IMG/VR virus record: IMGVR_UViG_3300008116_000011
Span: 110,438 to 174,437 of that record
Direction: 5' to 3' (one strand)
From: a virus
DNA: 64,000 nucleotides
Shown here: positions 1-64,000 of the stretch, one piece after another
Layout: every line of letters begins with the position of its first letter
How positions within the stretch are numbered: position 1 is the stretch's first letter
Position numbers and translations under genes: made by a program
The notes under the pieces: generated by a model
Database searches by the model: none
Told to the model about the DNA's origin: nothing
The model's input: only the letters and a program-made list of their open reading frames with translations

Positions 1-1062
1 TTCAATAATATCACTTTTAGCACCTGTTCTATTTGCTTGTGAAGGTGTTACAATAGGTAATCCTAATTCACGAGCTAATCCTCGAACACTAGTGTATATA
101 TCTTCTGTTCCTTCTAATCTATCACGAGCTGTGTTTTTAAGCAAGTCGATATAATCAATAAAGATGATATCTGGTATAAATTCATATTGAGTTTTAAGTT
201 GTTCAATATGTTGTTCAATATTGTCTAGTGTAGTTTTTCCTGATGCAAATTCTTTAATTTTAATTTTACCAGGTAAATTTTCTACTATTTGTTCAATTTC
301 AGCTCTATGTTTTGTAATTTGATCTACAGGTACATTTAGAATGTTTGCGTCAATACGTCTTGCAACATATGTTTCACTTAATTCAAGTGTATAATACAAT
401 ACATTATATCCTAATTTAGCAGCATGAGCAGCCATTGCAATAATAGCCCACGATTTACCTCCACCAGGATTACCAAATACAATACCTAATTCACCTTTAC
501 CAATACCTCCTTGTGTAATATTATTAAATGTATCCCAAGGAAATGGAATAGGTCCTCTATTATCTTCACGATAACGAGTTTCAACATCTTTTTCATATTC
601 ATGTCCTATTGATCTTACTTCACCTATTTTAAGTGCGTTAAGAATAATTTGACGAATAGAATCAAAATCATTTGTAACAAGCAAATCTGCTGATGTTACA
701 ATTGCTTTTTTCATTTGTTGGTTTTTACAAAAACCTAAAAATTCATCTTTAATGTATTGGATATCTGTTTGTTCTGATTCACGATATGCTTGTACTAGCT
801 GTTCTTTAATAGCAATTTTAAGTACATCGTTATCTATTTTTTGCACTTCAACTTTAATAGCATCCATTGACGGAACAGTGTGATACTTATTAAAATATTT
901 AAGTATTTCTTTGATAATCCATTGATGAGACGTGTTTTCAAAGTATTCATCGCTTAATGATTCAGAAATAGTAATTAAAAAATCTCGATCTGTCAGCAAG
1001 GCACCCATTACTTTTGTTTGGAAAGTAGGTCCGTACTGAGATAATTTACTCAGAGTTGTCAT
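1..1062 (-). CDS. DnaB/T4 gp41-like replicative helicase (partial, runs off the window start)
   Basis: Not in the ORF track. Manual translation from ATG at 1062 gives MTTLSKLSQYGPTFQTKV..., with Walker A VFGNPGGGKSW (~450-480) and Walker B-like IIFIDYIDLL. Confidence 0.9.
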   Translation of the reverse strand, partial: MTTLSKLSQYGPTFQTKVMGALLTDRDFLITISESLSDEYFENTSHQWIIKEILKYFNKYHTVPSMDAIKVEVQKIDNDVLKIAIKEQLVQAYRESEQTDIQYIKDEFLGFCKNQQMKKAIVTSADLLVTNDFDSIRQIILNALKIGEVRSIGHEYEKDVETRYREDNRGPIPFPWDTFNNITQGGIGKGELGIVFGNPGGGKSWAIIAMAAHAAKLGYNVLYYTLELSETYVARRIDANILNVPVDQITKHRAEIEQIVENLPGKIKIKEFASGKTTLDNIEQHIEQLKTQYEFIPDIIFIDYIDLLKNTARDRLEGTEDIYTSVRGLARELGLPIVTPSQANRTGAKSDIIE

Positions 1063-1080
1063 ACGTAACTTTTATTTTTG

Positions 1081-1112
1081 TAAATATACTATTTTAAAAT
1101 AAGGGATCCAAA
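1081..1112 (-). promoter_or_regulatory. Class A promoter (Bacteroidota-type -33/-7) for the helicase
   Basis: Minus strand reads TTTG(GATCCC)-N20-TATATTTA. Confidence 0.7.
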
Positions 1113-2114
1113 AGTTTCTACTAACCATCCTTGGGTGTTACCAATAGAATTTTTTAGACCATCAGTCTCATAAAGCATTAAAAAACCACCTATATTTAAA
1201 TTATTTATATCCTCATTTAGTGATTCAAATATAACCTGTTGATCAGGTTGAGAAATATTAGGTGATCTAAGATTCATCAATTGATAATTAATATCTAGTT
1301 GATGTTTAAAATCTAAAACACTACCATATAAAGCATTAACGTCAATATTATCTTGACATACTTCATATATTTCTCTTAAAGTATATTCAATATCATCACT
1401 TAGAGCAAATAATTTTACTGCTTTTTTAGGTCCTATTCCTTTTACTCCTGGAAGATTATCTGATTGATCTCCCATTAGTGTTTTGTAAAGTAAAAAATTA
1501 TTAGGATGCACTCCAAATTCTTCAAGTACATCTTTAGTTTTATATGTTTTACGTTTAGTAGGAGAGTAAACTGATGTTTTGTCACTAATTAATTGGTAGA
1601 AGTCTTTATCAGCAGACATAATAGTAATTTCTTTACATTCTTTATCATTTTCAAAATGATTAACAATGTATCCTATACTATCATCTGCTTCTATTTTATC
1701 AATTGAAACTAAAGTGACAGGAAGCTGTTTTAAATATTGGATAAGGCGAGTCATTTGCCCAACCATCGCTTCGCTTTCATCGTCCTTATTTTCAAATACA
1801 TCCCAATTAGTAACGCGAGTAACATTTCTATTTCCTTTGTATTGTGGATATAGGTTTTTCTTATTATTAGTACTACCTAAACCATCAAATACTAGTACTA
1901 CTCGGGTAGGACGGAAAGTTTTAATAGCGTATCCAACACTTCTTAGATATCCCACAAGACCACCAATATGGTGGCCTGCAGGATTCATAAGGTTAACAGT
2001 AGAGAAACTACGAATAAAAGTATTCATTGAATCTACTATAAGTATTCTACTGTTACGTGTTGGTTTTTCTCCTAAGGAATTAATAATTTGGTTTAAAAAC
2101 TTTTTGTCAAACAT
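1089..2114 (-). CDS. 5'-3' exonuclease / flap endonuclease (T4 RNase H or PolI 5'-exo-like)
   Basis: Motifs LIVDSMN, VFDG, YKGNR, EADD, SADKDFYQL and GDQSDNLPGVKGIGPK (H3TH). Confidence 0.92.
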   Translation of the reverse strand: MFDKKFLNQIINSLGEKPTRNSRILIVDSMNTFIRSFSTVNLMNPAGHHIGGLVGYLRSVGYAIKTFRPTRVVLVFDGLGSTNNKKNLYPQYKGNRNVTRVTNWDVFENKDDESEAMVGQMTRLIQYLKQLPVTLVSIDKIEADDSIGYIVNHFENDKECKEITIMSADKDFYQLISDKTSVYSPTKRKTYKTKDVLEEFGVHPNNFLLYKTLMGDQSDNLPGVKGIGPKKAVKLFALSDDIEYTLREIYEVCQDNIDVNALYGSVLDFKHQLDINYQLMNLRSPNISQPDQQVIFESLNEDINNLNIGGFLMLYETDGLKNSIGNTQGWLVETFGSLILK

Positions 2115-3196
2115 TATTCTGGTTCTTGTTCAAATCCCACATCATGAATAAGATCATCTCTTTCCTCAACAATATCAAAATCGTTTGTACCAAGTTTTTC
2201 AAGCCACTCTGCTGAGTGTAGCTTTTTGTATTCATCAATTGCTTTTTTATCATCATCAATAAAACCATGAGTAGTCATGATGATAGTTCCTTTTGATGAA
2301 ATACCATTTACGTGGTTCTTTTCAACTTGAATTTTAGTACGTTTAGCAAATTCAACGTCTTTACCGTTTTTGGTTGCTTTAATTTTGTTTGTACCAGCAT
2401 TTGATACATTACCAAATGTAATGATAAATGTTGCATCATACCACATTGCCATTCCACCTTTATTCATCATTTTAGGTTGAGACATTGGTGTTTCTGCCTT
2501 TGCTGTCCAAACTTTATTAACACATACTAATGTATTTGTATAGGGGTAAGATTCCTTACGTGATAATAGGATCTTTTGGTTTACACCGTTAGAAAATTGA
2601 GTTGACATTGCACCTGCAATCCACTCATTATTATTTTTTCCTGAGTTGAGTGACATTTGGCACGTAATACTTCCAATTGAATCCCAAAAGAATGCTAAGT
2701 CATGAGGCAGATTACCTTTCTTTTGTTCATCTAATAAATCAGAAATAAAAGATGCTACGTCTTCAACTGTATTTAGGTTGCTTCTATCAGCAAATATAAA
2801 GAAACCATTATAATCCGCTACGGCACCATTTTCATCAGGTATTTCCTCAAATTGCAGACCCATTTCACGAGCATGCTCCCAATTCCATTTCATCTCTGTG
2901 ATTAGGAATACAGGTAATACACCCATTTTTTGAGCTGCTACTGCTGCTTCTAACATTGCTGTTGTTTTGCCTGTATCCGAGTGACCACGTAACAAAGTTA
3001 TGTGGCCCATCGGAATACCAGGTACAGAAGTAACATCTTGAAAAGCTTGTGATAGTGGAATCCACTTTTGTTCTTTAAATTTAACAGCTGTAGTTAGATA
3101 TTTTGCCTGTTTAAAAGCATCTAAATCAAATGACTTGCCAGGAGAACTTTTAATGGCAGAAGATGCTGCCTCATTTAAACTTTTACCACGAGCCAT
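2114..3196 (-). CDS. RecA/UvsX-like recombinase
   Basis: GIPMGHITLLRGHSDTGKT Walker A, WDSIGS Walker B, GG..M.Y and KNHV RecA-like segments. Confidence 0.88.
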   Translation of the reverse strand: MARGKSLNEAASSAIKSSPGKSFDLDAFKQAKYLTTAVKFKEQKWIPLSQAFQDVTSVPGIPMGHITLLRGHSDTGKTTAMLEAAVAAQKMGVLPVFLITEMKWNWEHAREMGLQFEEIPDENGAVADYNGFFIFADRSNLNTVEDVASFISDLLDEQKKGNLPHDLAFFWDSIGSITCQMSLNSGKNNNEWIAGAMSTQFSNGVNQKILLSRKESYPYTNTLVCVNKVWTAKAETPMSQPKMMNKGGMAMWYDATFIITFGNVSNAGTNKIKATKNGKDVEFAKRTKIQVEKNHVNGISSKGTIIMTTHGFIDDDKKAIDEYKKLHSAEWLEKLGTNDFDIVEERDDLIHDVGFEQEPE

Positions 3197-3198
3197 AA

Positions 3199-4005
3199 TT
3201 ATTCGTTAAATAGGTCATTAAATTTGTCTGCTTTAGATTGCTTAGCCTGCAAGTTAAAATTTTGGTCTTGCTTTTTTTCCCAAGGTAAATCACCCTCTTC
3301 CTCTTCGTCCTTAGCAACAATTGGCTCTTCAGTATCTTCTTCAGGATTAGCCCATTTTTGGAAGATTTCGTTCAAGCTCTCATAAGTGTGATGCTTATTA
3401 ATTGCTAAAATGTCAGGTTGCTCTTCAAGCCAACCATTAATGGCATCAGCATCATCAGAAAGTGGAGTTGTTTTTACACGTGGGGTAAGGTTACATTTAA
3501 TACCTTTACGACCTGCAATGTCTGCTTCAACAGCTTCAATGACAAAATCACGACCATCTTGAATATCGGTATAATCACCGTAATCTTCATTCATGGCAAT
3601 GTTCATAAGTTGTGTGTAAAGTTCTTTACCAAATTCCCACAAACGAACACCCATTTGCTCTTCACCACGTACAATAACAGGAGCAAATACTCTCATTTTA
3701 GGAGTAATTTTCTTTGCCATCTGCCAATGATCAGGATTGTCTGATTTGCGAAGCTTTTGAGCTGCTTCTACAATTGGATCAGCTTCACCCCAGTTGGTTA
3801 GTGCAAGGATAGGTCCTTTTGTGTAGCCATAGTGAAAATAAATTTCACGGAATGGAGTCGATTTGTTAAACTTAGAAGGAACAATACGAATCTGGTATTT
3901 ACCAGCTTTTGGTTTCCAGAAAATCTTTGTGTAGTCGATTTTCTCTCTTTTTTCTCCTTTACTCTGGAAGGAGTCCAGTTTGTTTTTAATTAATGATAAA
4001 TCCAT
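3199..4005 (-). CDS. Single-stranded DNA-binding protein (gp32-like)
   Basis: FWKP..G...IRIVP N-terminus, DYTDIQDGRD motif, acidic C-terminal tail; lies next to the recombinase. Confidence 0.8.
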   Translation of the reverse strand: MDLSLIKNKLDSFQSKGEKREKIDYTKIFWKPKAGKYQIRIVPSKFNKSTPFREIYFHYGYTKGPILALTNWGEADPIVEAAQKLRKSDNPDHWQMAKKITPKMRVFAPVIVRGEEQMGVRLWEFGKELYTQLMNIAMNEDYGDYTDIQDGRDFVIEAVEADIAGRKGIKCNLTPRVKTTPLSDDADAINGWLEEQPDILAINKHHTYESLNEIFQKWANPEEDTEEPIVAKDEEEEGDLPWEKKQDQNFNLQAKQSKADKFNDLFNE

Positions 4006-4027
4006 AACATTTTTTATTTTGTGACAA

Positions 4028-4059
4028 TAAATATAAGAAATTAGGATTGGGTATCCAAA
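4028..4059 (-). promoter_or_regulatory. Class A promoter for SSB/recombinase/exonuclease
   Basis: TTTG(GATACC)-N20-TATATTTA. Confidence 0.7.
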
Positions 4060-4083
4060 AACGGTACTGGTTTTATTTTATTA

Positions 4084-4404
4084 TTACATAAGATCCCTTA
4101 ACCATTGCAATACTTCCCTTAATTCATCATCTTTTAAATGATATATATCTTCAGAAGTAATATAACCTTTTTCATCAAAAGCATCAATAAAACCATATTC
4201 TAATCCTATACGCTCTAATTCCTCGCGTAAAACATTATAATACCCCACATATGGATCACCATCCCACTGATGTTCAGCTTTACGAGCTAAATTATTAAAT
4301 AAATCAACTATACCTAGGAATTGTGGTTGTACAGGTACAACTTTAGCCTCATTAATTCCTGCTAGTTTTTGCAGGCGTTGAGCTTCTGTGATGTACTGTT
4401 TCAT
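4084..4404 (-). CDS. Hypothetical protein with shared leader MKQYITEAQRLQKLAGINE-AKVVP (putative capsid-internal cargo)
   Basis: Leader shared with the ORFs ending at 40966, 41298, 49546 and 57384. Confidence 0.7.
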   Translation of the reverse strand: MKQYITEAQRLQKLAGINEAKVVPVQPQFLGIVDLFNNLARKAEHQWDGDPYVGYYNVLREELERIGLEYGFIDAFDEKGYITSEDIYHLKDDELREVLQWLRDLM

Positions 4405-4415
4405 GGATATAAATA
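4358..4415 (-). repeat. Dispersed 58-bp repeat copy 1 (late-promoter motif + start + leader codons)
   Basis: 53/58 identical to 57718-57775 by manual alignment. Confidence 0.9.
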
Positions 4416-4850
4416 CTAGATCTCTACTATCTTGTAGATCTTAGTGTGTACTTTCCTTAAACCACCGTCTTGAGTAAGCAATATAGTATTGCGGTGATCC
4501 AACCAATTAACTCTATAATTAGTATCTAATATACCTCCGTTTAATTCACGAATTAATGCATTAAGAGCATTAATTGTATATAATGTATTACTTTCTTTTT
4601 TGCGATGCAGCAATATTGTATTGGAAAGAGCATTTTGTGAATTGTTATTCACAATATCAATGTTGTAAGTAAGAATTAATTCATCTGTATCTGGTGATTC
4701 CAATACAAATATTTTATTATATAAAATAGCATAACGCGTAGTTAAGCTATTTAATGTCTCATCTAATCTGTTGTGCTCAATAAAGGTGCAAAATAATTTA
4801 TTTCCCGCCATTTCATCAATAAGAATGTTCTCAAATTCATAACTGGTCAT
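4416..4850 (-). CDS. Hypothetical protein (start probably 4850 rather than 4877)
   Basis: ORF track. ATG at 4850 overlaps an ATATTTAT motif. Confidence 0.6.
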   Translation of the reverse strand: MTSYEFENILIDEMAGNKLFCTFIEHNRLDETLNSLTTRYAILYNKIFVLESPDTDELILTYNIDIVNNNSQNALSNTILLHRKKESNTLYTINALNALIRELNGGILDTNYRVNWLDHRNTILLTQDGGLRKVHTKIYKIVEI

Positions 4851-4883
4851 AAATATGGGGTGTTCTAGTGTAGACATTATGTT

Positions 4884-6161
4884 TTAGTTTAATCCGTTAT
4901 AGTTAGTTCCTGTTTTTACTCGTACAGGGTATTGGAGTTTAGCGATAAGTTCATTGATTTTTTGCGTTTCTTCACGCGATACATCAATAAGCACAGAATC
5001 GTATGTGTATAGTATTATACGTGATTTTAATGGTCTAAATTCATTAAATAATGAATAAAATTGTGTGACATTCTGCGAAGTCTCATAATTCTGAATGTAG
5101 TAGTTTAATATTTTTTGTGGGTTAGGGTTGTCAATATCTTTTAGTCTAAAGCGTTTACCAGATAGCATTTCAATAAACCCACTATAGTTAATAGTGTCCC
5201 ATAGATCTTCGGTAAATGCTTGTATATTTTTAAAAAATGGTTTACTTTGCAATTCAGGTCTAATACCTCCATACAAATTTTGGAATGTTATTTCTTTAAC
5301 TTTAGATGTATCGGGGTTGTTTAGTATTTTTCCTATTTGACTATATACACTTGTTTCTTTATCAAACTTGTAGTCTACAATTGTACCAAGAAGACGCGGA
5401 TGGTACCCGTTAAAGTCAATTTCAATAAATAAATCGTTGTGTGGTATAAAACATTCACGTTCACCATTTTCTTTATTTAAGGCAGCAAAGTTTATACCAT
5501 TGAAGCTATTAGAAGGGCGCCCAGTGAGAGTAAATAAATTATAAGAAGTGTAAATAACTCCTTGTTTGACTGAAAAATGCGGTGTAAGGTGGTTTTCATG
5601 ATACTTAATAAAACATGTTTTATCTAATTTAATACCTTCTTTTTCTATCTTAAAAAACACCTCGATTGCTTTATTCATAGCATCAGTGTTTTTAAGTAGG
5701 TAAGGTTTTACTACATCATAAATATTCTCACAATACTCATAATGTTTAGAGATAGGTATAAGCTCATTAACATTTTTTAAAGAACCATGCTCACGATAAA
5801 AATTAGAGATAATTATTGGTTCGCATTTATCAAAATCAAACCTACTATTTTCTGTTAAAGCATAATGAAATGAGGCATCATTAATTTTACCACTAAGAAA
5901 ATATTTAGTATACTTTGCATCAACAGCATACAATTCCTTTTCGGATAGATATTTTTTAATTGTTTGCCATTTTAAACTAAGCGATTCACTATGCTTAATA
6001 CAAAATATATAACCTTTACTATTAAATGGCTTTACATACACAAGTGAAACTTCGGCAATAGCAGGATGATAATTGTTGTTATTTGTAATTATATGAACAA
6101 AACATTTATCAAAGGGAGGTATGTGTTGTAACTGTTCTTCTTTCTCAATAATATAAAACAT
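4884..6161 (-). CDS. Compact family A DNA polymerase-like protein
   Basis: TLTGRPSN (TGRxS), motif A EIDFNGYHPR, motif B KEITFQNLYG, motif C LYTYDSVLID. Confidence 0.8.
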   Translation of the reverse strand: MFYIIEKEEQLQHIPPFDKCFVHIITNNNNYHPAIAEVSLVYVKPFNSKGYIFCIKHSESLSLKWQTIKKYLSEKELYAVDAKYTKYFLSGKINDASFHYALTENSRFDFDKCEPIIISNFYREHGSLKNVNELIPISKHYEYCENIYDVVKPYLLKNTDAMNKAIEVFFKIEKEGIKLDKTCFIKYHENHLTPHFSVKQGVIYTSYNLFTLTGRPSNSFNGINFAALNKENGERECFIPHNDLFIEIDFNGYHPRLLGTIVDYKFDKETSVYSQIGKILNNPDTSKVKEITFQNLYGGIRPELQSKPFFKNIQAFTEDLWDTINYSGFIEMLSGKRFRLKDIDNPNPQKILNYYIQNYETSQNVTQFYSLFNEFRPLKSRIILYTYDSVLIDVSREETQKINELIAKLQYPVRVKTGTNYNGLN

Positions 6162-6180
6162 AACCTTTATCTTTATACAT

Positions 6181-6212
6181 TAAATGTATGTATAAAACTT
6201 TAGGTTACCAAA
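6181..6212 (-). promoter_or_regulatory. Class A promoter for the polymerase
   Basis: TTTG(GTAACC)-N20-TACATTTA. Confidence 0.7.
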
Positions 6213-6673
6213 AATTCTCTTAACCCTGGCATTTGTTGATTGGCTTCATCTAACGTTGTTGTATTAGGATTGTATTGTATTACCTGATAATCTGAAGCTG
6301 ATTTATTTGTTAATTCATTGTATGCTTTTTGATCTATTTCTTTTATAAGGATGTTTGGATTAGTTAAGTCTTTATAGAAATATCTTATCTCACTTCCTTT
6401 TGTATTAAAAACAGAACCTGCTTTTGTAGGTAAAGTACCAGCAGCTAATGCACCGGCAGCAGCTGCAGCAGCTCCTAAAAGATTATATTTTTCTAATGGT
6501 TTAGAATTTTCAGTATATGTTTTGCCACTAAAATATTTGTTACCATTTATTATACTGTAGAACCCAATGTATGGAAGTTTTGATCGTACAAAACGTAAAG
6601 AAATATTTTTTCCAATACCAGTACCATTGGTATATTGATTTTCTACAATTTTATTTTTTGGCACTTGAATCAT
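6200..6673 (-). CDS. Hypothetical protein, last gene of the baseplate cluster
   Basis: ORF track. Start overlaps the stop of the upstream 1302-aa gene. Confidence 0.6.
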   Translation of the reverse strand: MIQVPKNKIVENQYTNGTGIGKNISLRFVRSKLPYIGFYSIINGNKYFSGKTYTENSKPLEKYNLLGAAAAAAGALAAGTLPTKAGSVFNTKGSEIRYFYKDLTNPNILIKEIDQKAYNELTNKSASDYQVIQYNPNTTTLDEANQQMPGLREFLVT

Positions 6674-9600
6674 TAGAATACAATTTTAATATCTTTAACA
6701 CCCAGTACAGATTTTTTTCCTACTCCCGTACGAGTATAAGTTAATGTTACTCCTATTTGTGCTAGTTTTGCTTTTATAGAATCAGTTGTTATTAAATCTT
6801 CGTCTCCAAGTTCACTGTTTAATATATTTTCTATATTTACAAGTTTATTTATTTGAGCAAATGTTTCTTTATCTTTTATTCTACCTATTGCATTAACTAA
6901 ACCTTTTTCATCCGTTCCAGCTCCTCCAATTCCAGGAGAGGCAGCTTTGTTAATGTCACTAATAATAGAATTTATCTCAGCGTTAGGATCAGTAGGTGAT
7001 GTATAATTACCAAATTCACCAGCTCTTATACGTGCTAATATGTCTTGAGTATATTCTATTCTTTTACCTGTTTCTGGTGCCCTTAATACTTCATCATATG
7101 TTACTCCATCTAGTATAGTTATGCCAGCGTATCTTTCATAAAAAGCAGCAGCTACAATTGCTTCTTCTAATGTTTTGGATCTTTTTAATCTATCTCCTGC
7201 ATTTTTTTCATCCTCGCTAAATTCTTCAATAACAAAATTTAATTGAGTTATTAAACTAGTAGGTTCTGCTTTAGATAATAATTTTGTTTTTCTATAACTT
7301 AACCATTGAGCTATTCCTATTGCTCCTATACTGTTTACTATTTCAGGATTTACTCTAGATTCTTGAACAAATCCTCCTACTAAAGCAGCTACCTGGATGT
7401 CAGTAAATCCTTTATCTAAGAAGAAACGAACTGCCTTTCTTAAATTATTTTGATTTATAGTTTTAGTACTTAATCGTGCAATAGGTACTCCTCCAGCAGA
7501 TATAGTAATAATTCGTTCTCCAGGTTTAGGTCCAGGATATTCTTGTTGTTTCCAATCTTTAAGAACATTTGTTCCTTGTTTAAGCTCATATATAATAGGA
7601 TATGCTTTTAATGTTGTAGTCCAATCATTATCTTGAATAGTATGTTCTATTCTAGTTACTATGTATGCTACTCGTCTGTCAGATGTTGATTTATAGCCTT
7701 TAGGGATAATATCTTGATTTATAGTGAAAATATTACCTATTACAATTCCTCCAATGCCATCTAAAGTAACAGATAATTCTGTTGGTATAATTGCTTTAAA
7801 ATTATTTCTTTCATCAATTCTAGCTAGGTATGCTAAAAAATCTCTATAAGCAAAATTTAACCCTCCATAAGCAAAGCTAAGATTATCTTTAGCACGTCCT
7901 TGAGTAGCTTGAAAATAATCGTACATTTTAGTTAAAAAAGGATATATAAAAGTAACAGGATTATCTTCTTTATCTAATTTAATTAAAGAGGTAAAATCAC
8001 GTTTTGGTATTAATCTATCAACTATCCCATTATTCCATGCTACTAATGTAGCGTTATCATATCCCAATTTACCAATACCCGTAACATCTTGAGCACTAAT
8101 CGCTATAATTGACCCCATTTCTGGGAATATTTTAGATTGGAAACTATAGCTACGTACTATGGAATTTAGATTATGTATTTGTAGTAGAAAGAGATCTTCT
8201 GTTGGTTCTTCTGTATAATTAATATCTATAATTCTTCCAATTGCATTTCTATTATCTACTTGTAGATCAAAATTATTTATGTTTCCTAAACTATTTTGTA
8301 TTTCTCTTAAAATACCTTGTAAATATTCTCTAATAGATATTACGCTTTTATTTTGGGTGTCATTAGAAGCAACATTTCTAGAAATAGCTTGTGAATATAA
8401 GAAATTTATATTTACATAAATATTTGCAATATTACCTATAGATTTTGTTTGTTCTGAAGTAATAGGGAGTAAAAATTCATTTATATCTGAGCTTACTCCG
8501 GGAGCTTTGGATGCTTCATTAGCTAATGCATCTACTACCTCAGGTATTTCTTTAGTTAGTTGTTCTTGAATAAGGGTATTTATTGGTACTCGTGTAAGAG
8601 CAGATTCCAATAAAGCTTTTATATCTTCACGTTTCCATGTTCTATTTTGATCTCTAAGAATATTTCTTCCACCCGCTGGGTCTTCATCAAATCCCCATAT
8701 TCTATTTCCATCATAATCTTCTATAAATAAATCTTTATATGCTTGGTTTATTTTTTCTTCAAAAGTAAGAGAAGTAATTTCGGCTCCTTTTTTACCTGTT
8801 CTATCAGCTTCTGTTTGGCTTTGATAAAAATAATCAAAAAAGTTTATTGTTTTTGCATTCTCAGCAAATGTAGAAGAAATAAATGATCTTGCTCCATTTG
8901 GTGCAAACAAGAAAGTAGGAACTTGTTTACCGTTAACGTTCCTTACATCTACTTTTAAAATAGCATTTAATAAATCAGAAGCTAATGCTTCAACATCTGC
9001 TGCTAAGTCTCCTGCATACACGTAATTATTGTCATCTGCAGGATTGGTTATTTTATTTTGAAATCTGTTAGCTACATTTCCTGGGTTTTCAAATGATCCT
9101 TTACTAATAGCTATTAAAATATCATTTTTTACAGATTTAGCTGGGAGTGTTGTGGTTTGGTTTGATTCTTCATCTTTAGCTGCATTTTCTGCTTGTATTA
9201 CTAGTGATTGCCAGTTATCATTTCTTACTAGGCAAACTCCTAAGTTGGTAGATATAGAAAGAGGATTAGCTATACATTTTAAAGAAGAAGGAACTTCAAT
9301 TGAATTTGAAGGTATAGGAATTTGTGGTATTTTACTTGAATTTAAAAACTCATTAGGCTTATATAATGGAAGTTTAGTAAAATCCTTTACTACTTGTTTC
9401 TTCTCAGTTAATACTCGACCACTAGCATCCATTTCATATGCTGTTACTTGAGATAAAGGATTATTATTTACGCCTTTAAGTAAAACATAGTTATTTAATA
9501 AGTCACAAAAACTACCTAAAGTTATATAGGCTTCAGCTAATATATCTTTTCCTAATGGTTTAGGATATCCGTTTCTATCATTTTGTGTAATAGCTGTATT

Positions 9601-10581
9601 GTTTGGATTTTTGTATAAGTCATATTTAGTTTTAAAAGTAGGATCAATAAATTGCTCACTAGCAGCACTACTAACAGTTTTAGACTCTAAATAAATCCAT
9701 AATTCATGAAGTAATCCAGGAATTATACCTTGTTCATATGATGTAGCTATTTCTTGATATTTTCCTAATGATCCTTGACCAAGTAATCCGGAGCCATTTG
9801 TATCAAAAGCATATGTGTTAATTGGTACCCAGTTTACTTTTAATGATTCTAATACTTCACCTAATGATATAATTGTAGTAGTGCAATCATAACCCCCATC
9901 ATCACGAGCAGACCAATTATAGTTTGTTACGTACCCTAATAAAGCATCATAATTACCTTTACTATCTGTAATTTTTTGGTATATTTCAACAAATGCTTCA
10001 GTTAATTCAATATCTTTTTTATTTAAAATATCATATTCAGGTATTATAGGTTTGGCAAAATCCCAACCAAATTCTAAAAGTACAGTATACCCTGGGCGCA
10101 TGAATAGTAGTTCTAATTCTTCTAGTTGTCTAACATCCCAAGCAACAAATGATACTGTTGCTTCTTGTAATGAGCCATAAGCACCTTTATTTTTTACAGA
10201 TACCCCAGTAATACCGGCCATTGGTCTTATACCTAATCGATATTTTTCACCAGAGGCATTAGCAGTACCGTATGCATTAGTAGAAAATGCACCTCCTAAA
10301 CCTGCTTTTAAAGCATATGCATTAGAAATTTCTCCTGTTTTCTCATCAACAACTGAACCTTTATATGTTAGTGTACCTGCTTGAAGAACATATTTTTTAG
10401 CTAAATCATTACTTACAATCCCGTCTTTGTTCGCAGTATTTACTCCTGAGGTCATTCTAACCCAGGCACTTCTGGTGTTAAGTTCATGAACAAATCTAGG
10501 AGTACGTGTAAATATTCCATTTTGTCTTCTATCTAACTCTTCTTGTATAAATTCAGGAAATGTTTCGCGAAATATTGACAT
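6673..10581 (-). CDS. Large baseplate hub/tail protein with tail-lysozyme domain and C-terminal annexin-like segment
   Basis: Lies after tape measure and baseplate genes. Phage-tail-lysozyme-like AALVGGFVQES...GAIGIAQW; GAGTDE motif near the C-terminus. Confidence 0.7.
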   Translation of the reverse strand: MSIFRETFPEFIQEELDRRQNGIFTRTPRFVHELNTRSAWVRMTSGVNTANKDGIVSNDLAKKYVLQAGTLTYKGSVVDEKTGEISNAYALKAGLGGAFSTNAYGTANASGEKYRLGIRPMAGITGVSVKNKGAYGSLQEATVSFVAWDVRQLEELELLFMRPGYTVLLEFGWDFAKPIIPEYDILNKKDIELTEAFVEIYQKITDSKGNYDALLGYVTNYNWSARDDGGYDCTTTIISLGEVLESLKVNWVPINTYAFDTNGSGLLGQGSLGKYQEIATSYEQGIIPGLLHELWIYLESKTVSSAASEQFIDPTFKTKYDLYKNPNNTAITQNDRNGYPKPLGKDILAEAYITLGSFCDLLNNYVLLKGVNNNPLSQVTAYEMDASGRVLTEKKQVVKDFTKLPLYKPNEFLNSSKIPQIPIPSNSIEVPSSLKCIANPLSISTNLGVCLVRNDNWQSLVIQAENAAKDEESNQTTTLPAKSVKNDILIAISKGSFENPGNVANRFQNKITNPADDNNYVYAGDLAADVEALASDLLNAILKVDVRNVNGKQVPTFLFAPNGARSFISSTFAENAKTINFFDYFYQSQTEADRTGKKGAEITSLTFEEKINQAYKDLFIEDYDGNRIWGFDEDPAGGRNILRDQNRTWKREDIKALLESALTRVPINTLIQEQLTKEIPEVVDALANEASKAPGVSSDINEFLLPITSEQTKSIGNIANIYVNINFLYSQAISRNVASNDTQNKSVISIREYLQGILREIQNSLGNINNFDLQVDNRNAIGRIIDINYTEEPTEDLFLLQIHNLNSIVRSYSFQSKIFPEMGSIIAISAQDVTGIGKLGYDNATLVAWNNGIVDRLIPKRDFTSLIKLDKEDNPVTFIYPFLTKMYDYFQATQGRAKDNLSFAYGGLNFAYRDFLAYLARIDERNNFKAIIPTELSVTLDGIGGIVIGNIFTINQDIIPKGYKSTSDRRVAYIVTRIEHTIQDNDWTTTLKAYPIIYELKQGTNVLKDWKQQEYPGPKPGERIITISAGGVPIARLSTKTINQNNLRKAVRFFLDKGFTDIQVAALVGGFVQESRVNPEIVNSIGAIGIAQWLSYRKTKLLSKAEPTSLITQLNFVIEEFSEDEKNAGDRLKRSKTLEEAIVAAAFYERYAGITILDGVTYDEVLRAPETGKRIEYTQDILARIRAGEFGNYTSPTDPNAEINSIISDINKAASPGIGGAGTDEKGLVNAIGRIKDKETFAQINKLVNIENILNSELGDEDLITTDSIKAKLAQIGVTLTYTRTGVGKKSVLGVKDIKIVF

Positions 10582-10586
10582 AACAT

Positions 10587-10886
10587 TTATTGTTGATTTT
10601 CAGCATTAAATAATTCTATAACATTATTTAGATTGATTGGTATTCTTAATTGAGTACCAGGTTCAGGAAACATAGATCCAAATGTAATATTACTATTAGC
10701 AACAGATATTACCCACCATAATGTTGGATCTTTATAATATTGATATGATAACAAATCTAATCTGTCACCTTGAACAGTAACTACATATACGTCACTTTCT
10801 TGTGGTGGAATAGGTGGATATTTTTTAGCCTTATAATATTTTACACCTCTAGAAGTTGTTAATATATCAGTTGCATTGTATATCAT
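10587..10886 (-). CDS. LysM-like baseplate wedge protein (gp53/gpX-like)
   Basis: VQGDRLDLLSYQYYKDPTLWWVISVAN...PGTQLRIP. Confidence 0.82.
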   Translation of the reverse strand: MIYNATDILTTSRGVKYYKAKKYPPIPPQESDVYVVTVQGDRLDLLSYQYYKDPTLWWVISVANSNITFGSMFPEPGTQLRIPINLNNVIELFNAENQQ

Positions 10887-10889
10887 AAG

Positions 10890-12866
10890 TTATGGTACTA
10901 TTTTTCCTTCAGGAATTTCTTTATTTCCATTTGCCGTAAATATATCAGTAAGCCATTTATTTTCCTTCTCTACTCTATCAACAGTAAATGCGGGGAGATT
11001 AGCCCAATCCCCTGGAATATTGCTAAATTTATTTGGAAATTTGCGAGGTAAGAAATCATGCACAGGAGTAAATGTCATTTGCACAGTCATTACATGAGGT
11101 AATTCATACATATTAACACCAGCACCTCCTTCAGGATCATCTATTGCTATTTCCCAAGGTGACTTATCATCTATAGTATAAGTTAAATTTTTAATAATTC
11201 CTGGTTGGCGATACATGTAATTACCCATAGTGAGTTTCATATATGGTCCTCTCATATTTATGCCATCATAATCGGGCATTGTGTTTGAGTATAAATAATT
11301 TAACTTTTGCCACATCGGTTTCATTTCAGCTTCAGACATTGCTGCTACTTGAAATGTAAATGAAACATTTCTTTCAAATCCTTTATAGATATAAAAGGGT
11401 TCTCCTCTACCTACATAATTCACAGTATTCCAAGTTGGATTAGGATTATCAGATATACTTGTTAAATAAGATCTAAATATCATCCATGTACTAAGTCCTG
11501 GATTAGTTCCATCAACAGCCTCTATTCTAAATTTAATAAGGTCTCTTACGGTAAAGCTCTTTCCATTTACATTTATTTTGGTATTTGGAGGAGCACCACT
11601 TATATATAAAGGGGTAAGGTTAATTTGATCTTGTCTAGGATATTCTGAGTCTGTAGGATTATATCCTAATCGTCTTTCAATATTGAATTGTTCTAATGGT
11701 AAACCCTTATCAGCATATGACCCTGTTGTAGGTTTATATTTTGAAAATCCTTTAAATGTAAATGTTATAGGCCTATCTAAATAGCCTTGGCGGCTTATAG
11801 TGCCAGGACCTACTATATCATTATTTGCTTTAACTATATTAGCTGTTCCTATAGCAAAACTTCCGGTTTGTTGGTTAATTGCATTTATTAAATTATTATA
11901 AAGTTTACCTGCCTCTGGGTAATTTATAGCATTTTGATCAATCTGGGAGGGTTTATGTGTGAGAGAACCAGTAGTTATATTATTATACTCTAAAATTTGA
12001 TCTCGATTCCAATCAAAATACTCTTCAGAAACACCTTGTGCTAAAAAATAATCAATATCAGGAATAGGACGTCTAAATTTAGAAGCCATATTAGAAAGTG
12101 ATACAACACGAGCTGTACCTGTGTCTACAAGATTAGCAGTAAACCCAGGAAGGGAAGCATCAATAGGTAAAACTCTACGTCCACCACCATATTGATTATA
12201 TTGTTGATTTCCTAATGTATTATAATATCTTGGTATAGTAGTTCGTCCTATACCATCAATAGATCCAGGACCGCTAACATATTGATTAATATTAACAGTA
12301 GTATTATTACCTGCTGCTACTAATTTATCTTTTAATAATACTAATCTATTATTAGCTCCATTAGAACCACGAGCATCATTAGCAACTACTACATTTTTAT
12401 ATAATTGACCTTCATTTAATACCGGTAATAAACCATGTCTAGTAATGTGACCACCAAACGCTGTAATTGGTACTTGAGCTAATGTATTGATACCTAAATT
12501 ATAGATACGAGTAGGACCTATTTTACCTAATAGTTGTCCTAAAGCATCTGTTCTAGTTTCAAGTTGAGGATTTGATAATTGTAATCCTACTTGTTTTGCT
12601 ATAAATAAAGGTCCACGAGGTGGATCAACAAGAAATTTTCCAATACGGAGAGTATCACGAGCAGAAGCTAGTGTAGCACCAGCAAAACCACCTCTGATTA
12701 AACCATTATCTGAGTTCCATATAGTTGTAGATGGAACTTGTTGTTGGTATGGTGGTGGTATTTTTGTAGTAATATATGGCTCACCACTACTACCTCCTCC
12801 TGGTTGATCATTTCCGTATTTAAGACCTCTTAATGCAGTTAATCCAGCTTGTGTAATTATTGGCAT
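10890..12866 (-). CDS. Baseplate / tail-tube initiator-like protein
   Basis: C-terminal W...YVGRGEPFYIYKGFERNVSFTF...PWEI tube-fold-like domain; lies between tape measure and LysM gene. Confidence 0.6.
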   Translation of the reverse strand: MPIITQAGLTALRGLKYGNDQPGGGSSGEPYITTKIPPPYQQQVPSTTIWNSDNGLIRGGFAGATLASARDTLRIGKFLVDPPRGPLFIAKQVGLQLSNPQLETRTDALGQLLGKIGPTRIYNLGINTLAQVPITAFGGHITRHGLLPVLNEGQLYKNVVVANDARGSNGANNRLVLLKDKLVAAGNNTTVNINQYVSGPGSIDGIGRTTIPRYYNTLGNQQYNQYGGGRRVLPIDASLPGFTANLVDTGTARVVSLSNMASKFRRPIPDIDYFLAQGVSEEYFDWNRDQILEYNNITTGSLTHKPSQIDQNAINYPEAGKLYNNLINAINQQTGSFAIGTANIVKANNDIVGPGTISRQGYLDRPITFTFKGFSKYKPTTGSYADKGLPLEQFNIERRLGYNPTDSEYPRQDQINLTPLYISGAPPNTKINVNGKSFTVRDLIKFRIEAVDGTNPGLSTWMIFRSYLTSISDNPNPTWNTVNYVGRGEPFYIYKGFERNVSFTFQVAAMSEAEMKPMWQKLNYLYSNTMPDYDGINMRGPYMKLTMGNYMYRQPGIIKNLTYTIDDKSPWEIAIDDPEGGAGVNMYELPHVMTVQMTFTPVHDFLPRKFPNKFSNIPGDWANLPAFTVDRVEKENKWLTDIFTANGNKEIPEGKIVP

Positions 12867-13141
12867 TATCTAGGTAGATTGTCTGTGTATTTTTTTCCAG
12901 CTTGGTTTCTATAAGTACTTGTATTCAAAGCATCTTCAGAATCGAGTGCTGTTGGGGCAGGCTTTGGTGGAACAAACCCAGCACCAACACCATTAATGTT
13001 AGGATTTCCGTCAAGAGAGTAAGTATCATGACGTGATCCTGGAGGATTTGGGTTAACCTTAGACATCCTATTAGATGGTACAGGACCACCTCCCCAGCCT
13101 AATTTGCTTACGCCGCCAAATAATAAATTAAGTAATCCCAT
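12866..13141 (-). CDS. Hypothetical protein
   Basis: ORF track. Preceded by class B motif at 13164-13171. Confidence 0.6.
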   Translation of the reverse strand: MGLLNLLFGGVSKLGWGGGPVPSNRMSKVNPNPPGSRHDTYSLDGNPNINGVGAGFVPPKPAPTALDSEDALNTSTYRNQAGKKYTDNLPR

Positions 13142-13176
13142 ATTTGTTGTATTTTATATTTGATATAAATATTAAA

Positions 13177-15507
13177 TTATGGTAAATTGGTACCAAACAT
13201 CATTTGAGCTGTGCCTACTTGTTGAATATCAACACCAGCTACAAGTTTCTTATTGACAAATTTACCAGTATTTTCTCTAGTAGCACGCAGTTCATTACGC
13301 ATATCTGTAAATAGTTTTATCATTTCTGAATTGTCTTGGGCAGCGGCCGTTTGTCTATTAGAATTACTAATAATATCTTGTAGATCACTTAATGGAGCAA
13401 TAACTTCAGGATTGTTTGCAGCACCAGAATATTCACCAACAATAGCGTTTGTTTTCCCATATACTAAACCACCATTTGCAAATTCAGTAGCATCTTCAGC
13501 ATTATTCATAGCAGAAGCAATTACACCTACAGCAGTTGCTAAAGCAGCTACTCCTAAAATTAAGTTTACTGGGTTTAAAAAAGCACTAGTGGCTGCTCCT
13601 GCTATTGCTGCTACTCTTAATTGGGCACTCATTAGAGCAATACTACTAACAGTTCTAGCTAGTGAAAGACCAGCTATTGCTGTTAATACTCCATATAAAA
13701 CCCCAGTATTACTAGCTATAGAAGCTATAATATCAGCCATTGTTCCTAAAGGACCACCAACAAGTCTAGCAACAATATCTTGCATTTTTTCCATTGCAAG
13801 ATTAAATCTATCTTGTGCATTTATTGCTTCTAATCTTTTAGCTACCTCATCACCAGCCAATGCCCTAACTTCTTCTGTTGATTTATTTAAGTATTGTTGT
13901 TTTAATAATTGATCAGATAGTGTATCTGATGTTGTTCCTAAAGCAGCTGCTATTTTATCTTGAGCAATAACATTCATGTTAGAAAACTTATTAAAATCAA
14001 TATTTTGATTATTAAGTTCTTTCATTACTGTTGTCATATCACCCATTAAAGCTGCTGTTCTAGCTCTTTCTAGGTTTAATTGTTGACCAGTTAATAACTC
14101 AGCTTGTAATTCATTTTCAATTGATGTTTCAAAATCAAGTAAAGCAGATGCTTGTTTTCTTGTATTATCAAGAGTAGTACCTAATAATTTAGCTTGTGCT
14201 ACCGCTTGTGTTAAGGCAGGAACACTACCTTTAAACATTGCTAAGGTTTGCCCAGATATTTTACCTACTTCTTCAAGTACTTCTTTTTGATTTAACTGAA
14301 TACCATATTGTGAAGATAAATTTTGTGTTGTTTCAAAAGCAATGTTTTTAGATTCTTTTAATGTTTTACCAGATGCAATAGAAAGTTTTGCTAAACCACC
14401 AGCTGCTTCTTCACTTAATCCAATTTGTTTAGTTAATAGAACAAATTGAGAATTTAAGTCATCTGTAAATTTAGAAGAAAATCCTAATTGTTCACCTAAT
14501 TTAGCATTAGCTTCTACTAAACGATTAGTATTAAGAGCAACATTTCCTGATTCAACAGCCATTCTATTGAATTCCTGTCTTACAGTATATGCTTCTTCTC
14601 TACTTAATACTAAATTCTTTTGTAATCTAGTTACTTGATCTGAAACTTCTAATGCTACTTTTTTTAGGTAAGTAAAAATAGTAGTTAAAGATAATGTATT
14701 GTGGATATTATCTTTTATTCTTTTTCCTATACCCTCAATTTCATCTTTAAACTTTTTAGCACTACTATTTTGTTCTTTTAAAGCTCCAGATAAAGCTTCA
14801 TTTTTTAAAATTTGTTCCTCTATTAGTTTTAATAATTCTCTATAAAAATCAACTATTTTATCTGTTTCTTCTTTTTCTTTCTTTTTTTGAATTAAATTCT
14901 TTTCATTTAAAGATTGAGTTTTTTCTATAGTATTTATAGAAATATTATTATCTTTTATTCTTTCTCTAAGTGATTCTTGTTGTGCTTTAGCAAAATCTTT
15001 TTGTGTTGTGTTATTAGCATTGTTATAAGCTTCAGTTGCTCTTTCTAACTGTTGTGTTAAATCAAGTTGATCTTCTAATCGCTCAGTATAACGTGCTCTT
15101 ATAGCTATTCCTTCGTCTTCTAATTTTTTTACATCCTCTTGTAATTTACTTTGAAGAGATTTAGCTTGGTTTATTTTGCTATTTTCGTTTTGTTCTTCTT
15201 TAGCATATTCGTTTTTTAAACGAGCAAGTGTCTCTAATTGTTTATCAATGTCTATTTGCTTTAATTTTCCTGCATATAGCTTATCTGATAGTTTAAGAGT
15301 ATTAGTAAGTGCTCTGCCTATTTCTTTAGTGCCATCTATTAATTTTCTATCTTCTACATTAACTCCTCCTAATCTTTTAGCAAAAGTTTGAATATTATCA
15401 GAAAGTACCCTAGATAAACTAATGGATTCTCTAAGAGAATCATTGTACTCAGCTAATCGTTCTTGAGCACTTCTTATATCTTTTTCATTAGGTGTATTAT
15501 CAGCCAT
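13177..15507 (-). CDS. Tape measure protein
   Basis: Long helical Ala/Leu/Gln-rich protein with hydrophobic C-terminal segments and FANGG..VGE...PEVIAPL; lies downstream of tube and chaperone. Confidence 0.8.
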   Translation of the reverse strand: MADNTPNEKDIRSAQERLAEYNDSLRESISLSRVLSDNIQTFAKRLGGVNVEDRKLIDGTKEIGRALTNTLKLSDKLYAGKLKQIDIDKQLETLARLKNEYAKEEQNENSKINQAKSLQSKLQEDVKKLEDEGIAIRARYTERLEDQLDLTQQLERATEAYNNANNTTQKDFAKAQQESLRERIKDNNISINTIEKTQSLNEKNLIQKKKEKEETDKIVDFYRELLKLIEEQILKNEALSGALKEQNSSAKKFKDEIEGIGKRIKDNIHNTLSLTTIFTYLKKVALEVSDQVTRLQKNLVLSREEAYTVRQEFNRMAVESGNVALNTNRLVEANAKLGEQLGFSSKFTDDLNSQFVLLTKQIGLSEEAAGGLAKLSIASGKTLKESKNIAFETTQNLSSQYGIQLNQKEVLEEVGKISGQTLAMFKGSVPALTQAVAQAKLLGTTLDNTRKQASALLDFETSIENELQAELLTGQQLNLERARTAALMGDMTTVMKELNNQNIDFNKFSNMNVIAQDKIAAALGTTSDTLSDQLLKQQYLNKSTEEVRALAGDEVAKRLEAINAQDRFNLAMEKMQDIVARLVGGPLGTMADIIASIASNTGVLYGVLTAIAGLSLARTVSSIALMSAQLRVAAIAGAATSAFLNPVNLILGVAALATAVGVIASAMNNAEDATEFANGGLVYGKTNAIVGEYSGAANNPEVIAPLSDLQDIISNSNRQTAAAQDNSEMIKLFTDMRNELRATRENTGKFVNKKLVAGVDIQQVGTAQMMFGTNLP

Positions 15508-15532
15508 AGTAAAATATTACCAATATAAATAT

Positions 15533-15560
15533 AAAAGCGCCTTATTTTTTAGGCGCTTTT
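15533..15560 (-). terminator. Intrinsic terminator-like hairpin
   Basis: Inverted repeat aaaagcgcct / aggcgctttt spanning the stop of the frameshift ORF. Confidence 0.7.
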
Positions 15561-15802
15561 GCTGTGTATGTTGGTTTTATATTAGGTTTTGCTGTTTGAG
15601 CTGTTTTGGATTTTAGTGATTTTTGTTGTTTTTCTTGGTCTTTTGCTTGTTTTTCATAATGTTCTCGTAATTGTCTATAAATAAAATCACGATATCTTAT
15701 AGGTAAGCTATAAACAGTATCCCAATCGTAACCACCATTTCCGAAAAATACAATTTCATGTATTCTAGAGAATAGGTATTCCCTATATTTAGGATTCAGG
15801 CC
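15542..15802 (-). CDS. Start-less 86-codon ORF (gp51-like / gpT-like), probable frameshift extension of the upstream chaperone
   Basis: Manual translation GLNPKYREYLFSRIHEIVFFGNGGYDWDTVYSLPIRYRDFIYRQLREHYEKQ...APKK*. No in-frame ATG/GTG/TTG; begins right after a T7 run. Confidence 0.75.
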   Translation of the reverse strand, partial: GLNPKYREYLFSRIHEIVFFGNGGYDWDTVYSLPIRYRDFIYRQLREHYEKQAKDQEKQQKSLKSKTAQTAKPNIKPTYTAKAPKK

Positions 15803-16544
15803 AAAAAAAGTTAATATTAATAGGAATAATTACGCCCTCCTGTACGTAACCATCCTTATTAATCGTAATTTCAGTATTAATATCTGGAGATAGTTGACTG
15901 TAGTATTTTTTAAATGCTCTAGAATCGGGAACAAGTAAGTAGTTGTCTACAAAATCACGTATAGATGCTTGATCGGCTTTACCATTAATAGAAGTAATCA
16001 TGTGCTTCAAACGAGTAGTATTTTCAAAAGCACCATTAGGATCAATTTTTTCTAAACCTTTAATTTCAGCATCAATTGCTTTTTCATCTTTACCTGTTAG
16101 TAATTTGAATGTAACAACATTTTCTGATTGAGGTAAGGTAAATTTAAATTCATTTTTGCCTTTTTCAAATAATGATTCGTTAATTTCTTTTTCTTTTAAT
16201 GTAGTTAAATCAACAGTATAATCTTCATCTTTACCAGTTGATTCATTTCTAAATCTAAAAGAATATTCCTTACCATATCCTAAAATACGAGCAGCAAATA
16301 AAATTGCATTTTTATCACCTACAATCAATTCATCAATGTCAATTGGTGTAACAATTAATGATTTTAGCAATTTATCAATTGCCGTACCTTGTTTGATAAA
16401 GTTAATATTAGTTAATATGTCTTCATCTTTAGCAGACATATAACGCATTTCAATTTCGCCTTTAGATAATAGTGATGTTTCAGGATATACAAGACCTTTT
16501 GAAGGTAATGAAACCGTTTCTGTTGGAATTTTTAATTCAGCCAT
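15789..16544 (-). CDS. T4 gp26-like baseplate hub assembly / tail assembly chaperone
   Basis: LPSKG..Y, MSAKDEDIL, GDKNAIL..ARI.GYG and C-terminal FFWP; lies between tube and tape measure. Confidence 0.8.
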   Translation of the reverse strand: MAELKIPTETVSLPSKGLVYPETSLLSKGEIEMRYMSAKDEDILTNINFIKQGTAIDKLLKSLIVTPIDIDELIVGDKNAILFAARILGYGKEYSFRFRNESTGKDEDYTVDLTTLKEKEINESLFEKGKNEFKFTLPQSENVVTFKLLTGKDEKAIDAEIKGLEKIDPNGAFENTTRLKHMITSINGKADQASIRDFVDNYLLVPDSRAFKKYYSQLSPDINTEITINKDGYVQEGVIIPININFFWPES

Positions 16545-16593
16545 AAACTAATTTGTTTTATATATATAAATATAAACACTTTAAATTTTTAGC

Positions 16594-16621
16594 AAAAAGA
16601 AACCCGGTATTTCTACCGGGT
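16594..16621 (-). terminator. Intrinsic terminator after the tail tube operon
   Basis: Stem acccggta/taccgggt with GAAA loop on the minus strand, followed by a U-rich tract. Confidence 0.75.
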
Positions 16622-16658
16622 CCTTCCTCCAACGAGTGATTACACCATTATCACCCAA

Positions 16659-16919
16659 TTATTTATTAGAAGCAGATACTTCTTCTTTCAAGGCTTTAAA
16701 AGCTTCAGCTAATTTTTTATACTTAGATTTAGCTGCTTTTTCACCAGCAGCGTATCCAGCACCGTATACTTCCTCTTCACCTTTATCTTTAGCTACTTTA
16801 CCTTTTACACCTTTATCAACGCGTTTAAATTCGTCGTCGCCTTTGCTTTTCTTTTTTCTTTCTTCTAGTACTTCAGAAATGCATTCTTGCACTAATGATT
16901 GTAGATCTTGTTTTTTCAT
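16659..16919 (-). CDS. Small basic protein with MKKxDLxxLVxExIxE-type leader
   Basis: ORF track; leader resembles other head-associated ORFs. Confidence 0.6.
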   Translation of the reverse strand: MKKQDLQSLVQECISEVLEERKKKSKGDDEFKRVDKGVKGKVAKDKGEEEVYGAGYAAGEKAAKSKYKKLAEAFKALKEEVSASNK

Positions 16920-16925
16920 TGATAA

Positions 16926-17417
16926 TTAGTAGTTTAAGATGCAATAATCCATTCCAACACTCATAGTAAGGTTGATAGCTTCAGTATAAGTAGACCAATC
17001 ATAATCGTCAAAGTTTGCAGTCTTAATGAAAGCACCTTTAACAATCCATTCTGATACTACGTCACCTACTGGGCCTAAGCCATTGAATGTTAAATCTTTC
17101 TTATAGAAGTCAGAATAACCAGCGCGGCCAGTTACTGATTCGTATGCTAAACGAGCCCATTCCATTACAGCTTGAGCACCGCTTGGAGCGATTGGATCAA
17201 ATAAGGTGAAAGTCATATCACCCCAAAGTCTTTTACCGCTACGAATTTTTCTATAAGTGTTAATATGATCTAATATAATCTCACCATCATCGAATGTTAC
17301 GGCACTTACTCCTTTAACAATATATGATGGGATACCGTCTATATACATTATGAACCTATTAGGAACTTTAGGTTCATATTGTGTAAACATAATTTCGTTT
17401 GCGTCTAATACAGGCAT
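16926..17417 (-). CDS. Tail tube protein (gp19-like)
   Basis: EPK..NRF, W.D.TFTLFDPI, QAVMEW, YKKD..., W..KGAF; immediately downstream of the sheath. Confidence 0.9.
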   Translation of the reverse strand: MPVLDANEIMFTQYEPKVPNRFIMYIDGIPSYIVKGVSAVTFDDGEIILDHINTYRKIRSGKRLWGDMTFTLFDPIAPSGAQAVMEWARLAYESVTGRAGYSDFYKKDLTFNGLGPVGDVVSEWIVKGAFIKTANFDDYDWSTYTEAINLTMSVGMDYCILNY

Positions 17418-17456
17418 GTTATGTTGTGTTTAATATTTGTTTATTATAAATATTTT

Positions 17457-19226
17457 TTAAGCTGGGAATTCAACACCTGTTGGTAAGATTGTGAAATCTA
17501 AGATGACAAATTCTGCAGTTTTAGTTGGCTGGATATAAATCTGGCCAATTAATTGGTTACGATCCACAACATCTGGTGTGTTGTTAGATTCATCCATTAC
17601 TACCTTGTATGCGTATAAACCTTGTTTTTGTACTACGTTATCAAGGTAAGGATTAACTTGGTTTAAGAATCTATTTCTTGTAGCAGCTGTATTTTGTTCA
17701 AATACTAAACTACGACCAACAGCACCGATATAATTCTTTAATGAGATTAACAAACGTCTTACATTTACTCTATCAAGAGCAGTTGCTTTTTGTTGTAATG
17801 TCTTTTGACCAAATACTACAACACCTTCACCAGGGAATGTAGCTAATGGGTTTACATTATCTTGATATAAAGTATTTCTATCGTTTAATGATAATTTTCT
17901 TTCTACTTTAATCACATTTGGAATACCACCACGAGTAATACCTGCAGGAGCAAACCAAGGAGCACTTACTTCATCAGTAAAGGCAAACACACCACCCATT
18001 AATACAGAGGCAGGAACCCATACTAATTTACCCATTGGTGCACTAAATACTTGACACCATGGCCAATAAGTAGCACCATAGCTGGAATTAGAAGCATTAG
18101 CAGCTGTAGCAGCTGTTACAATATTACTACCGTAAGGTACTGGGTCAACTACTGCTAAAGCATCAGCTCTACCTTCACATAAAGCAATTGGATCAGCATT
18201 ATTAGCTCCTAAGTTAATAGCAGCGTTACCACCGGCTAAGAACAAACCTGGAGTTAATAATAAATTAAACATGTATTCGTCTGTGTTGCTTAACAAGTTT
18301 AAAGCAGGAGCATAATCAGAGGTTGTAAATCCTTGAGCATTAGTTACACCACTAATAATGTTTTCAAACATGTTTTTAGATAAACTAGTATCTACAATAC
18401 CACCATTGAAAGCACCATTTACAGAGCCACTTCCAAGAGCTGGTAAGCTAGAGCTATAATCTCCTGCTTGGTAGAAGCCATTATTATTGAATGTGTTATA
18501 TTGTGCTTGAGGAACAGTAGCTACTCTAATGTATCTAGATGCATTAGGAAAATCACCATTGTATTCAATATATCCTTGACCATCTGCAGCTGAGTATGTG
18601 TAAACAGGTTTGGTATCACCAATTACACGACCAATGTAGTTAGGTTGGTTAACATCCATAGACAAGTTAGTCCATGTTTCAAGAATATTCTTTTGAGCGT
18701 TATTATCATCACCACTTCTAACTAATAAGGTAAATGTACCTTGAGTATAGTTAACATTACTAACTTCCCAACGAACGTTTTGAGCACTACCACTTGGTAA
18801 AGCACCTGATACTACAGTACCACCTTCGTTGTTCATTTGAGCACCCCAAGCTAAAGTTTCAAGGGTAAAGCTAGTTGCTAAAGCACCACTTGAAGGAACA
18901 CTTGCTGATGCAAAGCTAGATAATGCTGCACTACCTGTCCCAGCGTGTGTAATTCTGGTTACTAACATGGTGTTACCACCATTTTCAAAGTAGTTTCTTG
19001 CAGCAATAGATGTGAAATATTCTGCTACTCCGCTAGTTCCATTTTCAAAAGTAGTACCAAATTTAGCAATATAATCACTATAAGAGGTAACAATAGTAGG
19101 TACATAAGGAACGCCATTTACAGTTGGACCTACAATAGCGGCGCCAACCACAACAGGACCTTGTGATACTGCACTCTGGTCATTTTCATTGGTATATACA
19201 CCAGGGGAGATAATTGCTTCTGCCAT
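17457..19226 (-). CDS. Tail sheath protein (gp18-like)
   Basis: SPGVY..END, PWFAPAG..RG, VFGQKTLQ, RVNVRRL, FEQN, PTKTAEF. Confidence 0.95.
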   Translation of the reverse strand: MAEAIISPGVYTNENDQSAVSQGPVVVGAAIVGPTVNGVPYVPTIVTSYSDYIAKFGTTFENGTSGVAEYFTSIAARNYFENGGNTMLVTRITHAGTGSAALSSFASASVPSSGALATSFTLETLAWGAQMNNEGGTVVSGALPSGSAQNVRWEVSNVNYTQGTFTLLVRSGDDNNAQKNILETWTNLSMDVNQPNYIGRVIGDTKPVYTYSAADGQGYIEYNGDFPNASRYIRVATVPQAQYNTFNNNGFYQAGDYSSSLPALGSGSVNGAFNGGIVDTSLSKNMFENIISGVTNAQGFTTSDYAPALNLLSNTDEYMFNLLLTPGLFLAGGNAAINLGANNADPIALCEGRADALAVVDPVPYGSNIVTAATAANASNSSYGATYWPWCQVFSAPMGKLVWVPASVLMGGVFAFTDEVSAPWFAPAGITRGGIPNVIKVERKLSLNDRNTLYQDNVNPLATFPGEGVVVFGQKTLQQKATALDRVNVRRLLISLKNYIGAVGRSLVFEQNTAATRNRFLNQVNPYLDNVVQKQGLYAYKVVMDESNNTPDVVDRNQLIGQIYIQPTKTAEFVILDFTILPTGVEFPA

Positions 19227-19302
19227 TTTGTATTTTTATTTAATTTTGATAGGTTTTGTCTAGCTATAAATATTCTAAAACCATTACAAAACTAAATTAG
19301 GG

Positions 19303-19581
19303 TTATTTAAGTTCGCCAGTTTCTAAATCTACTGTTTTCATTCCGTATTTATCACCTAATTGAGCACTAAGTGATGCTTGTTTTTCAGAAAGAACATCAA
19401 TATGTGCTAATAGATCAATACGTTCGCCATTGAGTTCATCAAGTCTTTTTTTAAGTCTATTAAGTTCAACATCTAGTGTACCAAGATCGTATACTGCTTT
19501 TTGAGAACCCTCATATACGTCTTTAAATTCTTTAAGTTCTTCTGCTGTTAGTTTTTGTCCGTTTTTTGATTGTTTAATCAT
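19303..19581 (-). CDS. Small coiled-coil hypothetical protein
   Basis: ORF track; ends KYG...VDLETGE; has its own class A promoter. Confidence 0.65.
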   Translation of the reverse strand: MIKQSKNGQKLTAEELKEFKDVYEGSQKAVYDLGTLDVELNRLKKRLDELNGERIDLLAHIDVLSEKQASLSAQLGDKYGMKTVDLETGELK

Positions 19582-19603
19582 AACTTTGAGTTTTTATTTG
19601 TTA

Positions 19604-19635
19604 TAAATATAATATTTCTTTTTTACATATCCAAA
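19604..19635 (-). promoter_or_regulatory. Class A promoter
   Basis: TTTG(GATATG)-N20-TATATTTA. Confidence 0.65.
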
Positions 19636-19641
19636 TTTATG

Positions 19642-22600
19642 TTATGGATTTTGATATCTAACCCATACGGCACCTTGAGCTCCTGTACAACCTGCTCCTG
19701 CAGAGTCATCATCTCTTGCTCCACCACCAGCACCATATATACCACCAGCTCCTTGAGTACCGTTGTTTCCACCTGTACCTCCAGTACCTACAGCGTTTAA
19801 TGCTCCTCCAGTACCATTAGTTCCTGCTGCTGTTGCAAACCGTACACCACCACCGCCATATCCTTGACCACTAGTTGTTGCACCACCACCGCCGCCACCA
19901 CCGCCAGCTCCATTAGCACCTGCACCACCATTACCACCATTACCACCATTACCAGAATAACCTCCTGCACCACCACCTCCACCTCCGGAGTTATTATCTG
20001 TAGCTCCACCACCACTACCACCATTACCACCACCACTAGTTAGTACAGATCCAGCGTCTATAGTATAAGTACCTCCTGCTCTTGCAGCTGTAGTACGTTC
20101 TACTCCTCCTAAACCTCCAGTAGCATTAATAATAGTTGTAGCTCCACGTTTTAATTGAGAGAATCCACCTGCAGTACCGTTACCACCATTAGTAGAAGTA
20201 CCTCCATTACCAACGATAATAGTTAATGATTCACTTGGGGTTACAGTAAGTGTAGCCCATCCTAAGGCTCCACCACCACCACCTGTATTACCTTGGTTAC
20301 GGTTACCATCGGATCCGGCACCACCACCACCACCACCAACACACACAACATAAAGTTCTGTTACTCCTGTTGGAACTGTAAAGCTAGAGCTTCCTACAGT
20401 TGTAAATGATTGAGTAGTAAATGTAGGTGCTCCACCACCACCAGATGGAGTTATTGTACGTGTAGGTGTTGCAGTTGGTGTAATTGTCCGTGTTGGGGTG
20501 ATAGTCTGTGTAGGTGTAATTGTCCGTGTTGGAGTAATACTAGGTGTAATAGTAGCACTTGGTGTAATTGTTCTTGTTGGTGTAATCGTAACTGTTGGTG
20601 TAATTGTTGGTGTGATTGTAGCTGTTGGAGTAGGAGTAGCTCCAACACAAGATCCTTCAGTAATAGTAGGTACAGGAGTAGCTCCATTAATAGCAGTCCA
20701 TGTAGTTACTTGCCAAGGATATTGAACCTGATCACTACTAGCATAATATAAAGTAAGTGGAACATCTTTATCCCTTATTTGCCAGTTACTTACTTGATTA
20801 TTAAAATATACTCTATAAAGTCCATTAGCACTTTCATAAGTTTGGAATCCAAGATATGTGTATGTTCCATTAAGTGCTGTTGTTCCTGCTCCAGCAACGC
20901 AAGCTGGGTTGGTATTTTCTGATGATGGAGTAGGTGTAGCTGTTCTAGTAGGTGTTGCTGTTGGAGTTATAGTAGCAGTTGGAGTAATTGTTCTTGTTGG
21001 AGTAATTGTTGGTGTTACTGTAGCTGTTGGAGTAGGACTTGGAGATACACAAGCTCCTTCAGTAACAGTAGGTACTGGAGCACTACAACATCCTACCTGC
21101 CATGTTGTAACTTGCCATGGATATTCTACATTATCTGTAGAGAAGTAATACACAAGTACAAATCCAGTTGAATATATTTCCCATTGTGTACCAGTCCAAT
21201 AAATAATTACATCCTCAGGGAATGTTTTACCATTACCATATCGTGGTCTATTATTTAATAAAAATCCAGAGTAAGTATAAGTACCATTTCCACCAGTAGT
21301 TCCTCCACCAGCAACACACACTGGGTTAGTATTAATTGCAGATGGAGTAATTGAAGGTGTTATGGTAACAGTTCTTGTTGGGGTAACTGTTCTTGTTGGT
21401 GTAATTGTTGCTGTTGGTGTAATAGTCCGTGTAGCAGTAATAGAAGGTGTTATAGTCTGAGTTGGTGTAATTGTTCTAGTTGGGGTAATACTTGGAGTAA
21501 TTGTTGCACTAGGTGTAATTGTCCTTGTAGGTGTAATTGTTGGTGTTATACTTGCTGTAGGAGTAACAGTCCGAGTAGCAGTAATACTAGGTGTAATAGT
21601 AGCTGTAGGAGTTACAGTTCGAGTAGCAGTAATTGATGGTGTAATAGTAGCAGTTGGAGTAATAGTTGAGCTAGGAGTTACTGTAGGAGAAGCAGTTATT
21701 GATGGAGTAATAGTAACAGATGGAGTAATAGTCCTTGTTGGTGTTATTGAAGGTGTAACAGTTACTGTAGGTGTTATAGTGCTAGATGGAGTAACAGTAG
21801 GAGAGGCTGTTATACTTGGTGTAATAGTAGCACTTGGAGTAACAGTACTAGAAGGAGTTACTGTTGGAGATGAGGTTATTGATGGTGTAATAGTGACAGT
21901 TGGTGTTACAGTTCTTGTTGGTGTAATCGACGGAGTAATTGTAACAGATGGTGTTACTGTCGAACTAGGTGTTACAGTAGGTGATGCAGTTATAGATGGA
22001 GTTATAGTAACTGTAGGAGTAACAGTCCGAGTAGCAGTTATACTTGGAGTTATTGTTACCGTTGGCGTAATTGTGCTAGAAGGAGTTACTGTTGGTGATG
22101 CCGTAATACTCGGAGTAATTGTTACAGTTGGAGTAATTGTTCTTGTAGGTGTTATAGAGGGCGTAATAGTGACAGTTGGTGTTACAGTAGCACTTGGAGT
22201 AATAGTTTGAGTTGGTGTTATTGAAGGTGTAATTGTTGATGTTGGCGTAACAGTTCGAGTAGCAGTTATTGTTGGTGTAATAGTTACACTAGGAGTTACA
22301 GTTACTGAAGGAGTTATAGTGCTTGAAGGTGTAATTGTTGGAGTAGCAGTTATTGATGGTGTTATAGATGCAGTTGGTGTAACCGTTCTAGTAGGTGTAA
22401 TACTAGGAGTAACAGTAACACTTGGAGTAATAGTTGAACTAGGAGTTACTGTCCGAGTTGGAGTTATAGTTGCTGTTATTGAAGGAGTTACAGTTACACT
22501 AGGAGTAACAGTTACAGATGGAGTAACTGTTCTAGTTGGTGTTATTGATGGTGTAATTGTAACTGTAGGTGTTATTGTTGCTGTTGGTGTAATAGTCCTT

Positions 22601-24834
22601 GTTGGTGTAATACTAGGAGTTATTGTTACTGTTGGTGTGATTGTTGCTGTAGGTGTAATAGTCCGAGTTGGAGTAATACTTGGAGTAATTGTTACACTAG
22701 GAGTAACAGTACTTGAAGGTGTTACAGTAGGAGAAGCAGTTATTGATGGTGTTACAGTTACACTAGGTGTAATTGTCCGTGTTGGCGTAATTGAAGGAGT
22801 TACAGTTGCTGTAGGAGTTATAGTAACAGATGGGGTTATAGTTGCTGTAGCTGTTATACTAGGGGTAATAGTAACAGACGGAGTTATAGTTCTTGTAGGT
22901 GTAATACTTGGAGTAACTGTAACTGAAGGTGTTACTGTTACTGAAGGAGTAATTGTAGATGTTGGTGTAATTGACGGTGTAATTGTAGCACTAGGAGTTA
23001 TAGTTCTTGTAGGTGTAATACTAGGTGTTATTGTAGCTGATGGAGTTACAGTTACACTAGGTGTAATTGTGGCTGTTGGTGTAATAGATGGTGTTATAGT
23101 AACACTTGGAGTAATTGTTCTTGTTGGTGTAATTGATGGAGTAACAGTTACTGTAGGCGTAACAGTTGAACTTGGAGTTACTGTAGGTGAAGCAGTTATA
23201 GATGGAGTAATGGTTACTGATGGTGTGATTGTTCTAGTTGGAGTAATACTTGGGGTAACTGTAACTGAAGGTGTTATTGTTGCTGTTGGTGTTATTGTAG
23301 CTGATGGAGTGATAGTTCTTGTAGGGGTAATACTTGGTGTAATTGTAACACTAGGTGTAATTGTAGATGTTGGTGTTATTGTTACACTTGGTGTTATTGT
23401 TGCTGTTGGAGTAATACTTGGAGTAATAGTAGCACTTGGAGTTATAGTTCTTGTTGGTGTTATACTAGGAGTTACAGTTACACTAGGCGTAATTGTGCTT
23501 GTTGGTGTGATAGTAGCTGTTGGTGTAATTGTAGGTGTAACAGTTACAGATGGAGTTACAGTCCGAGTAGGTGTAATTGAAGGAGTAATTGTAGCACTAG
23601 GAGTTATAGTTGCTGTTGGTGTTATGGTAGCTGTTGGAGTAATTGATGGTGTTATAGTAACACTTGGAGTAATAGTTCTAGTAGGTGTAATTGACGGAGT
23701 TATAGTTACACTAGGAGTAACTGTGCTTGAAGGAGTTATAGTTGGTGATGCTGTTATTGATGGTGTAATTGTAACGGAAGGGGTAACAGTAGAACTAGGA
23801 GTTATAGTTGGTGATGCTGTTATACTCGGAGTTACTGTTACAGAAGGAGTTACAGTACTAGAAGGTGTAATTGTTCTAGTAGGAGTAATACTCGGAGTTA
23901 CTGTTACTGATGGTGTTATAGTTGAGCTTGGAGTAACAGTAGGAGAAGCCGTTATACTAGGTGTTACAGTTACACTAGGTGTAATTGTAGATGATGGAGT
24001 AATAGTTGGAGAAGCAGTAATTGAAGGTGTGATTGTAACTGTAGGAGTTACAGTTGCACTTGGAGTTACTGTTCTAGTAGGTGTTATTGATGGTGTTATA
24101 GTTGCAGATGGAGTAATCGTTACACTAGGTGTGATTGTAACAGAAGGAGTTATAGTCGATGTAGGTGTAATACTTGGAGTAACAGTTACAGATGGAGTAA
24201 TTGTTACTGTTGGAGTAATAGTTGCACTAGGTGTAATTGTTCTAGTAGGTGTGATTGAAGGAGTAATAGTTACAGAAGGTGTAATAGTAACAGTTGGAGT
24301 AACAGTTACAGAAGGAGTTATGGTACTTGAAGGTGTAATAGAAGGAGTTATTGTAACAGAAGGAGTAACAGTACTAGATGGTGTAACGGTTCTAGTTGGT
24401 GTTATTGATGGAGTTATTGTAACAGATGGAGTAACAGTAGAACTAGGAGTAACAGTTCTTGTTGGTGTAATAGAAGGAGTTATTGTAACAGAAGGAGTAA
24501 CAGTTCTTGAAGGAGTAACAGTTACAGAAGGTGTAATTGTTACAGATGGAGTAACTGTACGAGTTGGTGTGATAGTTGGAGTAATAGATGGAGTTACAGT
24601 TACAGAAGGAGTAACAGTTCTTGAAGGTGTTGGTGGAGGTGTAAATTGGTCATACCCATACCAGCTACTCAATCTAAAAGGAGCGCTAGAATCGGGTTGA
24701 TAAGGTGAATATGGATTTAAAGGTACATATTCACCTAAAGATGCACTAGTTAGTGAAAATGGTGCTTGGGCGGGTACACCCAATTCATTTCTAACATCGT
24801 CAAGTGATATAGATCCTGTTAACTGTAACGGCAT
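19642..24834 (-). CDS. Giant Thr/Pro-repeat (mucin-like) fibre/adhesin with two Cys-flanked domains and a glycine-rich C-terminal domain
   Basis: Roughly 1100 aa of T(I/V)TP(S/T) repeats; duplicated TNPxCVAG..NGTYTY..WQVTTW domains; FTVPTGV..VVCVGGGGGG glycine-rich domain. Confidence 0.8.
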   Translation of the reverse strand: MPLQLTGSISLDDVRNELGVPAQAPFSLTSASLGEYVPLNPYSPYQPDSSAPFRLSSWYGYDQFTPPPTPSRTVTPSVTVTPSITPTITPTRTVTPSVTITPSVTVTPSRTVTPSVTITPSITPTRTVTPSSTVTPSVTITPSITPTRTVTPSSTVTPSVTITPSITPSSTITPSVTVTPTVTITPSVTITPSITPTRTITPSATITPTVTITPSVTVTPSITPTSTITPSVTITPSVTITPSATITPSITPTRTVTPSATVTPTVTITPSITASPTITPSSTITPSVTVTPSITASPTVTPSSTITPSVTVTPSITPTRTITPSSTVTPSVTVTPSITASPTITPSSTVTPSVTITPSITASPTITPSSTVTPSVTITPSITPTRTITPSVTITPSITPTATITPTATITPSATITPSITPTRTVTPSVTVTPTITPTATITPTSTITPSVTVTPSITPTRTITPSATITPSITPTATITPSVTITPTSTITPSVTITPSITPTRTITPSATITPTATITPSVTVTPSITPTRTITPSVTITPSITASPTVTPSSTVTPTVTVTPSITPTRTITPSVTITPSITPTATITPSVTVTPSATITPSITPTRTITPSATITPSITPTSTITPSVTVTPSVTVTPSITPTRTITPSVTITPSITATATITPSVTITPTATVTPSITPTRTITPSVTVTPSITASPTVTPSSTVTPSVTITPSITPTRTITPTATITPTVTITPSITPTRTITPTATITPTVTITPSITPTRTVTPSVTVTPSVTVTPSITATITPTRTVTPSSTITPSVTVTPSITPTRTVTPTASITPSITATPTITPSSTITPSVTVTPSVTITPTITATRTVTPTSTITPSITPTQTITPSATVTPTVTITPSITPTRTITPTVTITPSITASPTVTPSSTITPTVTITPSITATRTVTPTVTITPSITASPTVTPSSTVTPSVTITPSITPTRTVTPTVTITPSITSSPTVTPSSTVTPSATITPSITASPTVTPSSTITPTVTVTPSITPTRTITPSVTITPSITASPTVTPSSTITPTATITPSITATRTVTPTATITPSITATRTVTPTASITPTITPTRTITPSATITPSITPTRTITPTQTITPSITATRTITPTATITPTRTVTPTRTVTITPSITPSAINTNPVCVAGGGTTGGNGTYTYSGFLLNNRPRYGNGKTFPEDVIIYWTGTQWEIYSTGFVLVYYFSTDNVEYPWQVTTWQVGCCSAPVPTVTEGACVSPSPTPTATVTPTITPTRTITPTATITPTATPTRTATPTPSSENTNPACVAGAGTTALNGTYTYLGFQTYESANGLYRVYFNNQVSNWQIRDKDVPLTLYYASSDQVQYPWQVTTWTAINGATPVPTITEGSCVGATPTPTATITPTITPTVTITPTRTITPSATITPSITPTRTITPTQTITPTRTITPTATPTRTITPSGGGGAPTFTTQSFTTVGSSSFTVPTGVTELYVVCVGGGGGGAGSDGNRNQGNTGGGGGALGWATLTVTPSESLTIIVGNGGTSTNGGNGTAGGFSQLKRGATTIINATGGLGGVERTTAARAGGTYTIDAGSVLTSGGGNGGSGGGATDNNSGGGGGGAGGYSGNGGNGGNGGAGANGAGGGGGGGGATTSGQGYGGGGVRFATAAGTNGTGGALNAVGTGGTGGNNGTQGAGGIYGAGGGARDDDSAGAGCTGAQGAVWVRYQNP
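21340..24640 (-). repeat. Degenerate coding tandem repeat (12/18-bp units encoding xITP / TxTITP-like peptides)
   Basis: Visible GT-rich periodicity on the + strand, with heavily varied synonymous positions. Confidence 0.9.
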
Positions 24835-24878
24835 TACTGATTTAAACGTTTAATCAGTAATAAATATTTGTTATCTAG

Positions 24879-25112
24879 TTATTTAAGCCATTTGTTTTCA
24901 GGACATGACTCTTTATCTTCCGCAAATATTTTTTTATTTAGTGGACATCCACATAAATTACAGTAATAAAAATCAATAAGTGTAGTATTTTGCTTACGAT
25001 GCTCACAACCATTACATATTTCGGCTCTATGTTTAGCTTTTTCAAGAGCCTCAGGACTAGGATTAGCTGCTGTTATCCAAGCATTTGCTATTTCTTTGAA
25101 TTTTTTAAACAT
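24879..25112 (-). CDS. Small Cys-rich putative metal-binding protein
   Basis: R..ICNGC ... CNLCGCPL ... CPENKW. Confidence 0.7.
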   Translation of the reverse strand: MFKKFKEIANAWITAANPSPEALEKAKHRAEICNGCEHRKQNTTLIDFYYCNLCGCPLNKKIFAEDKESCPENKWLK

Positions 25113-25115
25113 AAT

Positions 25116-25147
25116 TTAATATAATAACTTTTTGTAAAATAACCAAA
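25116..25147 (-). promoter_or_regulatory. Class A promoter (variant -7)
   Basis: TTTG(GTTATT)-N20-TATATTAA. Confidence 0.55.
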
Positions 25148-25151
25148 TTTT

Positions 25152-26027
25152 TTACAGATTTCCTGCTCTTATATTGTTAATATTTTTAACTACTTCGTTT
25201 GTAATAGAAACAGTAGATTTAGAAAAGAATTGACGTTTACCATTTGTAGCTAAATCTTTATTCATATTATCAGGAATAATATAACCATATAAAGTTATAC
25301 TCATATTTGTTCTTGCAACACGTTGTTCATTTACAGAATATTCAGCTGTTGAATCAAATCTGTCTATGTATGTTCTAAATTGAAATCTATTTTTATCTCC
25401 CCAATATGAATCAGAAGCAAATTCTATTGATTCAATTATCTTATTATTTTCCTGCATGTAATTTGTAAATACAATACAATCATATGTCAAGTTAATATAA
25501 TCAGGGACTGGGGTTAGATAGAATTTATCAGAGGGAATCCAGTTATTTAGTATATCAAAAGGAGTATATTGATTTTGTTGGTTATATCTTGCTTTGGAAA
25601 CAGCAAAATTATTTACATTATTACCATCTAATTTATTAGCTAATGTTCTATTTTTTTCAAATCCTGTTCTCCTTATCATAATGATAGGATACATGATCTT
25701 ACCGTTTTTATCCCTCCAATATCCATCTTGTTGAACAGAAACCCAACGTTCTTGAGAACCATAACTTACAGGAACATTAAATTTATTACCATTTTGAATT
25801 ACAGTAGGTTTAATTACATTATTAAAATAATAAAATACAGCTTCATCTATGTCTTGTAACCCAATAGTAAATGGTTTAATATCATTTTCGATATCAACCG
25901 AAATTTGATTTGCACGAGTGATTTTTTCCTCAGGCAAAAAAGGTTGAGTTCCAGGAATATAAGGATCAATTTGATCTCTTACTCTTTCAGCTGGTGTATT
26001 TGGTAGTATGGGTAGTTGTCTTGGCAT
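25152..26027 (-). CDS. Tail terminator / sheath stabiliser (gp15-like)
   Basis: VPVSYGSQERW, PIIMI.R, P.YINLTY motifs; downstream of neck genes. Confidence 0.65.
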   Translation of the reverse strand: MPRQLPILPNTPAERVRDQIDPYIPGTQPFLPEEKITRANQISVDIENDIKPFTIGLQDIDEAVFYYFNNVIKPTVIQNGNKFNVPVSYGSQERWVSVQQDGYWRDKNGKIMYPIIMIRRTGFEKNRTLANKLDGNNVNNFAVSKARYNQQNQYTPFDILNNWIPSDKFYLTPVPDYINLTYDCIVFTNYMQENNKIIESIEFASDSYWGDKNRFQFRTYIDRFDSTAEYSVNEQRVARTNMSITLYGYIIPDNMNKDLATNGKRQFFSKSTVSITNEVVKNINNIRAGNL

Positions 26028-26524
26028 TATCTAGATTGAGTTATACCTAATAGTTCAGGAGAAACATAATGAGCAAAGCATATAATAGAAAAACTAGCAC
26101 CAAAATTATCTAGGTATTCACCTCCATAATTGTATTGAGGTACTTTACCTACTATATCTTGATTTTCGTTTACTAAATTTACTTCATAATAATCATTATT
26201 CCATAATATAATATCACCTATTTGAGGTACTACATTTTGTAATACTAAATCACTACGCAAAAATCTAAATCCAAAATTTCTTGTAATATCAGGACCTAAA
26301 CTATCATAATTACCTTCATAATCTCCTCTATCAATTAAACATTGAATCAATACAGGAGGAAGATACATTTTAGTACCGTTAGCAGCTTCACCATAAACAT
26401 TTTGAGGAGTTTCTTGTAGTGATATTTGATAATATCCTACATTTTGCTCAATAATGTTATGTATCAACTCAGTGTTGATAACATGAAAAAATGAAATATC
26501 GCGAGCGCTACCGTATAAAGCCAT
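26027..26524 (-). CDS. Head closure/neck protein (gp14-like)
   Basis: NVYGEA..K.Y..PV, P.IGDII.WN..YYEV. Confidence 0.65.
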   Translation of the reverse strand: MALYGSARDISFFHVINTELIHNIIEQNVGYYQISLQETPQNVYGEAANGTKMYLPPVLIQCLIDRGDYEGNYDSLGPDITRNFGFRFLRSDLVLQNVVPQIGDIILWNNDYYEVNLVNENQDIVGKVPQYNYGGEYLDNFGASFSIICFAHYVSPELLGITQSR

Positions 26525-26526
26525 TA

Positions 26527-26859
26527 TTAGTAATTTCTGATTTTTAATAATGTTTTTGTTCTAACATAAAACTTTAATAGTCCTGGTATTTTTAAAGCTT
26601 CATGTTTGATCATTTTGATAGTATTTATAGCATTACCTTCAGAAATAAATTTTATTTCTAATAAGGTATATTTGTAATCATCCGTTGAAGTAGCATCTAA
26701 TTTTTCAGTATCAATTACTTTAACTACAACTACATCTCTAATACCACGAATTTGATTATATATTTCTGTAAAGTTAAAGTCGGTTCTCATTTTGATAACT
26801 ACTTGTACAAAGTATGTTTCAAATGTCGCTTCGTTTAATATAGTTTGTAATGATATCAT
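26527..26859 (-). CDS. Hypothetical protein with MISLQTILNE leader
   Basis: ORF track. Confidence 0.6.
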   Translation of the reverse strand: MISLQTILNEATFETYFVQVVIKMRTDFNFTEIYNQIRGIRDVVVVKVIDTEKLDATSTDDYKYTLLEIKFISEGNAINTIKMIKHEALKIPGLLKFYVRTKTLLKIRNY

Positions 26860-26860
26860 T

Positions 26861-28033
26861 TTAAAATATGTAAAAACCCATTGGTACGTTAGCTAATGTT
26901 TTATTTAAATTATCAGCATTTGCTGCTTGTTTTTCAAGTTGTTTTTGCCTTCCAGTTTCTGATAGTGTTTCTCTTAATTGTAGTAATAATGCTTCTTTTG
27001 TTGATCTAGCATCTGTAAGTAAGTCTTGTTGGTTAAGAGTAACTTCAGATCCAGGAATAGGTACTGTTGAATATTTACCTCTTACATATCCTAAAATTTC
27101 ACGACACAATGCTAGTGTATATTGATAAATCCACATTCTACCTATTGAATTAATATAATTGTAATTTGGATTACAATAAGGTACATTTGATGGATTTGTA
27201 ATAAGATTTGTTTGAGCAGATCCACTTGCATTTCTTCCTCCAACAACACTATCTCTTTCACTTCCTTTGACATATTGAATCCATAAATTATATTCAATTA
27301 AAGGAATAGGGAATATTTTAAGTTGATTATTTATAATTTCAAAAGAAAATGCTGCTTTTCTAATTTGATCATTTAATTCAATTGCTTGAATCCTTTGTAG
27401 GTCAAAAAACAAAGGCATCAATAAAAATGTGATAGCAGGTGAATAAGCACCAAATCCAAAGCTATTAAGTAAACCTTCATAGCTATATCCTATACCAACA
27501 TATGGATCAAAATATCTTAAAGCCGCTGGAGGAGCTTCAAAAAATACTCTTTTTACTTCAATATAATCTCCAGGAGCTAATGAGGCTGATTGTTGTGCCC
27601 ATTTATTTAAATCATATGATTGGGTTCCAGGCATCATTTTAACAGCGCCACTATACCATGTAACATCACCACCAACACCTGCTTCTTCACCATAATCAGA
27701 TGCAATTCTAACCATTCCTCCAAGTGAAGGAGTCATTAGTAATTGATTAAATGGACCTGAACCTGTCGGGTTACCTTCCATAGAGAGCATATTCTCTCTA
27801 ACTTGAAATTGATAAATTTCATTACCATATACAGTAACAGCTTCTTCAAAAGCAGTATATATTTGAACTGGTTGTAATTCTACAACTTCAATAGGCCATC
27901 CTAGTCGCCTTGTAACAAAAGTTACAACAGCGTCGGCATCTACTTGAAAATCATATTGATAATCGTAGAAACCAAAGGCAGTATCCCCAGGAAAAAACGA
28001 GGAACTACCAGCATATACAGGAATATTGGCCAT
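26861..28033 (-). CDS. Neck/adaptor protein (gp13-like)
   Basis: RRLGWP...VEL, Y.LAL..EILG.VRGKY..PIPG.EVTLN. Confidence 0.75.
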   Translation of the reverse strand: MANIPVYAGSSSFFPGDTAFGFYDYQYDFQVDADAVVTFVTRRLGWPIEVVELQPVQIYTAFEEAVTVYGNEIYQFQVRENMLSMEGNPTGSGPFNQLLMTPSLGGMVRIASDYGEEAGVGGDVTWYSGAVKMMPGTQSYDLNKWAQQSASLAPGDYIEVKRVFFEAPPAALRYFDPYVGIGYSYEGLLNSFGFGAYSPAITFLLMPLFFDLQRIQAIELNDQIRKAAFSFEIINNQLKIFPIPLIEYNLWIQYVKGSERDSVVGGRNASGSAQTNLITNPSNVPYCNPNYNYINSIGRMWIYQYTLALCREILGYVRGKYSTVPIPGSEVTLNQQDLLTDARSTKEALLLQLRETLSETGRQKQLEKQAANADNLNKTLANVPMGFYIF

Positions 28034-28061
28034 CTATTTGTATTTTGATATAAATATTAAA

Positions 28062-31000
28062 TTACTCTGGTTTATTTTTTGGTTTGGTTTTGCGAGTTTT
28101 TTTAGGTTTTTCAATACCTTTAAGCTCATTTATTTCGTCTTTAAGTTCCTTAATACATTGTATGAGGAAAGGAACTAATTTTTCATATTTTACTGCTTTA
28201 TATCCACTATCTCTAGTTGTTACTACTTCAGGTAATATTTCTTCAATTTCTTGAGCTATAACTCCTATATCACGACCTCTAAATCCATGTACTGCTACTA
28301 AATTATCATCATCTTTCCAATTAAAGGTATAGCCGTGTATATTATCTAATTTGTATAAAGCATTAGTAATAGGTTTAAGATTTTCTTTAAGCGCCTTATC
28401 AGAAGTAGAGAATGCTACAACATCATTTGAGGCATCAATTCTACCTACAACAGCAGATCCTGTTGTGCCTACACCTAATGAACCTGTAATTGTTACACTT
28501 TGACTTAATGTAGTGACATAAGAAGCACTAGTAGCAAAGCTAGCAGTTCCAAATAATGAACTTGTTATAGAAGTAGCGGAAATATTATCTACATTATACA
28601 AATCATTCCCTCCAAGACCTAAATCTCCAGACATTTCTCTTCCACCATCAACTAACAAATATTGAGGATGATCATCTGCTTCTAATCCTAATAAATTGCC
28701 GTGCAAAGTAACAACACCAGTTCTTGATGGTGATGCAAAACCAAGTCTAGGTCTTTCATCAACTATTATTTGTAAACTTGCACTATCTGGAGTTACAACT
28801 ATTGAAGAAAATAATGCAAATTGATCTATTAGAAAAGAAGGAGGAGTAGGTAATTCACCTGATTCAGCAGCTTCAGCATTATCATATAATGTTTGTCCAT
28901 AAACTAAAACATATTTAGTTTCTGGAGCTCCCATCATATATAGGGAATGCTTTGTATATGAGCCTGAAGGGATAATTTGTAGTACACCTGAGCTAGCACT
29001 GTCATAATATATATTACTAGCTGTAACCTGGTTAGATACTCTAGCAAATCCAGATCCTCCTGTTCCTGTTCCTGCTGATCCACTTCTGTAGTATGCATCA
29101 AAAGTTATTGGAGTTGCTCCTGTTGTTGTAATTCTATGTTCAGAGTAAAAATAAGTTGCTGATGTTACATTTAATGTTCTAGGAGTGGTACCTTCTGTGG
29201 TTATGCCACCATTTTGGAATATAGGACCTAAGGCATCTCTAAACATTCTATCTATAAAGTTAGAATAATGGTGAGCATCTAAAGGTGTCCTATCTATGTA
29301 AATAATAGAAGAACTATCAGTTATTATTCTTCCTAAAGGTACATTAAATCTAGAGTTTGGTTCAGTTGCTGATGATGTTAAAACGCCAGAACTGTTATAA
29401 TATATGTATCTGTCAGAGTTGGTAGGTAAAGTTATTTGTCTAGAAACATCACTTGTTCCTCTAGTGTTTATTTTTAATAAATTGTGGTTAGGATAATTTC
29501 CTGTAGTCATTACATATCCAACAGATTCTGCTACTTGAATAGTTAATGCACTAGCAGTTGTTAGAGTTCCCCCGTCTATTATACCCATAGTACCACCAAA
29601 CGAAATAAGATCTCCTATTTCTGTTTGTGCTGCTGTTGGTGTTCTAACCCAATCTATACCTCCATATAATACAACAGAAGCCGTACCTATACCAGCACCT
29701 CCACTAGGATATAATAATATATTACCTCCAGGATTTGCTATCATACTTGATGTTACAGATCCTGATACGCTTAATGAAAATGAAGATGTTGATGCAAACG
29801 AAGCACTTAAAGCTTGTGTTGCATAAGAAGAACTTATTGCATTTAAAACATACGATGCTGTGCTAGCATTTAATGCTTGAGTAGCATAAGAAGCAGTTCC
29901 AAACAATGAGCCTGTAATAGATCCTGTAACTATTAGTTTACCAGGTATAGAAACGGTTGTACCATCATCAGATATTTGAGAATCTCCAATATGTTCTCCA
30001 CTGGCTTCTGAATATCCTTTTGTAAGCCTATTAAATGTTATTTGAGTTTCATTACCTTGATTATTATAGGTTTCAGGACCCATAATACCAATAGAACTAG
30101 TTAATGCTGATCCTACTGTTTGTTGGTGGAGAAATATCCATCTATTTTGTTGAGAATCAAATAACCAAGAACCAGAAACTTGAGGTGATGATCCTGAGTC
30201 TATAACTGCTAAACCACCAAAACGAACTGATGGAGTATTAGAGTTTACTGTTATAAGATTAGTTCCTATATTAAGTGTAGATTCACTTACATATGTAATA
30301 GAGGCAGATCCAAATACAGTTAAATTTTGATATATAGTTAAACTACCAGAAATGATAGCATTATTTTGTACATAAAAACTATCAGCATATGATGATGTAG
30401 CACCATATGATGAGCTTAAAGCTTGAGAAGCATATGATGAACTTAAAGCTTGTGTTGCATAAGATGCTGTTCCAAATAATGAACCAGTAAATCCACCATT
30501 AATAGATGTTAATGAACCTGTTAATCCATAAGAACCAGTTAATTGTTTGGAGTTAATCCAAACACTACCACTTTTAACTAATAAATCACCGTATGAAGAA
30601 CTAGTTGTATTATCAATTACGTCATGTAATTCACCTAATTCATATCCATTATCTATTTTTACATAAATAGACCCTACAGTAGTACTTACTCTTTCTACAT
30701 AACCTAATCTTACCCCATGGGCTGGGGCTGTAGGAGGTGTTTGAGTATATGTACCAGGAGTTGTACCTAAAAATACTAATTGACCTCCTACTAATCCATT
30801 CGTATTTAATCCTCTTAAAGTACCTTCAGTCATTACCCAACCTTCAGCACCCTGAGCTATTGTTTCAGCTACAAATCCTAATGTATTAGCTGAACCTTGT
30901 TCAGCAGTAGCTGAAGCTAATTTAACAGCTATTCTATTACCTTGTGATCCTGAAACATATACTGTTTGGCCTTTAGATAAAGATGATGTTGTGGCATTAT

Positions 31001-32297
31001 AAACATATTGATAAAGATCGGTACCAATTTTTAAATTAATATTTCCACCTGCTAATCCAAATGTTAATGTTCCTTCACCACTATCATAACCTAATCTAGC
31101 AACAGCATTAGCAAATGAAGCGCTAGTATCAAAATCAATATAATTAACGTCTTCAATTGCTCCTGATACTATAATGTTTATAGCATATGATGCTGTTTGA
31201 GCATATGATGCACTTAAAATACTATTTGATCCATAAGGACCAAACACATTAGAACCCGTTATAAACGATGAAGTTATTGCGTGAGAAGCAGATACAGCAA
31301 ATGATGCTGTACCAAATAAACTGCCTGTAAATCCTTGAGTTGCAGTTACAGAACCTGTTATTGTTAATCCATTTGTGTATCTACCTGATCCACTAACATC
31401 GAAGTTAAATTCTGGATTTGGTTGGTTAATACCAACTTTACCATTTACTGATCCTGAATAAGGGTCAGATACTATGTTAGAATATGAACCTGTTGCAAAT
31501 ATAATACCTCCTAAATTTATAGAATCACGTCTACTATCTTCTAATGTAATATTTGTACCAATAATAATATTATTAGAACCTATACCATTAGGATCTGAAG
31601 CTATATTGCCTACATTATAACCTAATAATGTAGAATAAGATGCATTGTATGCACCATAACCCGCAAATGATCCTAAAAAATTAGAATATACAGCATCGAT
31701 TGCTCCGTAACCTGCTAAGTTACCTATAAAGTTTGATTGTGAAGCATTTGTAGCACTGAAACCTGCTAAAGTTCCTATAAAGTTTGATTTCTTTGCATTG
31801 ATAGCTCCATATCCTACAGAGTTTCCTATAAAGTTTGCGTCACTAGCACTGTACGCTGTGTTACCTGCATAGTAACCAATAAAGTTAGAACTTGTTGCTT
31901 CATTAGCACCTTCACCAGCTTGACGACCTATAAAGTTAGACCAGTATGCATTTGTTGCATTAAAACCAGCATAGTAACCTATAAAGTTAGAAGCATCTGC
32001 ATTTGTTGCAATGTATCCAGCAAAATTACCTAAGAATATAGATCTGTTTGCATTAGTAGAATTATATCCTGCATCAACACCTAATATAATACTACTGTCG
32101 TTATTATATCCTGTATTCTCAGGTGAGATAGCAGAGTAGATAGTACTTCCGGTTATTGCTATAGGATAGGAAGAACTGACTGTATTAGATGCCCAACTGG
32201 CTGTGCCAAATAAAGAACCGGTTATACCATTAGCTACAGTAAGAGAGTTTAGGCTAGCGTTCGAGCCTGATACAATGACTTTTTTCCAGTTTGGCAT
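28062..32297 (-). CDS. Tail fibre with C-terminal intramolecular chaperone (peptidase S74-like); start probably 32297 (MPNWKK)
   Basis: SDKALKEN...F.WK...GVIAQE...PEVV...V.YEKL...LI..IKEL; SNFIGxxAG and GSLFGTAS repeats. Confidence 0.85.
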   Translation of the reverse strand: MPNWKKVIVSGSNASLNSLTVANGITGSLFGTASWASNTVSSSYPIAITGSTIYSAISPENTGYNNDSSIILGVDAGYNSTNANRSIFLGNFAGYIATNADASNFIGYYAGFNATNAYWSNFIGRQAGEGANEATSSNFIGYYAGNTAYSASDANFIGNSVGYGAINAKKSNFIGTLAGFSATNASQSNFIGNLAGYGAIDAVYSNFLGSFAGYGAYNASYSTLLGYNVGNIASDPNGIGSNNIIIGTNITLEDSRRDSINLGGIIFATGSYSNIVSDPYSGSVNGKVGINQPNPEFNFDVSGSGRYTNGLTITGSVTATQGFTGSLFGTASFAVSASHAITSSFITGSNVFGPYGSNSILSASYAQTASYAINIIVSGAIEDVNYIDFDTSASFANAVARLGYDSGEGTLTFGLAGGNINLKIGTDLYQYVYNATTSSLSKGQTVYVSGSQGNRIAVKLASATAEQGSANTLGFVAETIAQGAEGWVMTEGTLRGLNTNGLVGGQLVFLGTTPGTYTQTPPTAPAHGVRLGYVERVSTTVGSIYVKIDNGYELGELHDVIDNTTSSSYGDLLVKSGSVWINSKQLTGSYGLTGSLTSINGGFTGSLFGTASYATQALSSSYASQALSSSYGATSSYADSFYVQNNAIISGSLTIYQNLTVFGSASITYVSESTLNIGTNLITVNSNTPSVRFGGLAVIDSGSSPQVSGSWLFDSQQNRWIFLHQQTVGSALTSSIGIMGPETYNNQGNETQITFNRLTKGYSEASGEHIGDSQISDDGTTVSIPGKLIVTGSITGSLFGTASYATQALNASTASYVLNAISSSYATQALSASFASTSSFSLSVSGSVTSSMIANPGGNILLYPSGGAGIGTASVVLYGGIDWVRTPTAAQTEIGDLISFGGTMGIIDGGTLTTASALTIQVAESVGYVMTTGNYPNHNLLKINTRGTSDVSRQITLPTNSDRYIYYNSSGVLTSSATEPNSRFNVPLGRIITDSSSIIYIDRTPLDAHHYSNFIDRMFRDALGPIFQNGGITTEGTTPRTLNVTSATYFYSEHRITTTGATPITFDAYYRSGSAGTGTGGSGFARVSNQVTASNIYYDSASSGVLQIIPSGSYTKHSLYMMGAPETKYVLVYGQTLYDNAEAAESGELPTPPSFLIDQFALFSSIVVTPDSASLQIIVDERPRLGFASPSRTGVVTLHGNLLGLEADDHPQYLLVDGGREMSGDLGLGGNDLYNVDNISATSITSSLFGTASFATSASYVTTLSQSVTITGSLGVGTTGSAVVGRIDASNDVVAFSTSDKALKENLKPITNALYKLDNIHGYTFNWKDDDNLVAVHGFRGRDIGVIAQEIEEILPEVVTTRDSGYKAVKYEKLVPFLIQCIKELKDEINELKGIEKPKKTRKTKPKNKPE

Positions 32298-32399
32298 ATC
32301 AATTATTTTATTTGAATTGCGGTTAGATACATACACTTATGCCGTGTATATGCCTACTTCCCCTAGGGGCCAGCAATATTCTATAATAAATATGCTAAA

Positions 32400-32624
32400 T
32401 TATTTCCTGGCTTGTTGTCTTTCTTTGTCGAGGGCGATTGCTTTTTCTAATTCTGCGGTTTTTTTTTCACTCATCATGTTATTAATTTCTGTAATTTCAT
32501 GCTCTAATTTATTTTGTAAATTAGCTAGAAATTTTGCATCTTTACCTGTAATATTTACAACATCAGATGCTTGACGCATAAAAATTAATTCATTAAGAGT
32601 AAAATCTACTGAGAATAAATCCAT
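32400..32624 (-). CDS. Small hypothetical protein (possible fibre chaperone)
   Basis: ORF track; weakly similar to its neighbour (xELxFxxxx...xxGxD/ES...KL). Confidence 0.6.
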   Translation of the reverse strand: MDLFSVDFTLNELIFMRQASDVVNITGKDAKFLANLQNKLEHEITEINNMMSEKKTAELEKAIALDKERQQARK

Positions 32625-32626
32625 AA

Positions 32627-32830
32627 CTATTGTTTTAATTTAGCGTACTGATTTTGTAATTTAATAGCAGTATTATAAATTAATTCTACTGATTCTCCTT
32701 TAAATGTTGTTTGTTTTAACAATACAAGTAAAAATTCTAGTTCCTGAGCATTTAATTGGTCAGAAGCTAAAGGAGAAGTGTTCTGTGGCTGTATGCCTTT
32801 TTGTTGGTTAATTTTATCTAATAATCCCAT
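32627..32830 (-). CDS. Small hypothetical protein (start probably MGLLDKIN at 32830)
   Basis: The longer ORF-track start would overlap the upstream gene. Confidence 0.6.
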   Translation of the reverse strand: MGLLDKINQQKGIQPQNTSPLASDQLNAQELEFLLVLLKQTTFKGESVELIYNTAIKLQNQYAKLKQ

Positions 32831-32849
32831 AACTGATTTTAAAAACATA

Positions 32850-33893
32850 TTATGAATAAATCCAAATTTCTTGATCTGTACCAATAAATATATTACCTCC
32901 AACTTGATATCTAGAAGCAACAGCTGTAGGATCTGTACCTGCACCTATTAAAGCAGCAGCTACAAATGCATCTGGGGTGAATGAGCTACTTGCTGCGTTA
33001 AATGAACCTGTAAATGCCCATCTTGTAGTACCACTATCAAAAGCAAATAATTCACCTACATTTTGAGTACCTTGTTGTACTACAAGACCACCATCGCCTG
33101 CTGAGTTAGAACCAGAAGCTAATAAAATAAATCTATCTGCTACTTCTAAGTTAACTGTATTTTGAAAAGAAGCGGTACCTAGTACTGTTAAGTCATTATT
33201 AACAACTAAATCACCTGCTATAGTTACATCATTAGGTAAACCAATAGTTACTGTTTGACCAGCTACTGATGTTTCAATTTCATTAACAGTGCCAGCAATA
33301 GTTAATGCTTGGGTCTTTAAATTTACTGTACCATCACCTGTAGAACCAGACACAGCTAATACTGTAGCAATACCTGTTAAATTGCTACCATCACCAGCAA
33401 ATGAACCTGTAAATGAACCTGTTAGTACTGATGAAGCTCCAGTTAATTGGATTGATGAAGCACCACTAAGTACAGAGCCATTATCTGTTATACTAGAATT
33501 TACAAATTTACCATCTGCAGAATTCCATTTAACGATAAGATTATTAGTTAATTGAGCAGCACCACTAACAGCTACAGTCCGAGCTGCCGTGCCATCAAAA
33601 TTAAAAGGAACAATACCTGAACCTTGTGATAATGCATTTGCTAAAAATGAAGCAGAAATACCATTTAATCCACTACCATCACCTTGGAAAGAACCACTAA
33701 AAGAACCAGAAATAGATACACTAGTAGCACCGGTAGTTGCTAGAATATTGCCAGTACCATTAATGGGGGTTGAAGATAGATTACTAGCGTTTCCTCCACC
33801 TATTACTACTTGACCGGAAACTAAATTATCTACTTGTAGTGCGGTAAATTCGGGAGAACTACCAGAGACTACGACTTTTTTCCATTGTGCCAT
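32850..33893 (-). CDS. Virion fibre/structural protein
   Basis: GSFxGDGSxL repeats; N-terminus MAQWKKVVVSGS matches that of the S74 fibre. Confidence 0.7.
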   Translation of the reverse strand: MAQWKKVVVSGSSPEFTALQVDNLVSGQVVIGGGNASNLSSTPINGTGNILATTGATSVSISGSFSGSFQGDGSGLNGISASFLANALSQGSGIVPFNFDGTAARTVAVSGAAQLTNNLIVKWNSADGKFVNSSITDNGSVLSGASSIQLTGASSVLTGSFTGSFAGDGSNLTGIATVLAVSGSTGDGTVNLKTQALTIAGTVNEIETSVAGQTVTIGLPNDVTIAGDLVVNNDLTVLGTASFQNTVNLEVADRFILLASGSNSAGDGGLVVQQGTQNVGELFAFDSGTTRWAFTGSFNAASSSFTPDAFVAAALIGAGTDPTAVASRYQVGGNIFIGTDQEIWIYS

Positions 33894-33939
33894 GTTATCT
33901 TAATGTTTTATTTAGTGTTGTTCCATTATAAATATTAAA

Positions 33940-35367
33940 TTATTCCAATCCCACATACATTGACGATGAAGTAAACCATATACTTCCTGCATCTGTTGTT
34001 CCTGTTGGGTCAAAAGCTTGTGGAGCTATGCGAACTATACTTTGACTTACTGTAAATACTTCCTCTCTAGTTGTGTAATTTCTTATAAGAAAATAATTAG
34101 TATAAAATTCAGTTTCTGAATCTTCTCGTATGTTAAGATACTTATTTTCTGGTGCTCCGTATGTTAGTATAAATAAATTTCCATCTACATTTACTTTAGC
34201 TTCTACCACACTACCTTCACTACCTGTAACTAATTTTGAAATAGAAGCATCTAAAGCAAATGATGAGGTACCGTATAAAGAACCGGTTATTCCTATATCA
34301 ACAATTAATGATCCACTTATATTTAAAGAACCAGACATTATATGTTGGTCATCGGATTTTAATATTAATTTTTGATAATTTTCAACTAATCCACCACCAA
34401 CAAAGAATATAACAGATTCACCAGGAACAGTATTACCTATAACTAAATTTTTACCTGTAGAAAACAAATAAGCATCATTTGGTCCACCAACAGATCCAGT
34501 AAAATTACTGCTGTTGATACCCATGTTAACAAAGTTAATAAATTCGTCCCCATTATTTGCTGTAGCTACAATATCTGAAGATGCTGTTTCTCCATCACTT
34601 TCATTTCTAATATTAATTTGGGAGTAATTATCAACATTACTTTCAAAAGTAGCAATATTAAATGATTCTGTATTTGGTTGGAATACAAATAGAGCTTCTG
34701 GGGCATTAGCTGTACCAAATTCTCTATTAATTATAATGCTATACGAATTTGACTGGTGTATGGCACTAGATGATAAGCTATTTTCAGTATCAAATAATGC
34801 TATATATTTAGTAAGACCATTTATATTGTTTGAATAACTAGAGGTAGTAGCAAAAGAGGCACTATCAGCAAAAGAAGTACTTACAGCGTAAGAAGCACTA
34901 TCAGCAAAAGAAGTACTTACAGCGTAAGAGGCACTATCAGCAAAAGAGGCACTATCAGCAAAAGAAGTATTTACAGCGTAAGAGGCACTATCAGCAAAAG
35001 AGGCACTAGCTATATTAAATAACCCACTTCCATCTCCTGAAAATGAACCTGTTATACCTTCAGTTACTATTAAACTACCTGAAAATATAGCAGGGCCTAT
35101 GTTAGTAAGAGTGGAAGAACCAGATATAATTAAACTACCTGTTATTATCTGGTTACCATTAAACTGATTTGATCCTGTAGTAGCAAAAGAACCAGTATCA
35201 ATAGAACCTGAAGGTCCCGGAGGACCTTGTTCTCCTTGAGGACCTTGGGGTCCAGGAGTTATTACCTCAACAATAGTACTATTTTGGTCAGGGATTACAT
35301 TTACAGTATTGTATACTGTATTTACTGTAACTGAATTTCCTGATTGGTTGTCAACACATACTGCCAT
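33940..35367 (-). CDS. Virion fibre protein with short collagen-like stretch and SAS(F/Y)A repeats
   Basis: GPQGPQGEQGPPGP; (FADSAS)n; GSLxxSGS repeats. Confidence 0.7.
   Translation of the reverse strand: MAVCVDNQSGNSVTVNTVYNTVNVIPDQNSTIVEVITPGPQGPQGEQGPPGPSGSIDTGSFATTGSNQFNGNQIITGSLIISGSSTLTNIGPAIFSGSLIVTEGITGSFSGDGSGLFNIASASFADSASYAVNTSFADSASFADSASYAVSTSFADSASYAVSTSFADSASFATTSSYSNNINGLTKYIALFDTENSLSSSAIHQSNSYSIIINREFGTANAPEALFVFQPNTESFNIATFESNVDNYSQINIRNESDGETASSDIVATANNGDEFINFVNMGINSSNFTGSVGGPNDAYLFSTGKNLVIGNTVPGESVIFFVGGGLVENYQKLILKSDDQHIMSGSLNISGSLIVDIGITGSLYGTSSFALDASISKLVTGSEGSVVEAKVNVDGNLFILTYGAPENKYLNIREDSETEFYTNYFLIRNYTTREEVFTVSQSIVRIAPQAFDPTGTTDAGSIWFTSSSMYVGLE
34849..35010 (-). 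repeat. Near-perfect 18/36-bp coding tandem repeat
   Basis: Units gcactatcagcaaaaga and gta(c/t)ttacagcgtaaga recur almost verbatim. Confidence 0.9.
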
Positions 35368-35368
35368 T

Positions 35369-35743
35369 TTATACTACGGTTACTTCTTTACTTAATTTAA
35401 CTTTACCTTCTAATATTCTATTAACTATAGGGCAATCACTTCCTGAAATGACATCTAAATCATAAACAGCCTCGTTAAATGTAAATTGTGATGATGTGCA
35501 AGAAGCAATAAATATACCTATAGCTCCTGAAATGGCATTAGACATGTTTAAACCGGTTCCATCATCGTTTAAGCTACTACTTAAAGTAGCTATAACATCA
35601 TTAGAACCAACATATGGCCTAATTTGCATTTTTGCACTATAATATTGTAAATCTATTGGATTTCCATTAGAATCTTTATAAATTATAGTGAAATCTGTAG
35701 TAGACCCTTGTTCTATAACAAATGAATATTTACCTGCTGCCAT
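35369..35743 (-). CDS. Virion structural protein (BppU-N-like fibre adaptor)
   Basis: IEQGST...PIDL..YSAKMQIR...YDL......RILEGKV. Confidence 0.6.
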   Translation of the reverse strand: MAAGKYSFVIEQGSTTDFTIIYKDSNGNPIDLQYYSAKMQIRPYVGSNDVIATLSSSLNDDGTGLNMSNAISGAIGIFIASCTSSQFTFNEAVYDLDVISGSDCPIVNRILEGKVKLSKEVTVV

Positions 35744-35783
35744 ACTTTGTAGAAATTACTGGCTATAAATATTGTTTTATTTG

Positions 35784-36452
35784 TTATTTACCGTATTCGT
35801 ATTCGAGTATTTTCCCGACTAGATCCGATCTGTGGTTTTCTTTTAATTTAATCCACTTAATTTCGTCGATTTTTTTAGATAGTTCAATAGCATATTGTAA
35901 ACCGTTTGCTTCACCTGTTGGTATTCTAATATCAGTTTGTTCATTATCGCCGTTTATGACAATTTTACCTGTTTTACCTAAACGGGTTAATATAGCTAGC
36001 ATTTCACCTCTAGTTAGGTTTTGTGCTTCTTCTACAATTAAAATATCGTCAATTGTTTTACCACGAATAAATTGTACTGGTAGTGCTTTAACTTTACCTT
36101 CCTCAATTAATGCTGGTACTTCATTTTTATTAGTACAACATTTGTTAAGATTTTCAATAAGTGCTTCCATGTATGGATCAAACTTTTCACTTAATGCTCC
36201 TGGAAGATATCCCAGTGATTTACCTACTTCAATAGCGGCTCTTGTATTATAAATGCAGTTAATTTGTTTTTTCTTAAGAAAATCTAATGCGGCTTGAGCA
36301 CATACTAATGATTTACCGGAACCTGCTCTACCTGTTATAACTACTATTTGGTTTTCTACTATTAACCTTTTTGCTTCTTTTTGCTCTTCATTTAATTGAA
36401 GAGCATTAATAGACTTAATATCGTTTTTTCTTTCACGATTTGGTTCCCTCAT
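35784..36452 (-). CDS. phoH: PhoH-family ATPase (start probably MREPN at 36452)
   Basis: GRAGSGKS, LGYLPG...EK.DPY, FIRGKT, EEAQN, TRLG, GD..QTD. Confidence 0.93.
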   Translation of the reverse strand: MREPNRERKNDIKSINALQLNEEQKEAKRLIVENQIVVITGRAGSGKSLVCAQAALDFLKKKQINCIYNTRAAIEVGKSLGYLPGALSEKFDPYMEALIENLNKCCTNKNEVPALIEEGKVKALPVQFIRGKTIDDILIVEEAQNLTRGEMLAILTRLGKTGKIVINGDNEQTDIRIPTGEANGLQYAIELSKKIDEIKWIKLKENHRSDLVGKILEYEYGK

Positions 36453-36474
36453 GCAACAATGTTTGCTATAAATA

Positions 36475-36990
36475 TTAAATATCAAGCAATTTTAGATTAC
36501 CCTCTTTATCATATCCCATATTACCTGGATTGATATCTAGGAATTGTTTTGTATTTATTTGTTGTGTTTTATAAAAAAAGTCTAGCCATCTGTTAAGTAG
36601 CTCTAATTTTTCTGGAGCTTTTTGTTTTAATTCTTCTACAGCGTTTTTTTTCTCTTTAGAATTTAAAGATATTGATTCTAACCACCCTGTAACATCTGAT
36701 GGGTAATTAAAATCAAAAATATCAGCTAATTCATCTAATTCTTTTCCTACTCTATCAGTGTCTAATTTTTCTTGAGCCATCCATCTTTTATCCCAGTTTA
36801 TTTTTACTATTTTAGCATATAATTCAGGATATTTAAGTGATGTCTCATACTCTTTTTTTACCATTGAATTTGAGGCAGGGCCCCAAATTTTAATTATATA
36901 TTGAGGAAGAGCATCAAAACTAAATACAGATTTAAAAGCACCATATTTGTTTAGTTTATCTTTACGATATCTTATTTTAGCTTCTTGCAT
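36475..36990 (-). CDS. Minimal protein-kinase-like fold protein
   Basis: GAFKSVF (Gly loop), IIK, helix-C Glu, QEKL hinge, DINPGN catalytic loop, terminal KLLD. Confidence 0.65.
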   Translation of the reverse strand: MQEAKIRYRKDKLNKYGAFKSVFSFDALPQYIIKIWGPASNSMVKKEYETSLKYPELYAKIVKINWDKRWMAQEKLDTDRVGKELDELADIFDFNYPSDVTGWLESISLNSKEKKNAVEELKQKAPEKLELLNRWLDFFYKTQQINTKQFLDINPGNMGYDKEGNLKLLDI

Positions 36991-37015
36991 TATTGTTAAT
37001 TATATCGATAAATAT

Positions 37016-37045
37016 AAAAAAAGAGTCGAGCTTTCGCTCGACTCT
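37016..37045 (-). terminator. Strong intrinsic terminator after the major capsid gene
   Basis: 10-bp stem agagtcgagc/gctcgactct, GAAA loop on the minus strand, U tract. Confidence 0.88.
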
Positions 37046-37067
37046 CTTATTATCATCATTCTAATGA

Positions 37068-38741
37068 TTAAGCAATACCAAGGGCGTTTAAGCCATTAAC
37101 AAACACTTTACCATAGAATTCAGGACGTACCATTTTCTTAGCGTAACGAGTCATGATACCTTTTCTTGGTACGAAAGTTTCTGGATCGTACACAAGAGGG
37201 GTCATCAACAATGGTACATAAGGAGCATAAACAGCACCTGATTCAAGGAACTGAGCACCTTTGTAACCCATTAAGATCACGTTATTGCTGAAGTAAGGGT
37301 TAACATATACTTTGAAACGAGAGTTCAAAGAACCGATCTTTTGGCTACCGAAGTTAAACACTTTCTCAAGATCAGCACCTGCATCAGAAGCATATCCTGG
37401 GATAGACTGCATGATAGTAGCGATCTGAGGAGAGATAACTAAGAAGTTAGCTTGACCACGAAGAGTCTTTTGTAAGATCTTGTTAGATACAGATTGTAAT
37501 ACAGTACCCAATGTTGCAAACCAACCACCTTGTGTGTTATAGAAACCACCAGTTGTAGTAGAAGTTTGAACGAAAGTTGAACCATTCCACAATTTGTTGT
37601 TTTCAGCTGACCAGTAACCAATAGTAGCTGCTTCTTCAGTTAACATAGAAAGGATTTCTAAGTCGATTTCCATTGCAATGTACTGAGAAAGAAGACCTGT
37701 TAATTCCGCTTCAGCGTCGATGTTCTGATAAGCGTTAAGGTCTTGAGCTAATTCTGGTGTCCATTGAGCCTTTAATTTACGAGTCTTAGCAACAATAGCA
37801 TCAGATTTTAACTGGATATTGATTGTTGGGATGTCGATTTGAGCAGGATCAGCGGCATTCGGAATAGCGATGTTAGTATTGTCAGCTTCGAAATCACCAC
37901 GTAAAGCAGGAGTTGTTTGCTTATTGTAGTACAATTCGATTGAACCAGAAGAGGTTGAACCAGTTAATGGGAAATTAACTACGAATTGTAATGCAGTAGC
38001 ACCACTACCACTCTGATAGTTAGTGAACTGTTGTAATACTACAGGAGCAGCAACTACAGAGCTACTTGGAATCCAAGCTTGTACTGACAAGAAGTCAGGT
38101 AAAGCTAAGTTAGAAGCTAATTGAGCATCAGATACATTGATTACATATAATGAACCAGTAGAAGACTCATAACGAGAATCCCAATCAACATCAGCTAAAG
38201 AATTAACTAAAGATGCAGAATAAGTAACAGATGCAGAGAATTGGTTAATTGAATAACCATATCTACCTTGACCATAAAGACCACCTGTTGGATCTACGTT
38301 AGTGATGTCATAATCAGTTGCCTGAACATCAGCTAATGAACCATAAAGTGATTTACCTTGCTGGAAAGGAGTTTTGTTATTACCATACTGGAAATCCAAG
38401 TAGAATACGAGGCCAGAAGGCATAGACATTGGTTGAACTGAAACGAAGTCTTTAGCTACGATTTCAGCAAATACACGGCGAACGAGTGGTAATGCGATAC
38501 CAGCCCAGTTTTCACCAGTTCCACCAAGCATAGAGTTGGTACCAGCAGTAATGTTGGTAGACTCAACTACTAATTGCTTAGCTTGGTTCTCAAGGATCAC
38601 AGCCATATTGTTTTTTTCAATTTCGCTGCCAATGCCCTCAAGAAGACCGCTCTTACTCCATTTGGTAGCAACCTTAGCAGCTTCTGCTTGTTGGCTCTTC
38701 CATGGATTAGCGCTTTCTAAAAGCATGTTTAAATTTTCCAT
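37068..38741 (-). CDS. Major capsid protein (T4 gp23-like)
   Basis: LENQ, LPLVRR, VQPM..PSGL.F, KTRKLKA.WT.E.AQDL, EIDLEI, YAPYVPL, P.KG.MTRY. Confidence 0.97.
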   Translation of the reverse strand: MENLNMLLESANPWKSQQAEAAKVATKWSKSGLLEGIGSEIEKNNMAVILENQAKQLVVESTNITAGTNSMLGGTGENWAGIALPLVRRVFAEIVAKDFVSVQPMSMPSGLVFYLDFQYGNNKTPFQQGKSLYGSLADVQATDYDITNVDPTGGLYGQGRYGYSINQFSASVTYSASLVNSLADVDWDSRYESSTGSLYVINVSDAQLASNLALPDFLSVQAWIPSSSVVAAPVVLQQFTNYQSGSGATALQFVVNFPLTGSTSSGSIELYYNKQTTPALRGDFEADNTNIAIPNAADPAQIDIPTINIQLKSDAIVAKTRKLKAQWTPELAQDLNAYQNIDAEAELTGLLSQYIAMEIDLEILSMLTEEAATIGYWSAENNKLWNGSTFVQTSTTTGGFYNTQGGWFATLGTVLQSVSNKILQKTLRGQANFLVISPQIATIMQSIPGYASDAGADLEKVFNFGSQKIGSLNSRFKVYVNPYFSNNVILMGYKGAQFLESGAVYAPYVPLLMTPLVYDPETFVPRKGIMTRYAKKMVRPEFYGKVFVNGLNALGIA

Positions 38742-38763
38742 TCTAAGAAATTTTGTTTTTAAA

Positions 38764-39888
38764 TTATTTAATGTTTGCTAACTTTTTCATCCTAGCAATG
38801 AAGTCGTTACTTTCAACAATTGCTTGTTTTTGTGGAGCAACGCCTGCTGCTTTAGATGCAAATCCTAAAGATTCTTTGATATGAGCTTTTCCAGATTTAG
38901 TAGCAAATGTTTCGTTTAATGATTCATAAACAAGTTTTGCTTCTTTAGCTGATTCAGCTTTATCAAATGCTTGTACAACCTTAATTTTTTGTGATTCAGT
39001 TAAGTTTTTAGACTTAAAGATTTTGTTAACATAAAGTAACTTAGCGTTTAACAAGTTAACTTCTTGAAGTTCTTGACGAAGAGTATTTACAGTTTCAAGA
39101 GCTAAATTTAGATCTTCCTGCATTTTTTTCTTCTTCTTGTAATCTTCAACTCCTTCTTCTTCAGCAGTGTCTTTTTTATCACCACGTTTAGAAGCAGGAA
39201 CGTCACCTTTGTTACCACCGTACTTTTTGTGTTTTTTACCTTCAGTAAGCTCGGTTTCTTCATCTAACAATTCAGCTAGAATTTCATCGAGGTTTACTTC
39301 TTCAATGTCTACAACTTCATCATCGGCTGTGTCAGGTAACTCATCAGACATTTTCATATCCGCAGATACGTCTATGTTTGCGTTACCATCACCACCCATT
39401 TCTTGAGAAACTATGTCGCGGATCATAGCTTCTAATTCATCTATGGAAAGTTCAGATACTTCTTTTTCTTCCTCTTCTGATTCTTCTTCGTCGTCTTCTA
39501 CATCTTCAACGTCTTCTTCGGCTTCGATTTCTTCTTCATCTTCAGCCTTTTTAGCTTCGTTTAATTCTGCATCAAGTTCGGCGAGAATTTCATCAAGGTC
39601 GATTTCGGCGATTGAATTATCGTCGTCATCATAATTCATACCTGACATTCCTTCCATTTTTTCTTTAGCCATTTCAGCTTCGATGTCATCAGTCATCTTG
39701 TCATCTAATTCATCGATCATGTCATCTTCTGTCAAGTCGTCCATCTTTTCTTGCAATCTTGCATTGAACATAGATGTTAAACGTGGCATAAAAGCTTCTT
39801 CAAGAGCGAGTTTAGCTTGAGCAAGAGCAGTTTCGCGAACAGCTTTAGCGTCAGCAATGGCCTCCTTTAAAAGGTCTTTTGTGTTCAT
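38764..39888 (-). CDS. Prohead scaffold/core protein (gp22-like)
   Basis: Very acidic coiled coil directly upstream of the capsid gene; many LxE sites; C-terminal RMKKLANIK. Confidence 0.85.
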   Translation of the reverse strand: MNTKDLLKEAIADAKAVRETALAQAKLALEEAFMPRLTSMFNARLQEKMDDLTEDDMIDELDDKMTDDIEAEMAKEKMEGMSGMNYDDDDNSIAEIDLDEILAELDAELNEAKKAEDEEEIEAEEDVEDVEDDEEESEEEEKEVSELSIDELEAMIRDIVSQEMGGDGNANIDVSADMKMSDELPDTADDEVVDIEEVNLDEILAELLDEETELTEGKKHKKYGGNKGDVPASKRGDKKDTAEEEGVEDYKKKKKMQEDLNLALETVNTLRQELQEVNLLNAKLLYVNKIFKSKNLTESQKIKVVQAFDKAESAKEAKLVYESLNETFATKSGKAHIKESLGFASKAAGVAPQKQAIVESNDFIARMKKLANIK

Positions 39889-40043
39889 TTTTCCTTAAAT
39901 TTAGTTTGCGGAAATAAGCTTAATGTAAAAAGCTTAATAGGTTGTTATTGATATTGACAGAGCTATAAAGAGTAGAGTAGGATAGCTCATTAGTCGTAAA
40001 TAAATATATGTGGAAATACAAAAACCGCGTTTCGATGCGATTT

Positions 40044-40454
40044 TTATTCAAAAGCTCTTTGGTAAGATTTAGCTGCTTCTTTTAAAGAGCTAGCGGCCCA
40101 TTTAAGTTGATATGCTGTTTCACTTAGATTATCTAATTTATTACTAATTTTTTCTAATTCACGTACATTATCAGGAATATCAAATATATCATATGGTTCA
40201 TATATATCAAAATATTCTTCAAATAATTTTTTTAAAACGTTTTCTGTATTTTCTAGATTTTGTTTAAGAGTTTCTAGTTGAGATGGATTGTTGATAACAT
40301 CACTTATACTTAAACTAGATAATTGATCCGCATAAGATTGAACTTTATCTGAAAAGAAATTTTCTTCTTTTTGAGCTTTAGCTACTAAATCATCTATGCT
40401 TTTTCTAGGAGGTGTTACTCTAGCTTCTTTTAGTATGTCATGAAGTTTAATCAT
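40044..40454 (-). CDS. Hypothetical protein with MIKLHDILKE-ARVTP leader
   Basis: ORF track; leader shared with 55391..57010. Confidence 0.65.
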   Translation of the reverse strand: MIKLHDILKEARVTPPRKSIDDLVAKAQKEENFFSDKVQSYADQLSSLSISDVINNPSQLETLKQNLENTENVLKKLFEEYFDIYEPYDIFDIPDNVRELEKISNKLDNLSETAYQLKWAASSLKEAAKSYQRAFE

Positions 40455-40579
40455 CTTCCTTGTCCTCTATAGTTTTTTTCTGAACGATCGTGTTTATTAA
40501 ATGACTTTTGTGATTTGCCTTTTTTGCGTTTGCCAAAAGTAATTTTAGTTGAACCGCTTGAACCTTTTGCTTTTGCCAT
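40451..40579 (-). CDS. 42-aa basic microprotein ending YRGQGR
   Basis: Manual translation MAKAKGSSGSTKITFGKRKKGKSQKSFNKHDRSEKNYRGQGR*. Fills the gap exactly, with an ATGA overlap with the next gene. Confidence 0.75.
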   Translation of the reverse strand: MAKAKGSSGSTKITFGKRKKGKSQKSFNKHDRSEKNYRGQGR

Positions 40580-40587
40580 GACTTTTA

Positions 40588-40959
40588 TTATTGTAAGTTA
40601 ACTAATTTATATTTGGTTGAATATAATAAATTTACTACGTTATCTATTTCGTTTTGAATAAAACTATCTGCTAAATTTGGTGCTTGTCTTAAAGCACATA
40701 CAATTTGAATTAACTTATCAAAATAAGCTACAATATTTGCACCGTCACAATTATTATCTAAGTTAACTACCGGTTTAAATTTAATTAAACCATATTTTCC
40801 TTGATATGATTCTACTAAACCATCAATTAAATCAACTATATCTTCATAATATTTTTGAAGTGCTTTGTGAGCAGCATAAGCACCAGGACCACTTACACCT
40901 AAATGAAATACGTGTGCTTGAGTTCTAGAGTGCATTAATATCGATGCTAATTCTTCCAT
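40588..40959 (-). CDS. Ferritin/Dps-like four-helix protein (DUF5856-like)
   Basis: HVFHL...AAHKAL..YY......D.LVE.YQG pattern. Confidence 0.65.
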   Translation of the reverse strand: MEELASILMHSRTQAHVFHLGVSGPGAYAAHKALQKYYEDIVDLIDGLVESYQGKYGLIKFKPVVNLDNNCDGANIVAYFDKLIQIVCALRQAPNLADSFIQNEIDNVVNLLYSTKYKLVNLQ

Positions 40960-40965
40960 GTTGTT

Positions 40966-41292
40966 TTATTTTGTCTCTTTTAATCCATAAGGTATACCTA
41001 ATACTCCATGAACTGCTCTTCTAAATGCTTTTTGAGTTTCCATTTGAATTGCTTTCATTACAAGTTCTTGTAAAGCAGGATTATTAATTAATAAAGGTAT
41101 TTTTCCATTTGAAGGATCATGATAAAATGCACTTAGTTTTATTCTCATCATTCCATGATCATTAATGTAAAGTTTAACAGATGGAACATCGTCCATTAAT
41201 TCTCGATCTGGAAGGTAATTGTGTTCTTCTTCATCAACAATTCCTGCTAATTCTTGCATTCTTTTAGATTCTGTAATGAATTGTTTTGACAT
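40966..41292 (-). CDS. Hypothetical protein with leader MSKQFITESKRMQELAGI
   Basis: Shared leader family. Confidence 0.65.
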   Translation of the reverse strand: MSKQFITESKRMQELAGIVDEEEHNYLPDRELMDDVPSVKLYINDHGMMRIKLSAFYHDPSNGKIPLLINNPALQELVMKAIQMETQKAFRRAVHGVLGIPYGLKETK

Positions 41293-41297
41293 TTTAA

Positions 41298-41747
41298 TTA
41301 TTTGTATGGGTTTTCCTTTGCTTTATTCCAATAAATTAAACTATCTTCACCAATAGAAAATTCATTAGAATGATTTTTTATATAATCTTCAGCATATCTC
41401 TTTAAAACATCAGCAGCTTCTGCTCCTGTCATGTCGCTAGAACCGAATGCAAATTTTTTAGTTCTATCATTTATTGAACTTCCTAAATCTAATTTTTTTT
41501 CATCACTCATTTTATTAAGAACGGGTCTGATGTTTTTTTCATAGAATGCTATTTGAGCTTTTCTATCAGCTTGTTGTTTTTGATCTAGTTGATGCACTTT
41601 AACTCCACCTAATATAGTAGCAGCTGTTAGTCCTAATCCAATAAGCCAATCTTTAAAACCTTCGTCTATTGTTTCTTCTTGATTTTCAGCAATAATGCCT
41701 GCTAGTTTTTGCATTCTTTTTGCTTCGGTAATAAATTGCTTTGACAT
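41298..41747 (-). CDS. Hypothetical protein with leader MSKQFITEAKRMQKLAGI and one hydrophobic segment
   Basis: Shared leader; WLIGLGLTAATILGGV follows IDE. Confidence 0.65.
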   Translation of the reverse strand: MSKQFITEAKRMQKLAGIIAENQEETIDEGFKDWLIGLGLTAATILGGVKVHQLDQKQQADRKAQIAFYEKNIRPVLNKMSDEKKLDLGSSINDRTKKFAFGSSDMTGAEAADVLKRYAEDYIKNHSNEFSIGEDSLIYWNKAKENPYK

Positions 41748-41759
41748 TCTAGTTTAATT

Positions 41760-42401
41760 TTAATATCCAGGTAATTCACAAGTACAGAAACCAGCGCGAT
41801 TGCAAAGGATTTCTGTTACTAGTTCGTTAATTTTATCTAATTTCTTTTGTTCTTGTTTATTATATTGATTATATTGTTTAGATTCACTAACAATTTCCAT
41901 AAACGCACCTTGTGTTGATGGAGTTGATACGAAATCCCAACATAATAATTCAAAATCGGGTTGTACTTCAACAGTCTCACCGATTTGTTTTACAGAACCC
42001 ATACCACGAGATGAAATACCAATAGTAATACCTGCAATTAACAATGCTTTTAAAATATTACCTGATGGTGTTGGTAGTACTTCAATTTTTCCCATTACAT
42101 CATCTTTATCCCACCATAAATCTTTAATGTTATGACATACATTTTTTAAGTTGATGATTGGAGATTCTGGGTGGTCTAATTCACCTAGTGCTCTATTTTC
42201 TTTAATGTATGTGTCTTTATATTTTTGTACTTCTCTTTCAAGAGTATCTTTAGGATATACACGACCATTACCATTTTTTGCTTCAGCACGTTGTACCAAA
42301 CCTTGAACAATAAGACGTCCACCGTTGTTTTTAATAGATTCCTCCAACATTGATGGAGTAATATTAAAAGTAGTAATACGCTCTATTAATAGTTCTTTCA
42401 T
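41760..42401 (-). CDS. Prohead maturation protease (gp21-like)
   Basis: NGNGRVYP, GELDHP, GISSRG.GS, DFVSTPS. Confidence 0.95.
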   Translation of the reverse strand: MKELLIERITTFNITPSMLEESIKNNGGRLIVQGLVQRAEAKNGNGRVYPKDTLEREVQKYKDTYIKENRALGELDHPESPIINLKNVCHNIKDLWWDKDDVMGKIEVLPTPSGNILKALLIAGITIGISSRGMGSVKQIGETVEVQPDFELLCWDFVSTPSTQGAFMEIVSESKQYNQYNKQEQKKLDKINELVTEILCNRAGFCTCELPGY

Positions 42402-44032
42402 TAGTTAAGATTATATCCTTTTTCTCTCAATTTATAAATAACTTCACTCCAAACAGCATCATTATATCTTTTTCCTACACTATCTTCAAACATAGAAAAT
42501 ACATTATCTAAATCAGATAATCTAGGATTTTCAATATCATTTGTATTGATGTGGTCCATAAAATTATCTATTATCATAGAAACAGCATCTCTTCCAGATG
42601 GAGGTGCATCAAGATCTCCTTCGTAATCATCATAATCGTCAGAATTTCTTCTAACTATTAATGCACTTCTCATTTCTCTTTCAGCTTCAGGATCACCCGC
42701 AGCTTCCATTCCAGCAGGACCCATTTCATCTAATAGTTCGTTAACCATTTTTTTAATGGTTTCTTTTAATCCAGGTTTATAACTATTGCTAGACTTTCCA
42801 AGATCACTAGCGCCAGGTGAGATAGTATTAGGAAGTGCACGTCGAGCAGCATCTACAGGATTTGTAGACTGTGATGGTTTTTTCTTTTCAACTGCATCAG
42901 ATGTAAAATTAGAACCTTTATCATCAGGATCAGCATCTAATGCTTTCCTTACAGCTGATATTATTTGTTGTTTTGAAACTCCATCAAGTCCTGTATAGTT
43001 AAATATAAGTTCAAGTAGTCCATCTAATTCACCAGCCATATTTATAAGCTTAAGAGCTTGAAGTAGAGATGGTGCTTGTTGTAATCTTCTTAAAAAGGTT
43101 TGTTCATCAGGAGTGTTACTTAAAGTATTTTCTTTAATGTTTGATTCATTAAAAGCATTAGTGTCTCTTATTTTTTCAGGAGTCATTCTTGATAAAGCAG
43201 TAATGACACTATCTACATATCTACTATCAACTTGAGCTGATCTCATTGCTTTGTTTAGATATCCAACAATGTCATCTTTATATTCCTTCCATGAGCCTTG
43301 TATTCTATCTGTTACACTTATTTTTTTAACAGGATTATTTTTGTTATCTTTATAAAAAGTAATAGCAATATATTCATCCCTATTTCCTGGGCGCTCAAAG
43401 GCCATATCAAATCCAAAAGTACCATCTTGATTATTGTACCATCTTATATCAGTTAATTTAAGAGGAGACTCTTTATTTCCTGAAAAAGAGGTAGGTTGGA
43501 TAGATAATGGGTGGTTAGATAAATAGTCTTTTTGAATATTTTTTAAAGAATTAAATTCACTACTTTGAATTTCTTTATCACTAACTGAGGTTAGTTCAGT
43601 TAAACTTTTTTTAGATTCCTTAACGATACGAATTTTCTTCATTTCGTTTTTCTTATCCTTATCTTTAGCAGATTCTAAACCATCAGGTCTATTTTTGCTT
43701 TTGATTGGCTTGCTAACTTCTTCCTTAGGAATATCTGTTACAGTAGTAGCAGGATAAATACCATCTTGCTCGTCAACTTCCGGCTCTTGTACTACTTTTT
43801 TGTACTTAGCTGGTTGGGTTGGGTAGTCATATGATGGAGCTTTGTCAGGAGTGCCTTTAACAGCGTTACCTTCGTTTAATAATCCTTTAGATTTAAGGAT
43901 CTTAACTGAGTCATCAAATGAGTTATGGTTAGTTACAAAGTTAGGAAATAACATTCTTGCATTACGCAAAAATTGATGTTGGGTCATTCTTCCCTCTTTT
44001 AACTCTTGGTATTGTACGCTAATACTTTTCAT
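42401..44032 (-). CDS. Putative prohead core/internal protein
   Basis: Lies between portal and protease; repeated LNE/LTE/IKE sites. Confidence 0.55.
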   Translation of the reverse strand: MKSISVQYQELKEGRMTQHQFLRNARMLFPNFVTNHNSFDDSVKILKSKGLLNEGNAVKGTPDKAPSYDYPTQPAKYKKVVQEPEVDEQDGIYPATTVTDIPKEEVSKPIKSKNRPDGLESAKDKDKKNEMKKIRIVKESKKSLTELTSVSDKEIQSSEFNSLKNIQKDYLSNHPLSIQPTSFSGNKESPLKLTDIRWYNNQDGTFGFDMAFERPGNRDEYIAITFYKDNKNNPVKKISVTDRIQGSWKEYKDDIVGYLNKAMRSAQVDSRYVDSVITALSRMTPEKIRDTNAFNESNIKENTLSNTPDEQTFLRRLQQAPSLLQALKLINMAGELDGLLELIFNYTGLDGVSKQQIISAVRKALDADPDDKGSNFTSDAVEKKKPSQSTNPVDAARRALPNTISPGASDLGKSSNSYKPGLKETIKKMVNELLDEMGPAGMEAAGDPEAEREMRSALIVRRNSDDYDDYEGDLDAPPSGRDAVSMIIDNFMDHINTNDIENPRLSDLDNVFSMFEDSVGKRYNDAVWSEVIYKLREKGYNLN

Positions 44033-44535
44033 TATTCTTCGGTTTTTTCTTCTTTTCCTGTAAGTTTTTCTAAAATATCTGCTAAATTTTCTTTGATATC
44101 ATCAGTAGCAAACACGATAGCATATGATTTTGGATTCTTTTTGTAATATACTTCGGTTTGTTTTTTAGCTTTTGGTAAAGCAGATTTAATGCTACCAACT
44201 AAGTCCATAAGCTCATCAAAAGCTTTAACCCTATCTTCATGAAGTTTTTCTCTTTCTTCAAGTTTCTTTGGATCTTCTTCTTTTTCCTCAGCTAAAGACG
44301 CTAAAATATCTTCAAGTTGTAATGATTCTTGTTCAGTTTTTAGCATTTTGTTGTAAGCTTCTTTCATGCTACGATAACCTTTCATTAATTCACTAATGTC
44401 AGTTTTGTGAGCATTAGCTACACTATCGTCAGATTTTTTAGCTTCCGCAACGCGATACTTAATTTCTTCACCTAAGTCGTCAAGTTTTTTCTTGAGTTCT
44501 TCTTTGCTTAAGATTTTTTTGCTATCGTCTTTCAT
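44032..44535 (-). CDS. Hypothetical charged helical protein, head module
   Basis: ORF track. Confidence 0.55.
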   Translation of the reverse strand: MKDDSKKILSKEELKKKLDDLGEEIKYRVAEAKKSDDSVANAHKTDISELMKGYRSMKEAYNKMLKTEQESLQLEDILASLAEEKEEDPKKLEEREKLHEDRVKAFDELMDLVGSIKSALPKAKKQTEVYYKKNPKSYAIVFATDDIKENLADILEKLTGKEEKTEE

Positions 44536-44542
44536 ATATTAA

Positions 44543-45115
44543 TTATTGTGATAAATTTCTAATTTTATTTGATAAATCATTTAACCTTTCAGACAGAGCA
44601 CTTAATTGTTCTGTTTTAGAAGTCCAAAATGATTCTTTTTTTATAGTATTTTCAGTCTTTAATCTATGAGAATATTCAATTACTTGCTCAATCTCTCTAA
44701 TACGCTTTCTAACTTCATTTAATGCACGAGTAATTTTACGCTCAGAAGAAACTTTAGATACATTTTCACTAAAACGACGATATGAAATCTCGTTTAATTG
44801 TTCTTGATTTTCTTTATACAACTTAATCTTTTTAGGTTCTGGTTTTGCAGGAAATTGTTTGTAATCAAACATTCTTGAATCAGATGGCATCCCCTCAGGT
44901 ACTTTTTTAAATCCATCTTTAGTATATGAACTAATATTAGCTTTACCTGCAGCTAAAGTAGGAGTTTTTTCTTCTAGTTTCTTTGGTTTTTTAAGAAAAT
45001 ACTTACTATTATATTCTCCACCAGCACTAGCAGTAGTAGACGTAGCTCCATCCATTTCTTCTAACATTTCATGGATAAGTTCGTCAATATATTTTTTTAC
45101 TTTATCAGGAATCAT
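44543..45115 (-). CDS. Putative prohead core protein
   Basis: Head module position; LEE/LNE sites. Confidence 0.55.
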   Translation of the reverse strand: MIPDKVKKYIDELIHEMLEEMDGATSTTASAGGEYNSKYFLKKPKKLEEKTPTLAAGKANISSYTKDGFKKVPEGMPSDSRMFDYKQFPAKPEPKKIKLYKENQEQLNEISYRRFSENVSKVSSERKITRALNEVRKRIREIEQVIEYSHRLKTENTIKKESFWTSKTEQLSALSERLNDLSNKIRNLSQ

Positions 45116-45963
45116 AATGTTTTGATTTCATGGATTAACTCATGGAATTGGAGAAGATTAAGAATATCTTCGTCTTTAACAGATTCATTTTTATCAAGTG
45201 GTTTGATAATTGATGATAATTCTTTAAGCTTAATCTGTGTTCTTTGATCAGTTACTTTAGTTTGTAACTCCATCAAAGATTTTTTTATATTTTCAAAACT
45301 ATTATTAATGTATTCGCGCAAAGAAACAGTATTAGAAATCTTATTAATATAAGTTTTTAATACCTCACGCTGTTCAGGTAACAAGTTTGCATATTTTTCA
45401 TTAAACTTGTCAATCATTATTTTAGAAATCAATTCACGAGTTGCCTTATCTTGAGAAGCATATTCAAGCATTACTTGATCTTCAACTTTATTTTTATTTA
45501 CATCTTGTTGTGTTAAAAATTCAAGTAAAGTTACTTTATTTTCAACAATAAATGATGGTTCTATAAATTCTAATGAAGTATGAGCTTCAATTAAGTTATA
45601 AACAGCAGCGTATGCTTTGTAATTATGGATTTTTGCTTTAAAGAACTCCTCTAAATCATAATGTTCTTTAATTTCCTTAATTAAGTTATATTTTTCCTTA
45701 CGTAATGCCGTACGATTCAAACGTTCTGATAGTTTAATCGTAGAAGACATAATAGTCTCTGCTTTAACTTCACTGAGTGATACTGCTTTTGTTAGTGTTT
45801 GATATAGCTTATATTCTTTAGCTAATTCTCCGCGTGAAAAGTATTTTTTTACGATGTCTACAGCAGCAGATTCCTTATTAGACATAATGTCTGCTGTGAT
45901 CTGCCTGGTAAGGAGCTCAAATAAAATACCAGTATTTTTAAATTTGTTATGTTTTAGTTTCAC
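45112..45963 (-). CDS. Conserved-looking head-module protein (GTG start)
   Basis: KHNKFKNTG.LFELL.RQ N-terminus; directly downstream of the portal. Confidence 0.6.
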   Translation of the reverse strand: MKLKHNKFKNTGILFELLTRQITADIMSNKESAAVDIVKKYFSRGELAKEYKLYQTLTKAVSLSEVKAETIMSSTIKLSERLNRTALRKEKYNLIKEIKEHYDLEEFFKAKIHNYKAYAAVYNLIEAHTSLEFIEPSFIVENKVTLLEFLTQQDVNKNKVEDQVMLEYASQDKATRELISKIMIDKFNEKYANLLPEQREVLKTYINKISNTVSLREYINNSFENIKKSLMELQTKVTDQRTQIKLKELSSIIKPLDKNESVKDEDILNLLQFHELIHEIKTL

Positions 45964-45997
45964 ACTGTAAGTTTACTAATTATAAATATGTATTTTA

Positions 45998-47860
45998 TTA
46001 TATATCTTTGATATTTGATTCGTCGAGCAATGAAGAATTGTTACCCTTTTGATCAAATACATTAGACTTTTTAAACATTTCCTCAAGCATCTTTTTATTT
46101 TGAGCATATACCGCTTTAGTATTTTCTAAAGCTAGTGGTGAACCACCTTTAGGTTCAGGAGCTCTAGCAGAATCCGGGTGAAGATCTACTTCTTTACCTA
46201 ATGGATCCTTACCTAACACGCGCTTTTGAGTGTTATAAACAGATGTTTTCTCTTGAGGACGCCCAATAGGGTTAGTCTCATCATAGGCAGGCGGTACTCC
46301 GACCCCGTTACGACCTTTACCATACAATGAGGCTAAATCATGTGGCGTTCCATATGATTGTCCACTAGTTAACGGGTCATTTCCTTCGTTTTCAATTTGT
46401 GATAGACGGAACATGCGTTTTTTATCTTCAACTACTAAATCACGCATTTCCTCATATTTGTCATCACTCATATGGAATAGATAATCATAAATGTAGTCAG
46501 TTGGGAACAAACTAGCATCCATAATATTTTTAGCTAAGTCAACCTTTTCTTTCATCAACGCAATTCTTTCTTGATCGTAAACGATAGAAGGAGTCGTTAA
46601 TTCTAATTCAAAGTTTGTTAAATTCTCATCAGTATAACCTTGAGAATATAAATGTACTAACGCGATTTTAGTTAATTCACTAACAACAATACGTTGTATA
46701 CGCTCAATTGTACGAGCAAAACGAATATCTTGTTGTGCTAGTGTAGATTTACCTTCAACATCAGCTTCATATCCTAAGAATGCCTTAGGAACTTTCATAG
46801 CAGCTAACATTTTATCTCTTAAATAAACAACATCTTCAATTGCATTATACTCAAGACCAGGTAATGTATCAATTTTAGTATTTGTATTTCCACCTCTAAC
46901 TGGTATGTAGAAATCTTCATTTACATTCATCATGTTATAACGAAGGTTATATTCACCAGTTTTAGGATCAGTAAATGGAGTACGTTGAGTTTGTGTTTTC
47001 AACTTTTCCATAAACTGAGGGATTTCGTTTGGTGGAATGTTTCCGGTATCAACGTAGTAAACACGGCGTTGAGGTGCTCTCAAAATACGGTGAATTAACA
47101 TTGCATCTTCCATCAATGCTAATTGCTTAAATATTTTACGAGCAGGTTCAATATATGAACGACCATAAGGAAGGAAATTATAATCTCCTAATAGTCTAAA
47201 GTTTGCTATTTCAAAGTTTTGGAATACAACATCGTTATCTGATGATGGGCTTATAATTCCAGAGTATGCAGCGTTTGGTGACACTTTAAATTGCACATAT
47301 GCTGGATTTTTAGGGTCAAGTCCTTCTTCTCTAATTACATTATACACATTGAGAGGAATTACTTGATAAACACCATATTTTTCTGCAATGTGGAGGTGTA
47401 GATATAAGTCACCGTATTTACACATTGAGCGAACCCAACCCCAAAGATTAAATTCAATATTTAATACATCATAGAATAGATTGTATAATATTCTTTGAAT
47501 ATTTTCGTCAGGTGATTTGATAGCTAATACTTCACCAGCACCATTTTTAAGTGTAGATTCATCAGCTACAATATCTAATACAGAAGCTACGATTGGATCA
47601 CCATCCATTACTTCGTAGTCATTATATAATTGAGGTCTTAATACAGTATAATTAGAATAAGGAGCATTACCAACATAAGTACCTAAACCACCAGTATATA
47701 TGCGTTGGTACCTGTCAGGGTACATGTTTGTTTGTACAACTCCTGTTGATTGTATATGGTCGGTATCAATTACTGTTACTTGACTACCTCCAACATTGCG
47801 TATAATTACGTCAGTTGAAAATAATCGTTTGAGTCTACCAAATAAAGATGTGTCTATCAT
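45998..47860 (-). CDS. Portal protein (gp20-like); start probably MIDT at 47860
   Basis: PYGRS..E.AR, MEDAMLIHR..RAP.RRVYY.D.GN.P, EDFYIPVRG, IDTLPG. Confidence 0.95.
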   Translation of the reverse strand: MIDTSLFGRLKRLFSTDVIIRNVGGSQVTVIDTDHIQSTGVVQTNMYPDRYQRIYTGGLGTYVGNAPYSNYTVLRPQLYNDYEVMDGDPIVASVLDIVADESTLKNGAGEVLAIKSPDENIQRILYNLFYDVLNIEFNLWGWVRSMCKYGDLYLHLHIAEKYGVYQVIPLNVYNVIREEGLDPKNPAYVQFKVSPNAAYSGIISPSSDNDVVFQNFEIANFRLLGDYNFLPYGRSYIEPARKIFKQLALMEDAMLIHRILRAPQRRVYYVDTGNIPPNEIPQFMEKLKTQTQRTPFTDPKTGEYNLRYNMMNVNEDFYIPVRGGNTNTKIDTLPGLEYNAIEDVVYLRDKMLAAMKVPKAFLGYEADVEGKSTLAQQDIRFARTIERIQRIVVSELTKIALVHLYSQGYTDENLTNFELELTTPSIVYDQERIALMKEKVDLAKNIMDASLFPTDYIYDYLFHMSDDKYEEMRDLVVEDKKRMFRLSQIENEGNDPLTSGQSYGTPHDLASLYGKGRNGVGVPPAYDETNPIGRPQEKTSVYNTQKRVLGKDPLGKEVDLHPDSARAPEPKGGSPLALENTKAVYAQNKKMLEEMFKKSNVFDQKGNNSSLLDESNIKDI

Positions 47861-47874
47861 GTGTATAAATATTT

Positions 47875-49455
47875 TTATCCTAATAACCAACTAATATCTT
47901 CAGATCCATGGTCAGTAGGTATTTTATAAGGATTTGGTCGTCCACCACCAAAAGCATTATATGAATTCATATGTCCCCTGTCAACTGAAAAACCAGACAT
48001 TATTGCTCTGTCTTGTTCTATATTACTTTTTCTAAATCTTAATGCAGTATCGCGCAAATATAGTCCCATAGAAAATGACATTACTAAATCATCATTGTAT
48101 CCATCTTGAGCTTGTGCTTTACTATTTTTCCAAATGAAAACCTTCATTTCTTCTATTAATCGTTTTGAGCGTATCACACATGATTTTTCATGAGCGTATT
48201 CTCTAAATTTTTCAATCATTAATGGTCTAGTTTTTACAGATGTTGTAAAACCAGCTACTAGATTATTATTATTCTCATATCGTCTAGCCCATTGGTCAGA
48301 TGTCATTGCATCTTGTTTTGGAGAGTAATACAAATTTCTATATCCTCTATCAATAGCTGTTTGTACTGTATCCCAACCTACGTTAGCATTTTCTATTGAT
48401 AATAAAGCATCATTATATTCTGCTGCTAAACCTACTAACATATGTCCATAATCACGAGTACCAATTTGGCCTCTATATTCTGCTACTTGAGTTGCTGATT
48501 CGACATCAAAAACATGACATGCAGAATAATCTTTTCCATCTCCTCTAGCTACGTCGGCTACTACTAAGTAACTTTTATTATAATCTGGTTGTTCCCATAT
48601 CCATAAGTTACCATCTACTCCTCTTTTTTCAAGAGGATCCATCATATTAGCTTCAAACCAACCTATAATTTCAGGCTCAAATACTGTATCACCTGATGTT
48701 GCAAAGTCACAATCACACTCTTGAGCAGCTAATCTAATTCCTAAATCATTATCTTGTCTATCTCTCCAAATTTGATCTCTTTCGGGGTGTACACTCCAAG
48801 GTAATCTAATAGGTACAAATGAATTATCTCCAATTTCTGATTTTTGCCATGTTTGGTGAAACCAGTTACCTGTGCCATTGGGGGTAGATAATGCTATACA
48901 ACCACCACCCGTAGCTAATGTTTGTTGAGCAGAAGCAAATATTTCATCAATGTTTTCAATGAACGCAGCCTCATCTATTATAAGTAAAGATACAGCTTCA
49001 GATCTACCAGCATCACCTGCTGCTGAAACTGCTTTTACTTGAGACCCATTTGCCAATTTAAGTAAAAGTTTATTGTTCTCCAAAGGTTTTTCAACCCCCT
49101 TTAGCCATGAAGGTAGATTATCGTACATAAATCGTACTTTAGTAACCATGTTTTTAGCTGTGTCTTGTTTAGTTGCGATACACAACACGTTTTTATCTTT
49201 ATGGAATAACATCATCCATAAAGAGAAACCAGCTACAAGAGTAGAGATACCTAACTGGCGAGATTTAAGTACTATATTATAGTTATTTTTCTGGAATTGG
49301 TATAATACTTTTTCTTGGAAAGGATATAAGTTAAATTGTATGCGACCCCTAGTTGGGTGTTGAATCATACAATATTTCTTCATGAAATGGGCAGGATCAG
49401 TCATACATTTAATGTATTCCTGCTTGATTATGTCTTTAATATTTTGATCGCTCAT
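47875..49455 (-). CDS. Terminase large subunit (gp17-like)
   Basis: KSRQLGIST, LIIDEAAF, STPNG, ADVARG.G.DYS, DDLVMS. Confidence 0.96.
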   Translation of the reverse strand: MSDQNIKDIIKQEYIKCMTDPAHFMKKYCMIQHPTRGRIQFNLYPFQEKVLYQFQKNNYNIVLKSRQLGISTLVAGFSLWMMLFHKDKNVLCIATKQDTAKNMVTKVRFMYDNLPSWLKGVEKPLENNKLLLKLANGSQVKAVSAAGDAGRSEAVSLLIIDEAAFIENIDEIFASAQQTLATGGGCIALSTPNGTGNWFHQTWQKSEIGDNSFVPIRLPWSVHPERDQIWRDRQDNDLGIRLAAQECDCDFATSGDTVFEPEIIGWFEANMMDPLEKRGVDGNLWIWEQPDYNKSYLVVADVARGDGKDYSACHVFDVESATQVAEYRGQIGTRDYGHMLVGLAAEYNDALLSIENANVGWDTVQTAIDRGYRNLYYSPKQDAMTSDQWARRYENNNNLVAGFTTSVKTRPLMIEKFREYAHEKSCVIRSKRLIEEMKVFIWKNSKAQAQDGYNDDLVMSFSMGLYLRDTALRFRKSNIEQDRAIMSGFSVDRGHMNSYNAFGGGRPNPYKIPTDHGSEDISWLLG

Positions 49456-49483
49456 TAGCGCGTTTATATATAAATATATAATT

Positions 49484-49514
49484 AAAAAAAAAGCTCAACC
49501 TTTGTTGATTGAGC
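49484..49514 (-). terminator. Intrinsic terminator-like hairpin
   Basis: gctcaa/ttgagc stem followed by U9 on the minus strand. Confidence 0.65.
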
Positions 49515-49545
49515 CTATCGTATGGGCATGCAAGAGATGTTAATT

Positions 49546-50544
49546 TTAATCTTCATAATAAGGTTCTTCCTCATAATCTTCAGGAGGTTGTTCTTCATTA
49601 TTTATTCTATCCATTTCTTTAATAGCATATGCTTTAGCATCTTCTATACTATCAAACATTTCTGAGTCTTTAACTTTAGCATTTACTTCATCAGAACGCA
49701 CCATGTATTTTTTATTAGGAAATTTAAATATAATAACAAGATGGTAATCATTTTGCCATGCTATATTATATGAATAAGGGCGTTCATAATATCCTATAAC
49801 AACTCCATCTACTGGGTCGTAATATTCTTCCCCAATATCTGTGCTATCTGCTTTCCAACTATCTGGGAGTGAAATATTAAGAAGATTTTCTGGTTTAGCT
49901 ATAGATGTAGTAGGTACAATTTTAGATTCATTGGTACCAGCATATTCTTGAGCAGCATCTGCTAAAGAGTCTGATACTGCTTCTCTATCACTAGTATCAT
50001 AATCTATGCCCCAAAAAGTATAAATAATTCCATATGATGTTGCTATTTTATCATCATACTCTTCTTTATCTATATCACTTAGATTATTATATCTATCATC
50101 AGGTATAGTCCACTCATCTTCAGTCTTATTATAAGTAAATCCAGCATCTAATAAATTTTTAACTAATTGAGGAGCAAAGTTATCCATTACTCTAAAGTGA
50201 GTAATTATGTTAGTATAATCTGTAATAGTGTCTACAATGTTTTCTTCATCATTACTAGAATCCTCCTCAATTATATCTATTAAAGAATCTGCTATATCGT
50301 TGTTTACTTGAGGACTATCAACTGTTTCTTTAAATCCTCGATAAAGAATATCATTACTATCTATTTCATTAAAATATTCTTGTTTAGTATCTGCAATAAT
50401 ATTTATTATATTTTGAATATCATTTCCTGTAAATCCATATTTTTTTAGAGTAAACAGTTTATTATTACCAGGTACAACTCTAGCCTCATTAATACCTGCT
50501 AATTTTTGCAAACGTTGAGCTTCTACTATGAATTGTTTTTTCAT
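49546..50544 (-). CDS. Acidic two-module putative cargo polyprotein
   Basis: Leader ..EAQRLQKLAGINE-ARVVP and internal TNE-SKIVP at residue 206. Confidence 0.65.
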   Translation of the reverse strand: MKKQFIVEAQRLQKLAGINEARVVPGNNKLFTLKKYGFTGNDIQNIINIIADTKQEYFNEIDSNDILYRGFKETVDSPQVNNDIADSLIDIIEEDSSNDEENIVDTITDYTNIITHFRVMDNFAPQLVKNLLDAGFTYNKTEDEWTIPDDRYNNLSDIDKEEYDDKIATSYGIIYTFWGIDYDTSDREAVSDSLADAAQEYAGTNESKIVPTTSIAKPENLLNISLPDSWKADSTDIGEEYYDPVDGVVIGYYERPYSYNIAWQNDYHLVIIFKFPNKKYMVRSDEVNAKVKDSEMFDSIEDAKAYAIKEMDRINNEEQPPEDYEEEPYYED

Positions 50545-50545
50545 T

Positions 50546-51217
50546 TTATTTAACTAGTAAAAATGTTAATCCGCCTATTGCTAAACCTGCTCCTATTTTA
50601 GTTAATTGCATTTTAAGCTTTAATTTTTTATTTTGTGTTTGAAGTTGATCATATTGTTCTTGCCAATCTTTAATTTGTTTTTCACGTACAGCAATCATAA
50701 TTTTATTATTAGAATCTTTTTCTTCAAATTTCATTATAATACTGTCTTTAACAAATATTCTTTCTTCGTTTAAAGCAATAACACTATCTTTTATTACTAG
50801 TGTTTGTTTAGCTCCATCTAATTCAACTAAATCTTTAGCAGCAGCTACAAGTACTGGTTGTGCTACTGGGAGTGGATTTGTAATTGTATCTTCTGGGTAG
50901 CGATTATTGAATGAAGTAATGAGTTCAGTTTCAGAATATGTGTCAATTTTGCCTTTAGATGAATCAACCCATTTAGTAACAACAATAACTTTGGCTTTAA
51001 CTTTACTTAATTGATTTTGTAAATCATATTCAAGATGTTCTAAAGCACCTATTTGTAATTCTTTTTGATGATTGTCTTCTTTTAAAGAATCAACAACATA
51101 ATTTAAACTATCTTGTGTATTTTTAAATTCAACAAATAAACTGTTATCGTTACATTTGTTTACAAAAATCCAAGCTAATAAAACTACAACAACTAATGGT
51201 AAAACTAATTTTTTCAT
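50546..51217 (-). CDS. Membrane-anchored coiled-coil protein (spanin-like candidate)
   Basis: N-terminal hydrophobic segment followed by Cys, coiled coil, C-terminal hydrophobic segment. Confidence 0.5.
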   Translation of the reverse strand: MKKLVLPLVVVVLLAWIFVNKCNDNSLFVEFKNTQDSLNYVVDSLKEDNHQKELQIGALEHLEYDLQNQLSKVKAKVIVVTKWVDSSKGKIDTYSETELITSFNNRYPEDTITNPLPVAQPVLVAAAKDLVELDGAKQTLVIKDSVIALNEERIFVKDSIIMKFEEKDSNNKIMIAVREKQIKDWQEQYDQLQTQNKKLKLKMQLTKIGAGLAIGGLTFLLVK

Positions 51218-51220
51218 ATA

Positions 51221-52348
51221 TTATCCTTTATAATTTACAAGTTTAATCATACGCTCGTATACATTCTCATAATCTTTAAATGTAGGTTCATAACTAACAT
51301 CTTCAACACCAGTATCTTCCATAATCTCTTCATCATCTGTGTCTATAATTTCTTCATCAGATTTTTCTTCAGGTGGAAGTGTAGGTTCAATAGATTTTCC
51401 TAACTTTTTAGCAATTATATTATATAATTTATTAGCATTTACAGAATCAAATTTAAAACCTAAAATTTCAAGTACTTTATCTTGTACTTCCGGTTCTAGT
51501 TGTTTGATTTTTATTACTAATTCTTCAAGTTTTTTATTTAAAATTTGTATAGATGATTCTTTACTTTGTTGTAGTGCTCTTTTATAATCAGCAGCACTTA
51601 ATTCGTCTCCATTATCTTCACGAAGTTCAGTAATACGAGCTCTAGAGTTTTTATATAATGAAACAATACTTTGAATTAAATCTCCATTATCAACTGTAAA
51701 CACAGTTGCTGATTGTGTTACAGGGTCAAAAGTAGTTTGAGATTTTTCTAAAGAACCCATATCAGGTTCTGTTTCTGGTTCAAAATCAGGAACATCTGTT
51801 ACTTCAGTGTCATCTATTTCTGCTCCTCCTTCAAAATCCTCTTCATCATCTGCTTCATATCCACCTTCAATTTCTTCTTCGTCACCTCCAGGAGTAGTAG
51901 TTGATGTAAAAACACCAGCATCACGTAATGCAGCGAGAACAGGATATAGTCGACGCATTTCTAAGCCATATTCTTGGGCTATTTTAGAAAAAGTAGTAGT
52001 ATTATTACCATCAGCAAGCATAGCATCAAGAATATCTAAAATACCGTTTAATTTAGTAGGACTTATTGGACCTCCTGTTTGTACATTTTCTGCTTTACTT
52101 CTAAAATCAGTAGCAATAGTAAATTCTTCAGCAGGACGTGCTAATTCAGTTACATTTAATTCTTCTAGTTCAACAGAACCACCAGCTCTAAGAGTTTTTT
52201 CAATATCTGTTCTTTCATCAGGTTTTAAAGTATTCCAATCTGGATCCCTTTTAGCAGGGTTAACAGCATTTTTTCCTGCATATCTTAGTTCACTTAATTT
52301 TGTACGGATTCGATCTTTAATATATTCTTTTAATTCGCTTTTTTTCAT
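51221..52348 (-). CDS. Acidic putative head-internal protein
   Basis: MKKSELKEYIK leader; C-terminal YERMIKLVNY resembles the scaffold tail. Confidence 0.55.
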   Translation of the reverse strand: MKKSELKEYIKDRIRTKLSELRYAGKNAVNPAKRDPDWNTLKPDERTDIEKTLRAGGSVELEELNVTELARPAEEFTIATDFRSKAENVQTGGPISPTKLNGILDILDAMLADGNNTTTFSKIAQEYGLEMRRLYPVLAALRDAGVFTSTTTPGGDEEEIEGGYEADDEEDFEGGAEIDDTEVTDVPDFEPETEPDMGSLEKSQTTFDPVTQSATVFTVDNGDLIQSIVSLYKNSRARITELREDNGDELSAADYKRALQQSKESSIQILNKKLEELVIKIKQLEPEVQDKVLEILGFKFDSVNANKLYNIIAKKLGKSIEPTLPPEEKSDEEIIDTDDEEIMEDTGVEDVSYEPTFKDYENVYERMIKLVNYKG

Positions 52349-52367
52349 TGTTTGTAGTTTGTGTCTG

Positions 52368-52898
52368 CTATAAATATTTATTTACTGTTTCTAATATGGT
52401 TTTGATACGTTCTTCTGTGGTTCCTTCAATTTCTATTAGACGATGTGGTGGATATTCGTTAAGCAGTTCGCGTATAGTATTATCAATTTTAACTCTATAT
52501 GCTAAATCTGTTGTTCTTACACCATTATCTTCAACAGGTACACCACGAGGACTGACATAAAATACAAAATCATATTGATCTTTTAACAACATAGCAGCAT
52601 CTACTAGTATTGTTTTATTAAGTTCACTTATTGATAATGCGTTTTTAGTAAAAGCACATACATCCCATATAGTACGATCAGTTAATACATTTTCACGTAA
52701 TACCTCACTAGCTCTCTCGGCCAAAAATATAATTTGGCCGGGAGTAGTAGAGTCAGTATTTAATGGAATTCCTAGATCACTTAAATATTTGCTACGTTCA
52801 GTAGCTATATAATAATCTTTAAATTGAGGTAATTCACTTAGTGCTTTTACTAACGTAGTTTTACCTACACTCATTGTTCCTGCAAATCCTATTTTCAT
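52368..52898 (-). CDS. P-loop kinase (AAA_28/NadR-like)
   Basis: GTMSVGKTTL, TDRT..D, EDNGVR. Confidence 0.8.
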   Translation of the reverse strand: MKIGFAGTMSVGKTTLVKALSELPQFKDYYIATERSKYLSDLGIPLNTDSTTPGQIIFLAERASEVLRENVLTDRTIWDVCAFTKNALSISELNKTILVDAAMLLKDQYDFVFYVSPRGVPVEDNGVRTTDLAYRVKIDNTIRELLNEYPPHRLIEIEGTTEERIKTILETVNKYL

Positions 52899-53179
52899 TA
52901 TAAACGAGTTTTAAATAATGGGTTTTTAGCTGGTGGTAATCCTGTGTGGTGGCGTTTTAGGTCTTTAAGTACTTCTGAATTATTACCTTGATATATTCCA
53001 AAGAAATAATATTCCTTTTTATTGTTTGGAGTAATCAATGCTGGTCCTTCAGTGCTATGAAGTACCCAGATTTTTTCATTTGCTTTAGGATCGTTTTTGT
53101 CCATAACATCATGACCTAAGCGTGTTGTTTGAAATAAAAATAAAGTGTGTCCATCAGTTGTTTTTACTACTTTTTCCAT
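52898..53179 (-). CDS. Hypothetical protein
   Basis: LHS.EGPA...KEYY.FG motif. Confidence 0.6.
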   Translation of the reverse strand: MEKVVKTTDGHTLFLFQTTRLGHDVMDKNDPKANEKIWVLHSTEGPALITPNNKKEYYFFGIYQGNNSEVLKDLKRHHTGLPPAKNPLFKTRL

Positions 53180-53429
53180 TTTGTCTTTCGTTTATTTTTT
53201 TCATTTGTTTTGCTATCTTCTTTTGCTGTCTAACTTCTTTAGCTTGTTGTTTTAGCTTTTTTTCAGCACCTGCTTTATATTTGATATCTACTTCGATAGG
53301 TCCTTTATTGAATTTATCCAAATCAAATTTCCACGTTTCAATAGTAGTTTCATCTTCGTATACACGAGTAAATTTACGTGGAGCAGGTCCTTGTACTATT
53401 TCTTTTGGTCTACCTCTTCTTTCTTCCAT
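53154..53429 (-). CDS. Hypothetical basic protein with AT-hook-like RRGRPK
   Basis: ORF track; has its own class A promoter. Confidence 0.6.
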   Translation of the reverse strand: MEERRGRPKEIVQGPAPRKFTRVYEDETTIETWKFDLDKFNKGPIEVDIKYKAGAEKKLKQQAKEVRQQKKIAKQMKKINERQNGKSSKNN

Positions 53430-53433
53430 ATTA

Positions 53434-53464
53434 TAAAGGTATAATTATAAGTTTGGTATCCAAA
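53434..53464 (-). promoter_or_regulatory. Class A promoter
   Basis: TTTG(GATACC)-N19-TACCTTTA. Confidence 0.7.
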
Positions 53465-53466
53465 AT

Positions 53467-54807
53467 TTAAATGTTCATATTCATTAGATCAATAAGTATT
53501 TCTTTTCTAATTAAACTCTCAGCTACATAAATTCCTTGTGCACCGGATACAGTAATACCACGAGCGCTTAAGGCATCACCTACAAAGTGTACATCAGGAA
53601 ATGATGTTAATGATAGATCATGGTAATTAACTAAAGGCTCAGGTGATAGATATTTTACTTCAGGCATATAAATACCCCAATCATCTCCCATTTCAGGAAA
53701 TACTAATTGCATATCATCAATAAACTTCTTAATATGTTGAGCATATTCTTCACCAAAAGCTTCAAACAAAGGATCTAATGTATCTACAGGAACAGCAGAT
53801 ACTATACTACCTTCAGATGTAATTCCAGGTTGACGAGTATTATTAGGTGAATAATAAGTTCCAGTACCATTAATTTGAAGTTTTTTAACTGCCTCTCTAC
53901 TCCATTCAAATGGATTTTCAATACCCTTAATTTCCATCAATATACCAAAATTGGTCATATCGTTCCTGAATTCCTCTCCTTTTTTTGCGTGGCCATTATA
54001 ACTAATATTGCCATAAGTTTTTTCAACAGCCACATAAGCAGCGTTATTGTTAGTACAAAAACTACGAAGAGAAACGTTATCAAATTTCTGATAAAGCTTA
54101 AAATCATAGGATACATCAATTAATTTTTGAAAATATTTTTGTGGTGCTTCAAAACGAACTCCAATTTGTACTGATTTAGGTTCAGTAGGTAATTGATAGT
54201 CATTAGATAATTTTTGTGCAAAGTCAATACCTGATTTTCCTACAGCAAATATTAGTGTATCATAAGATACTCCTACTAGGTGAGAATGAAGTTTACGAAG
54301 CTGTATAATATTTTCTTTAAAATTGATTTTATAAACATCTGTATTCCAATGAAATGTAATACCTTTATCTAGTAAATATTGGTACCATGCTTTAGCAATT
54401 TCATGTAAATAATTAGAACCAATATGCCATACAGGAAACATTCTTAAACCAAAATATGGTTTAATAAATTCAGGTTCTTCCTCAGGATTAGACATGAATA
54501 TTTCTTCTGGTTTAGGGTGGAATCGTCTGAAATTAGATATTACCTGGTCCATTAATTCCATTGCTTTTTCTTCACCACAATATTTTGACAATTGACCTCC
54601 AATTGCTGTGTGGTAAGTTAATTTACCATCAGACCAACCGCCAGCACCTAACATACCTGTCATTACTTCTTCAGGTCTACGGTGATGTGGGTCATTACCT
54701 TTGTCAATAATAGTAATTAAATTACCAGGGTATCCCTTATCTACAAGTTTAGTTGCCGCGTTGATACCAGCTACGCCGGCTCCTACAATTACAATTCTTT
54801 TATCCAT
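53467..54807 (-). CDS. FAD-dependent oxidoreductase
   Basis: IVGAGVAG Rossmann motif, GAGGWSDGKL, IGVRFE, FVGD...RGI. Confidence 0.88.
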   Translation of the reverse strand: MDKRIVIVGAGVAGINAATKLVDKGYPGNLITIIDKGNDPHHRRPEEVMTGMLGAGGWSDGKLTYHTAIGGQLSKYCGEEKAMELMDQVISNFRRFHPKPEEIFMSNPEEEPEFIKPYFGLRMFPVWHIGSNYLHEIAKAWYQYLLDKGITFHWNTDVYKINFKENIIQLRKLHSHLVGVSYDTLIFAVGKSGIDFAQKLSNDYQLPTEPKSVQIGVRFEAPQKYFQKLIDVSYDFKLYQKFDNVSLRSFCTNNNAAYVAVEKTYGNISYNGHAKKGEEFRNDMTNFGILMEIKGIENPFEWSREAVKKLQINGTGTYYSPNNTRQPGITSEGSIVSAVPVDTLDPLFEAFGEEYAQHIKKFIDDMQLVFPEMGDDWGIYMPEVKYLSPEPLVNYHDLSLTSFPDVHFVGDALSARGITVSGAQGIYVAESLIRKEILIDLMNMNI

Positions 54808-55265
54808 ATCGGTTTATTGTTTAATTTATTCCAAGTTAAATTTTTAATTTTTACTTTATCTTCAATATAATAAGTTTTATATGCTTTGATAGTATCTTCG
54901 TTTTTATATTCCTCAGGCATTGCTTGTGGTGGTGGTGTAAATCCATTATCAGGAATATTTGGTTCATTATCACGACACCATTCAATTACATCTTGTGTTT
55001 TGTGATGTTTACCATAACGTTTAGTAAATTCATAACATACTTCAAGACCATGTTGTACAAGCCAACGATAATGTTGAATTGATTCACGTACCCATTTAGT
55101 TGATGGGTGATTAAAATGAGCACGTTTATAAGGTGCTTCACCACCAACAGCCCAATGAGTAGTACATAACATTTGTGCTGATTCAATTTGCATTTTGCGA
55201 ATGTGGTCATCACAAAGTTCTTGTGCAGCAATTATTGGATTGTCATTAATGTAAAATATATTCAT
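54789..55265 (-). CDS. Pyrimidine-dimer DNA glycosylase-like protein
   Basis: MNIF..D..P...A...CD.H..KM..E.AQML, HPST.W, PQAMP. Confidence 0.75.
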   Translation of the reverse strand: MNIFYINDNPIIAAQELCDDHIRKMQIESAQMLCTTHWAVGGEAPYKRAHFNHPSTKWVRESIQHYRWLVQHGLEVCYEFTKRYGKHHKTQDVIEWCRDNEPNIPDNGFTPPPQAMPEEYKNEDTIKAYKTYYIEDKVKIKNLTWNKLNNKPIWIKEL

Positions 55266-55270
55266 AATTT

Positions 55271-55301
55271 TAAATATATTAATTTTTATTCGGTTTCCAA
55301 A
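55271..55301 (-). promoter_or_regulatory. Class A promoter
   Basis: TTTG(GAAACC)-N19-TATATTTA. Confidence 0.7.
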
Positions 55302-55302
55302 T

Positions 55303-55328
55303 TAAAGAAGCCCACCATTATGGTGGGC
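55303..55328 (-). terminator. Terminator-like hairpin
   Basis: gcccacca/tggtgggc stem followed by TTCTTT on the minus strand. Confidence 0.65.
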
Positions 55329-55390
55329 CACTACTCCAAATTATTTTATCTCTTGCGAGCGAACAGGCAATGAATCTGTTCTATATGTTA

Positions 55391-57010
55391 TTATTCCCAA
55401 TCTTTTTTTAATTCTTCCATCAATTCAACAGCACGTTTTTGAGCTCCATAGAATGAATTATATTCTCCTTCACTAATAAAATCACCAAAGGCATAATTCC
55501 CCATTACATTAAACTTGCCATTTATTTTTTTAAAAATATAAATAACATCTGAGTGGGTTTTATCCCACCCTTCCATAGGAGCTTCGTATGCTTCTATAAG
55601 TTCTCCATATGGATCATATGGGTCATATCCAAATTCTTCAGCATCTTCATCATAATTATTTTCATTATATTCATCTATACTACTTTTATCCCATTTAGAC
55701 CACCCATCAGGAGTTTTTATTGGGCTAGCAGGGACCACACGTGCTTCATCTAGATTATTTTTAAATGGAAATCCATCTGGTTTAGATGTTAGCCAATAAC
55801 TCATTTCTTGTCTAGCCCAATCTTCTACTTCTTGATCTGTAACCTTTGCTGCATCCTCAAATCTGTTAAATCCATCAAAGAAATAAGTAGAGGATTCATC
55901 ATATCCTTCTGAGTCATCCATAAATGAATCAACAGATTCAATTTCTTCAGGATCAATTACTGATTTAAGGTAATTAGCAATAGCTTCAGAGTTTATTTCT
56001 AGGTTTTTACTTCCATTTTTATTATAACTTAATGTAATATATTTAGGTTTCATTCCAACAGGCATAACACGTGCTTCACTTATTTCATCTAATTTTATAT
56101 CAGTAAATCTAGTAACATAATCTACAAACTCTTCAGTACAATCTTCACCATCAACATATATTTTTTTATATTTTTTATAGTAGTCTACCAATATATCACC
56201 TTCTCCTACAGTTACTGTGTTAACTACTAAACTTTCATTAGAAAACTTAGGGGTATTTATTTCATCTTTAGACATTATATCAAAACTATGAAAAAATTCA
56301 GGATCAACATCATAATAATCTTGAAGTTTTTTTACTAAATCTGCTCGTTTAAGTGATGCCATTGGAGCTGGGACTATACGTGCTTCAAGTAGATTTTTTT
56401 GCAATTCTCTTTGTGCATAATCTACAAATTCATTACTGGCAAAATAAGATTCAGAATCAGGAAATGAATCTGTGCCATAATATTCATTCTCTAATTTGTA
56501 ATATATTAAATCTTCTATATCTTTATATGAAAATTGTCCTTTGCTATCAACATATTCATTTTCATAATCACTACCATAGTACTTAGACACTAATTTTCTT
56601 ATATCACCAATATCAATAGAATCTAAGTAAGATCTCCAAAATAATCTAGCTAAATATAATTGTACTTCTTTATTATCTTCGACAAATTCAAGTAGTTCCT
56701 TATCAGTTAATAAACTAACATTAGCTCTAGTAACAATATCCGATTCACCTCCTCTTACAATTTCTGCGTTGGTTTCTATCATTTTAGATTTGATATACTT
56801 TTCAACTAAAGGACCCAATACTCTATCCTCAAACATTGCTTCAACTACTCCCATATTATTTCGATAATAATTGTTATCGGAAATAATATTAGCTATTGCC
56901 TTAGATATTATAGAATTAATCTGGTTGAAATGATCAGGACTTCCTCCGGAAAATGAAATACCTTTAGGTACAATACGTGCTTCTTTTAATATATCGTATA
57001 ATTTTTTCAT
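55391..57010 (-). CDS. Four-module acidic putative cargo polyprotein
   Basis: E-ARIVP, E-ARIVP, E-ARVMP and E-ARVVP at residues 10, 209, 312 and 422. Confidence 0.7.
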   Translation of the reverse strand: MKKLYDILKEARIVPKGISFSGGSPDHFNQINSIISKAIANIISDNNYYRNNMGVVEAMFEDRVLGPLVEKYIKSKMIETNAEIVRGGESDIVTRANVSLLTDKELLEFVEDNKEVQLYLARLFWRSYLDSIDIGDIRKLVSKYYGSDYENEYVDSKGQFSYKDIEDLIYYKLENEYYGTDSFPDSESYFASNEFVDYAQRELQKNLLEARIVPAPMASLKRADLVKKLQDYYDVDPEFFHSFDIMSKDEINTPKFSNESLVVNTVTVGEGDILVDYYKKYKKIYVDGEDCTEEFVDYVTRFTDIKLDEISEARVMPVGMKPKYITLSYNKNGSKNLEINSEAIANYLKSVIDPEEIESVDSFMDDSEGYDESSTYFFDGFNRFEDAAKVTDQEVEDWARQEMSYWLTSKPDGFPFKNNLDEARVVPASPIKTPDGWSKWDKSSIDEYNENNYDEDAEEFGYDPYDPYGELIEAYEAPMEGWDKTHSDVIYIFKKINGKFNVMGNYAFGDFISEGEYNSFYGAQKRAVELMEELKKDWE

Positions 57011-57012
57011 TC

Positions 57013-57372
57013 CTATCTTACAATATATTCTTGACCACCTACTTTAGCTGAGAGTATACTGCGTAGATCAATCATTCTATAACCGTTTTTTTGTGCATCA
57101 AATACAGGTAGTAGGTCTTTAGAAGCAGCATCATAAGGTAAATCACCACCTTTTAGATGTCGTCTAACACCTAAACGACCGTTTAGTGTTCTTGTAGAGC
57201 CATCAGTTCTTTTAACAAATGTTACAGTAAAAAATTCACCTTTACCTGAATTGCGAGGGTCTGTGGCTTTAATTTTATCAATTAATTCTTCACGACTAAT
57301 AGGAACTGCTTGTTCTTTAATAAGTCTTTTTACTTCAGTAAGAAGTTGTTGTTTAAATTGGCTAAGTTTCAT
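57013..57372 (-). CDS. Small SH3/WYL-like beta-barrel protein behind a helical leader
   Basis: FFTVTFVK..DGS.R....LGV...VFD....YR.I pattern. Confidence 0.6.
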   Translation of the reverse strand: MKLSQFKQQLLTEVKRLIKEQAVPISREELIDKIKATDPRNSGKGEFFTVTFVKRTDGSTRTLNGRLGVRRHLKGGDLPYDAASKDLLPVFDAQKNGYRMIDLRSILSAKVGGQEYIVR

Positions 57373-57383
57373 ACTAATATTAA

Positions 57384-57764
57384 TTAAACAGGAATATAAA
57401 GCATCATATCACCATTACCATATTCTATAATTTCTAAATCATATCCGGCAACAGTAAGTTGTTTTTTTAATTCATATACATCGTCTACAACCCAATCGTC
57501 AAATTCACCAGGATCATAATCATCTCTTTGAAGTTCACATGAAAGTTTAGAGGTTCCTGGGTCCATAGAAAAATGAAATCCTTGAGGAGTAGCATAAATA
57601 GTACCACCCCATTCATCAGTAGTAAATTCAGGGCCTATTGCTTCCCATTCTTCTGCAGATATTGAACCCTTAAGAGGGCGTTTCATCCTTTGAGGCACAA
57701 TTCTAGCTTCGGTAATACCTGCTAGTTTTTGCAAACGTTGAGCTTCTGTAATATACTGCTTCAT
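57384..57764 (-). CDS. Hypothetical protein with leader MKQYITEAQRLQKLAGITE-ARIVP (start probably 57764)
   Basis: Shared leader; class B motif at 57768-57775 lies inside the ORF-track extension. Confidence 0.7.
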   Translation of the reverse strand: MKQYITEAQRLQKLAGITEARIVPQRMKRPLKGSISAEEWEAIGPEFTTDEWGGTIYATPQGFHFSMDPGTSKLSCELQRDDYDPGEFDDWVVDDVYELKKQLTVAGYDLEIIEYGNGDMMLYIPV

Positions 57765-57775
57765 GGATATAAATA
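57718..57775 (-). repeat. Dispersed 58-bp repeat copy 2
   Basis: 53/58 identical to 4358-4415. Confidence 0.9.
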
Positions 57776-58534
57776 TCACTCAGCAACACTGTCCTCGTAC
57801 GTTTTATTTGAAACTGTGTGGTATTTATGGCAACTGTTGCATTGTAGTTGAATTCTTGCAAGTCCAGTTGCTGTGTAACGTCTTTGTGAGAATCTTAAAT
57901 CGGTTGAACCACATTCAGGGCATGAGCATTTATCACCATTTAATAAAGCTCCGTAATGTGTTTTATGTGGAATATAATTAGAAAGTTCTTGATATACCTT
58001 TTCAAGTATTGCAACATCATTTTTGCAATACTCTATCATTTTCTTTAAAGCAGTCTTATCGTTTTTTAATACGATATCTTTCCATAAATCAAATCCAGTT
58101 TCTGTTTTGCCGCCAACGCCTAAATAATTAGCAATATAATCTAAACGATTACTATTAAATTTAAATTTAGAACGTGCTTGTTTTAATGTGTCTATTGTAG
58201 TATAACTAGGGAATGTAGGTATTCTGTGGAATAAACAGCGTGTTCTAATCCAAGGTAAATCAAATCTATCACCATTGTGTCCTACCATTTCATGAGCTTC
58301 ATTAGCAATGCTCATAAATGTTTCTAGCATTGCTTTATCATCTTGGTTTTCGTCCCAATTTAAAGAATATACTTTATTTTCACCTTCCCATTTGTAGCAA
58401 ATGCAGATGATAGCTCTTTCTTTAATAATATTACTATACGGTACGCTTAGTTTATATCCAGACTGCCAGAAAAAACCAATATTAGGGCTAGTTTCTATGT
58501 CAAAAAATAGCCTTTTCTTTTTAATTTTACTCAT
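57776..58534 (-). CDS. DEDD/RNase H-fold 3'-5' exonuclease (YprB-like) with C-terminal Zn ribbon
   Basis: FFDIET, GHNGDRFD, IDTL, YC.NDV; CPECG...CNSC. Confidence 0.85.
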   Translation of the reverse strand: MSKIKKKRLFFDIETSPNIGFFWQSGYKLSVPYSNIIKERAIICICYKWEGENKVYSLNWDENQDDKAMLETFMSIANEAHEMVGHNGDRFDLPWIRTRCLFHRIPTFPSYTTIDTLKQARSKFKFNSNRLDYIANYLGVGGKTETGFDLWKDIVLKNDKTALKKMIEYCKNDVAILEKVYQELSNYIPHKTHYGALLNGDKCSCPECGSTDLRFSQRRYTATGLARIQLQCNSCHKYHTVSNKTYEDSVAE

Positions 58535-58552
58535 AATGAGATTGTTTAACAA

Positions 58553-58584
58553 TAACTATACGAACAATATTTTGGTTACCCAAA
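58553..58584 (-). promoter_or_regulatory. Class A promoter (variant -7)
   Basis: TTTG(GGTAACC)-N20-TATAGTTA. Confidence 0.55.
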
Positions 58585-58590
58585 TTTATT

Positions 58591-58806
58591 TTAGACTAAT
58601 TTAACGTCGTCACTTCTATCTAATATAATAAAATCTTTAACTCCGTTTTGATTTTCTAAATTTATTTGAATGTCATTACCATAAACAGTAATGCTTTTAA
58701 CTTCTACAATATCTTTTTCGTTTAATTTCCCCATTGGTGTTCCAAGAATATACTTAACCCCTACTTTAAGACTAGAGGCTTTTATTTCACTTGCTTTAAA
58801 ATTCAT
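58591..58806 (-). CDS. Hypothetical protein
   Basis: ORF track. Confidence 0.55.
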   Translation of the reverse strand: MNFKASEIKASSLKVGVKYILGTPMGKLNEKDIVEVKSITVYGNDIQINLENQNGVKDFIILDRSDDVKLV

Positions 58807-58827
58807 ATTCCTTTTTATTGGATAAAT

Positions 58828-59325
58828 TTACGCTGAAGGGCTTGGTTCCTCTTCAGGAGGAGCTGGTGGTTCACCTAATGGTTCTCCTTTAGCTGGGGTT
58901 AAATTTTGTTGGGCTAAGTCTTCAGGAGATAGATTAGCGTTTATAGGTCCATATTGCAATAGATTAGATAATGCTTTAGTAGCTCTTTCACGCTCTTTAA
59001 GCACTAGCATATCGTATCTTTTTCCTAATATTTTTGCAATAAAATCTTCAGTATTCCATATCATATTAAAAAATTGTCCATTAGGGAGAACAATTTTAAA
59101 TGTAGTAGGTTTAGGAGCTACCCATTGAATATCATCAATGAATATTCTGTATTGCATTGATAGTAATTTTTCTAATGCTTGGCGTAATTCAGGAAATTTA
59201 GCTAATATCACGTTCATAGGAGAATTAGGATCACCTTGATAAGCATCTTCACGTTGCTTTCCCATTATTTGGCGTATTCTGCCTCTAATATATCCTTCTA
59301 AATCTTCTCTTGAATTAAATTCCAT
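58828..59325 (-). CDS. Hypothetical protein
   Basis: ORF track; helical leader; Pro/Glu-rich tail. Confidence 0.6.
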   Translation of the reverse strand: MEFNSREDLEGYIRGRIRQIMGKQREDAYQGDPNSPMNVILAKFPELRQALEKLLSMQYRIFIDDIQWVAPKPTTFKIVLPNGQFFNMIWNTEDFIAKILGKRYDMLVLKERERATKALSNLLQYGPINANLSPEDLAQQNLTPAKGEPLGEPPAPPEEEPSPSA

Positions 59326-59327
59326 AA

Positions 59328-60002
59328 TTATTTCTTTTTAGCTATTTGTGCTTTAATAGCAATATCTCTTCCTATTTTCCAATCTTCACCATCTACATCA
59401 CCATCGCCGTCTTGATCTTTACCTTTCTTTTCAACTACTGTAGGCATTGGGATATTATCGTTTTTAGAAATTTTTTCGTATTTTGATATTTCTGTTTCAG
59501 CATCTTCCCAATCTCCGTAATTAATATTTTTTAAAATCTGTAAATATTTTTCTTTGGTTTCTATTTTATCTTTAACATTTCTTAATCGTCTGCTTAATTT
59601 AAAAATAGTAGGAACATCATATTCTTCTTCATCTTGCCATCTATTTTCATTTAATTCATGAAATCCTTGAGCAGCTTGTTCAATATAATTTTCTGCTTTA
59701 GCAATGTGATCTTGAATCCATCCTGGGATATTGCGTTCTTGGTTGCCTAATTTTTGTTTTAATTCAAGAACTGATTTTGCAATAGCTTCTAAACTAGATA
59801 TGGCCATTGATACTTCATGATCTTCACCTTCTTTTAATTTTTTGGCTCTACTAGTAGCAATAGCGTACATGTCAGATTCATCGCCTTTAAAGGATTTTTT
59901 CATTCCTTTAACGATTTGTTCTTTTTTGCGTTCTTCAGCGCCAGTAAGAGCTCTTTCTTTTACTACGCGGCGAATCATTTCTTGTAGTTCTGTGTATTTC
60001 AT
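59328..60002 (-). CDS. Putative head-internal protein with DxDxDG loop
   Basis: MKYTELQEMIR leader; LKE/LNE sites; DQDGDGDVDGED. Confidence 0.55.
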   Translation of the reverse strand: MKYTELQEMIRRVVKERALTGAEERKKEQIVKGMKKSFKGDESDMYAIATSRAKKLKEGEDHEVSMAISSLEAIAKSVLELKQKLGNQERNIPGWIQDHIAKAENYIEQAAQGFHELNENRWQDEEEYDVPTIFKLSRRLRNVKDKIETKEKYLQILKNINYGDWEDAETEISKYEKISKNDNIPMPTVVEKKGKDQDGDGDVDGEDWKIGRDIAIKAQIAKKK

Positions 60003-60013
60003 GGTAATAAATA

Positions 60014-61045
60014 TTAGTCTAGATCTTCTAATCCAGTGTCATCTTTTTTAAGATCTGTTTCAATATCGCGCATTGTGTCCGCGGCCCATTTCTTTTGAGA
60101 CGATGTTAACTCATCATTAACCGCATTTTCAATAAATGATAAAAACTCATCCTCTTCTAATTTGTATACTTCAGTAAAAAATAATTCACGAACACGAGCA
60201 TCGTCTATATTGCTTTCATTATATAATTTAGAAAGGGCATCATATATAAATTTACCAAAACGTAAATCATTAGGTTCATTTGATAATGCATCTACAGCGC
60301 CAATAATAGCTTTATTTTTTTCTGCATCCATTCCAAATCCTTGTGTTCCAACAATTTCATACAATCCTTTTACAATTTCATGTACTAACATTGGAAAGCA
60401 AATTGCTTTAGCTTTAATTACAAATTGATCGTTTTCCTCATCATATACCATATCACTTTCACCACCTTGCATTTTTTGATCTTGTGCAAGTCTTGATAAC
60501 AGCAAAGCAATTGCATTTTCATCATCATAAATACCAAATGCTAGTTTTAATACATCTGAATATTTGTTTACTAATTCGGGGTTAAGTTGATCAAGGTATT
60601 CTCTAAATAGCATAAAACCAAAAGAACCTCTAATAGAGGCACCTTGAGTAATACCGTTAATAATGCGACGTTTTGCCTTTAATTTTTCAGGATCGTCTTG
60701 GCCAAAATCAGGAGAACTTACTTCTTCTTCACTATTAGCATTAACGGGTGTTTTAATTTTTAAAGAGCTCATAGGAACTATTTCAGCATCAATTTTGATG
60801 TTTGCATAGTCAATGATTGGATAAGCATCAGTTACCATTTGGGCAGCTACCATTTCTAGTTCATCACGATATCCATCTTCAGCTTGGATAATTTCATCTA
60901 ACAAACCTTGAGTTTTTATCATGGTTTGTTTTAAAGTTTTATTACCAAGCATTTGGCGTAATTCTTCACCTGATTTGCCTTTCAAGACAGCCATTGTTTT
61001 AGGTGAAAATATATCTTTGTAGTCTACTTCTAATAATTTTTTCAT
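60014..61045 (-). CDS. Hypothetical protein
   Basis: ORF track; KRRIIN...QGA and FP.LVHEIVKG..E segments. Confidence 0.6.
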   Translation of the reverse strand: MKKLLEVDYKDIFSPKTMAVLKGKSGEELRQMLGNKTLKQTMIKTQGLLDEIIQAEDGYRDELEMVAAQMVTDAYPIIDYANIKIDAEIVPMSSLKIKTPVNANSEEEVSSPDFGQDDPEKLKAKRRIINGITQGASIRGSFGFMLFREYLDQLNPELVNKYSDVLKLAFGIYDDENAIALLLSRLAQDQKMQGGESDMVYDEENDQFVIKAKAICFPMLVHEIVKGLYEIVGTQGFGMDAEKNKAIIGAVDALSNEPNDLRFGKFIYDALSKLYNESNIDDARVRELFFTEVYKLEEDEFLSFIENAVNDELTSSQKKWAADTMRDIETDLKKDDTGLEDLD

Positions 61046-61047
61046 TA

Positions 61048-61320
61048 TTATTTAGATTTTTTACTTCTAAAACGTTTTACAATATCATCTACTATTTTTT
61101 TCTCATTTTCATTCATTTTACCCTTAGCTTTTGGGTTAGGATTAGCACCTGGTTTAGGTTCAAATGGACGACGAGGTTTTGGTTTACCTGGTGATTTTAC
61201 TGGTGGTTCTTTTACTCCAGGTTTTGTAGCTGGTTTGCTTGGAGCTGTAGCAGGTTGGTTTTCTTTTATAGCTTTTTTAAGTTCTTCCTTAATAAGAGCT
61301 CTTAGTTCGTTTAACTTCAT
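61048..61320 (-). CDS. Pro/Lys-rich small protein with MKLNELRALIKEE leader
   Basis: ORF track. Confidence 0.6.
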   Translation of the reverse strand: MKLNELRALIKEELKKAIKENQPATAPSKPATKPGVKEPPVKSPGKPKPRRPFEPKPGANPNPKAKGKMNENEKKIVDDIVKRFRSKKSK

Positions 61321-63964
61321 TTTGTTTCTTTTTTTCTGTTATATATTCATTAAATAGTTGTTTAAATTCATCTAAATGTTGAGGATTACGTCCAAAATAT
61401 TCTCTTACAATATAATGACGAATTTCTGCCAAATTACGTTGTTGTAATACTTGAAGTAATGCCCTTGGTGAACTTAATTGATAAGCAGTACTATCAGTAA
61501 CAAGATAATGAATATTACCAGGTTGTGCTACTATAGATGCTACTTGTGTATTGTTTGCTAGTCTTATAATGTATATATCACTAGGTCCAAATTCATAAAC
61601 GGTTGTTACTCGTCCTGCATTTCCTAACATGTTATTACGAGCAGAAGCACCTCTATTACCTACTACAGGTACTTGTCTTCCATTTACTCTAAATTTTCTA
61701 GCCGCATTACGAGATATGGCATTAAATCCTTGAGTTAAATTATATTGATTTGCTACATTAGATAAAGATAAATCGCCTTCAGCTGCTGGTTGTGCCTGTT
61801 GTTGTGGGCGAGGGGTATTTGGTACTCCTGCTGGTCTACCTCTTCTGCGTATATTAGCGTTGTCAGCAGCCGGAGCATTTGCATCAGGAGCAGCGGCTGG
61901 TTGGCCACCTAATAATTGTCTTGCTACTGCTGAAGGTATATTTGCTTTAATTAATTTGCCAGTATCAGATACTTTACGGCTATTTCTTGGATCAGCTCTA
62001 TTAATAAGTAAAGCAGTTTCACCATTCATAACTGGTTTAAAATTACCATCATTATTAACAGGAGGGTTATTAGCTATAAATGCTTTTTTAGAATCACCAC
62101 CCATTCCAGTATAATTTAACATCCTTAATAAAACATCATCAGAATATGATTGATTTGTTGCTCTTAAATAATTAAAATAAGAGATCCATTCTTCAGGTCC
62201 TAATTGATCATTCAAATCTGCTCTTCTCCAATCATTTTCATCATATCCATAATCTAAAAGTGTTGAATATACTTCAGGATTGATAGTAGAAGGCATTGCA
62301 AAAAATGGAAATCTACCATTTGATGATAATATTACTGATGGTGTGTTTCTTACTGTTATTAGTCTTTGGTTATAAGGAATAGCATTAACAATACTGGTTA
62401 GGCCTTCTTTATCTACTGTAGGTGGTATGTTTTGTCCAAATAAATTAATAATATTTTGTTGAAAAGCCTCGTTATCTCTAGAGTCATTAAACATTTGTTG
62501 AACTTCTTCACTATTAAATGGTATTTTTCTTATATTACCATTTTCTAATATTTCGTATGAAGCAAATGTATTCGAATCTAATATTATTTCTTTACCATTT
62601 ATATTTTTAACTATAATAGCTGAGTTAGGATCATTTTTAGCTTTATTTAATACTCTTGTAACTACTTCTTTATCAATTACATCATCCTCAGATAATTTAA
62701 CTAAAACAGGTAAAGGAATTTTATCTAATTCTGGGTAATCCAGTAGATATTTTGATGTGCGTTTATTTAATTTAATGTTAGGATATATATCTTCTTCTCG
62801 GTATAAATCAATTTTAGGTTTATCCCCCAATGTTAATTTAACAATTGTAGATTTATCTTTAGTAAGATATATACGTTCATTATTGTCTAAGTCCCATTTA
62901 TTTATTTTAGTTAATATTTTTTTAACACCAAAAGGAAATTCTAAATCTCTTAAATATGATAAATCTACTTCATTTCTCATATTAGTCGTAATAGACGTCC
63001 TGTCTCCATCAGAAAATTTATCTAAATTTGCTAATAAAATTTCATCTTGTATTACTCCTGGTGTTTTTGCTACTAAAGTAGCTATTTCAGGGTATCGAGA
63101 AATATATTTTTCTAAAAAAGTATTATTAGTTATATCTGAAAATATATTTTGTCTGATATTCTCCCATGCTCGGGCATTAATATATAATCGTTTAGTTGCA
63201 AAAGGCTCTTTTGCCCATTCTTGAAAACTTAAAGGTTTAGATTTAAAAACTTTTGCTCCTTTTTCTGCCCCTGATAGTGGGATATATTTTAGAGTATTTT
63301 TAAGATTTGGAATATCTCTTAACCAGGGAACTTGTTGAAGTAATCCATCCCAATTAAAAGGACCTTCTACTTGAGGGCTGTTTGCTCTATTAGTAAATTT
63401 ATAATTACCATCTTGCAATACCTGGATAGCTACAAAACTTAATATGTCACTATCAGATAAATTATTATTTTTAGCTAAATAAAATGTTGGATAACCATAT
63501 GAACTTCCATATCTGTATCTTCCCCACCAATCACCTCCAGGTTGGGTAATACACCATTTAAGTCCTCCGGGCATTTGTTGAGAAGCTCCATACACAATAC
63601 AATTACCTTGTTTAGCTCCATTCCAAATAGTAATACCATTATCTTGATATACTACATCAGGTGTTCTATCTTCATCTTCTTCTTCTCTTTCATCTTCAAA
63701 TCGAGAAGTACGTACAAGTTTTATTAATTCACCAACAGTATATTTGTCTAGATCTTTTTCTTTAATCTTAGGTGAATTTTTAATAGTATCAAAACGCTTA
63801 ATAAATTGTCTTAATTCATCTTCAGTAACTCTAACGTTAAAATCTTCAGCTTCTTCGCTAAATTTTTTAATAAATCGGTTTATAGTACCTTCACTGTATT
63901 CTTCATTCAGTTCATTTACCCAATTATGTACAACGTGTAATATAAATCTATTTATAGGAGTCAT
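61289..63964 (-). CDS. Large hypothetical protein (KWCI motif, AT-hook-like RRGRP)
   Basis: ORF track; class B motif at 63982-63989 upstream. Confidence 0.65.
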   Translation of the reverse strand: MTPINRFILHVVHNWVNELNEEYSEGTINRFIKKFSEEAEDFNVRVTEDELRQFIKRFDTIKNSPKIKEKDLDKYTVGELIKLVRTSRFEDEREEEDEDRTPDVVYQDNGITIWNGAKQGNCIVYGASQQMPGGLKWCITQPGGDWWGRYRYGSSYGYPTFYLAKNNNLSDSDILSFVAIQVLQDGNYKFTNRANSPQVEGPFNWDGLLQQVPWLRDIPNLKNTLKYIPLSGAEKGAKVFKSKPLSFQEWAKEPFATKRLYINARAWENIRQNIFSDITNNTFLEKYISRYPEIATLVAKTPGVIQDEILLANLDKFSDGDRTSITTNMRNEVDLSYLRDLEFPFGVKKILTKINKWDLDNNERIYLTKDKSTIVKLTLGDKPKIDLYREEDIYPNIKLNKRTSKYLLDYPELDKIPLPVLVKLSEDDVIDKEVVTRVLNKAKNDPNSAIIVKNINGKEIILDSNTFASYEILENGNIRKIPFNSEEVQQMFNDSRDNEAFQQNIINLFGQNIPPTVDKEGLTSIVNAIPYNQRLITVRNTPSVILSSNGRFPFFAMPSTINPEVYSTLLDYGYDENDWRRADLNDQLGPEEWISYFNYLRATNQSYSDDVLLRMLNYTGMGGDSKKAFIANNPPVNNDGNFKPVMNGETALLINRADPRNSRKVSDTGKLIKANIPSAVARQLLGGQPAAAPDANAPAADNANIRRRGRPAGVPNTPRPQQQAQPAAEGDLSLSNVANQYNLTQGFNAISRNAARKFRVNGRQVPVVGNRGASARNNMLGNAGRVTTVYEFGPSDIYIIRLANNTQVASIVAQPGNIHYLVTDSTAYQLSSPRALLQVLQQRNLAEIRHYIVREYFGRNPQHLDEFKQLFNEYITEKKKQNEVKRTKSSY

Positions 63965-64000
63965 TTCTAATATAATCTATATATAAATATTTTAATATTT

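Follow-up and report, generated by a model that had tools for sequence, protein, structure and literature searches.

What is one peptide of about 19 residues doing at the start of five otherwise unrelated phage genes? We addressed this question in a T4-like aquatic phage, within a window of 64,000 nucleotides, the whole stretch of DNA that was analysed. The original prediction had described a common leader on five ORFs with unrelated bodies, and this description was confirmed. All five genes lie on the minus strand and start with M-x-KQ[FY]I[TV]E[AS]xR[LM]Q[KE]LAGI (a slash marks a predicted protease cut):

4084..4404, minus strand: c4084, 106-aa cargo protein; leader MKQYITEAQRLQKLAGINEAKVVP, residues 1-19 (nt 4348-4404), MKQYITE/AQRLQKLAGINE/AKVVP.
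40966..41292, minus strand: c40966, 108-aa cargo protein; leader MSKQFITESKRMQELAGIVDEEE, residues 1-21, MSKQFITE/SKRMQELAGIVDE/EE.
41298..41747, minus strand: c41298, 149-aa cargo protein; leader MSKQFITEAKRMQKLAGIIAENQ, residues 1-21, MSKQFITE/AKRMQKLAGIIAE/NQ.
49546..50544, minus strand: c49546, 332-aa cargo protein; leader MKKQFIVEAQRLQKLAGINEARVVP, residues 1-20, MKKQFIVE/AQRLQKLAGINE/ARVVP.
57384..57764, minus strand: c57384, 126-aa cargo protein; leader MKQYITEAQRLQKLAGITEARIVP, residues 1-19, MKQYITE/AQRLQKLAGITE/ARIVP.

When the window and the complete 174,437-bp genome were translated in all six frames, the strict motif turned up at these five N-termini and nowhere else. Within the window the string LAGI occurs in the five leaders only, and the rest of the genome holds it at three further, unrelated places. 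A leader HMM, as proposed with the original prediction, was built and run against the whole genome, and it separated the five leaders (42-45 bits) from the next best match (6.9 bits).

At the DNA level, the likeness among the five leaders is limited to about 70 nt and contains many synonymous differences, indicating that selection acts on the peptide. An element at the nucleotide level, be it a recent duplication or a shared region for regulation or translation initiation, would account for the 11 nt that c4084 and c57384 have in common upstream of the ATG. However, the upstream regions of the five genes are otherwise unrelated, and the peptide is kept in contigs whose capsid proteins are only ~50-57% identical to that of this phage. 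The leader profile matched 1,938 protein clusters among 1.84 billion proteins, nearly always at the N-terminus. An explanation at the nucleotide level is thus hardly tenable.

The leader resembles the C-terminal end of the scaffold, which is encoded with the other T4-type head genes:

37068..38741, minus strand: major capsid protein, gp23 family, 557 aa (Pfam Gp23, 1.1e-78).
38764..39888, minus strand: acidic scaffold of 374 aa in gp22 position, flanked by the protease and gp23-type capsid genes.
41760..42401, minus strand: prohead protease, gp21 homologue, 213 aa (Pfam Peptidase_S77, 1.9e-30; PHROG 207, 2.2e-60).
45998..47860, minus strand: portal protein, gp20 family (Pfam Portal_T4, 8.5e-68).

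The T4 late promoter TATAAATA is not recognisably used in this phage upstream of the cargo or head genes. The scaffold ends in QKQAIVESNDFIARMKKLANIK, in agreement with the predicted ending IVES....RMKKLANIK, and its tail (nt 38767-38829) reads KQAIVE/SNDFIARMKKLANIK. This RMKKLANIK is not identical to the R[LM]QKLAGI of the leaders, and the tail scored 2.1 bits (E ~37) against the leader HMM, so that the resemblance is not significant inside this genome alone. It is established by the relatives, as a likeness in sequence. R-[MFW]-Q-K-L-A-G-I is the ending of the scaffold in gp22 position in about 150 related IMG/VR contigs, and the tail motif closes 65 of the 65 scaffolds found in protease-centred related loci. 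When 126 copies of RMQKLAGI in IMG/VR contigs were placed, 94 sat 1-4 residues before the stop of proteins of 300-470 aa, and in 84 of these 94 cases a gp23-type gene follows directly; about 30 of the 126 lie 6-11 residues past the Met of small proteins. A search of 2.3 million residues with a relaxed pattern found the motif at 69 C-termini and 16 N-termini, and at no truly internal position. The claim that the leader is akin to the scaffold C-terminus therefore holds for the core motif, which is common to both across the clade. Leaders and resident scaffold tails showed no co-variation within contigs (4.79 versus 5.05 identities of 8, p=0.91), suggesting that the leaders were not recently copied from the resident scaffold.

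A scaffold-like tail had also been proposed for another protein:

51221..52348, minus strand: acidic 375-aa protein ending in ERMIKLVNYKG, a doubtful degenerate tail matched only by an after-the-fact pattern.

The ending was read correctly, but its kinship with the scaffold tail is weak and was not accepted as established, because the closest homologues (L122 and L123) have no such tail; one distant homologue (L158) ends in LRKLQYYAGIIK.

The positional data also bear on whether the shared peptide has anything to do with the capsid. c4084 and c57384 sit outside the head-gene block and adjoin replication-type genes, which would suit an oligomerisation or host-factor-binding helix whose copy on the scaffold arose by coincidental convergence. 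T4 internal-protein genes, however, likewise lie outside the head cluster, beside the lysozyme gene. A coincidence would further have to explain the same octamer on ~150 scaffolds and on N-terminal leaders, the absence of internal copies, and the protease sites that flank the motif in both settings. We regard such a role as very improbable.

These flanking sites follow the [ILV]-x-E rule of the T4 gp21 protease; they bracket the motif in the leaders and precede the scaffold tail. The sites predicted after LAG in the five leaders are I-N-E/A, I-T-E/A, I-A-E/N and, in the most divergent leader, that of c40966, V-D-E. Among relatives, an [ILV]xE site follows LAG within 0-6 residues in 49 of 56 N-terminal tags, against a background of 11%; on the scaffold side, 137 of 154 tails are closely preceded by such a site, whose usual distance from the R is 6 residues. 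In a large library, a flanking [ILV]-x-E site was present in 141 of 145 tags. The junction (N/T)E-A(R/K)(V/I)VP was found, as predicted, after the leader in three of the five cargoes, and the broader form E/A[RK][VI]xP recurs in 40044-40454 and 55391-57010. The gene at 41760..42401 had been proposed as the protease responsible, and its product indeed belongs to the gp21 family (Peptidase_S77); it is ~34% identical to gp21 of T-even phages and 39-43% identical to the proteases of cyanophages and pelagiphages. Its N-terminus, MKELLIE/R, resembles LIE-9 of T4 gp21. The N-terminal propeptide region of the capsid protein contains LLE (7-9), LLE (33-35), ILE (49-51) and VVE.

Since the motif always stands beside [ILV]-x-E sites, and scaffold and cargo would both be substrates, it could be a docking or recognition exosite by which the prohead protease marks its substrates, rather than a packaging label. 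Yet the capsid protein and other expected substrates carry [IL]xE without the motif, and the scaffold has it at the extreme end only, even though scaffolds of the gp22 type undergo cleavage at numerous positions. An exosite would also have no need for a strict terminal position. This explanation is very improbable.

The claim of unrelated bodies was supported. None of the five cargoes was assigned to a Pfam or PHROG family (0/5). The mature parts are mostly acidic (pI 4.1-4.7): that predicted for c4084 has 87 aa and a pI of 4.5, and the body of c49546 is strongly acidic (pI 4.1, 68 D+E). The body of c41298 contains a moderately hydrophobic segment, WLIGLGLTAATILGGV. A structural search of the Atlas with c49546 returned WGR-like matches only, all weak (TM <=0.35). 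The AF2 model of c57384 (pLDDT 80.5) has a leader helix at 7-14, disorder at 17-25 and a compact alpha/beta body, for which Foldseek gave no match at E <=0.001; the best VIA Z, 5.4, was under background. A secretion-chaperone-like lead for cargo function did not hold up.

The bodies also turn over fast. The closest relatives have the same head genes and none of the five cargoes (0/5). c41298, which starts 12 nt past the protease stop codon, is missing from the six closest relatives, where DUF5856 comes right after the protease. c40966, 5 nt behind c41298 and inside the protease-scaffold interval, is not present in these six either. c49546 occupies the site immediately upstream of the large terminase gene, the most frequent site of tagged genes in relatives. 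Where homologues do exist, the leader stays: the c4084 body has three among 5.8 billion proteins, all with the leader (3/3), and in eight homologues of c57384 the leader core is invariant while the bodies are 57-82% identical. Among relatives, clustering the bodies of 56 tagged proteins gave 46 clusters, and the tag also occurs at the C-terminus of about nine non-scaffold proteins.

Taken together, the same helix ends the scaffold and, in the leaders, is bracketed by head-protease sites, for which reason the leader is most likely a clip-off label for capsid loading. We put at roughly 70% the probability that it is a capsid-targeting propeptide, like the capsid-targeting sequence (CTS) of T4, built from the C-terminal docking helix of the scaffold and removed by the head protease. 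The original prediction of capsid loading thus stands as regards the motif shared with the scaffold tail, the flanking [ILV]-x-E sites, the gp21-family protease and the unrelated, fast-changing cargo; the tail on 51221-52348 is not supported by its homologues. During prohead assembly, the amphipathic helix x-R-[LM]-Q-K-L-A-G-I would take the receptor of the tethered tail helix of the scaffold, and with the helix at a free terminus the carrier protein would be built into the core. AF2 (64 scaffolds) predicted a matching architecture for the scaffold: a three-helix domain, a 34-aa linker of low pLDDT and a terminal helix at 118-126 (DFIARMKKL). The activated gp21-type protease would then cut both flanks of the leader helix, at I-T-E/A before it and at I-N-E/A, I-T-E/A or I-A-E/N after it, and the scaffold at I-V-E/S. 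Scaffold fragments would leave, and the mature cargo would lie loose in the head and probably reach the host with the DNA. Our literature search found no virion proteome, N-terminal sequencing or binding data for this phage or for its cultured relatives immuto and Mel-JY01, and the motif strings were not found in the literature searched. Flavobacterium phage immuto (host Flavobacterium sp. LMO8) is itself a tagged phage; its candidate cargoes are immuto_188 and a tagged ORF near record position 25,061.

For the receptor, two candidates have roughly even odds: the gp23-type capsid protein, through its inner face or its propeptide, and other scaffold subunits. That the scaffold tail would bind the capsid protein is argued solely by analogy, from P22, phi29 and herpesviruses. 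A docking prediction with the capsid protein (66-row alignment) and a 38-residue leader (40-row alignment) gave a score of 0.00, with the partner poorly folded, and so speaks neither for nor against binding. The scaffold tail is conserved across the clade far better than the scaffold bodies, as would be expected if its partner, gp23 for instance, were conserved too, and in the solved P22 and phi29 systems the scaffold C-terminal element binds the coat protein. Both points speak against a variant in which targeting is retained but the receptor is the scaffold core, the tail helix making scaffold-scaffold contacts and the cargo mimicking the scaffold end. On the other side, the CTS of T-even phages, MKTYQEFIAE, resembles the gp22 N-terminus MLKEQLIAEA, and this phage also encodes proteins that copy the N-terminus of its scaffold (MNTKDLLKE/AIADAK):

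40044..40454, minus strand: second-type short-leader protein, 136 aa, MIKLHDILKE/ARVTPP, without LAGI, copying the scaffold N-terminus.
55391..57010, minus strand: second-type short-leader protein, 539 aa, acidic, MKKLYDILKE/ARIVPK, no Pfam family.

In six frames the genome contains three copies of [DEHNQ][ILV]LKEA, each 4-5 residues past a Met, and they belong to the scaffold and these two proteins. Mimicry of both scaffold ends would make more sense if these touched each other or other parts of the scaffold. Even so, we consider a core receptor rather unlikely.

We tentatively suggest that both ends of T4-type scaffolds may serve as address labels, C-terminal R-M-Q-K-L-A-G-I and N-terminal D-L-L-K-E/A, that were copied onto unrelated genes, so that a terminal code might set the composition of the core. 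If so, the ~1,900 tagged clusters in public data would amount to a large and so far unexplored set of proteins delivered by virions, and many of these would probably be host-takeover or anti-defence factors. The proposed targeting by the R-M-Q-K-L-A-G-I helix gives a hint of how T4-type heads select what they contain. It suggests a rule, by which a terminal R-M-Q-K-L-A-G-I flanked by [ILV]-x-E predicts packaged and probably injected proteins, applicable to hundreds of uncultured aquatic T4-like phages.

The nearest known system is the CTS of T4, a 10-residue N-terminal propeptide that is cut at L/I-x-E and targets diverse proteins to the core; it sits on internal proteins IPI-III and Alt and is removed by gp21 (PMC9026906, PMC3012670, PMC9958956). 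As in T4, a short N-terminal propeptide common to unrelated, fast-evolving proteins ends at L/I-x-E, and this phage has a homologous protease, a gene in scaffold position, a capsid protein and a portal. T-even internal proteins begin with MKTYQEFI[AT]E/, and the likeness of the first eight residues, MKQYITE/A here, to MKTYQEFITE/A there is too short for statistics. In contrast to the CTS, the leader is twice as long and has two flanking cut sites, its core RLQKLAGI is without a T4 counterpart, and the tag also occurs at C-termini. Because T4 gp22 lacks a tail of this kind, T4 is a precedent for the logic of an N-terminal propeptide but not for the tail. The cargoes here are mostly acidic, whereas a T4 review describes the internal proteins of T4 as basic, and the targeting role of the tag in this phage is a prediction from sequence. 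The T4 literature describes a CTS that shows affinity for the scaffolding core and is recovered together with gp22 on purification. A 2023 review of the T4 head says of protein localisation to that core that it 'remains mysterious', and describes the core structure as unresolved. The octamer shared by targeting tag and scaffold terminal helix offers a testable hypothesis here, namely that cargo competes for the receptor of the scaffold tail.

The tail itself has its parallels elsewhere. The helix-turn-helix of P22 gp8 and the phi29 scaffold likewise have a short helix at the extreme C-terminus, a flexible linker and conserved basic residues (R, K); the parallel drawn is one of architecture, and the P22 scaffold exits intact, whereas protease sites flank the element here. 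In herpesviruses, the scaffold tail docks on the major capsid protein, the maturational protease clips it off by a cut at the M site, and a protease-scaffold fusion carries the same tail into the procapsid, a sharing that arises from nested genes. Both systems have a scaffold tail with an upstream site and a second protein sharing the tail, with docking and cleavage predicted in this phage; but here many unrelated genes carry the tag as a free module, in most cases at the N-terminus instead. In engineered P22 nanocages, cargo is loaded via fusion to the C-terminal domain of the scaffold (PMC9962691). As with these nanocages and the cargo-loading peptides of encapsulins, a short scaffold-derived or shell-binding peptide would load arbitrary cargo into a shell of the HK97 fold. 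Those systems are engineered (P22) or belong to non-viral compartments (encapsulins), and in neither does a protease remove the tag, whereas the rule proposed here points to a tag of natural origin that a protease could remove and that could serve to load proteins into capsids.

The five ORFs said to share a ~19-aa N-terminal leader, M-x(0-1)-KQ(F/Y)I(T/V)E(A/S)xR(L/M)Q(K/E)LAGI, start exactly as the original prediction gave when read on the minus strand:

4084-4404, minus strand, tagged cargo gene
40966-41292, minus strand, tagged cargo gene
41298-41747, minus strand, tagged cargo gene
49546-50544, minus strand, tagged cargo gene (c49546)
57384-57764, minus strand, tagged cargo gene (c57384)

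The strict motif is confined to these five N-termini in a six-frame translation of the whole genome. A leader HMM run on the genome scored them at 42-45 bits, the next best match reaching 6.9 bits. DNA likeness among the five copies is limited to ~70 nt with many synonymous changes, and their upstream regions are unrelated save for 11 nt common to two copies, indicating that the peptide is what is conserved. Family and structure searches yielded no functional assignment for any of the five cargoes.

The complete genome of this T4-type myophage comprises 174,437 bp (32% G+C) with direct terminal repeats, the window being its right-hand 64 kb, and the minus strand carries nearly all genes. Its closest deposited relative is Flavobacterium phage immuto; Microcystis phage Mel-JY01 is more distant. 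The head genes and their neighbors are as follows:

37068-38741, gp23-family capsid protein
38764-39888, minus strand, scaffold at the gp22 position
40588-40959, minus strand, DUF5856 protein of 123 aa without leader
41760-42401, gp21-family prohead protease (Peptidase_S77)
45998-47860, gp20 portal
47875-49455, large terminase, by homology to relatives
50546-51217, minus strand, 223-aa protein whose two terminal segments are hydrophobic and whose middle resembles a coiled coil

The last of these is placed between an acidic 375-aa protein (51221-52348) and c49546, just upstream of the terminase. The protease is ~34% identical to T-even gp21, and its N-terminus, MKELLIE|R (vertical bars mark predicted cuts), resembles the self-cleaved LIE-9 of T4 gp21. 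When the proteases of L129, L136, L138, L140, and L167 were compared, the sister-lineage N-terminus was found to have L-H-E|A-K-L-S-P, the junction type of the cargo leaders. A scan of the whole genome placed the T4 late-promoter consensus TATAAATA upstream of no head gene. The coding strand has 14 matches, fewer than the 55 on the other strand; the late transcription signals of this clade must differ from those of T4.

The original prediction also held that the leader mimics the scaffold C-terminus. Judged on this genome alone, the claim did not stand: the scaffold tail (…IVESNDFIARMKKLANIK) scored only 2.1 bits against the leader HMM, and the resemblance could be chance. The closest homologues of 51221-52348 do not keep the similar tail claimed for it. 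The relatives, however, supply comparative evidence that settles the mimicry at the level of sequence. The scaffold-position protein of immuto ends …SRWQKLAGIIK, and another immuto protein begins …FRRMQKLAGIITE. The former (immuto_204, MW353175; 21628-22869 of L001) is annotated as a "DNA polymerase phi-like protein", probably owing to an acidic region of low complexity; its position, the homology of its N-terminus, and its tail show it to be the gp22-type scaffold. Scanning IMG/VR for DNA encoding R-M-Q-K-L-A-G-I returned at least 126 occurrences in at least 120 stretches. Among the matches listed, 94 of 126 lie 1-4 residues from the stop of 300-470-aa proteins and ~30 belong to small proteins, 6-11 residues beyond the initial Met. 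A gp23-type gene follows within 300 nt downstream of 84 of these 94 C-terminal carriers, which marks them as scaffolds. Of 80 loci built around protease homologues, 65 include the capsid gene, and in each of these the scaffold ends in [ILV]-x-E-x(3-8)-R-[MFWL]-[QKR]-x-[LI]-A-[GN]-[IL]. A relaxed pattern matched 69 C-termini and 16 N-termini in 2.3 million translated residues, and its sole "internal" match is 8 residues from a stop. The motif is thus a terminal element, at the C-terminus in scaffolds and the N-terminus in other proteins; ~9 non-scaffold proteins also end in it. The full motif is missing from the scaffolds of T-even phages (gp22, …VYAKVASRF), cyanophage S-RIM2, and pelagiphage HTVC008M; it is thus particular to this aquatic clade. 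Shorter, similar-looking scaffold ends in T-even phages, a cyanophage, and a pelagiphage (L202, L203, and L204; …V-A-S-R-F, …A-I-A-R-W-S-K, and …A-I-S-R-V-K-S) line up with F-I-A-R-M, where the tail here begins, and a hydrophobic-[AS]-R-[FWVM] terminal element may thus be an ancient trait of gp22-type scaffolds.

Predicted protease sites flank both tags and tails. [ILV]-x-E begins 0-6 residues after L-A-G in 49 of 56 unique N-terminal tags (11% expected for a span of this size), and a site also lies 0-3 residues ahead of the Arg in 45 of 56. Scaffold-type tails carry it in 137 of 154 cases, mostly 6 residues before the Arg, and in a large protein library it follows 141 of 145 N-terminal tags. 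In the window's leaders, the first predicted cut is ITE|A (or IVE|A) and the second INE|A, ITE|A, IAE|N, or VDE|E. By sequence, these sites match the L/I-x-E rule of T4 gp21. AlphaFold2 was applied to 64 scaffold C-terminal regions. In the scaffold model, a three-helix domain predicted with confidence is joined by a 34-residue low-confidence linker, which contains IVE|S, to a terminal helix, DFIARMKKL. In the c57384 model, residues 7-14 of the leader form a short helix, followed by a disordered cut-site stretch and a well-folded alpha/beta body. Both predicted elements look like a helix on a tether.

The portability of the leader was borne out, the bodies of 56 tagged proteins falling into 46 unrelated clusters, with the window's five all singletons. 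Among 1.84 billion proteins, the leader profile matched 1,938 cluster representatives at E ≤0.001; by motif position, the tag is solely N-terminal in 136 of the best 150 of these. Only 8 of 83 longer cargoes contain a Pfam domain, each a single case (RecA, NT5C, HAD, a PBECR4 nuclease, a STAND NTPase, and others). Within the c57384 family, bodies are 57-82% identical, yet the leader core does not vary. The six closest relatives keep the head genes in the same order (protease 77-93% identical, portal 84-90%), but none of the five cargo genes is present in any of them; a different tagged gene occurs at another place in one of them. This phage has five N-terminal tags; in complete relatives the number is 0-2, with two in immuto and none in Mel-JY01.

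All six closest relatives have the DUF5856 gene (71-87% identical) immediately behind the protease; in this phage, the insertion of two tagged cargo genes separates the pair. Between DUF5856 and scaffold, the close relatives L124-L127 encode a 48-aa extremely basic ORF (MAAKAKTSS…KRKRPGVHSK…; 11294-11440 in L125) and an ORF of 87-91 aa, neither present in the window, which may be further small head-internal proteins. Mel-JY01 has an annotated ribosomal protein S21 (RpsU) gene between prohead protease and scaffold (13149-13376 of L205). Some large library proteins of up to 1005 aa (P0001, P0036, P0063, and five others) bear, besides the N-terminal tag, a second complete tag far downstream with its own M-K-K and flanking sites; they represent either polyproteins processed into several cargoes or pairs of genes joined by gene calling.

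Two further proteins carry a second leader type:

40044-40454, minus strand, begins MIKLHDILKE|ARVTPP
55391-57010, minus strand, begins MKKLYDILKE|ARIVPK

This leader, M-x-K-L-[HY]-D-I-L-K-E|A-R-[VI]-x-P, resembles the scaffold N-terminus, MNTKDLLKE|AIADAK. In six frames of the genome, [DEHNQ][ILV]LKEA has only three matches, all of them N-terminal, 4-5 residues after a Met. The junction E|A-[RK]-[VI]-x-P ends both second leaders and three LAGI leaders. Because the sample is tiny, we take copying of the scaffold N-terminus as a lead suggested by sequence; it parallels the T-even phages, in which the capsid targeting sequence (CTS) MKTYQEFI[AT]E| resembles the gp22 N-terminus MLKEQLIAE|A.

The LAGI leader is best read as a propeptide that targets proteins to the capsid in the manner of the T4 CTS; from this reading we infer packaging, cleavage, and ejection. 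The terminal docking helix of the scaffold would serve as its recognition element, and the propeptide would be taken off by the head protease. Two receptors are suggested. The coat protein would be a candidate by analogy with P22 and phi29; the scaffold core would be another, given that in T4 internal proteins co-purify with gp22 and that both scaffold ends appear to be mimicked. We found no co-variation of leaders with the resident scaffold's tail, which speaks against the scaffold as a recent source of the leaders and agrees with a conserved receptor and mobile cargo genes.

In T4, a 10-residue propeptide suffices to load foreign proteins and is cut at L/I-x-E, and T-even phages are known to place a portable CTS on internal proteins of diverse kinds (PMC9026906, PMC3012670, PMC9958956). 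A 2023 review called core localisation "mysterious". None of the literature searched mentions the motif strings. The mature cargoes here are mostly acidic, whereas the internal proteins of T4 are basic. What is new relative to the T-even CTS is that the tag is identical to the scaffold tail, that either terminus can carry it, and that its cleavage context is double, along with its breadth.

Follow-up and report, generated by a model that had tools for sequence, protein, structure and literature searches.

The 539-residue open reading frame (ORF) at positions 55391..57010 (minus strand) of the window, as we call the whole 64,000-nucleotide stretch of viral DNA analysed here, comes from a distant T4-like phage and is reasonably likely to encode a capsid-targeted cargo polyprotein that the prohead protease cuts. 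It consists of a leader followed by four modules, M1, M2, M3 and M4, which related phages exchange exactly at the joints; the ORF is therefore probably the precursor of four packaged proteins. The internal proteins (IPs) of phage T4 are the textbook case of a short tag that loads proteins into the head, from which they are injected to disarm host defences, and to our knowledge targets are known for only a few of them. The results suggest that distant T4-like phages, whose hosts are probably Bacteroidota, contain a far larger and as yet uncultured store of such cargo, in which polyproteins of 2 to 12 modules trade these units as cassettes at a fixed joint. Should cleavage take place, a single tag would bring an entire set of proteins into the head in equal numbers, packaged cargo could be recognised in metagenomes by a simple rule, the junction motif, and a leader joined to such junctions could deliver several foreign proteins to a capsid from one gene. 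A literature search found no published description of such a junction-motif cargo polyprotein and nothing relevant for the motif strings.

Leaders and the candidate processing enzyme

The source genome (174 kb) is that of a distant T4-like myovirus and contains gp23-, gp20-, gp21- and TerL-type genes. The original prediction invoked a gp21-like protease, and an S77 gp21-type gene is indeed present at 41760..42401 (minus strand; phrog_207, E = 2e-60). Its product, the presumed processing enzyme, is 35% identical to T4 gp21 over 143 residues, with GELDHP and GISSRG aligning with GELNHP and GVSSRG of the T4 enzyme. The ORF itself starts with a 10-residue sequence, MKKLYDILKE (leader B; 56981..57010, minus strand), that by comparison resembles a T4-type capsid-targeting sequence, in agreement with the single targeting leader that had been proposed. 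It carries leucine at position 8 and glutamate at position 10, the two positions that determine processing of T4 leaders (PMC9026906). A T4 leader with Asp instead of Glu at position 10 is not processed. MKKLYDILKE|ARIVP, where the bar marks the candidate cut, parallels MKTYQEFIAE|ARV of T4 IPII; the leader MKTYQEFIAE is common to IPII and IPIII, and is followed by E|ARV in the former and E|ASV in the latter.

Leader B or a second type, leader A, is found on at least 12 genes of the phage, whose bodies are mostly unrelated, and leader-bearing genes that lack ARxVP are also present. Both leaders resemble the termini of an acidic scaffold-like protein (38764..39888, minus strand), leader B its N-terminus (MNTKDLLKE|A) and leader A its C-terminus (...ARMKKLANIK). 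The match between leader A and the scaffold C-terminus recurs in the cultured Flavobacterium phage immuto, where both sequences have changed in the same way (SEQVSRWQKLAGIIK* versus MKKQILSEQFRRMQKLAGIITE). In the gp23-type major capsid protein (37068..38741, minus strand), the likeliest N-terminal cut sites, picked by eye, are LLE|G and VVE|S, neither of which is followed by ARxVP.

The four junctions

All four sites that had been reported in the ORF are present, LKE-ARIVP (E10), LLE-ARIVP (E209), ISE-ARVMP (E312) and LDE-ARVVP (E422), and they bound modules of 199, 103, 110 and 117 residues, exactly as stated for M1 to M4. The junctions, J1 (56966..56983, E10|ARIVP), J2 (56369..56386, E209|ARIVP), J3 (56060..56077, E312|ARVMP) and J4 (55730..55747, E422|ARVVP), all on the minus strand, share the consensus (L/I)-x-E|AR(I/V)xP. 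The claim that they use identical codons is likewise correct, as the nonamer GAAGCACGT, with which J1 starts, occurs exactly four times on the minus strand of the window, at 56983, 56386, 56077 and 55747, as compared to a mean of 0.10 in dinucleotide shuffles, where 0/100 reach four. Given genome codon usage (GAA 0.865, GCA 0.374, CGT 0.237), four EAR sites would share any one codon triple with a probability of ~0.005, and the GAAGCACGT triple with a probability of ~3.5e-5.

The motif is also strongly over-represented as a peptide, as ORFs of the whole 174-kb genome contain 9 matches to EAR[IV].P versus 0.03 in shuffles, and 13 to E[AS][RK][IV].P versus 0.24. Isoleucine or leucine occupies P3 at 9/12 genome sites (p = 6e-5), while lysine or threonine is found there at two of the 12, which counts against the cargo-polyprotein reading. 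Among 144 homologues there are 79 motif sites as compared to 4.8 expected, and although P3 formed no part of the search pattern, it is I/L at 26/28 N-terminal and 33/51 internal sites. The sequences thus far compared support a fit of the junctions to the (L/I)-x-E rule of gp21-type proteases. The residues that precede J3, DIKLDEISE, resemble leader B and are plausibly a remnant of it. A similar origin from leader A was considered for YAQRELQKNLLE at J2 and rejected; stand-alone M1 homologues end in F..FLEKEFL, so most of this segment is M1's own C-terminal helix. A eukaryotic 2A/StopGo-like peptide, prompted by ..NNP in relatives, was also rejected, as the NPGP consensus is absent and that mechanism belongs to eukaryotic ribosomes.

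The original prediction suggested that the ARxVP opening could be a second signal, for example for ejection or stability. AR(I/V)xP is most simply interpreted as the primed-side half of a cargo-type junction, because stand-alone homologues and T4 IPII/IPIII (E|ARV, E|ASV) open alike after their leaders, and a separate second signal is less parsimonious. The opening is also optional, because other leader-bearing genes and the candidate cut sites of the capsid protein lack ARxVP; that a leader can occur without it counts against the favoured reading. It may form an extended, proline-terminated linker that would place the cut site clear of the fold. We consider it unlikely that the opening is a signal of its own, bared only after proteolysis, such that these proteins form a large new cargo class with a two-part address of leader and signal; such a signal might serve to retain the cargo within the head, to set the order of ejection or to shield the new N-terminus, and the class would cover single genes as well as polyproteins of up to 12 modules. 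The opening itself varies, as many relatives have [IV]K[IV]NxP in place of AR(I/V)xP.

Modules and their exchange at the joints

The polyprotein ORF matches no Pfam family (E <= 0.01) and no PHROG family, and tblastn searches of 50,697 phage records, T4 included, gave zero matches at E <= 1e-3. In a search of 1.8 billion proteins, each of the four modules was matched independently, and the HMMER matches stop within a few residues of the junctions. The modules represent four different families, and all are known elsewhere as stand-alone genes that have a leader of their own and then open with E|[AIV][KR][IV]x(x)P. M1 (56384..56980; residues 11-209, pI 4.6) has stand-alone homologues of ~190-206 residues with leader B (P0048, P0083, P0121 and P0106), and M2 (56075..56383; residues 210-312, pI 4.5) is found alone as P0115 (107 residues, leader A) and P0136 (104 residues, leader B). 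M3 (55745..56074; residues 313-422, pI 4.3), a YLKSVIDPEEIESVD domain, has ~45 homologues, of which P0030-32, P0056, P0063 and P0124 stand alone, and in the relative L011 it belongs to the gene that lies immediately upstream of Peptidase_S77. M4 (55394..55744; residues 423-539, pI 4.3; all four modules on the minus strand) is an IPxGW...APMEGWD...DW domain with ~60 homologues, mostly stand-alone proteins of 105-140 residues with leader A or B, and is a paralogue of the C-terminal module in ORF 49546-50544. Separate matches, stand-alone homologues and shuffling, all obtained by comparison, agree that each module is a genuine unit, independent of the others and delimited by the motif.

Structure prediction had been proposed as a check on whether the motif coincides with domain boundaries, and in the confident AF2 model of M4 (pLDDT 85.8) the motif lies in coil (residues 1-15) before the first strand; the single-sequence fold of the whole ORF (pLDDT 41) is too poor for domain boundaries. 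Fold searches with M4 yielded a best E of 0.9 (PDB) and 0.08 (BFVD) in Foldseek and a best Z of 5.7 in a wide VIA-align search; the matches to PsiB, WGR and T7 Gp1.2 are weak and within the noise range, and members of the M4 family have no PHROG matches. The modules had been called effectors, a label that can be used by analogy only, because none of the modules was assigned to a known fold or family. All four are strongly acidic (net charge -9 to -14); acidic cargo beside packed DNA is less obvious, which counts against the cargo reading.

Comparison of orthologues, which had been suggested as a means to detect gain or loss of modules, gave a positive result. Close orthologues (DNA identity ~90%, range 85-100%) differ from the ORF by whole-module gaps and have the orders M1|M4, M1|M2|M4 and M1|M4|new module; M3 is missing from all three, and M2 from L002 and L005, where the deletion starts at J2. 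In relatives the chain has as many as 12 modules, whose order is shuffled, as in M4|M2 and F3|F2|M2|M1|M3|F4, and the breaks are always at the motif. The 12-module chain occupies the same locus, with an exonuclease gene, then a 118-residue gene and then the polyprotein, and here too the gene directly upstream of the polyprotein is one kept in relatives (57013..57372, minus strand), encoding a basic 119-residue protein (pI 10) that begins ...RLIKE|QAVP. To judge by these comparisons, modules are gained, lost, duplicated and reordered solely at the joints. The further suggestion that junction DNA serves as recombination microhomology was borne out in part. Clean whole-module insertions and deletions, and an 11-nt direct repeat, GAAGCACGTGT, on both sides of M3, agree with it, but the junctions of the 12-module relative (L008) use 7 different codon triples, and those of L009 are all different. 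Moreover, conservation of the nonamer between orthologues is no higher than their general closeness predicts; it is uninformative because identity at conserved E, A and R codons is 91-93% over the whole of these genes.

Interpretation and relation to known systems

In the mechanism that we favour, the leader would dock the whole chain of ~62 kDa to the prohead core, and the gp21-type protease (41760-42401) would cut after each junction glutamate, removing the leader and freeing four proteins of 12-23 kDa that start with AR(I/V)xP. Equal numbers of the four would remain in the head and accompany the DNA into the host, where, by analogy with T4 Ip1-3, they may act early, possibly against host defences. 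The original prediction had the prohead protease release such a chain; comparison supports the leader, the modules, the protease and the fit of the junctions to its rule, while packaging, cleavage and ejection are steps that we infer.

The chain could instead be packaged with only its N-terminal leader removed, the internal E|ARxVP segments being flexible linkers left by the fusion of leader-bearing genes, so that a single multidomain protein results. Stand-alone homologues do have the same opening after their own leader, which a fusion would carry along passively, J3 retains the leader-B-like DIKLDEISE, and a 740-residue ORF of a relative holds a complete internal leader, MRLSDVLQE|IKINQP. 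However, P3 is I/L at most internal sites, a feature that a passive linker need not retain, J2 and J4 retain nothing of a leader beyond a minimal L-x-E, which suggests that the cut site itself is under selection, and a protein acting as a whole would not usually have modules that are duplicated and free in order. We regard this reading as rather unlikely. It is less probable still that the product belongs to the core or scaffold as an auxiliary component, as T4 gp22, gp67 and gp68 do, and is loaded, cut, and expelled or degraded with no delivery to the host. The modules are acidic, as are T4 gp67 and the scaffold, and in one relative M3 lies in the gene upstream of the protease, the place of a T4 core gene. 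The expected products, however, are folded domains of 12-23 kDa (pLDDT 86 for M4), unlike T4 core proteins, which are cut to short fragments that, together with propeptides, leave the capsid (PMC5694885). The locus is also highly variable between near-identical phages, which fits accessory cargo better than an assembly part; the T-even Ip hotspot is such a variable accessory-cargo locus (PMC12373910).

A protein that is not associated with the virion at all, in which leaders and motif act as a translational, regulatory or localisation element or as a recombination cassette without function at the protein level, appears highly improbable. The identical nonamer at all four joints could indicate a constraint on the DNA, but relatives keep the peptide motif with varied codons, the leaders match scaffold termini and T4 leaders, and one motif gene lies inside the head module.

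The cargo polyprotein favoured here most closely resembles T4 IPI, IPII, IPIII and Alt, whose capsid-targeting sequence is removed by the gp21 protease (PMC9026906, PMC3012670, PMC12373910). As in the T4 IPs, the N-terminal leader spans 10 residues, of which position 8 is hydrophobic and position 10 is Glu, the genome encodes a gp21-type protease, unrelated bodies have the leader alone in common, and the locus is highly variable between related phages; as in IPII and IPIII, A-R/S-V directly follows the cut position. In contrast to the T4 IPs, several bodies are joined in one ORF with the cut-site motif at every joint, there are two leader types, and the primed-side motif is longer and ends in proline. 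The bodies are acidic, whereas those of IPII and IPIII are basic, and tblastn (E <= 1e-3) found no homology between the ORF and the IPI, IPII or IPIII bodies. Membership in the T4-type capsid-targeted internal proteins would thus be by mechanism, not descent.

Polyvalent proteins, which have 2 to 15 unrelated domains per polypeptide and are thought to enter the host with the DNA, were likened by Iyer et al. (2017) to viral polyproteins processed into separate units (PMC5512222). They share with the ORF several unrelated domains in one polypeptide and extensive domain shuffling. However, they contain recognisable enzyme and anti-restriction domains and an embedded zincin-like peptidase (PMC5512222), whereas the ORF has no known domain or embedded peptidase by Pfam and PHROG, and its proposed cutter is the prohead protease, a separate protein that would act at one fixed junction motif. 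In phiKZ, 201phi2-1 and SPN3US, a gp21 homologue similarly cuts after Glu within a short motif, at several sites per substrate, and paralogues carry conserved N-terminal propeptides; the extra sites lie mostly within long propeptides and serve to clear them (PMC5694885, PMC9026906), whereas the sites described here separate folded, independently mobile modules.

Several other genes carry the motif, all on the minus strand in the window. Four had been listed as single-module genes that open with it, which is accurate for the leader-B gene at 40044..40454 (MIKLHDILKE|ARVTP), which lies within the head module, immediately upstream of the scaffold gene, and for the upstream cargo gene at 57384..57764 (126 residues; leader A, MKQYITEAQRLQKLAGITE|ARIVP, with TE before the cut). 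The leader-A gene at 4084..4404 opens with NE|AKVVP, AK rather than AR. The leader-A gene at 49546..50544 does open with NE|ARVVP but has two modules, with a second junction, NE|SKIVP, at window position 49929 and an M4-like last module. A second polyprotein (IDE|ARVLP, KKE|ARVVP) and a VKE|AKVIP gene lie at genome positions 3234-5761, ~10 kb past the end of the window if the genome is circular. Synteny with T4 ipIII-ipII-denV, suggested by a denV-like gene that follows the polyprotein, was treated as coincidence because the close relatives L002 and L004 lack such a gene. The T4 late promoter TATAAATA was rejected for the coding strand, as it is not enriched upstream of the genes described here; its complement reading, TATTTATA, is enriched there, and sits 3 nt upstream of the ATG of gene 57384-57764.

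Gene context and motif counts

The source contig is a single 174,437-bp sequence of 32% G+C whose final 64 kb form the window. It encodes a gp23-type major capsid protein (37068-38741, minus strand), a gp21-type head maturation protease (41760-42401, minus strand), a gp20-type portal (about 45998-47860, minus strand) and a large terminase (47875-49455, minus strand). The major capsid protein is 53% identical to its counterpart in Flavobacterium phage vB_FspM_immuto, with more distant matches in Microcystis phage Mel-JY01 and Rhodothermus phage RM378, and the protease shares 35% identity over 143 residues with T4 gp21, its GELDHP and GISSRG stretches aligning with GELNHP and GVSSRG. Judging from these head genes and matches, the phage is a distant T4-like myovirus, probably with a Bacteroidota host.

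The ORF at 55391-57010 (minus strand; 539 residues) had been read as four modules, each opened by E-ARx(V/M)P with identical codons (hyphens mark the proposed cut after Glu). The feature is real, and the sites stand as predicted: LKE-ARIVP (E10), LLE-ARIVP (E209), ISE-ARVMP (E312) and LDE-ARVVP (E422) are all encoded by the 9-mer GAAGCACGT, of which the window holds exactly 4 copies (0.1 expected). Given the genome's own codon usage, the probability of four EAR sites sharing any one common codon triple is ~0.005. The ORFs of the whole genome contain 9 EAR[IV].P sites (0.03 in shuffles) and 13 sites of the looser pattern E[AS][RK][IV].P (0.24 in shuffles); 12 of these 13 sites fall in eight genes, and the thirteenth, QESRVNP (window 7362), lies within a 1302-aa ORF. 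Among the eight genes are 49546-50544, a second polyprotein with two junctions (genome 3779-5761 of L001, the whole record; minus strand) and the latter's next gene, which opens VKE-AKVIP. The original prediction also placed the motif in a set of single-module genes, which holds overall, but gene 4084 has AKVVP and gene 49546, a motif gene, contains two modules rather than one. In a circular genome, the second polyprotein (660 aa) would lie ~10 kb past the end of the window; it has the leader MIKLSDILSE (type B, below), the junctions IDE-ARVLP and KKE-ARVVP, and a basic middle module (pI 9.5) with a weak DUF5872 match.

Modules as independent units

A full HMMER search with the polyprotein against 1.84 billion representative proteins returned 124 matches, each to one module or a subset of modules (M1-M4). 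All four have stand-alone homologues: M1 in P0048, P0083 and P0121 (about 190-206 aa), M2 in P0115 and P0136 (about 105 aa), M3 in P0030-32, P0056, P0063 and P0124 (115-131 aa), and M4 in about 60 proteins (105-140 aa). These carry their own leader, of type A or B, followed by E-[AIVL][KRT][IV]x(x)P (e.g. E-IKINNP) and then the domain. Module gain and loss at the junctions, as had been anticipated, is evident in three close orthologues at the same locus (85-100% DNA identity), which have the architectures M1/M4, M1/M2/M4 and M1/M4/new module, with gaps that start and end at junctions. Architectures derived by module clustering include M4/M2 (P0060), F3/F2/M2/M1/M3/F4 (P0025), M2/M2/F1/M4 (P0028; F1-F4, further modules) and 12 modules in a 1320-residue chain (P0026), the last in the gene order found here of exonuclease, 118-aa gene and polyprotein. 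The M4 model, built from a 45-sequence alignment, is confident (pLDDT 85.8, pTM 0.78) and places residues 1-15, including ARVVP, in a coil before the first strand, so that the expected agreement between motif and fold is borne out for this module; the motifs are domain boundaries. The final module of ORF 49546-50544 is a paralogue of M4 (29% identity across 107 residues).

M1-M4 are all acidic (pI 4.3-4.6, net charge -9 to -14), and none has a Pfam or PHROG family match or a known fold that we could find. Among known systems, the nearest is the set of T4 internal proteins, which carry a capsid-targeting sequence; of these, Ip1, Ip2 and Ip3 are inhibitors of three different GmrSD-type restriction enzymes, one apiece, and have only the leader in common (PMC12373910); by analogy, our best guess is that the modules play a similar early-acting role. 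Polyvalent proteins (Iyer et al., PMC5512222) likewise place many domains in one injected polypeptide, but theirs are known domains with an embedded peptidase. A literature search found no description of prohead-protease-delimited cargo polyproteins or of these motif strings.

Leaders, proposed cleavage and the ARxVP segment

At least 12 genes of the genome start with leader A, MKQ(Y/F)ITEAQRLQKLAGI(N/T)E, or leader B, M(I/K)KLx(D/E/N)ILxE; leader A is found in 4084-4404, 40966-41292, 41298-41747, 49546-50544 and 57384-57764. In T4, capsid targeting needs no more than the first ten residues, and processing depends on positions 8 and 10 (PMC9026906). The polyprotein leader, MKKLYDILKE, is a ten-residue type B whose positions 8 and 10 are Leu and Glu, and T4 IPII and IPIII start MKTYQEFIAE-ARV and MKTYQEFIAE-ASV. 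Leader B resembles the N-terminus of the scaffold (38764-39888), MNTKDLLKE-A, just as the T4 gp22 start, MLKEQLIAE-A, resembles the T4 leader. Leader A (..AQRLQKLAGI..) resembles the scaffold C-terminus, ...ARMKKLANIK, and in the cultured phage immuto, where the scaffold ends ...SEQVSRWQKLAGIIK and one gene starts MKKQILSEQFRRMQKLAGIITE, the same pairing recurs with matching changes (L006 25626-26867 and 11675-12139). Matching changes in two phages argue well, though indirectly, for use of the prohead's scaffold docking sites by the leaders, and the likeness suggests that cargo docks at the place of the scaffold tail. A 740-aa ORF of a relative (L009 3123-5345) has a complete internal leader including Met, MRLSDVLQE-IKINQP, at about residue 628, as if two cargo genes had recently fused in frame.

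Cleavage by T4 gp21 and related proteases follows a Glu that has a hydrophobic residue two positions ahead of it (PMC9026906, PMC5694885). Of the genome's 12 motif sites, 9 have Ile or Leu at that position (P3; background 20%; p = 6e-5). The 144 homologues hold 79 motif occurrences (4.8 in shuffles), with Ile or Leu at P3, which lay outside the search pattern, in 26/28 N-terminal and 33/51 internal sites. At the M1/M2 and M3/M4 junctions the upstream module ends like its stand-alone homologues and is followed by a minimal L-x-E alone, which suggests conservation of the cut site itself. The M3 domain is tied to the prohead by its presence, in a relative, in the gene directly preceding and overlapping Peptidase_S77 within the terminase/portal/protease/gp23 block. 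We infer that the junctions are prohead protease sites, and cleavage and delivery of the polyprotein, well supported by comparison, seems a reasonably probable mechanism. In all relatives the gene immediately before the protease (42401-44032 here; L011 5001-6917; L006 23578-24660) combines a conserved N-terminal domain (..FLRNARM...SFDDSVKILKSKGLLNE-G) with a variable, modular body, which in some of them includes DUF5661 and the M3 domain.

ARxVP had been proposed as a second signal acting after cleavage, which we consider improbable. The segment is optional, since four leader-B genes, two leader-A genes and the likely capsid protein cuts LLE-G and VVE-S (picked by eye) do without it, and it is not peculiar to polyproteins, as stand-alone homologues have an equivalent [IV]K[IV]NxP after the leader. 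T4 IPII and IPIII share with it A-R/S-V after the cut. The simplest reading makes ARxVP the primed-side half of a cargo-type junction, an extended, Pro-ended segment travelling with each module.

Junction DNA and neighbouring genes

The conserved junction DNA had been suggested to provide recombination microhomology. Chance does not account for four identical 9-mers in one gene, an 11-nt direct repeat, GAAGCACGTGT, lies on either side of M3, and whole-module indels among near-identical phages fit recombination at the joints. However, GCT AGA is used at other EAR sites of the genome, the 12-module relative has 7 codon triples at its joints, with identical triples after near-identical module ends, and conservation of the 9-mer between orthologues does not exceed the 91-93% codon identity found throughout these genes. 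The shared DNA is thus the product of recent copying or exchange within this lineage; it may assist module exchange, without being a general signal.

Directly upstream of the polyprotein, in this genome and in 3/3 relatives examined (L002, L004, L008), is a basic 119-aa protein (57013-57372; pI 10) with a leader-like start, ...RLIKE-QAVP, and a weak WYL_2/SH3-like match (E = 0.009). After the polyprotein lies a denV-like pyrimidine dimer glycosylase (54789-55265; Pyr_excise, E = 3e-7). T4 likewise has denV after ipII and ipIII, but the close relatives L002 and L004 have no denV-like gene, so this resemblance is probably fortuitous. In the whole genome the octamer TATTTATA, read on the coding strand, occurs 55 times on that strand and 14 times on the other, with 32 of the 55 at most 36 nt before an ORF's ATG; window copies are at 57768-57775, 4408-4415, 49469-49476, 47864-47871 and about 13 more sites. 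It precedes terminase, portal, protease and tail genes and, with a 3-nt spacer, three leader-bearing cargo genes, and may be a late-gene promoter or translation-start element. The portal ORF as listed (45998-47890) begins at TTG; the ATG at 47860, 3 nt downstream of one such octamer, is the more likely start and gives a 620-aa protein.
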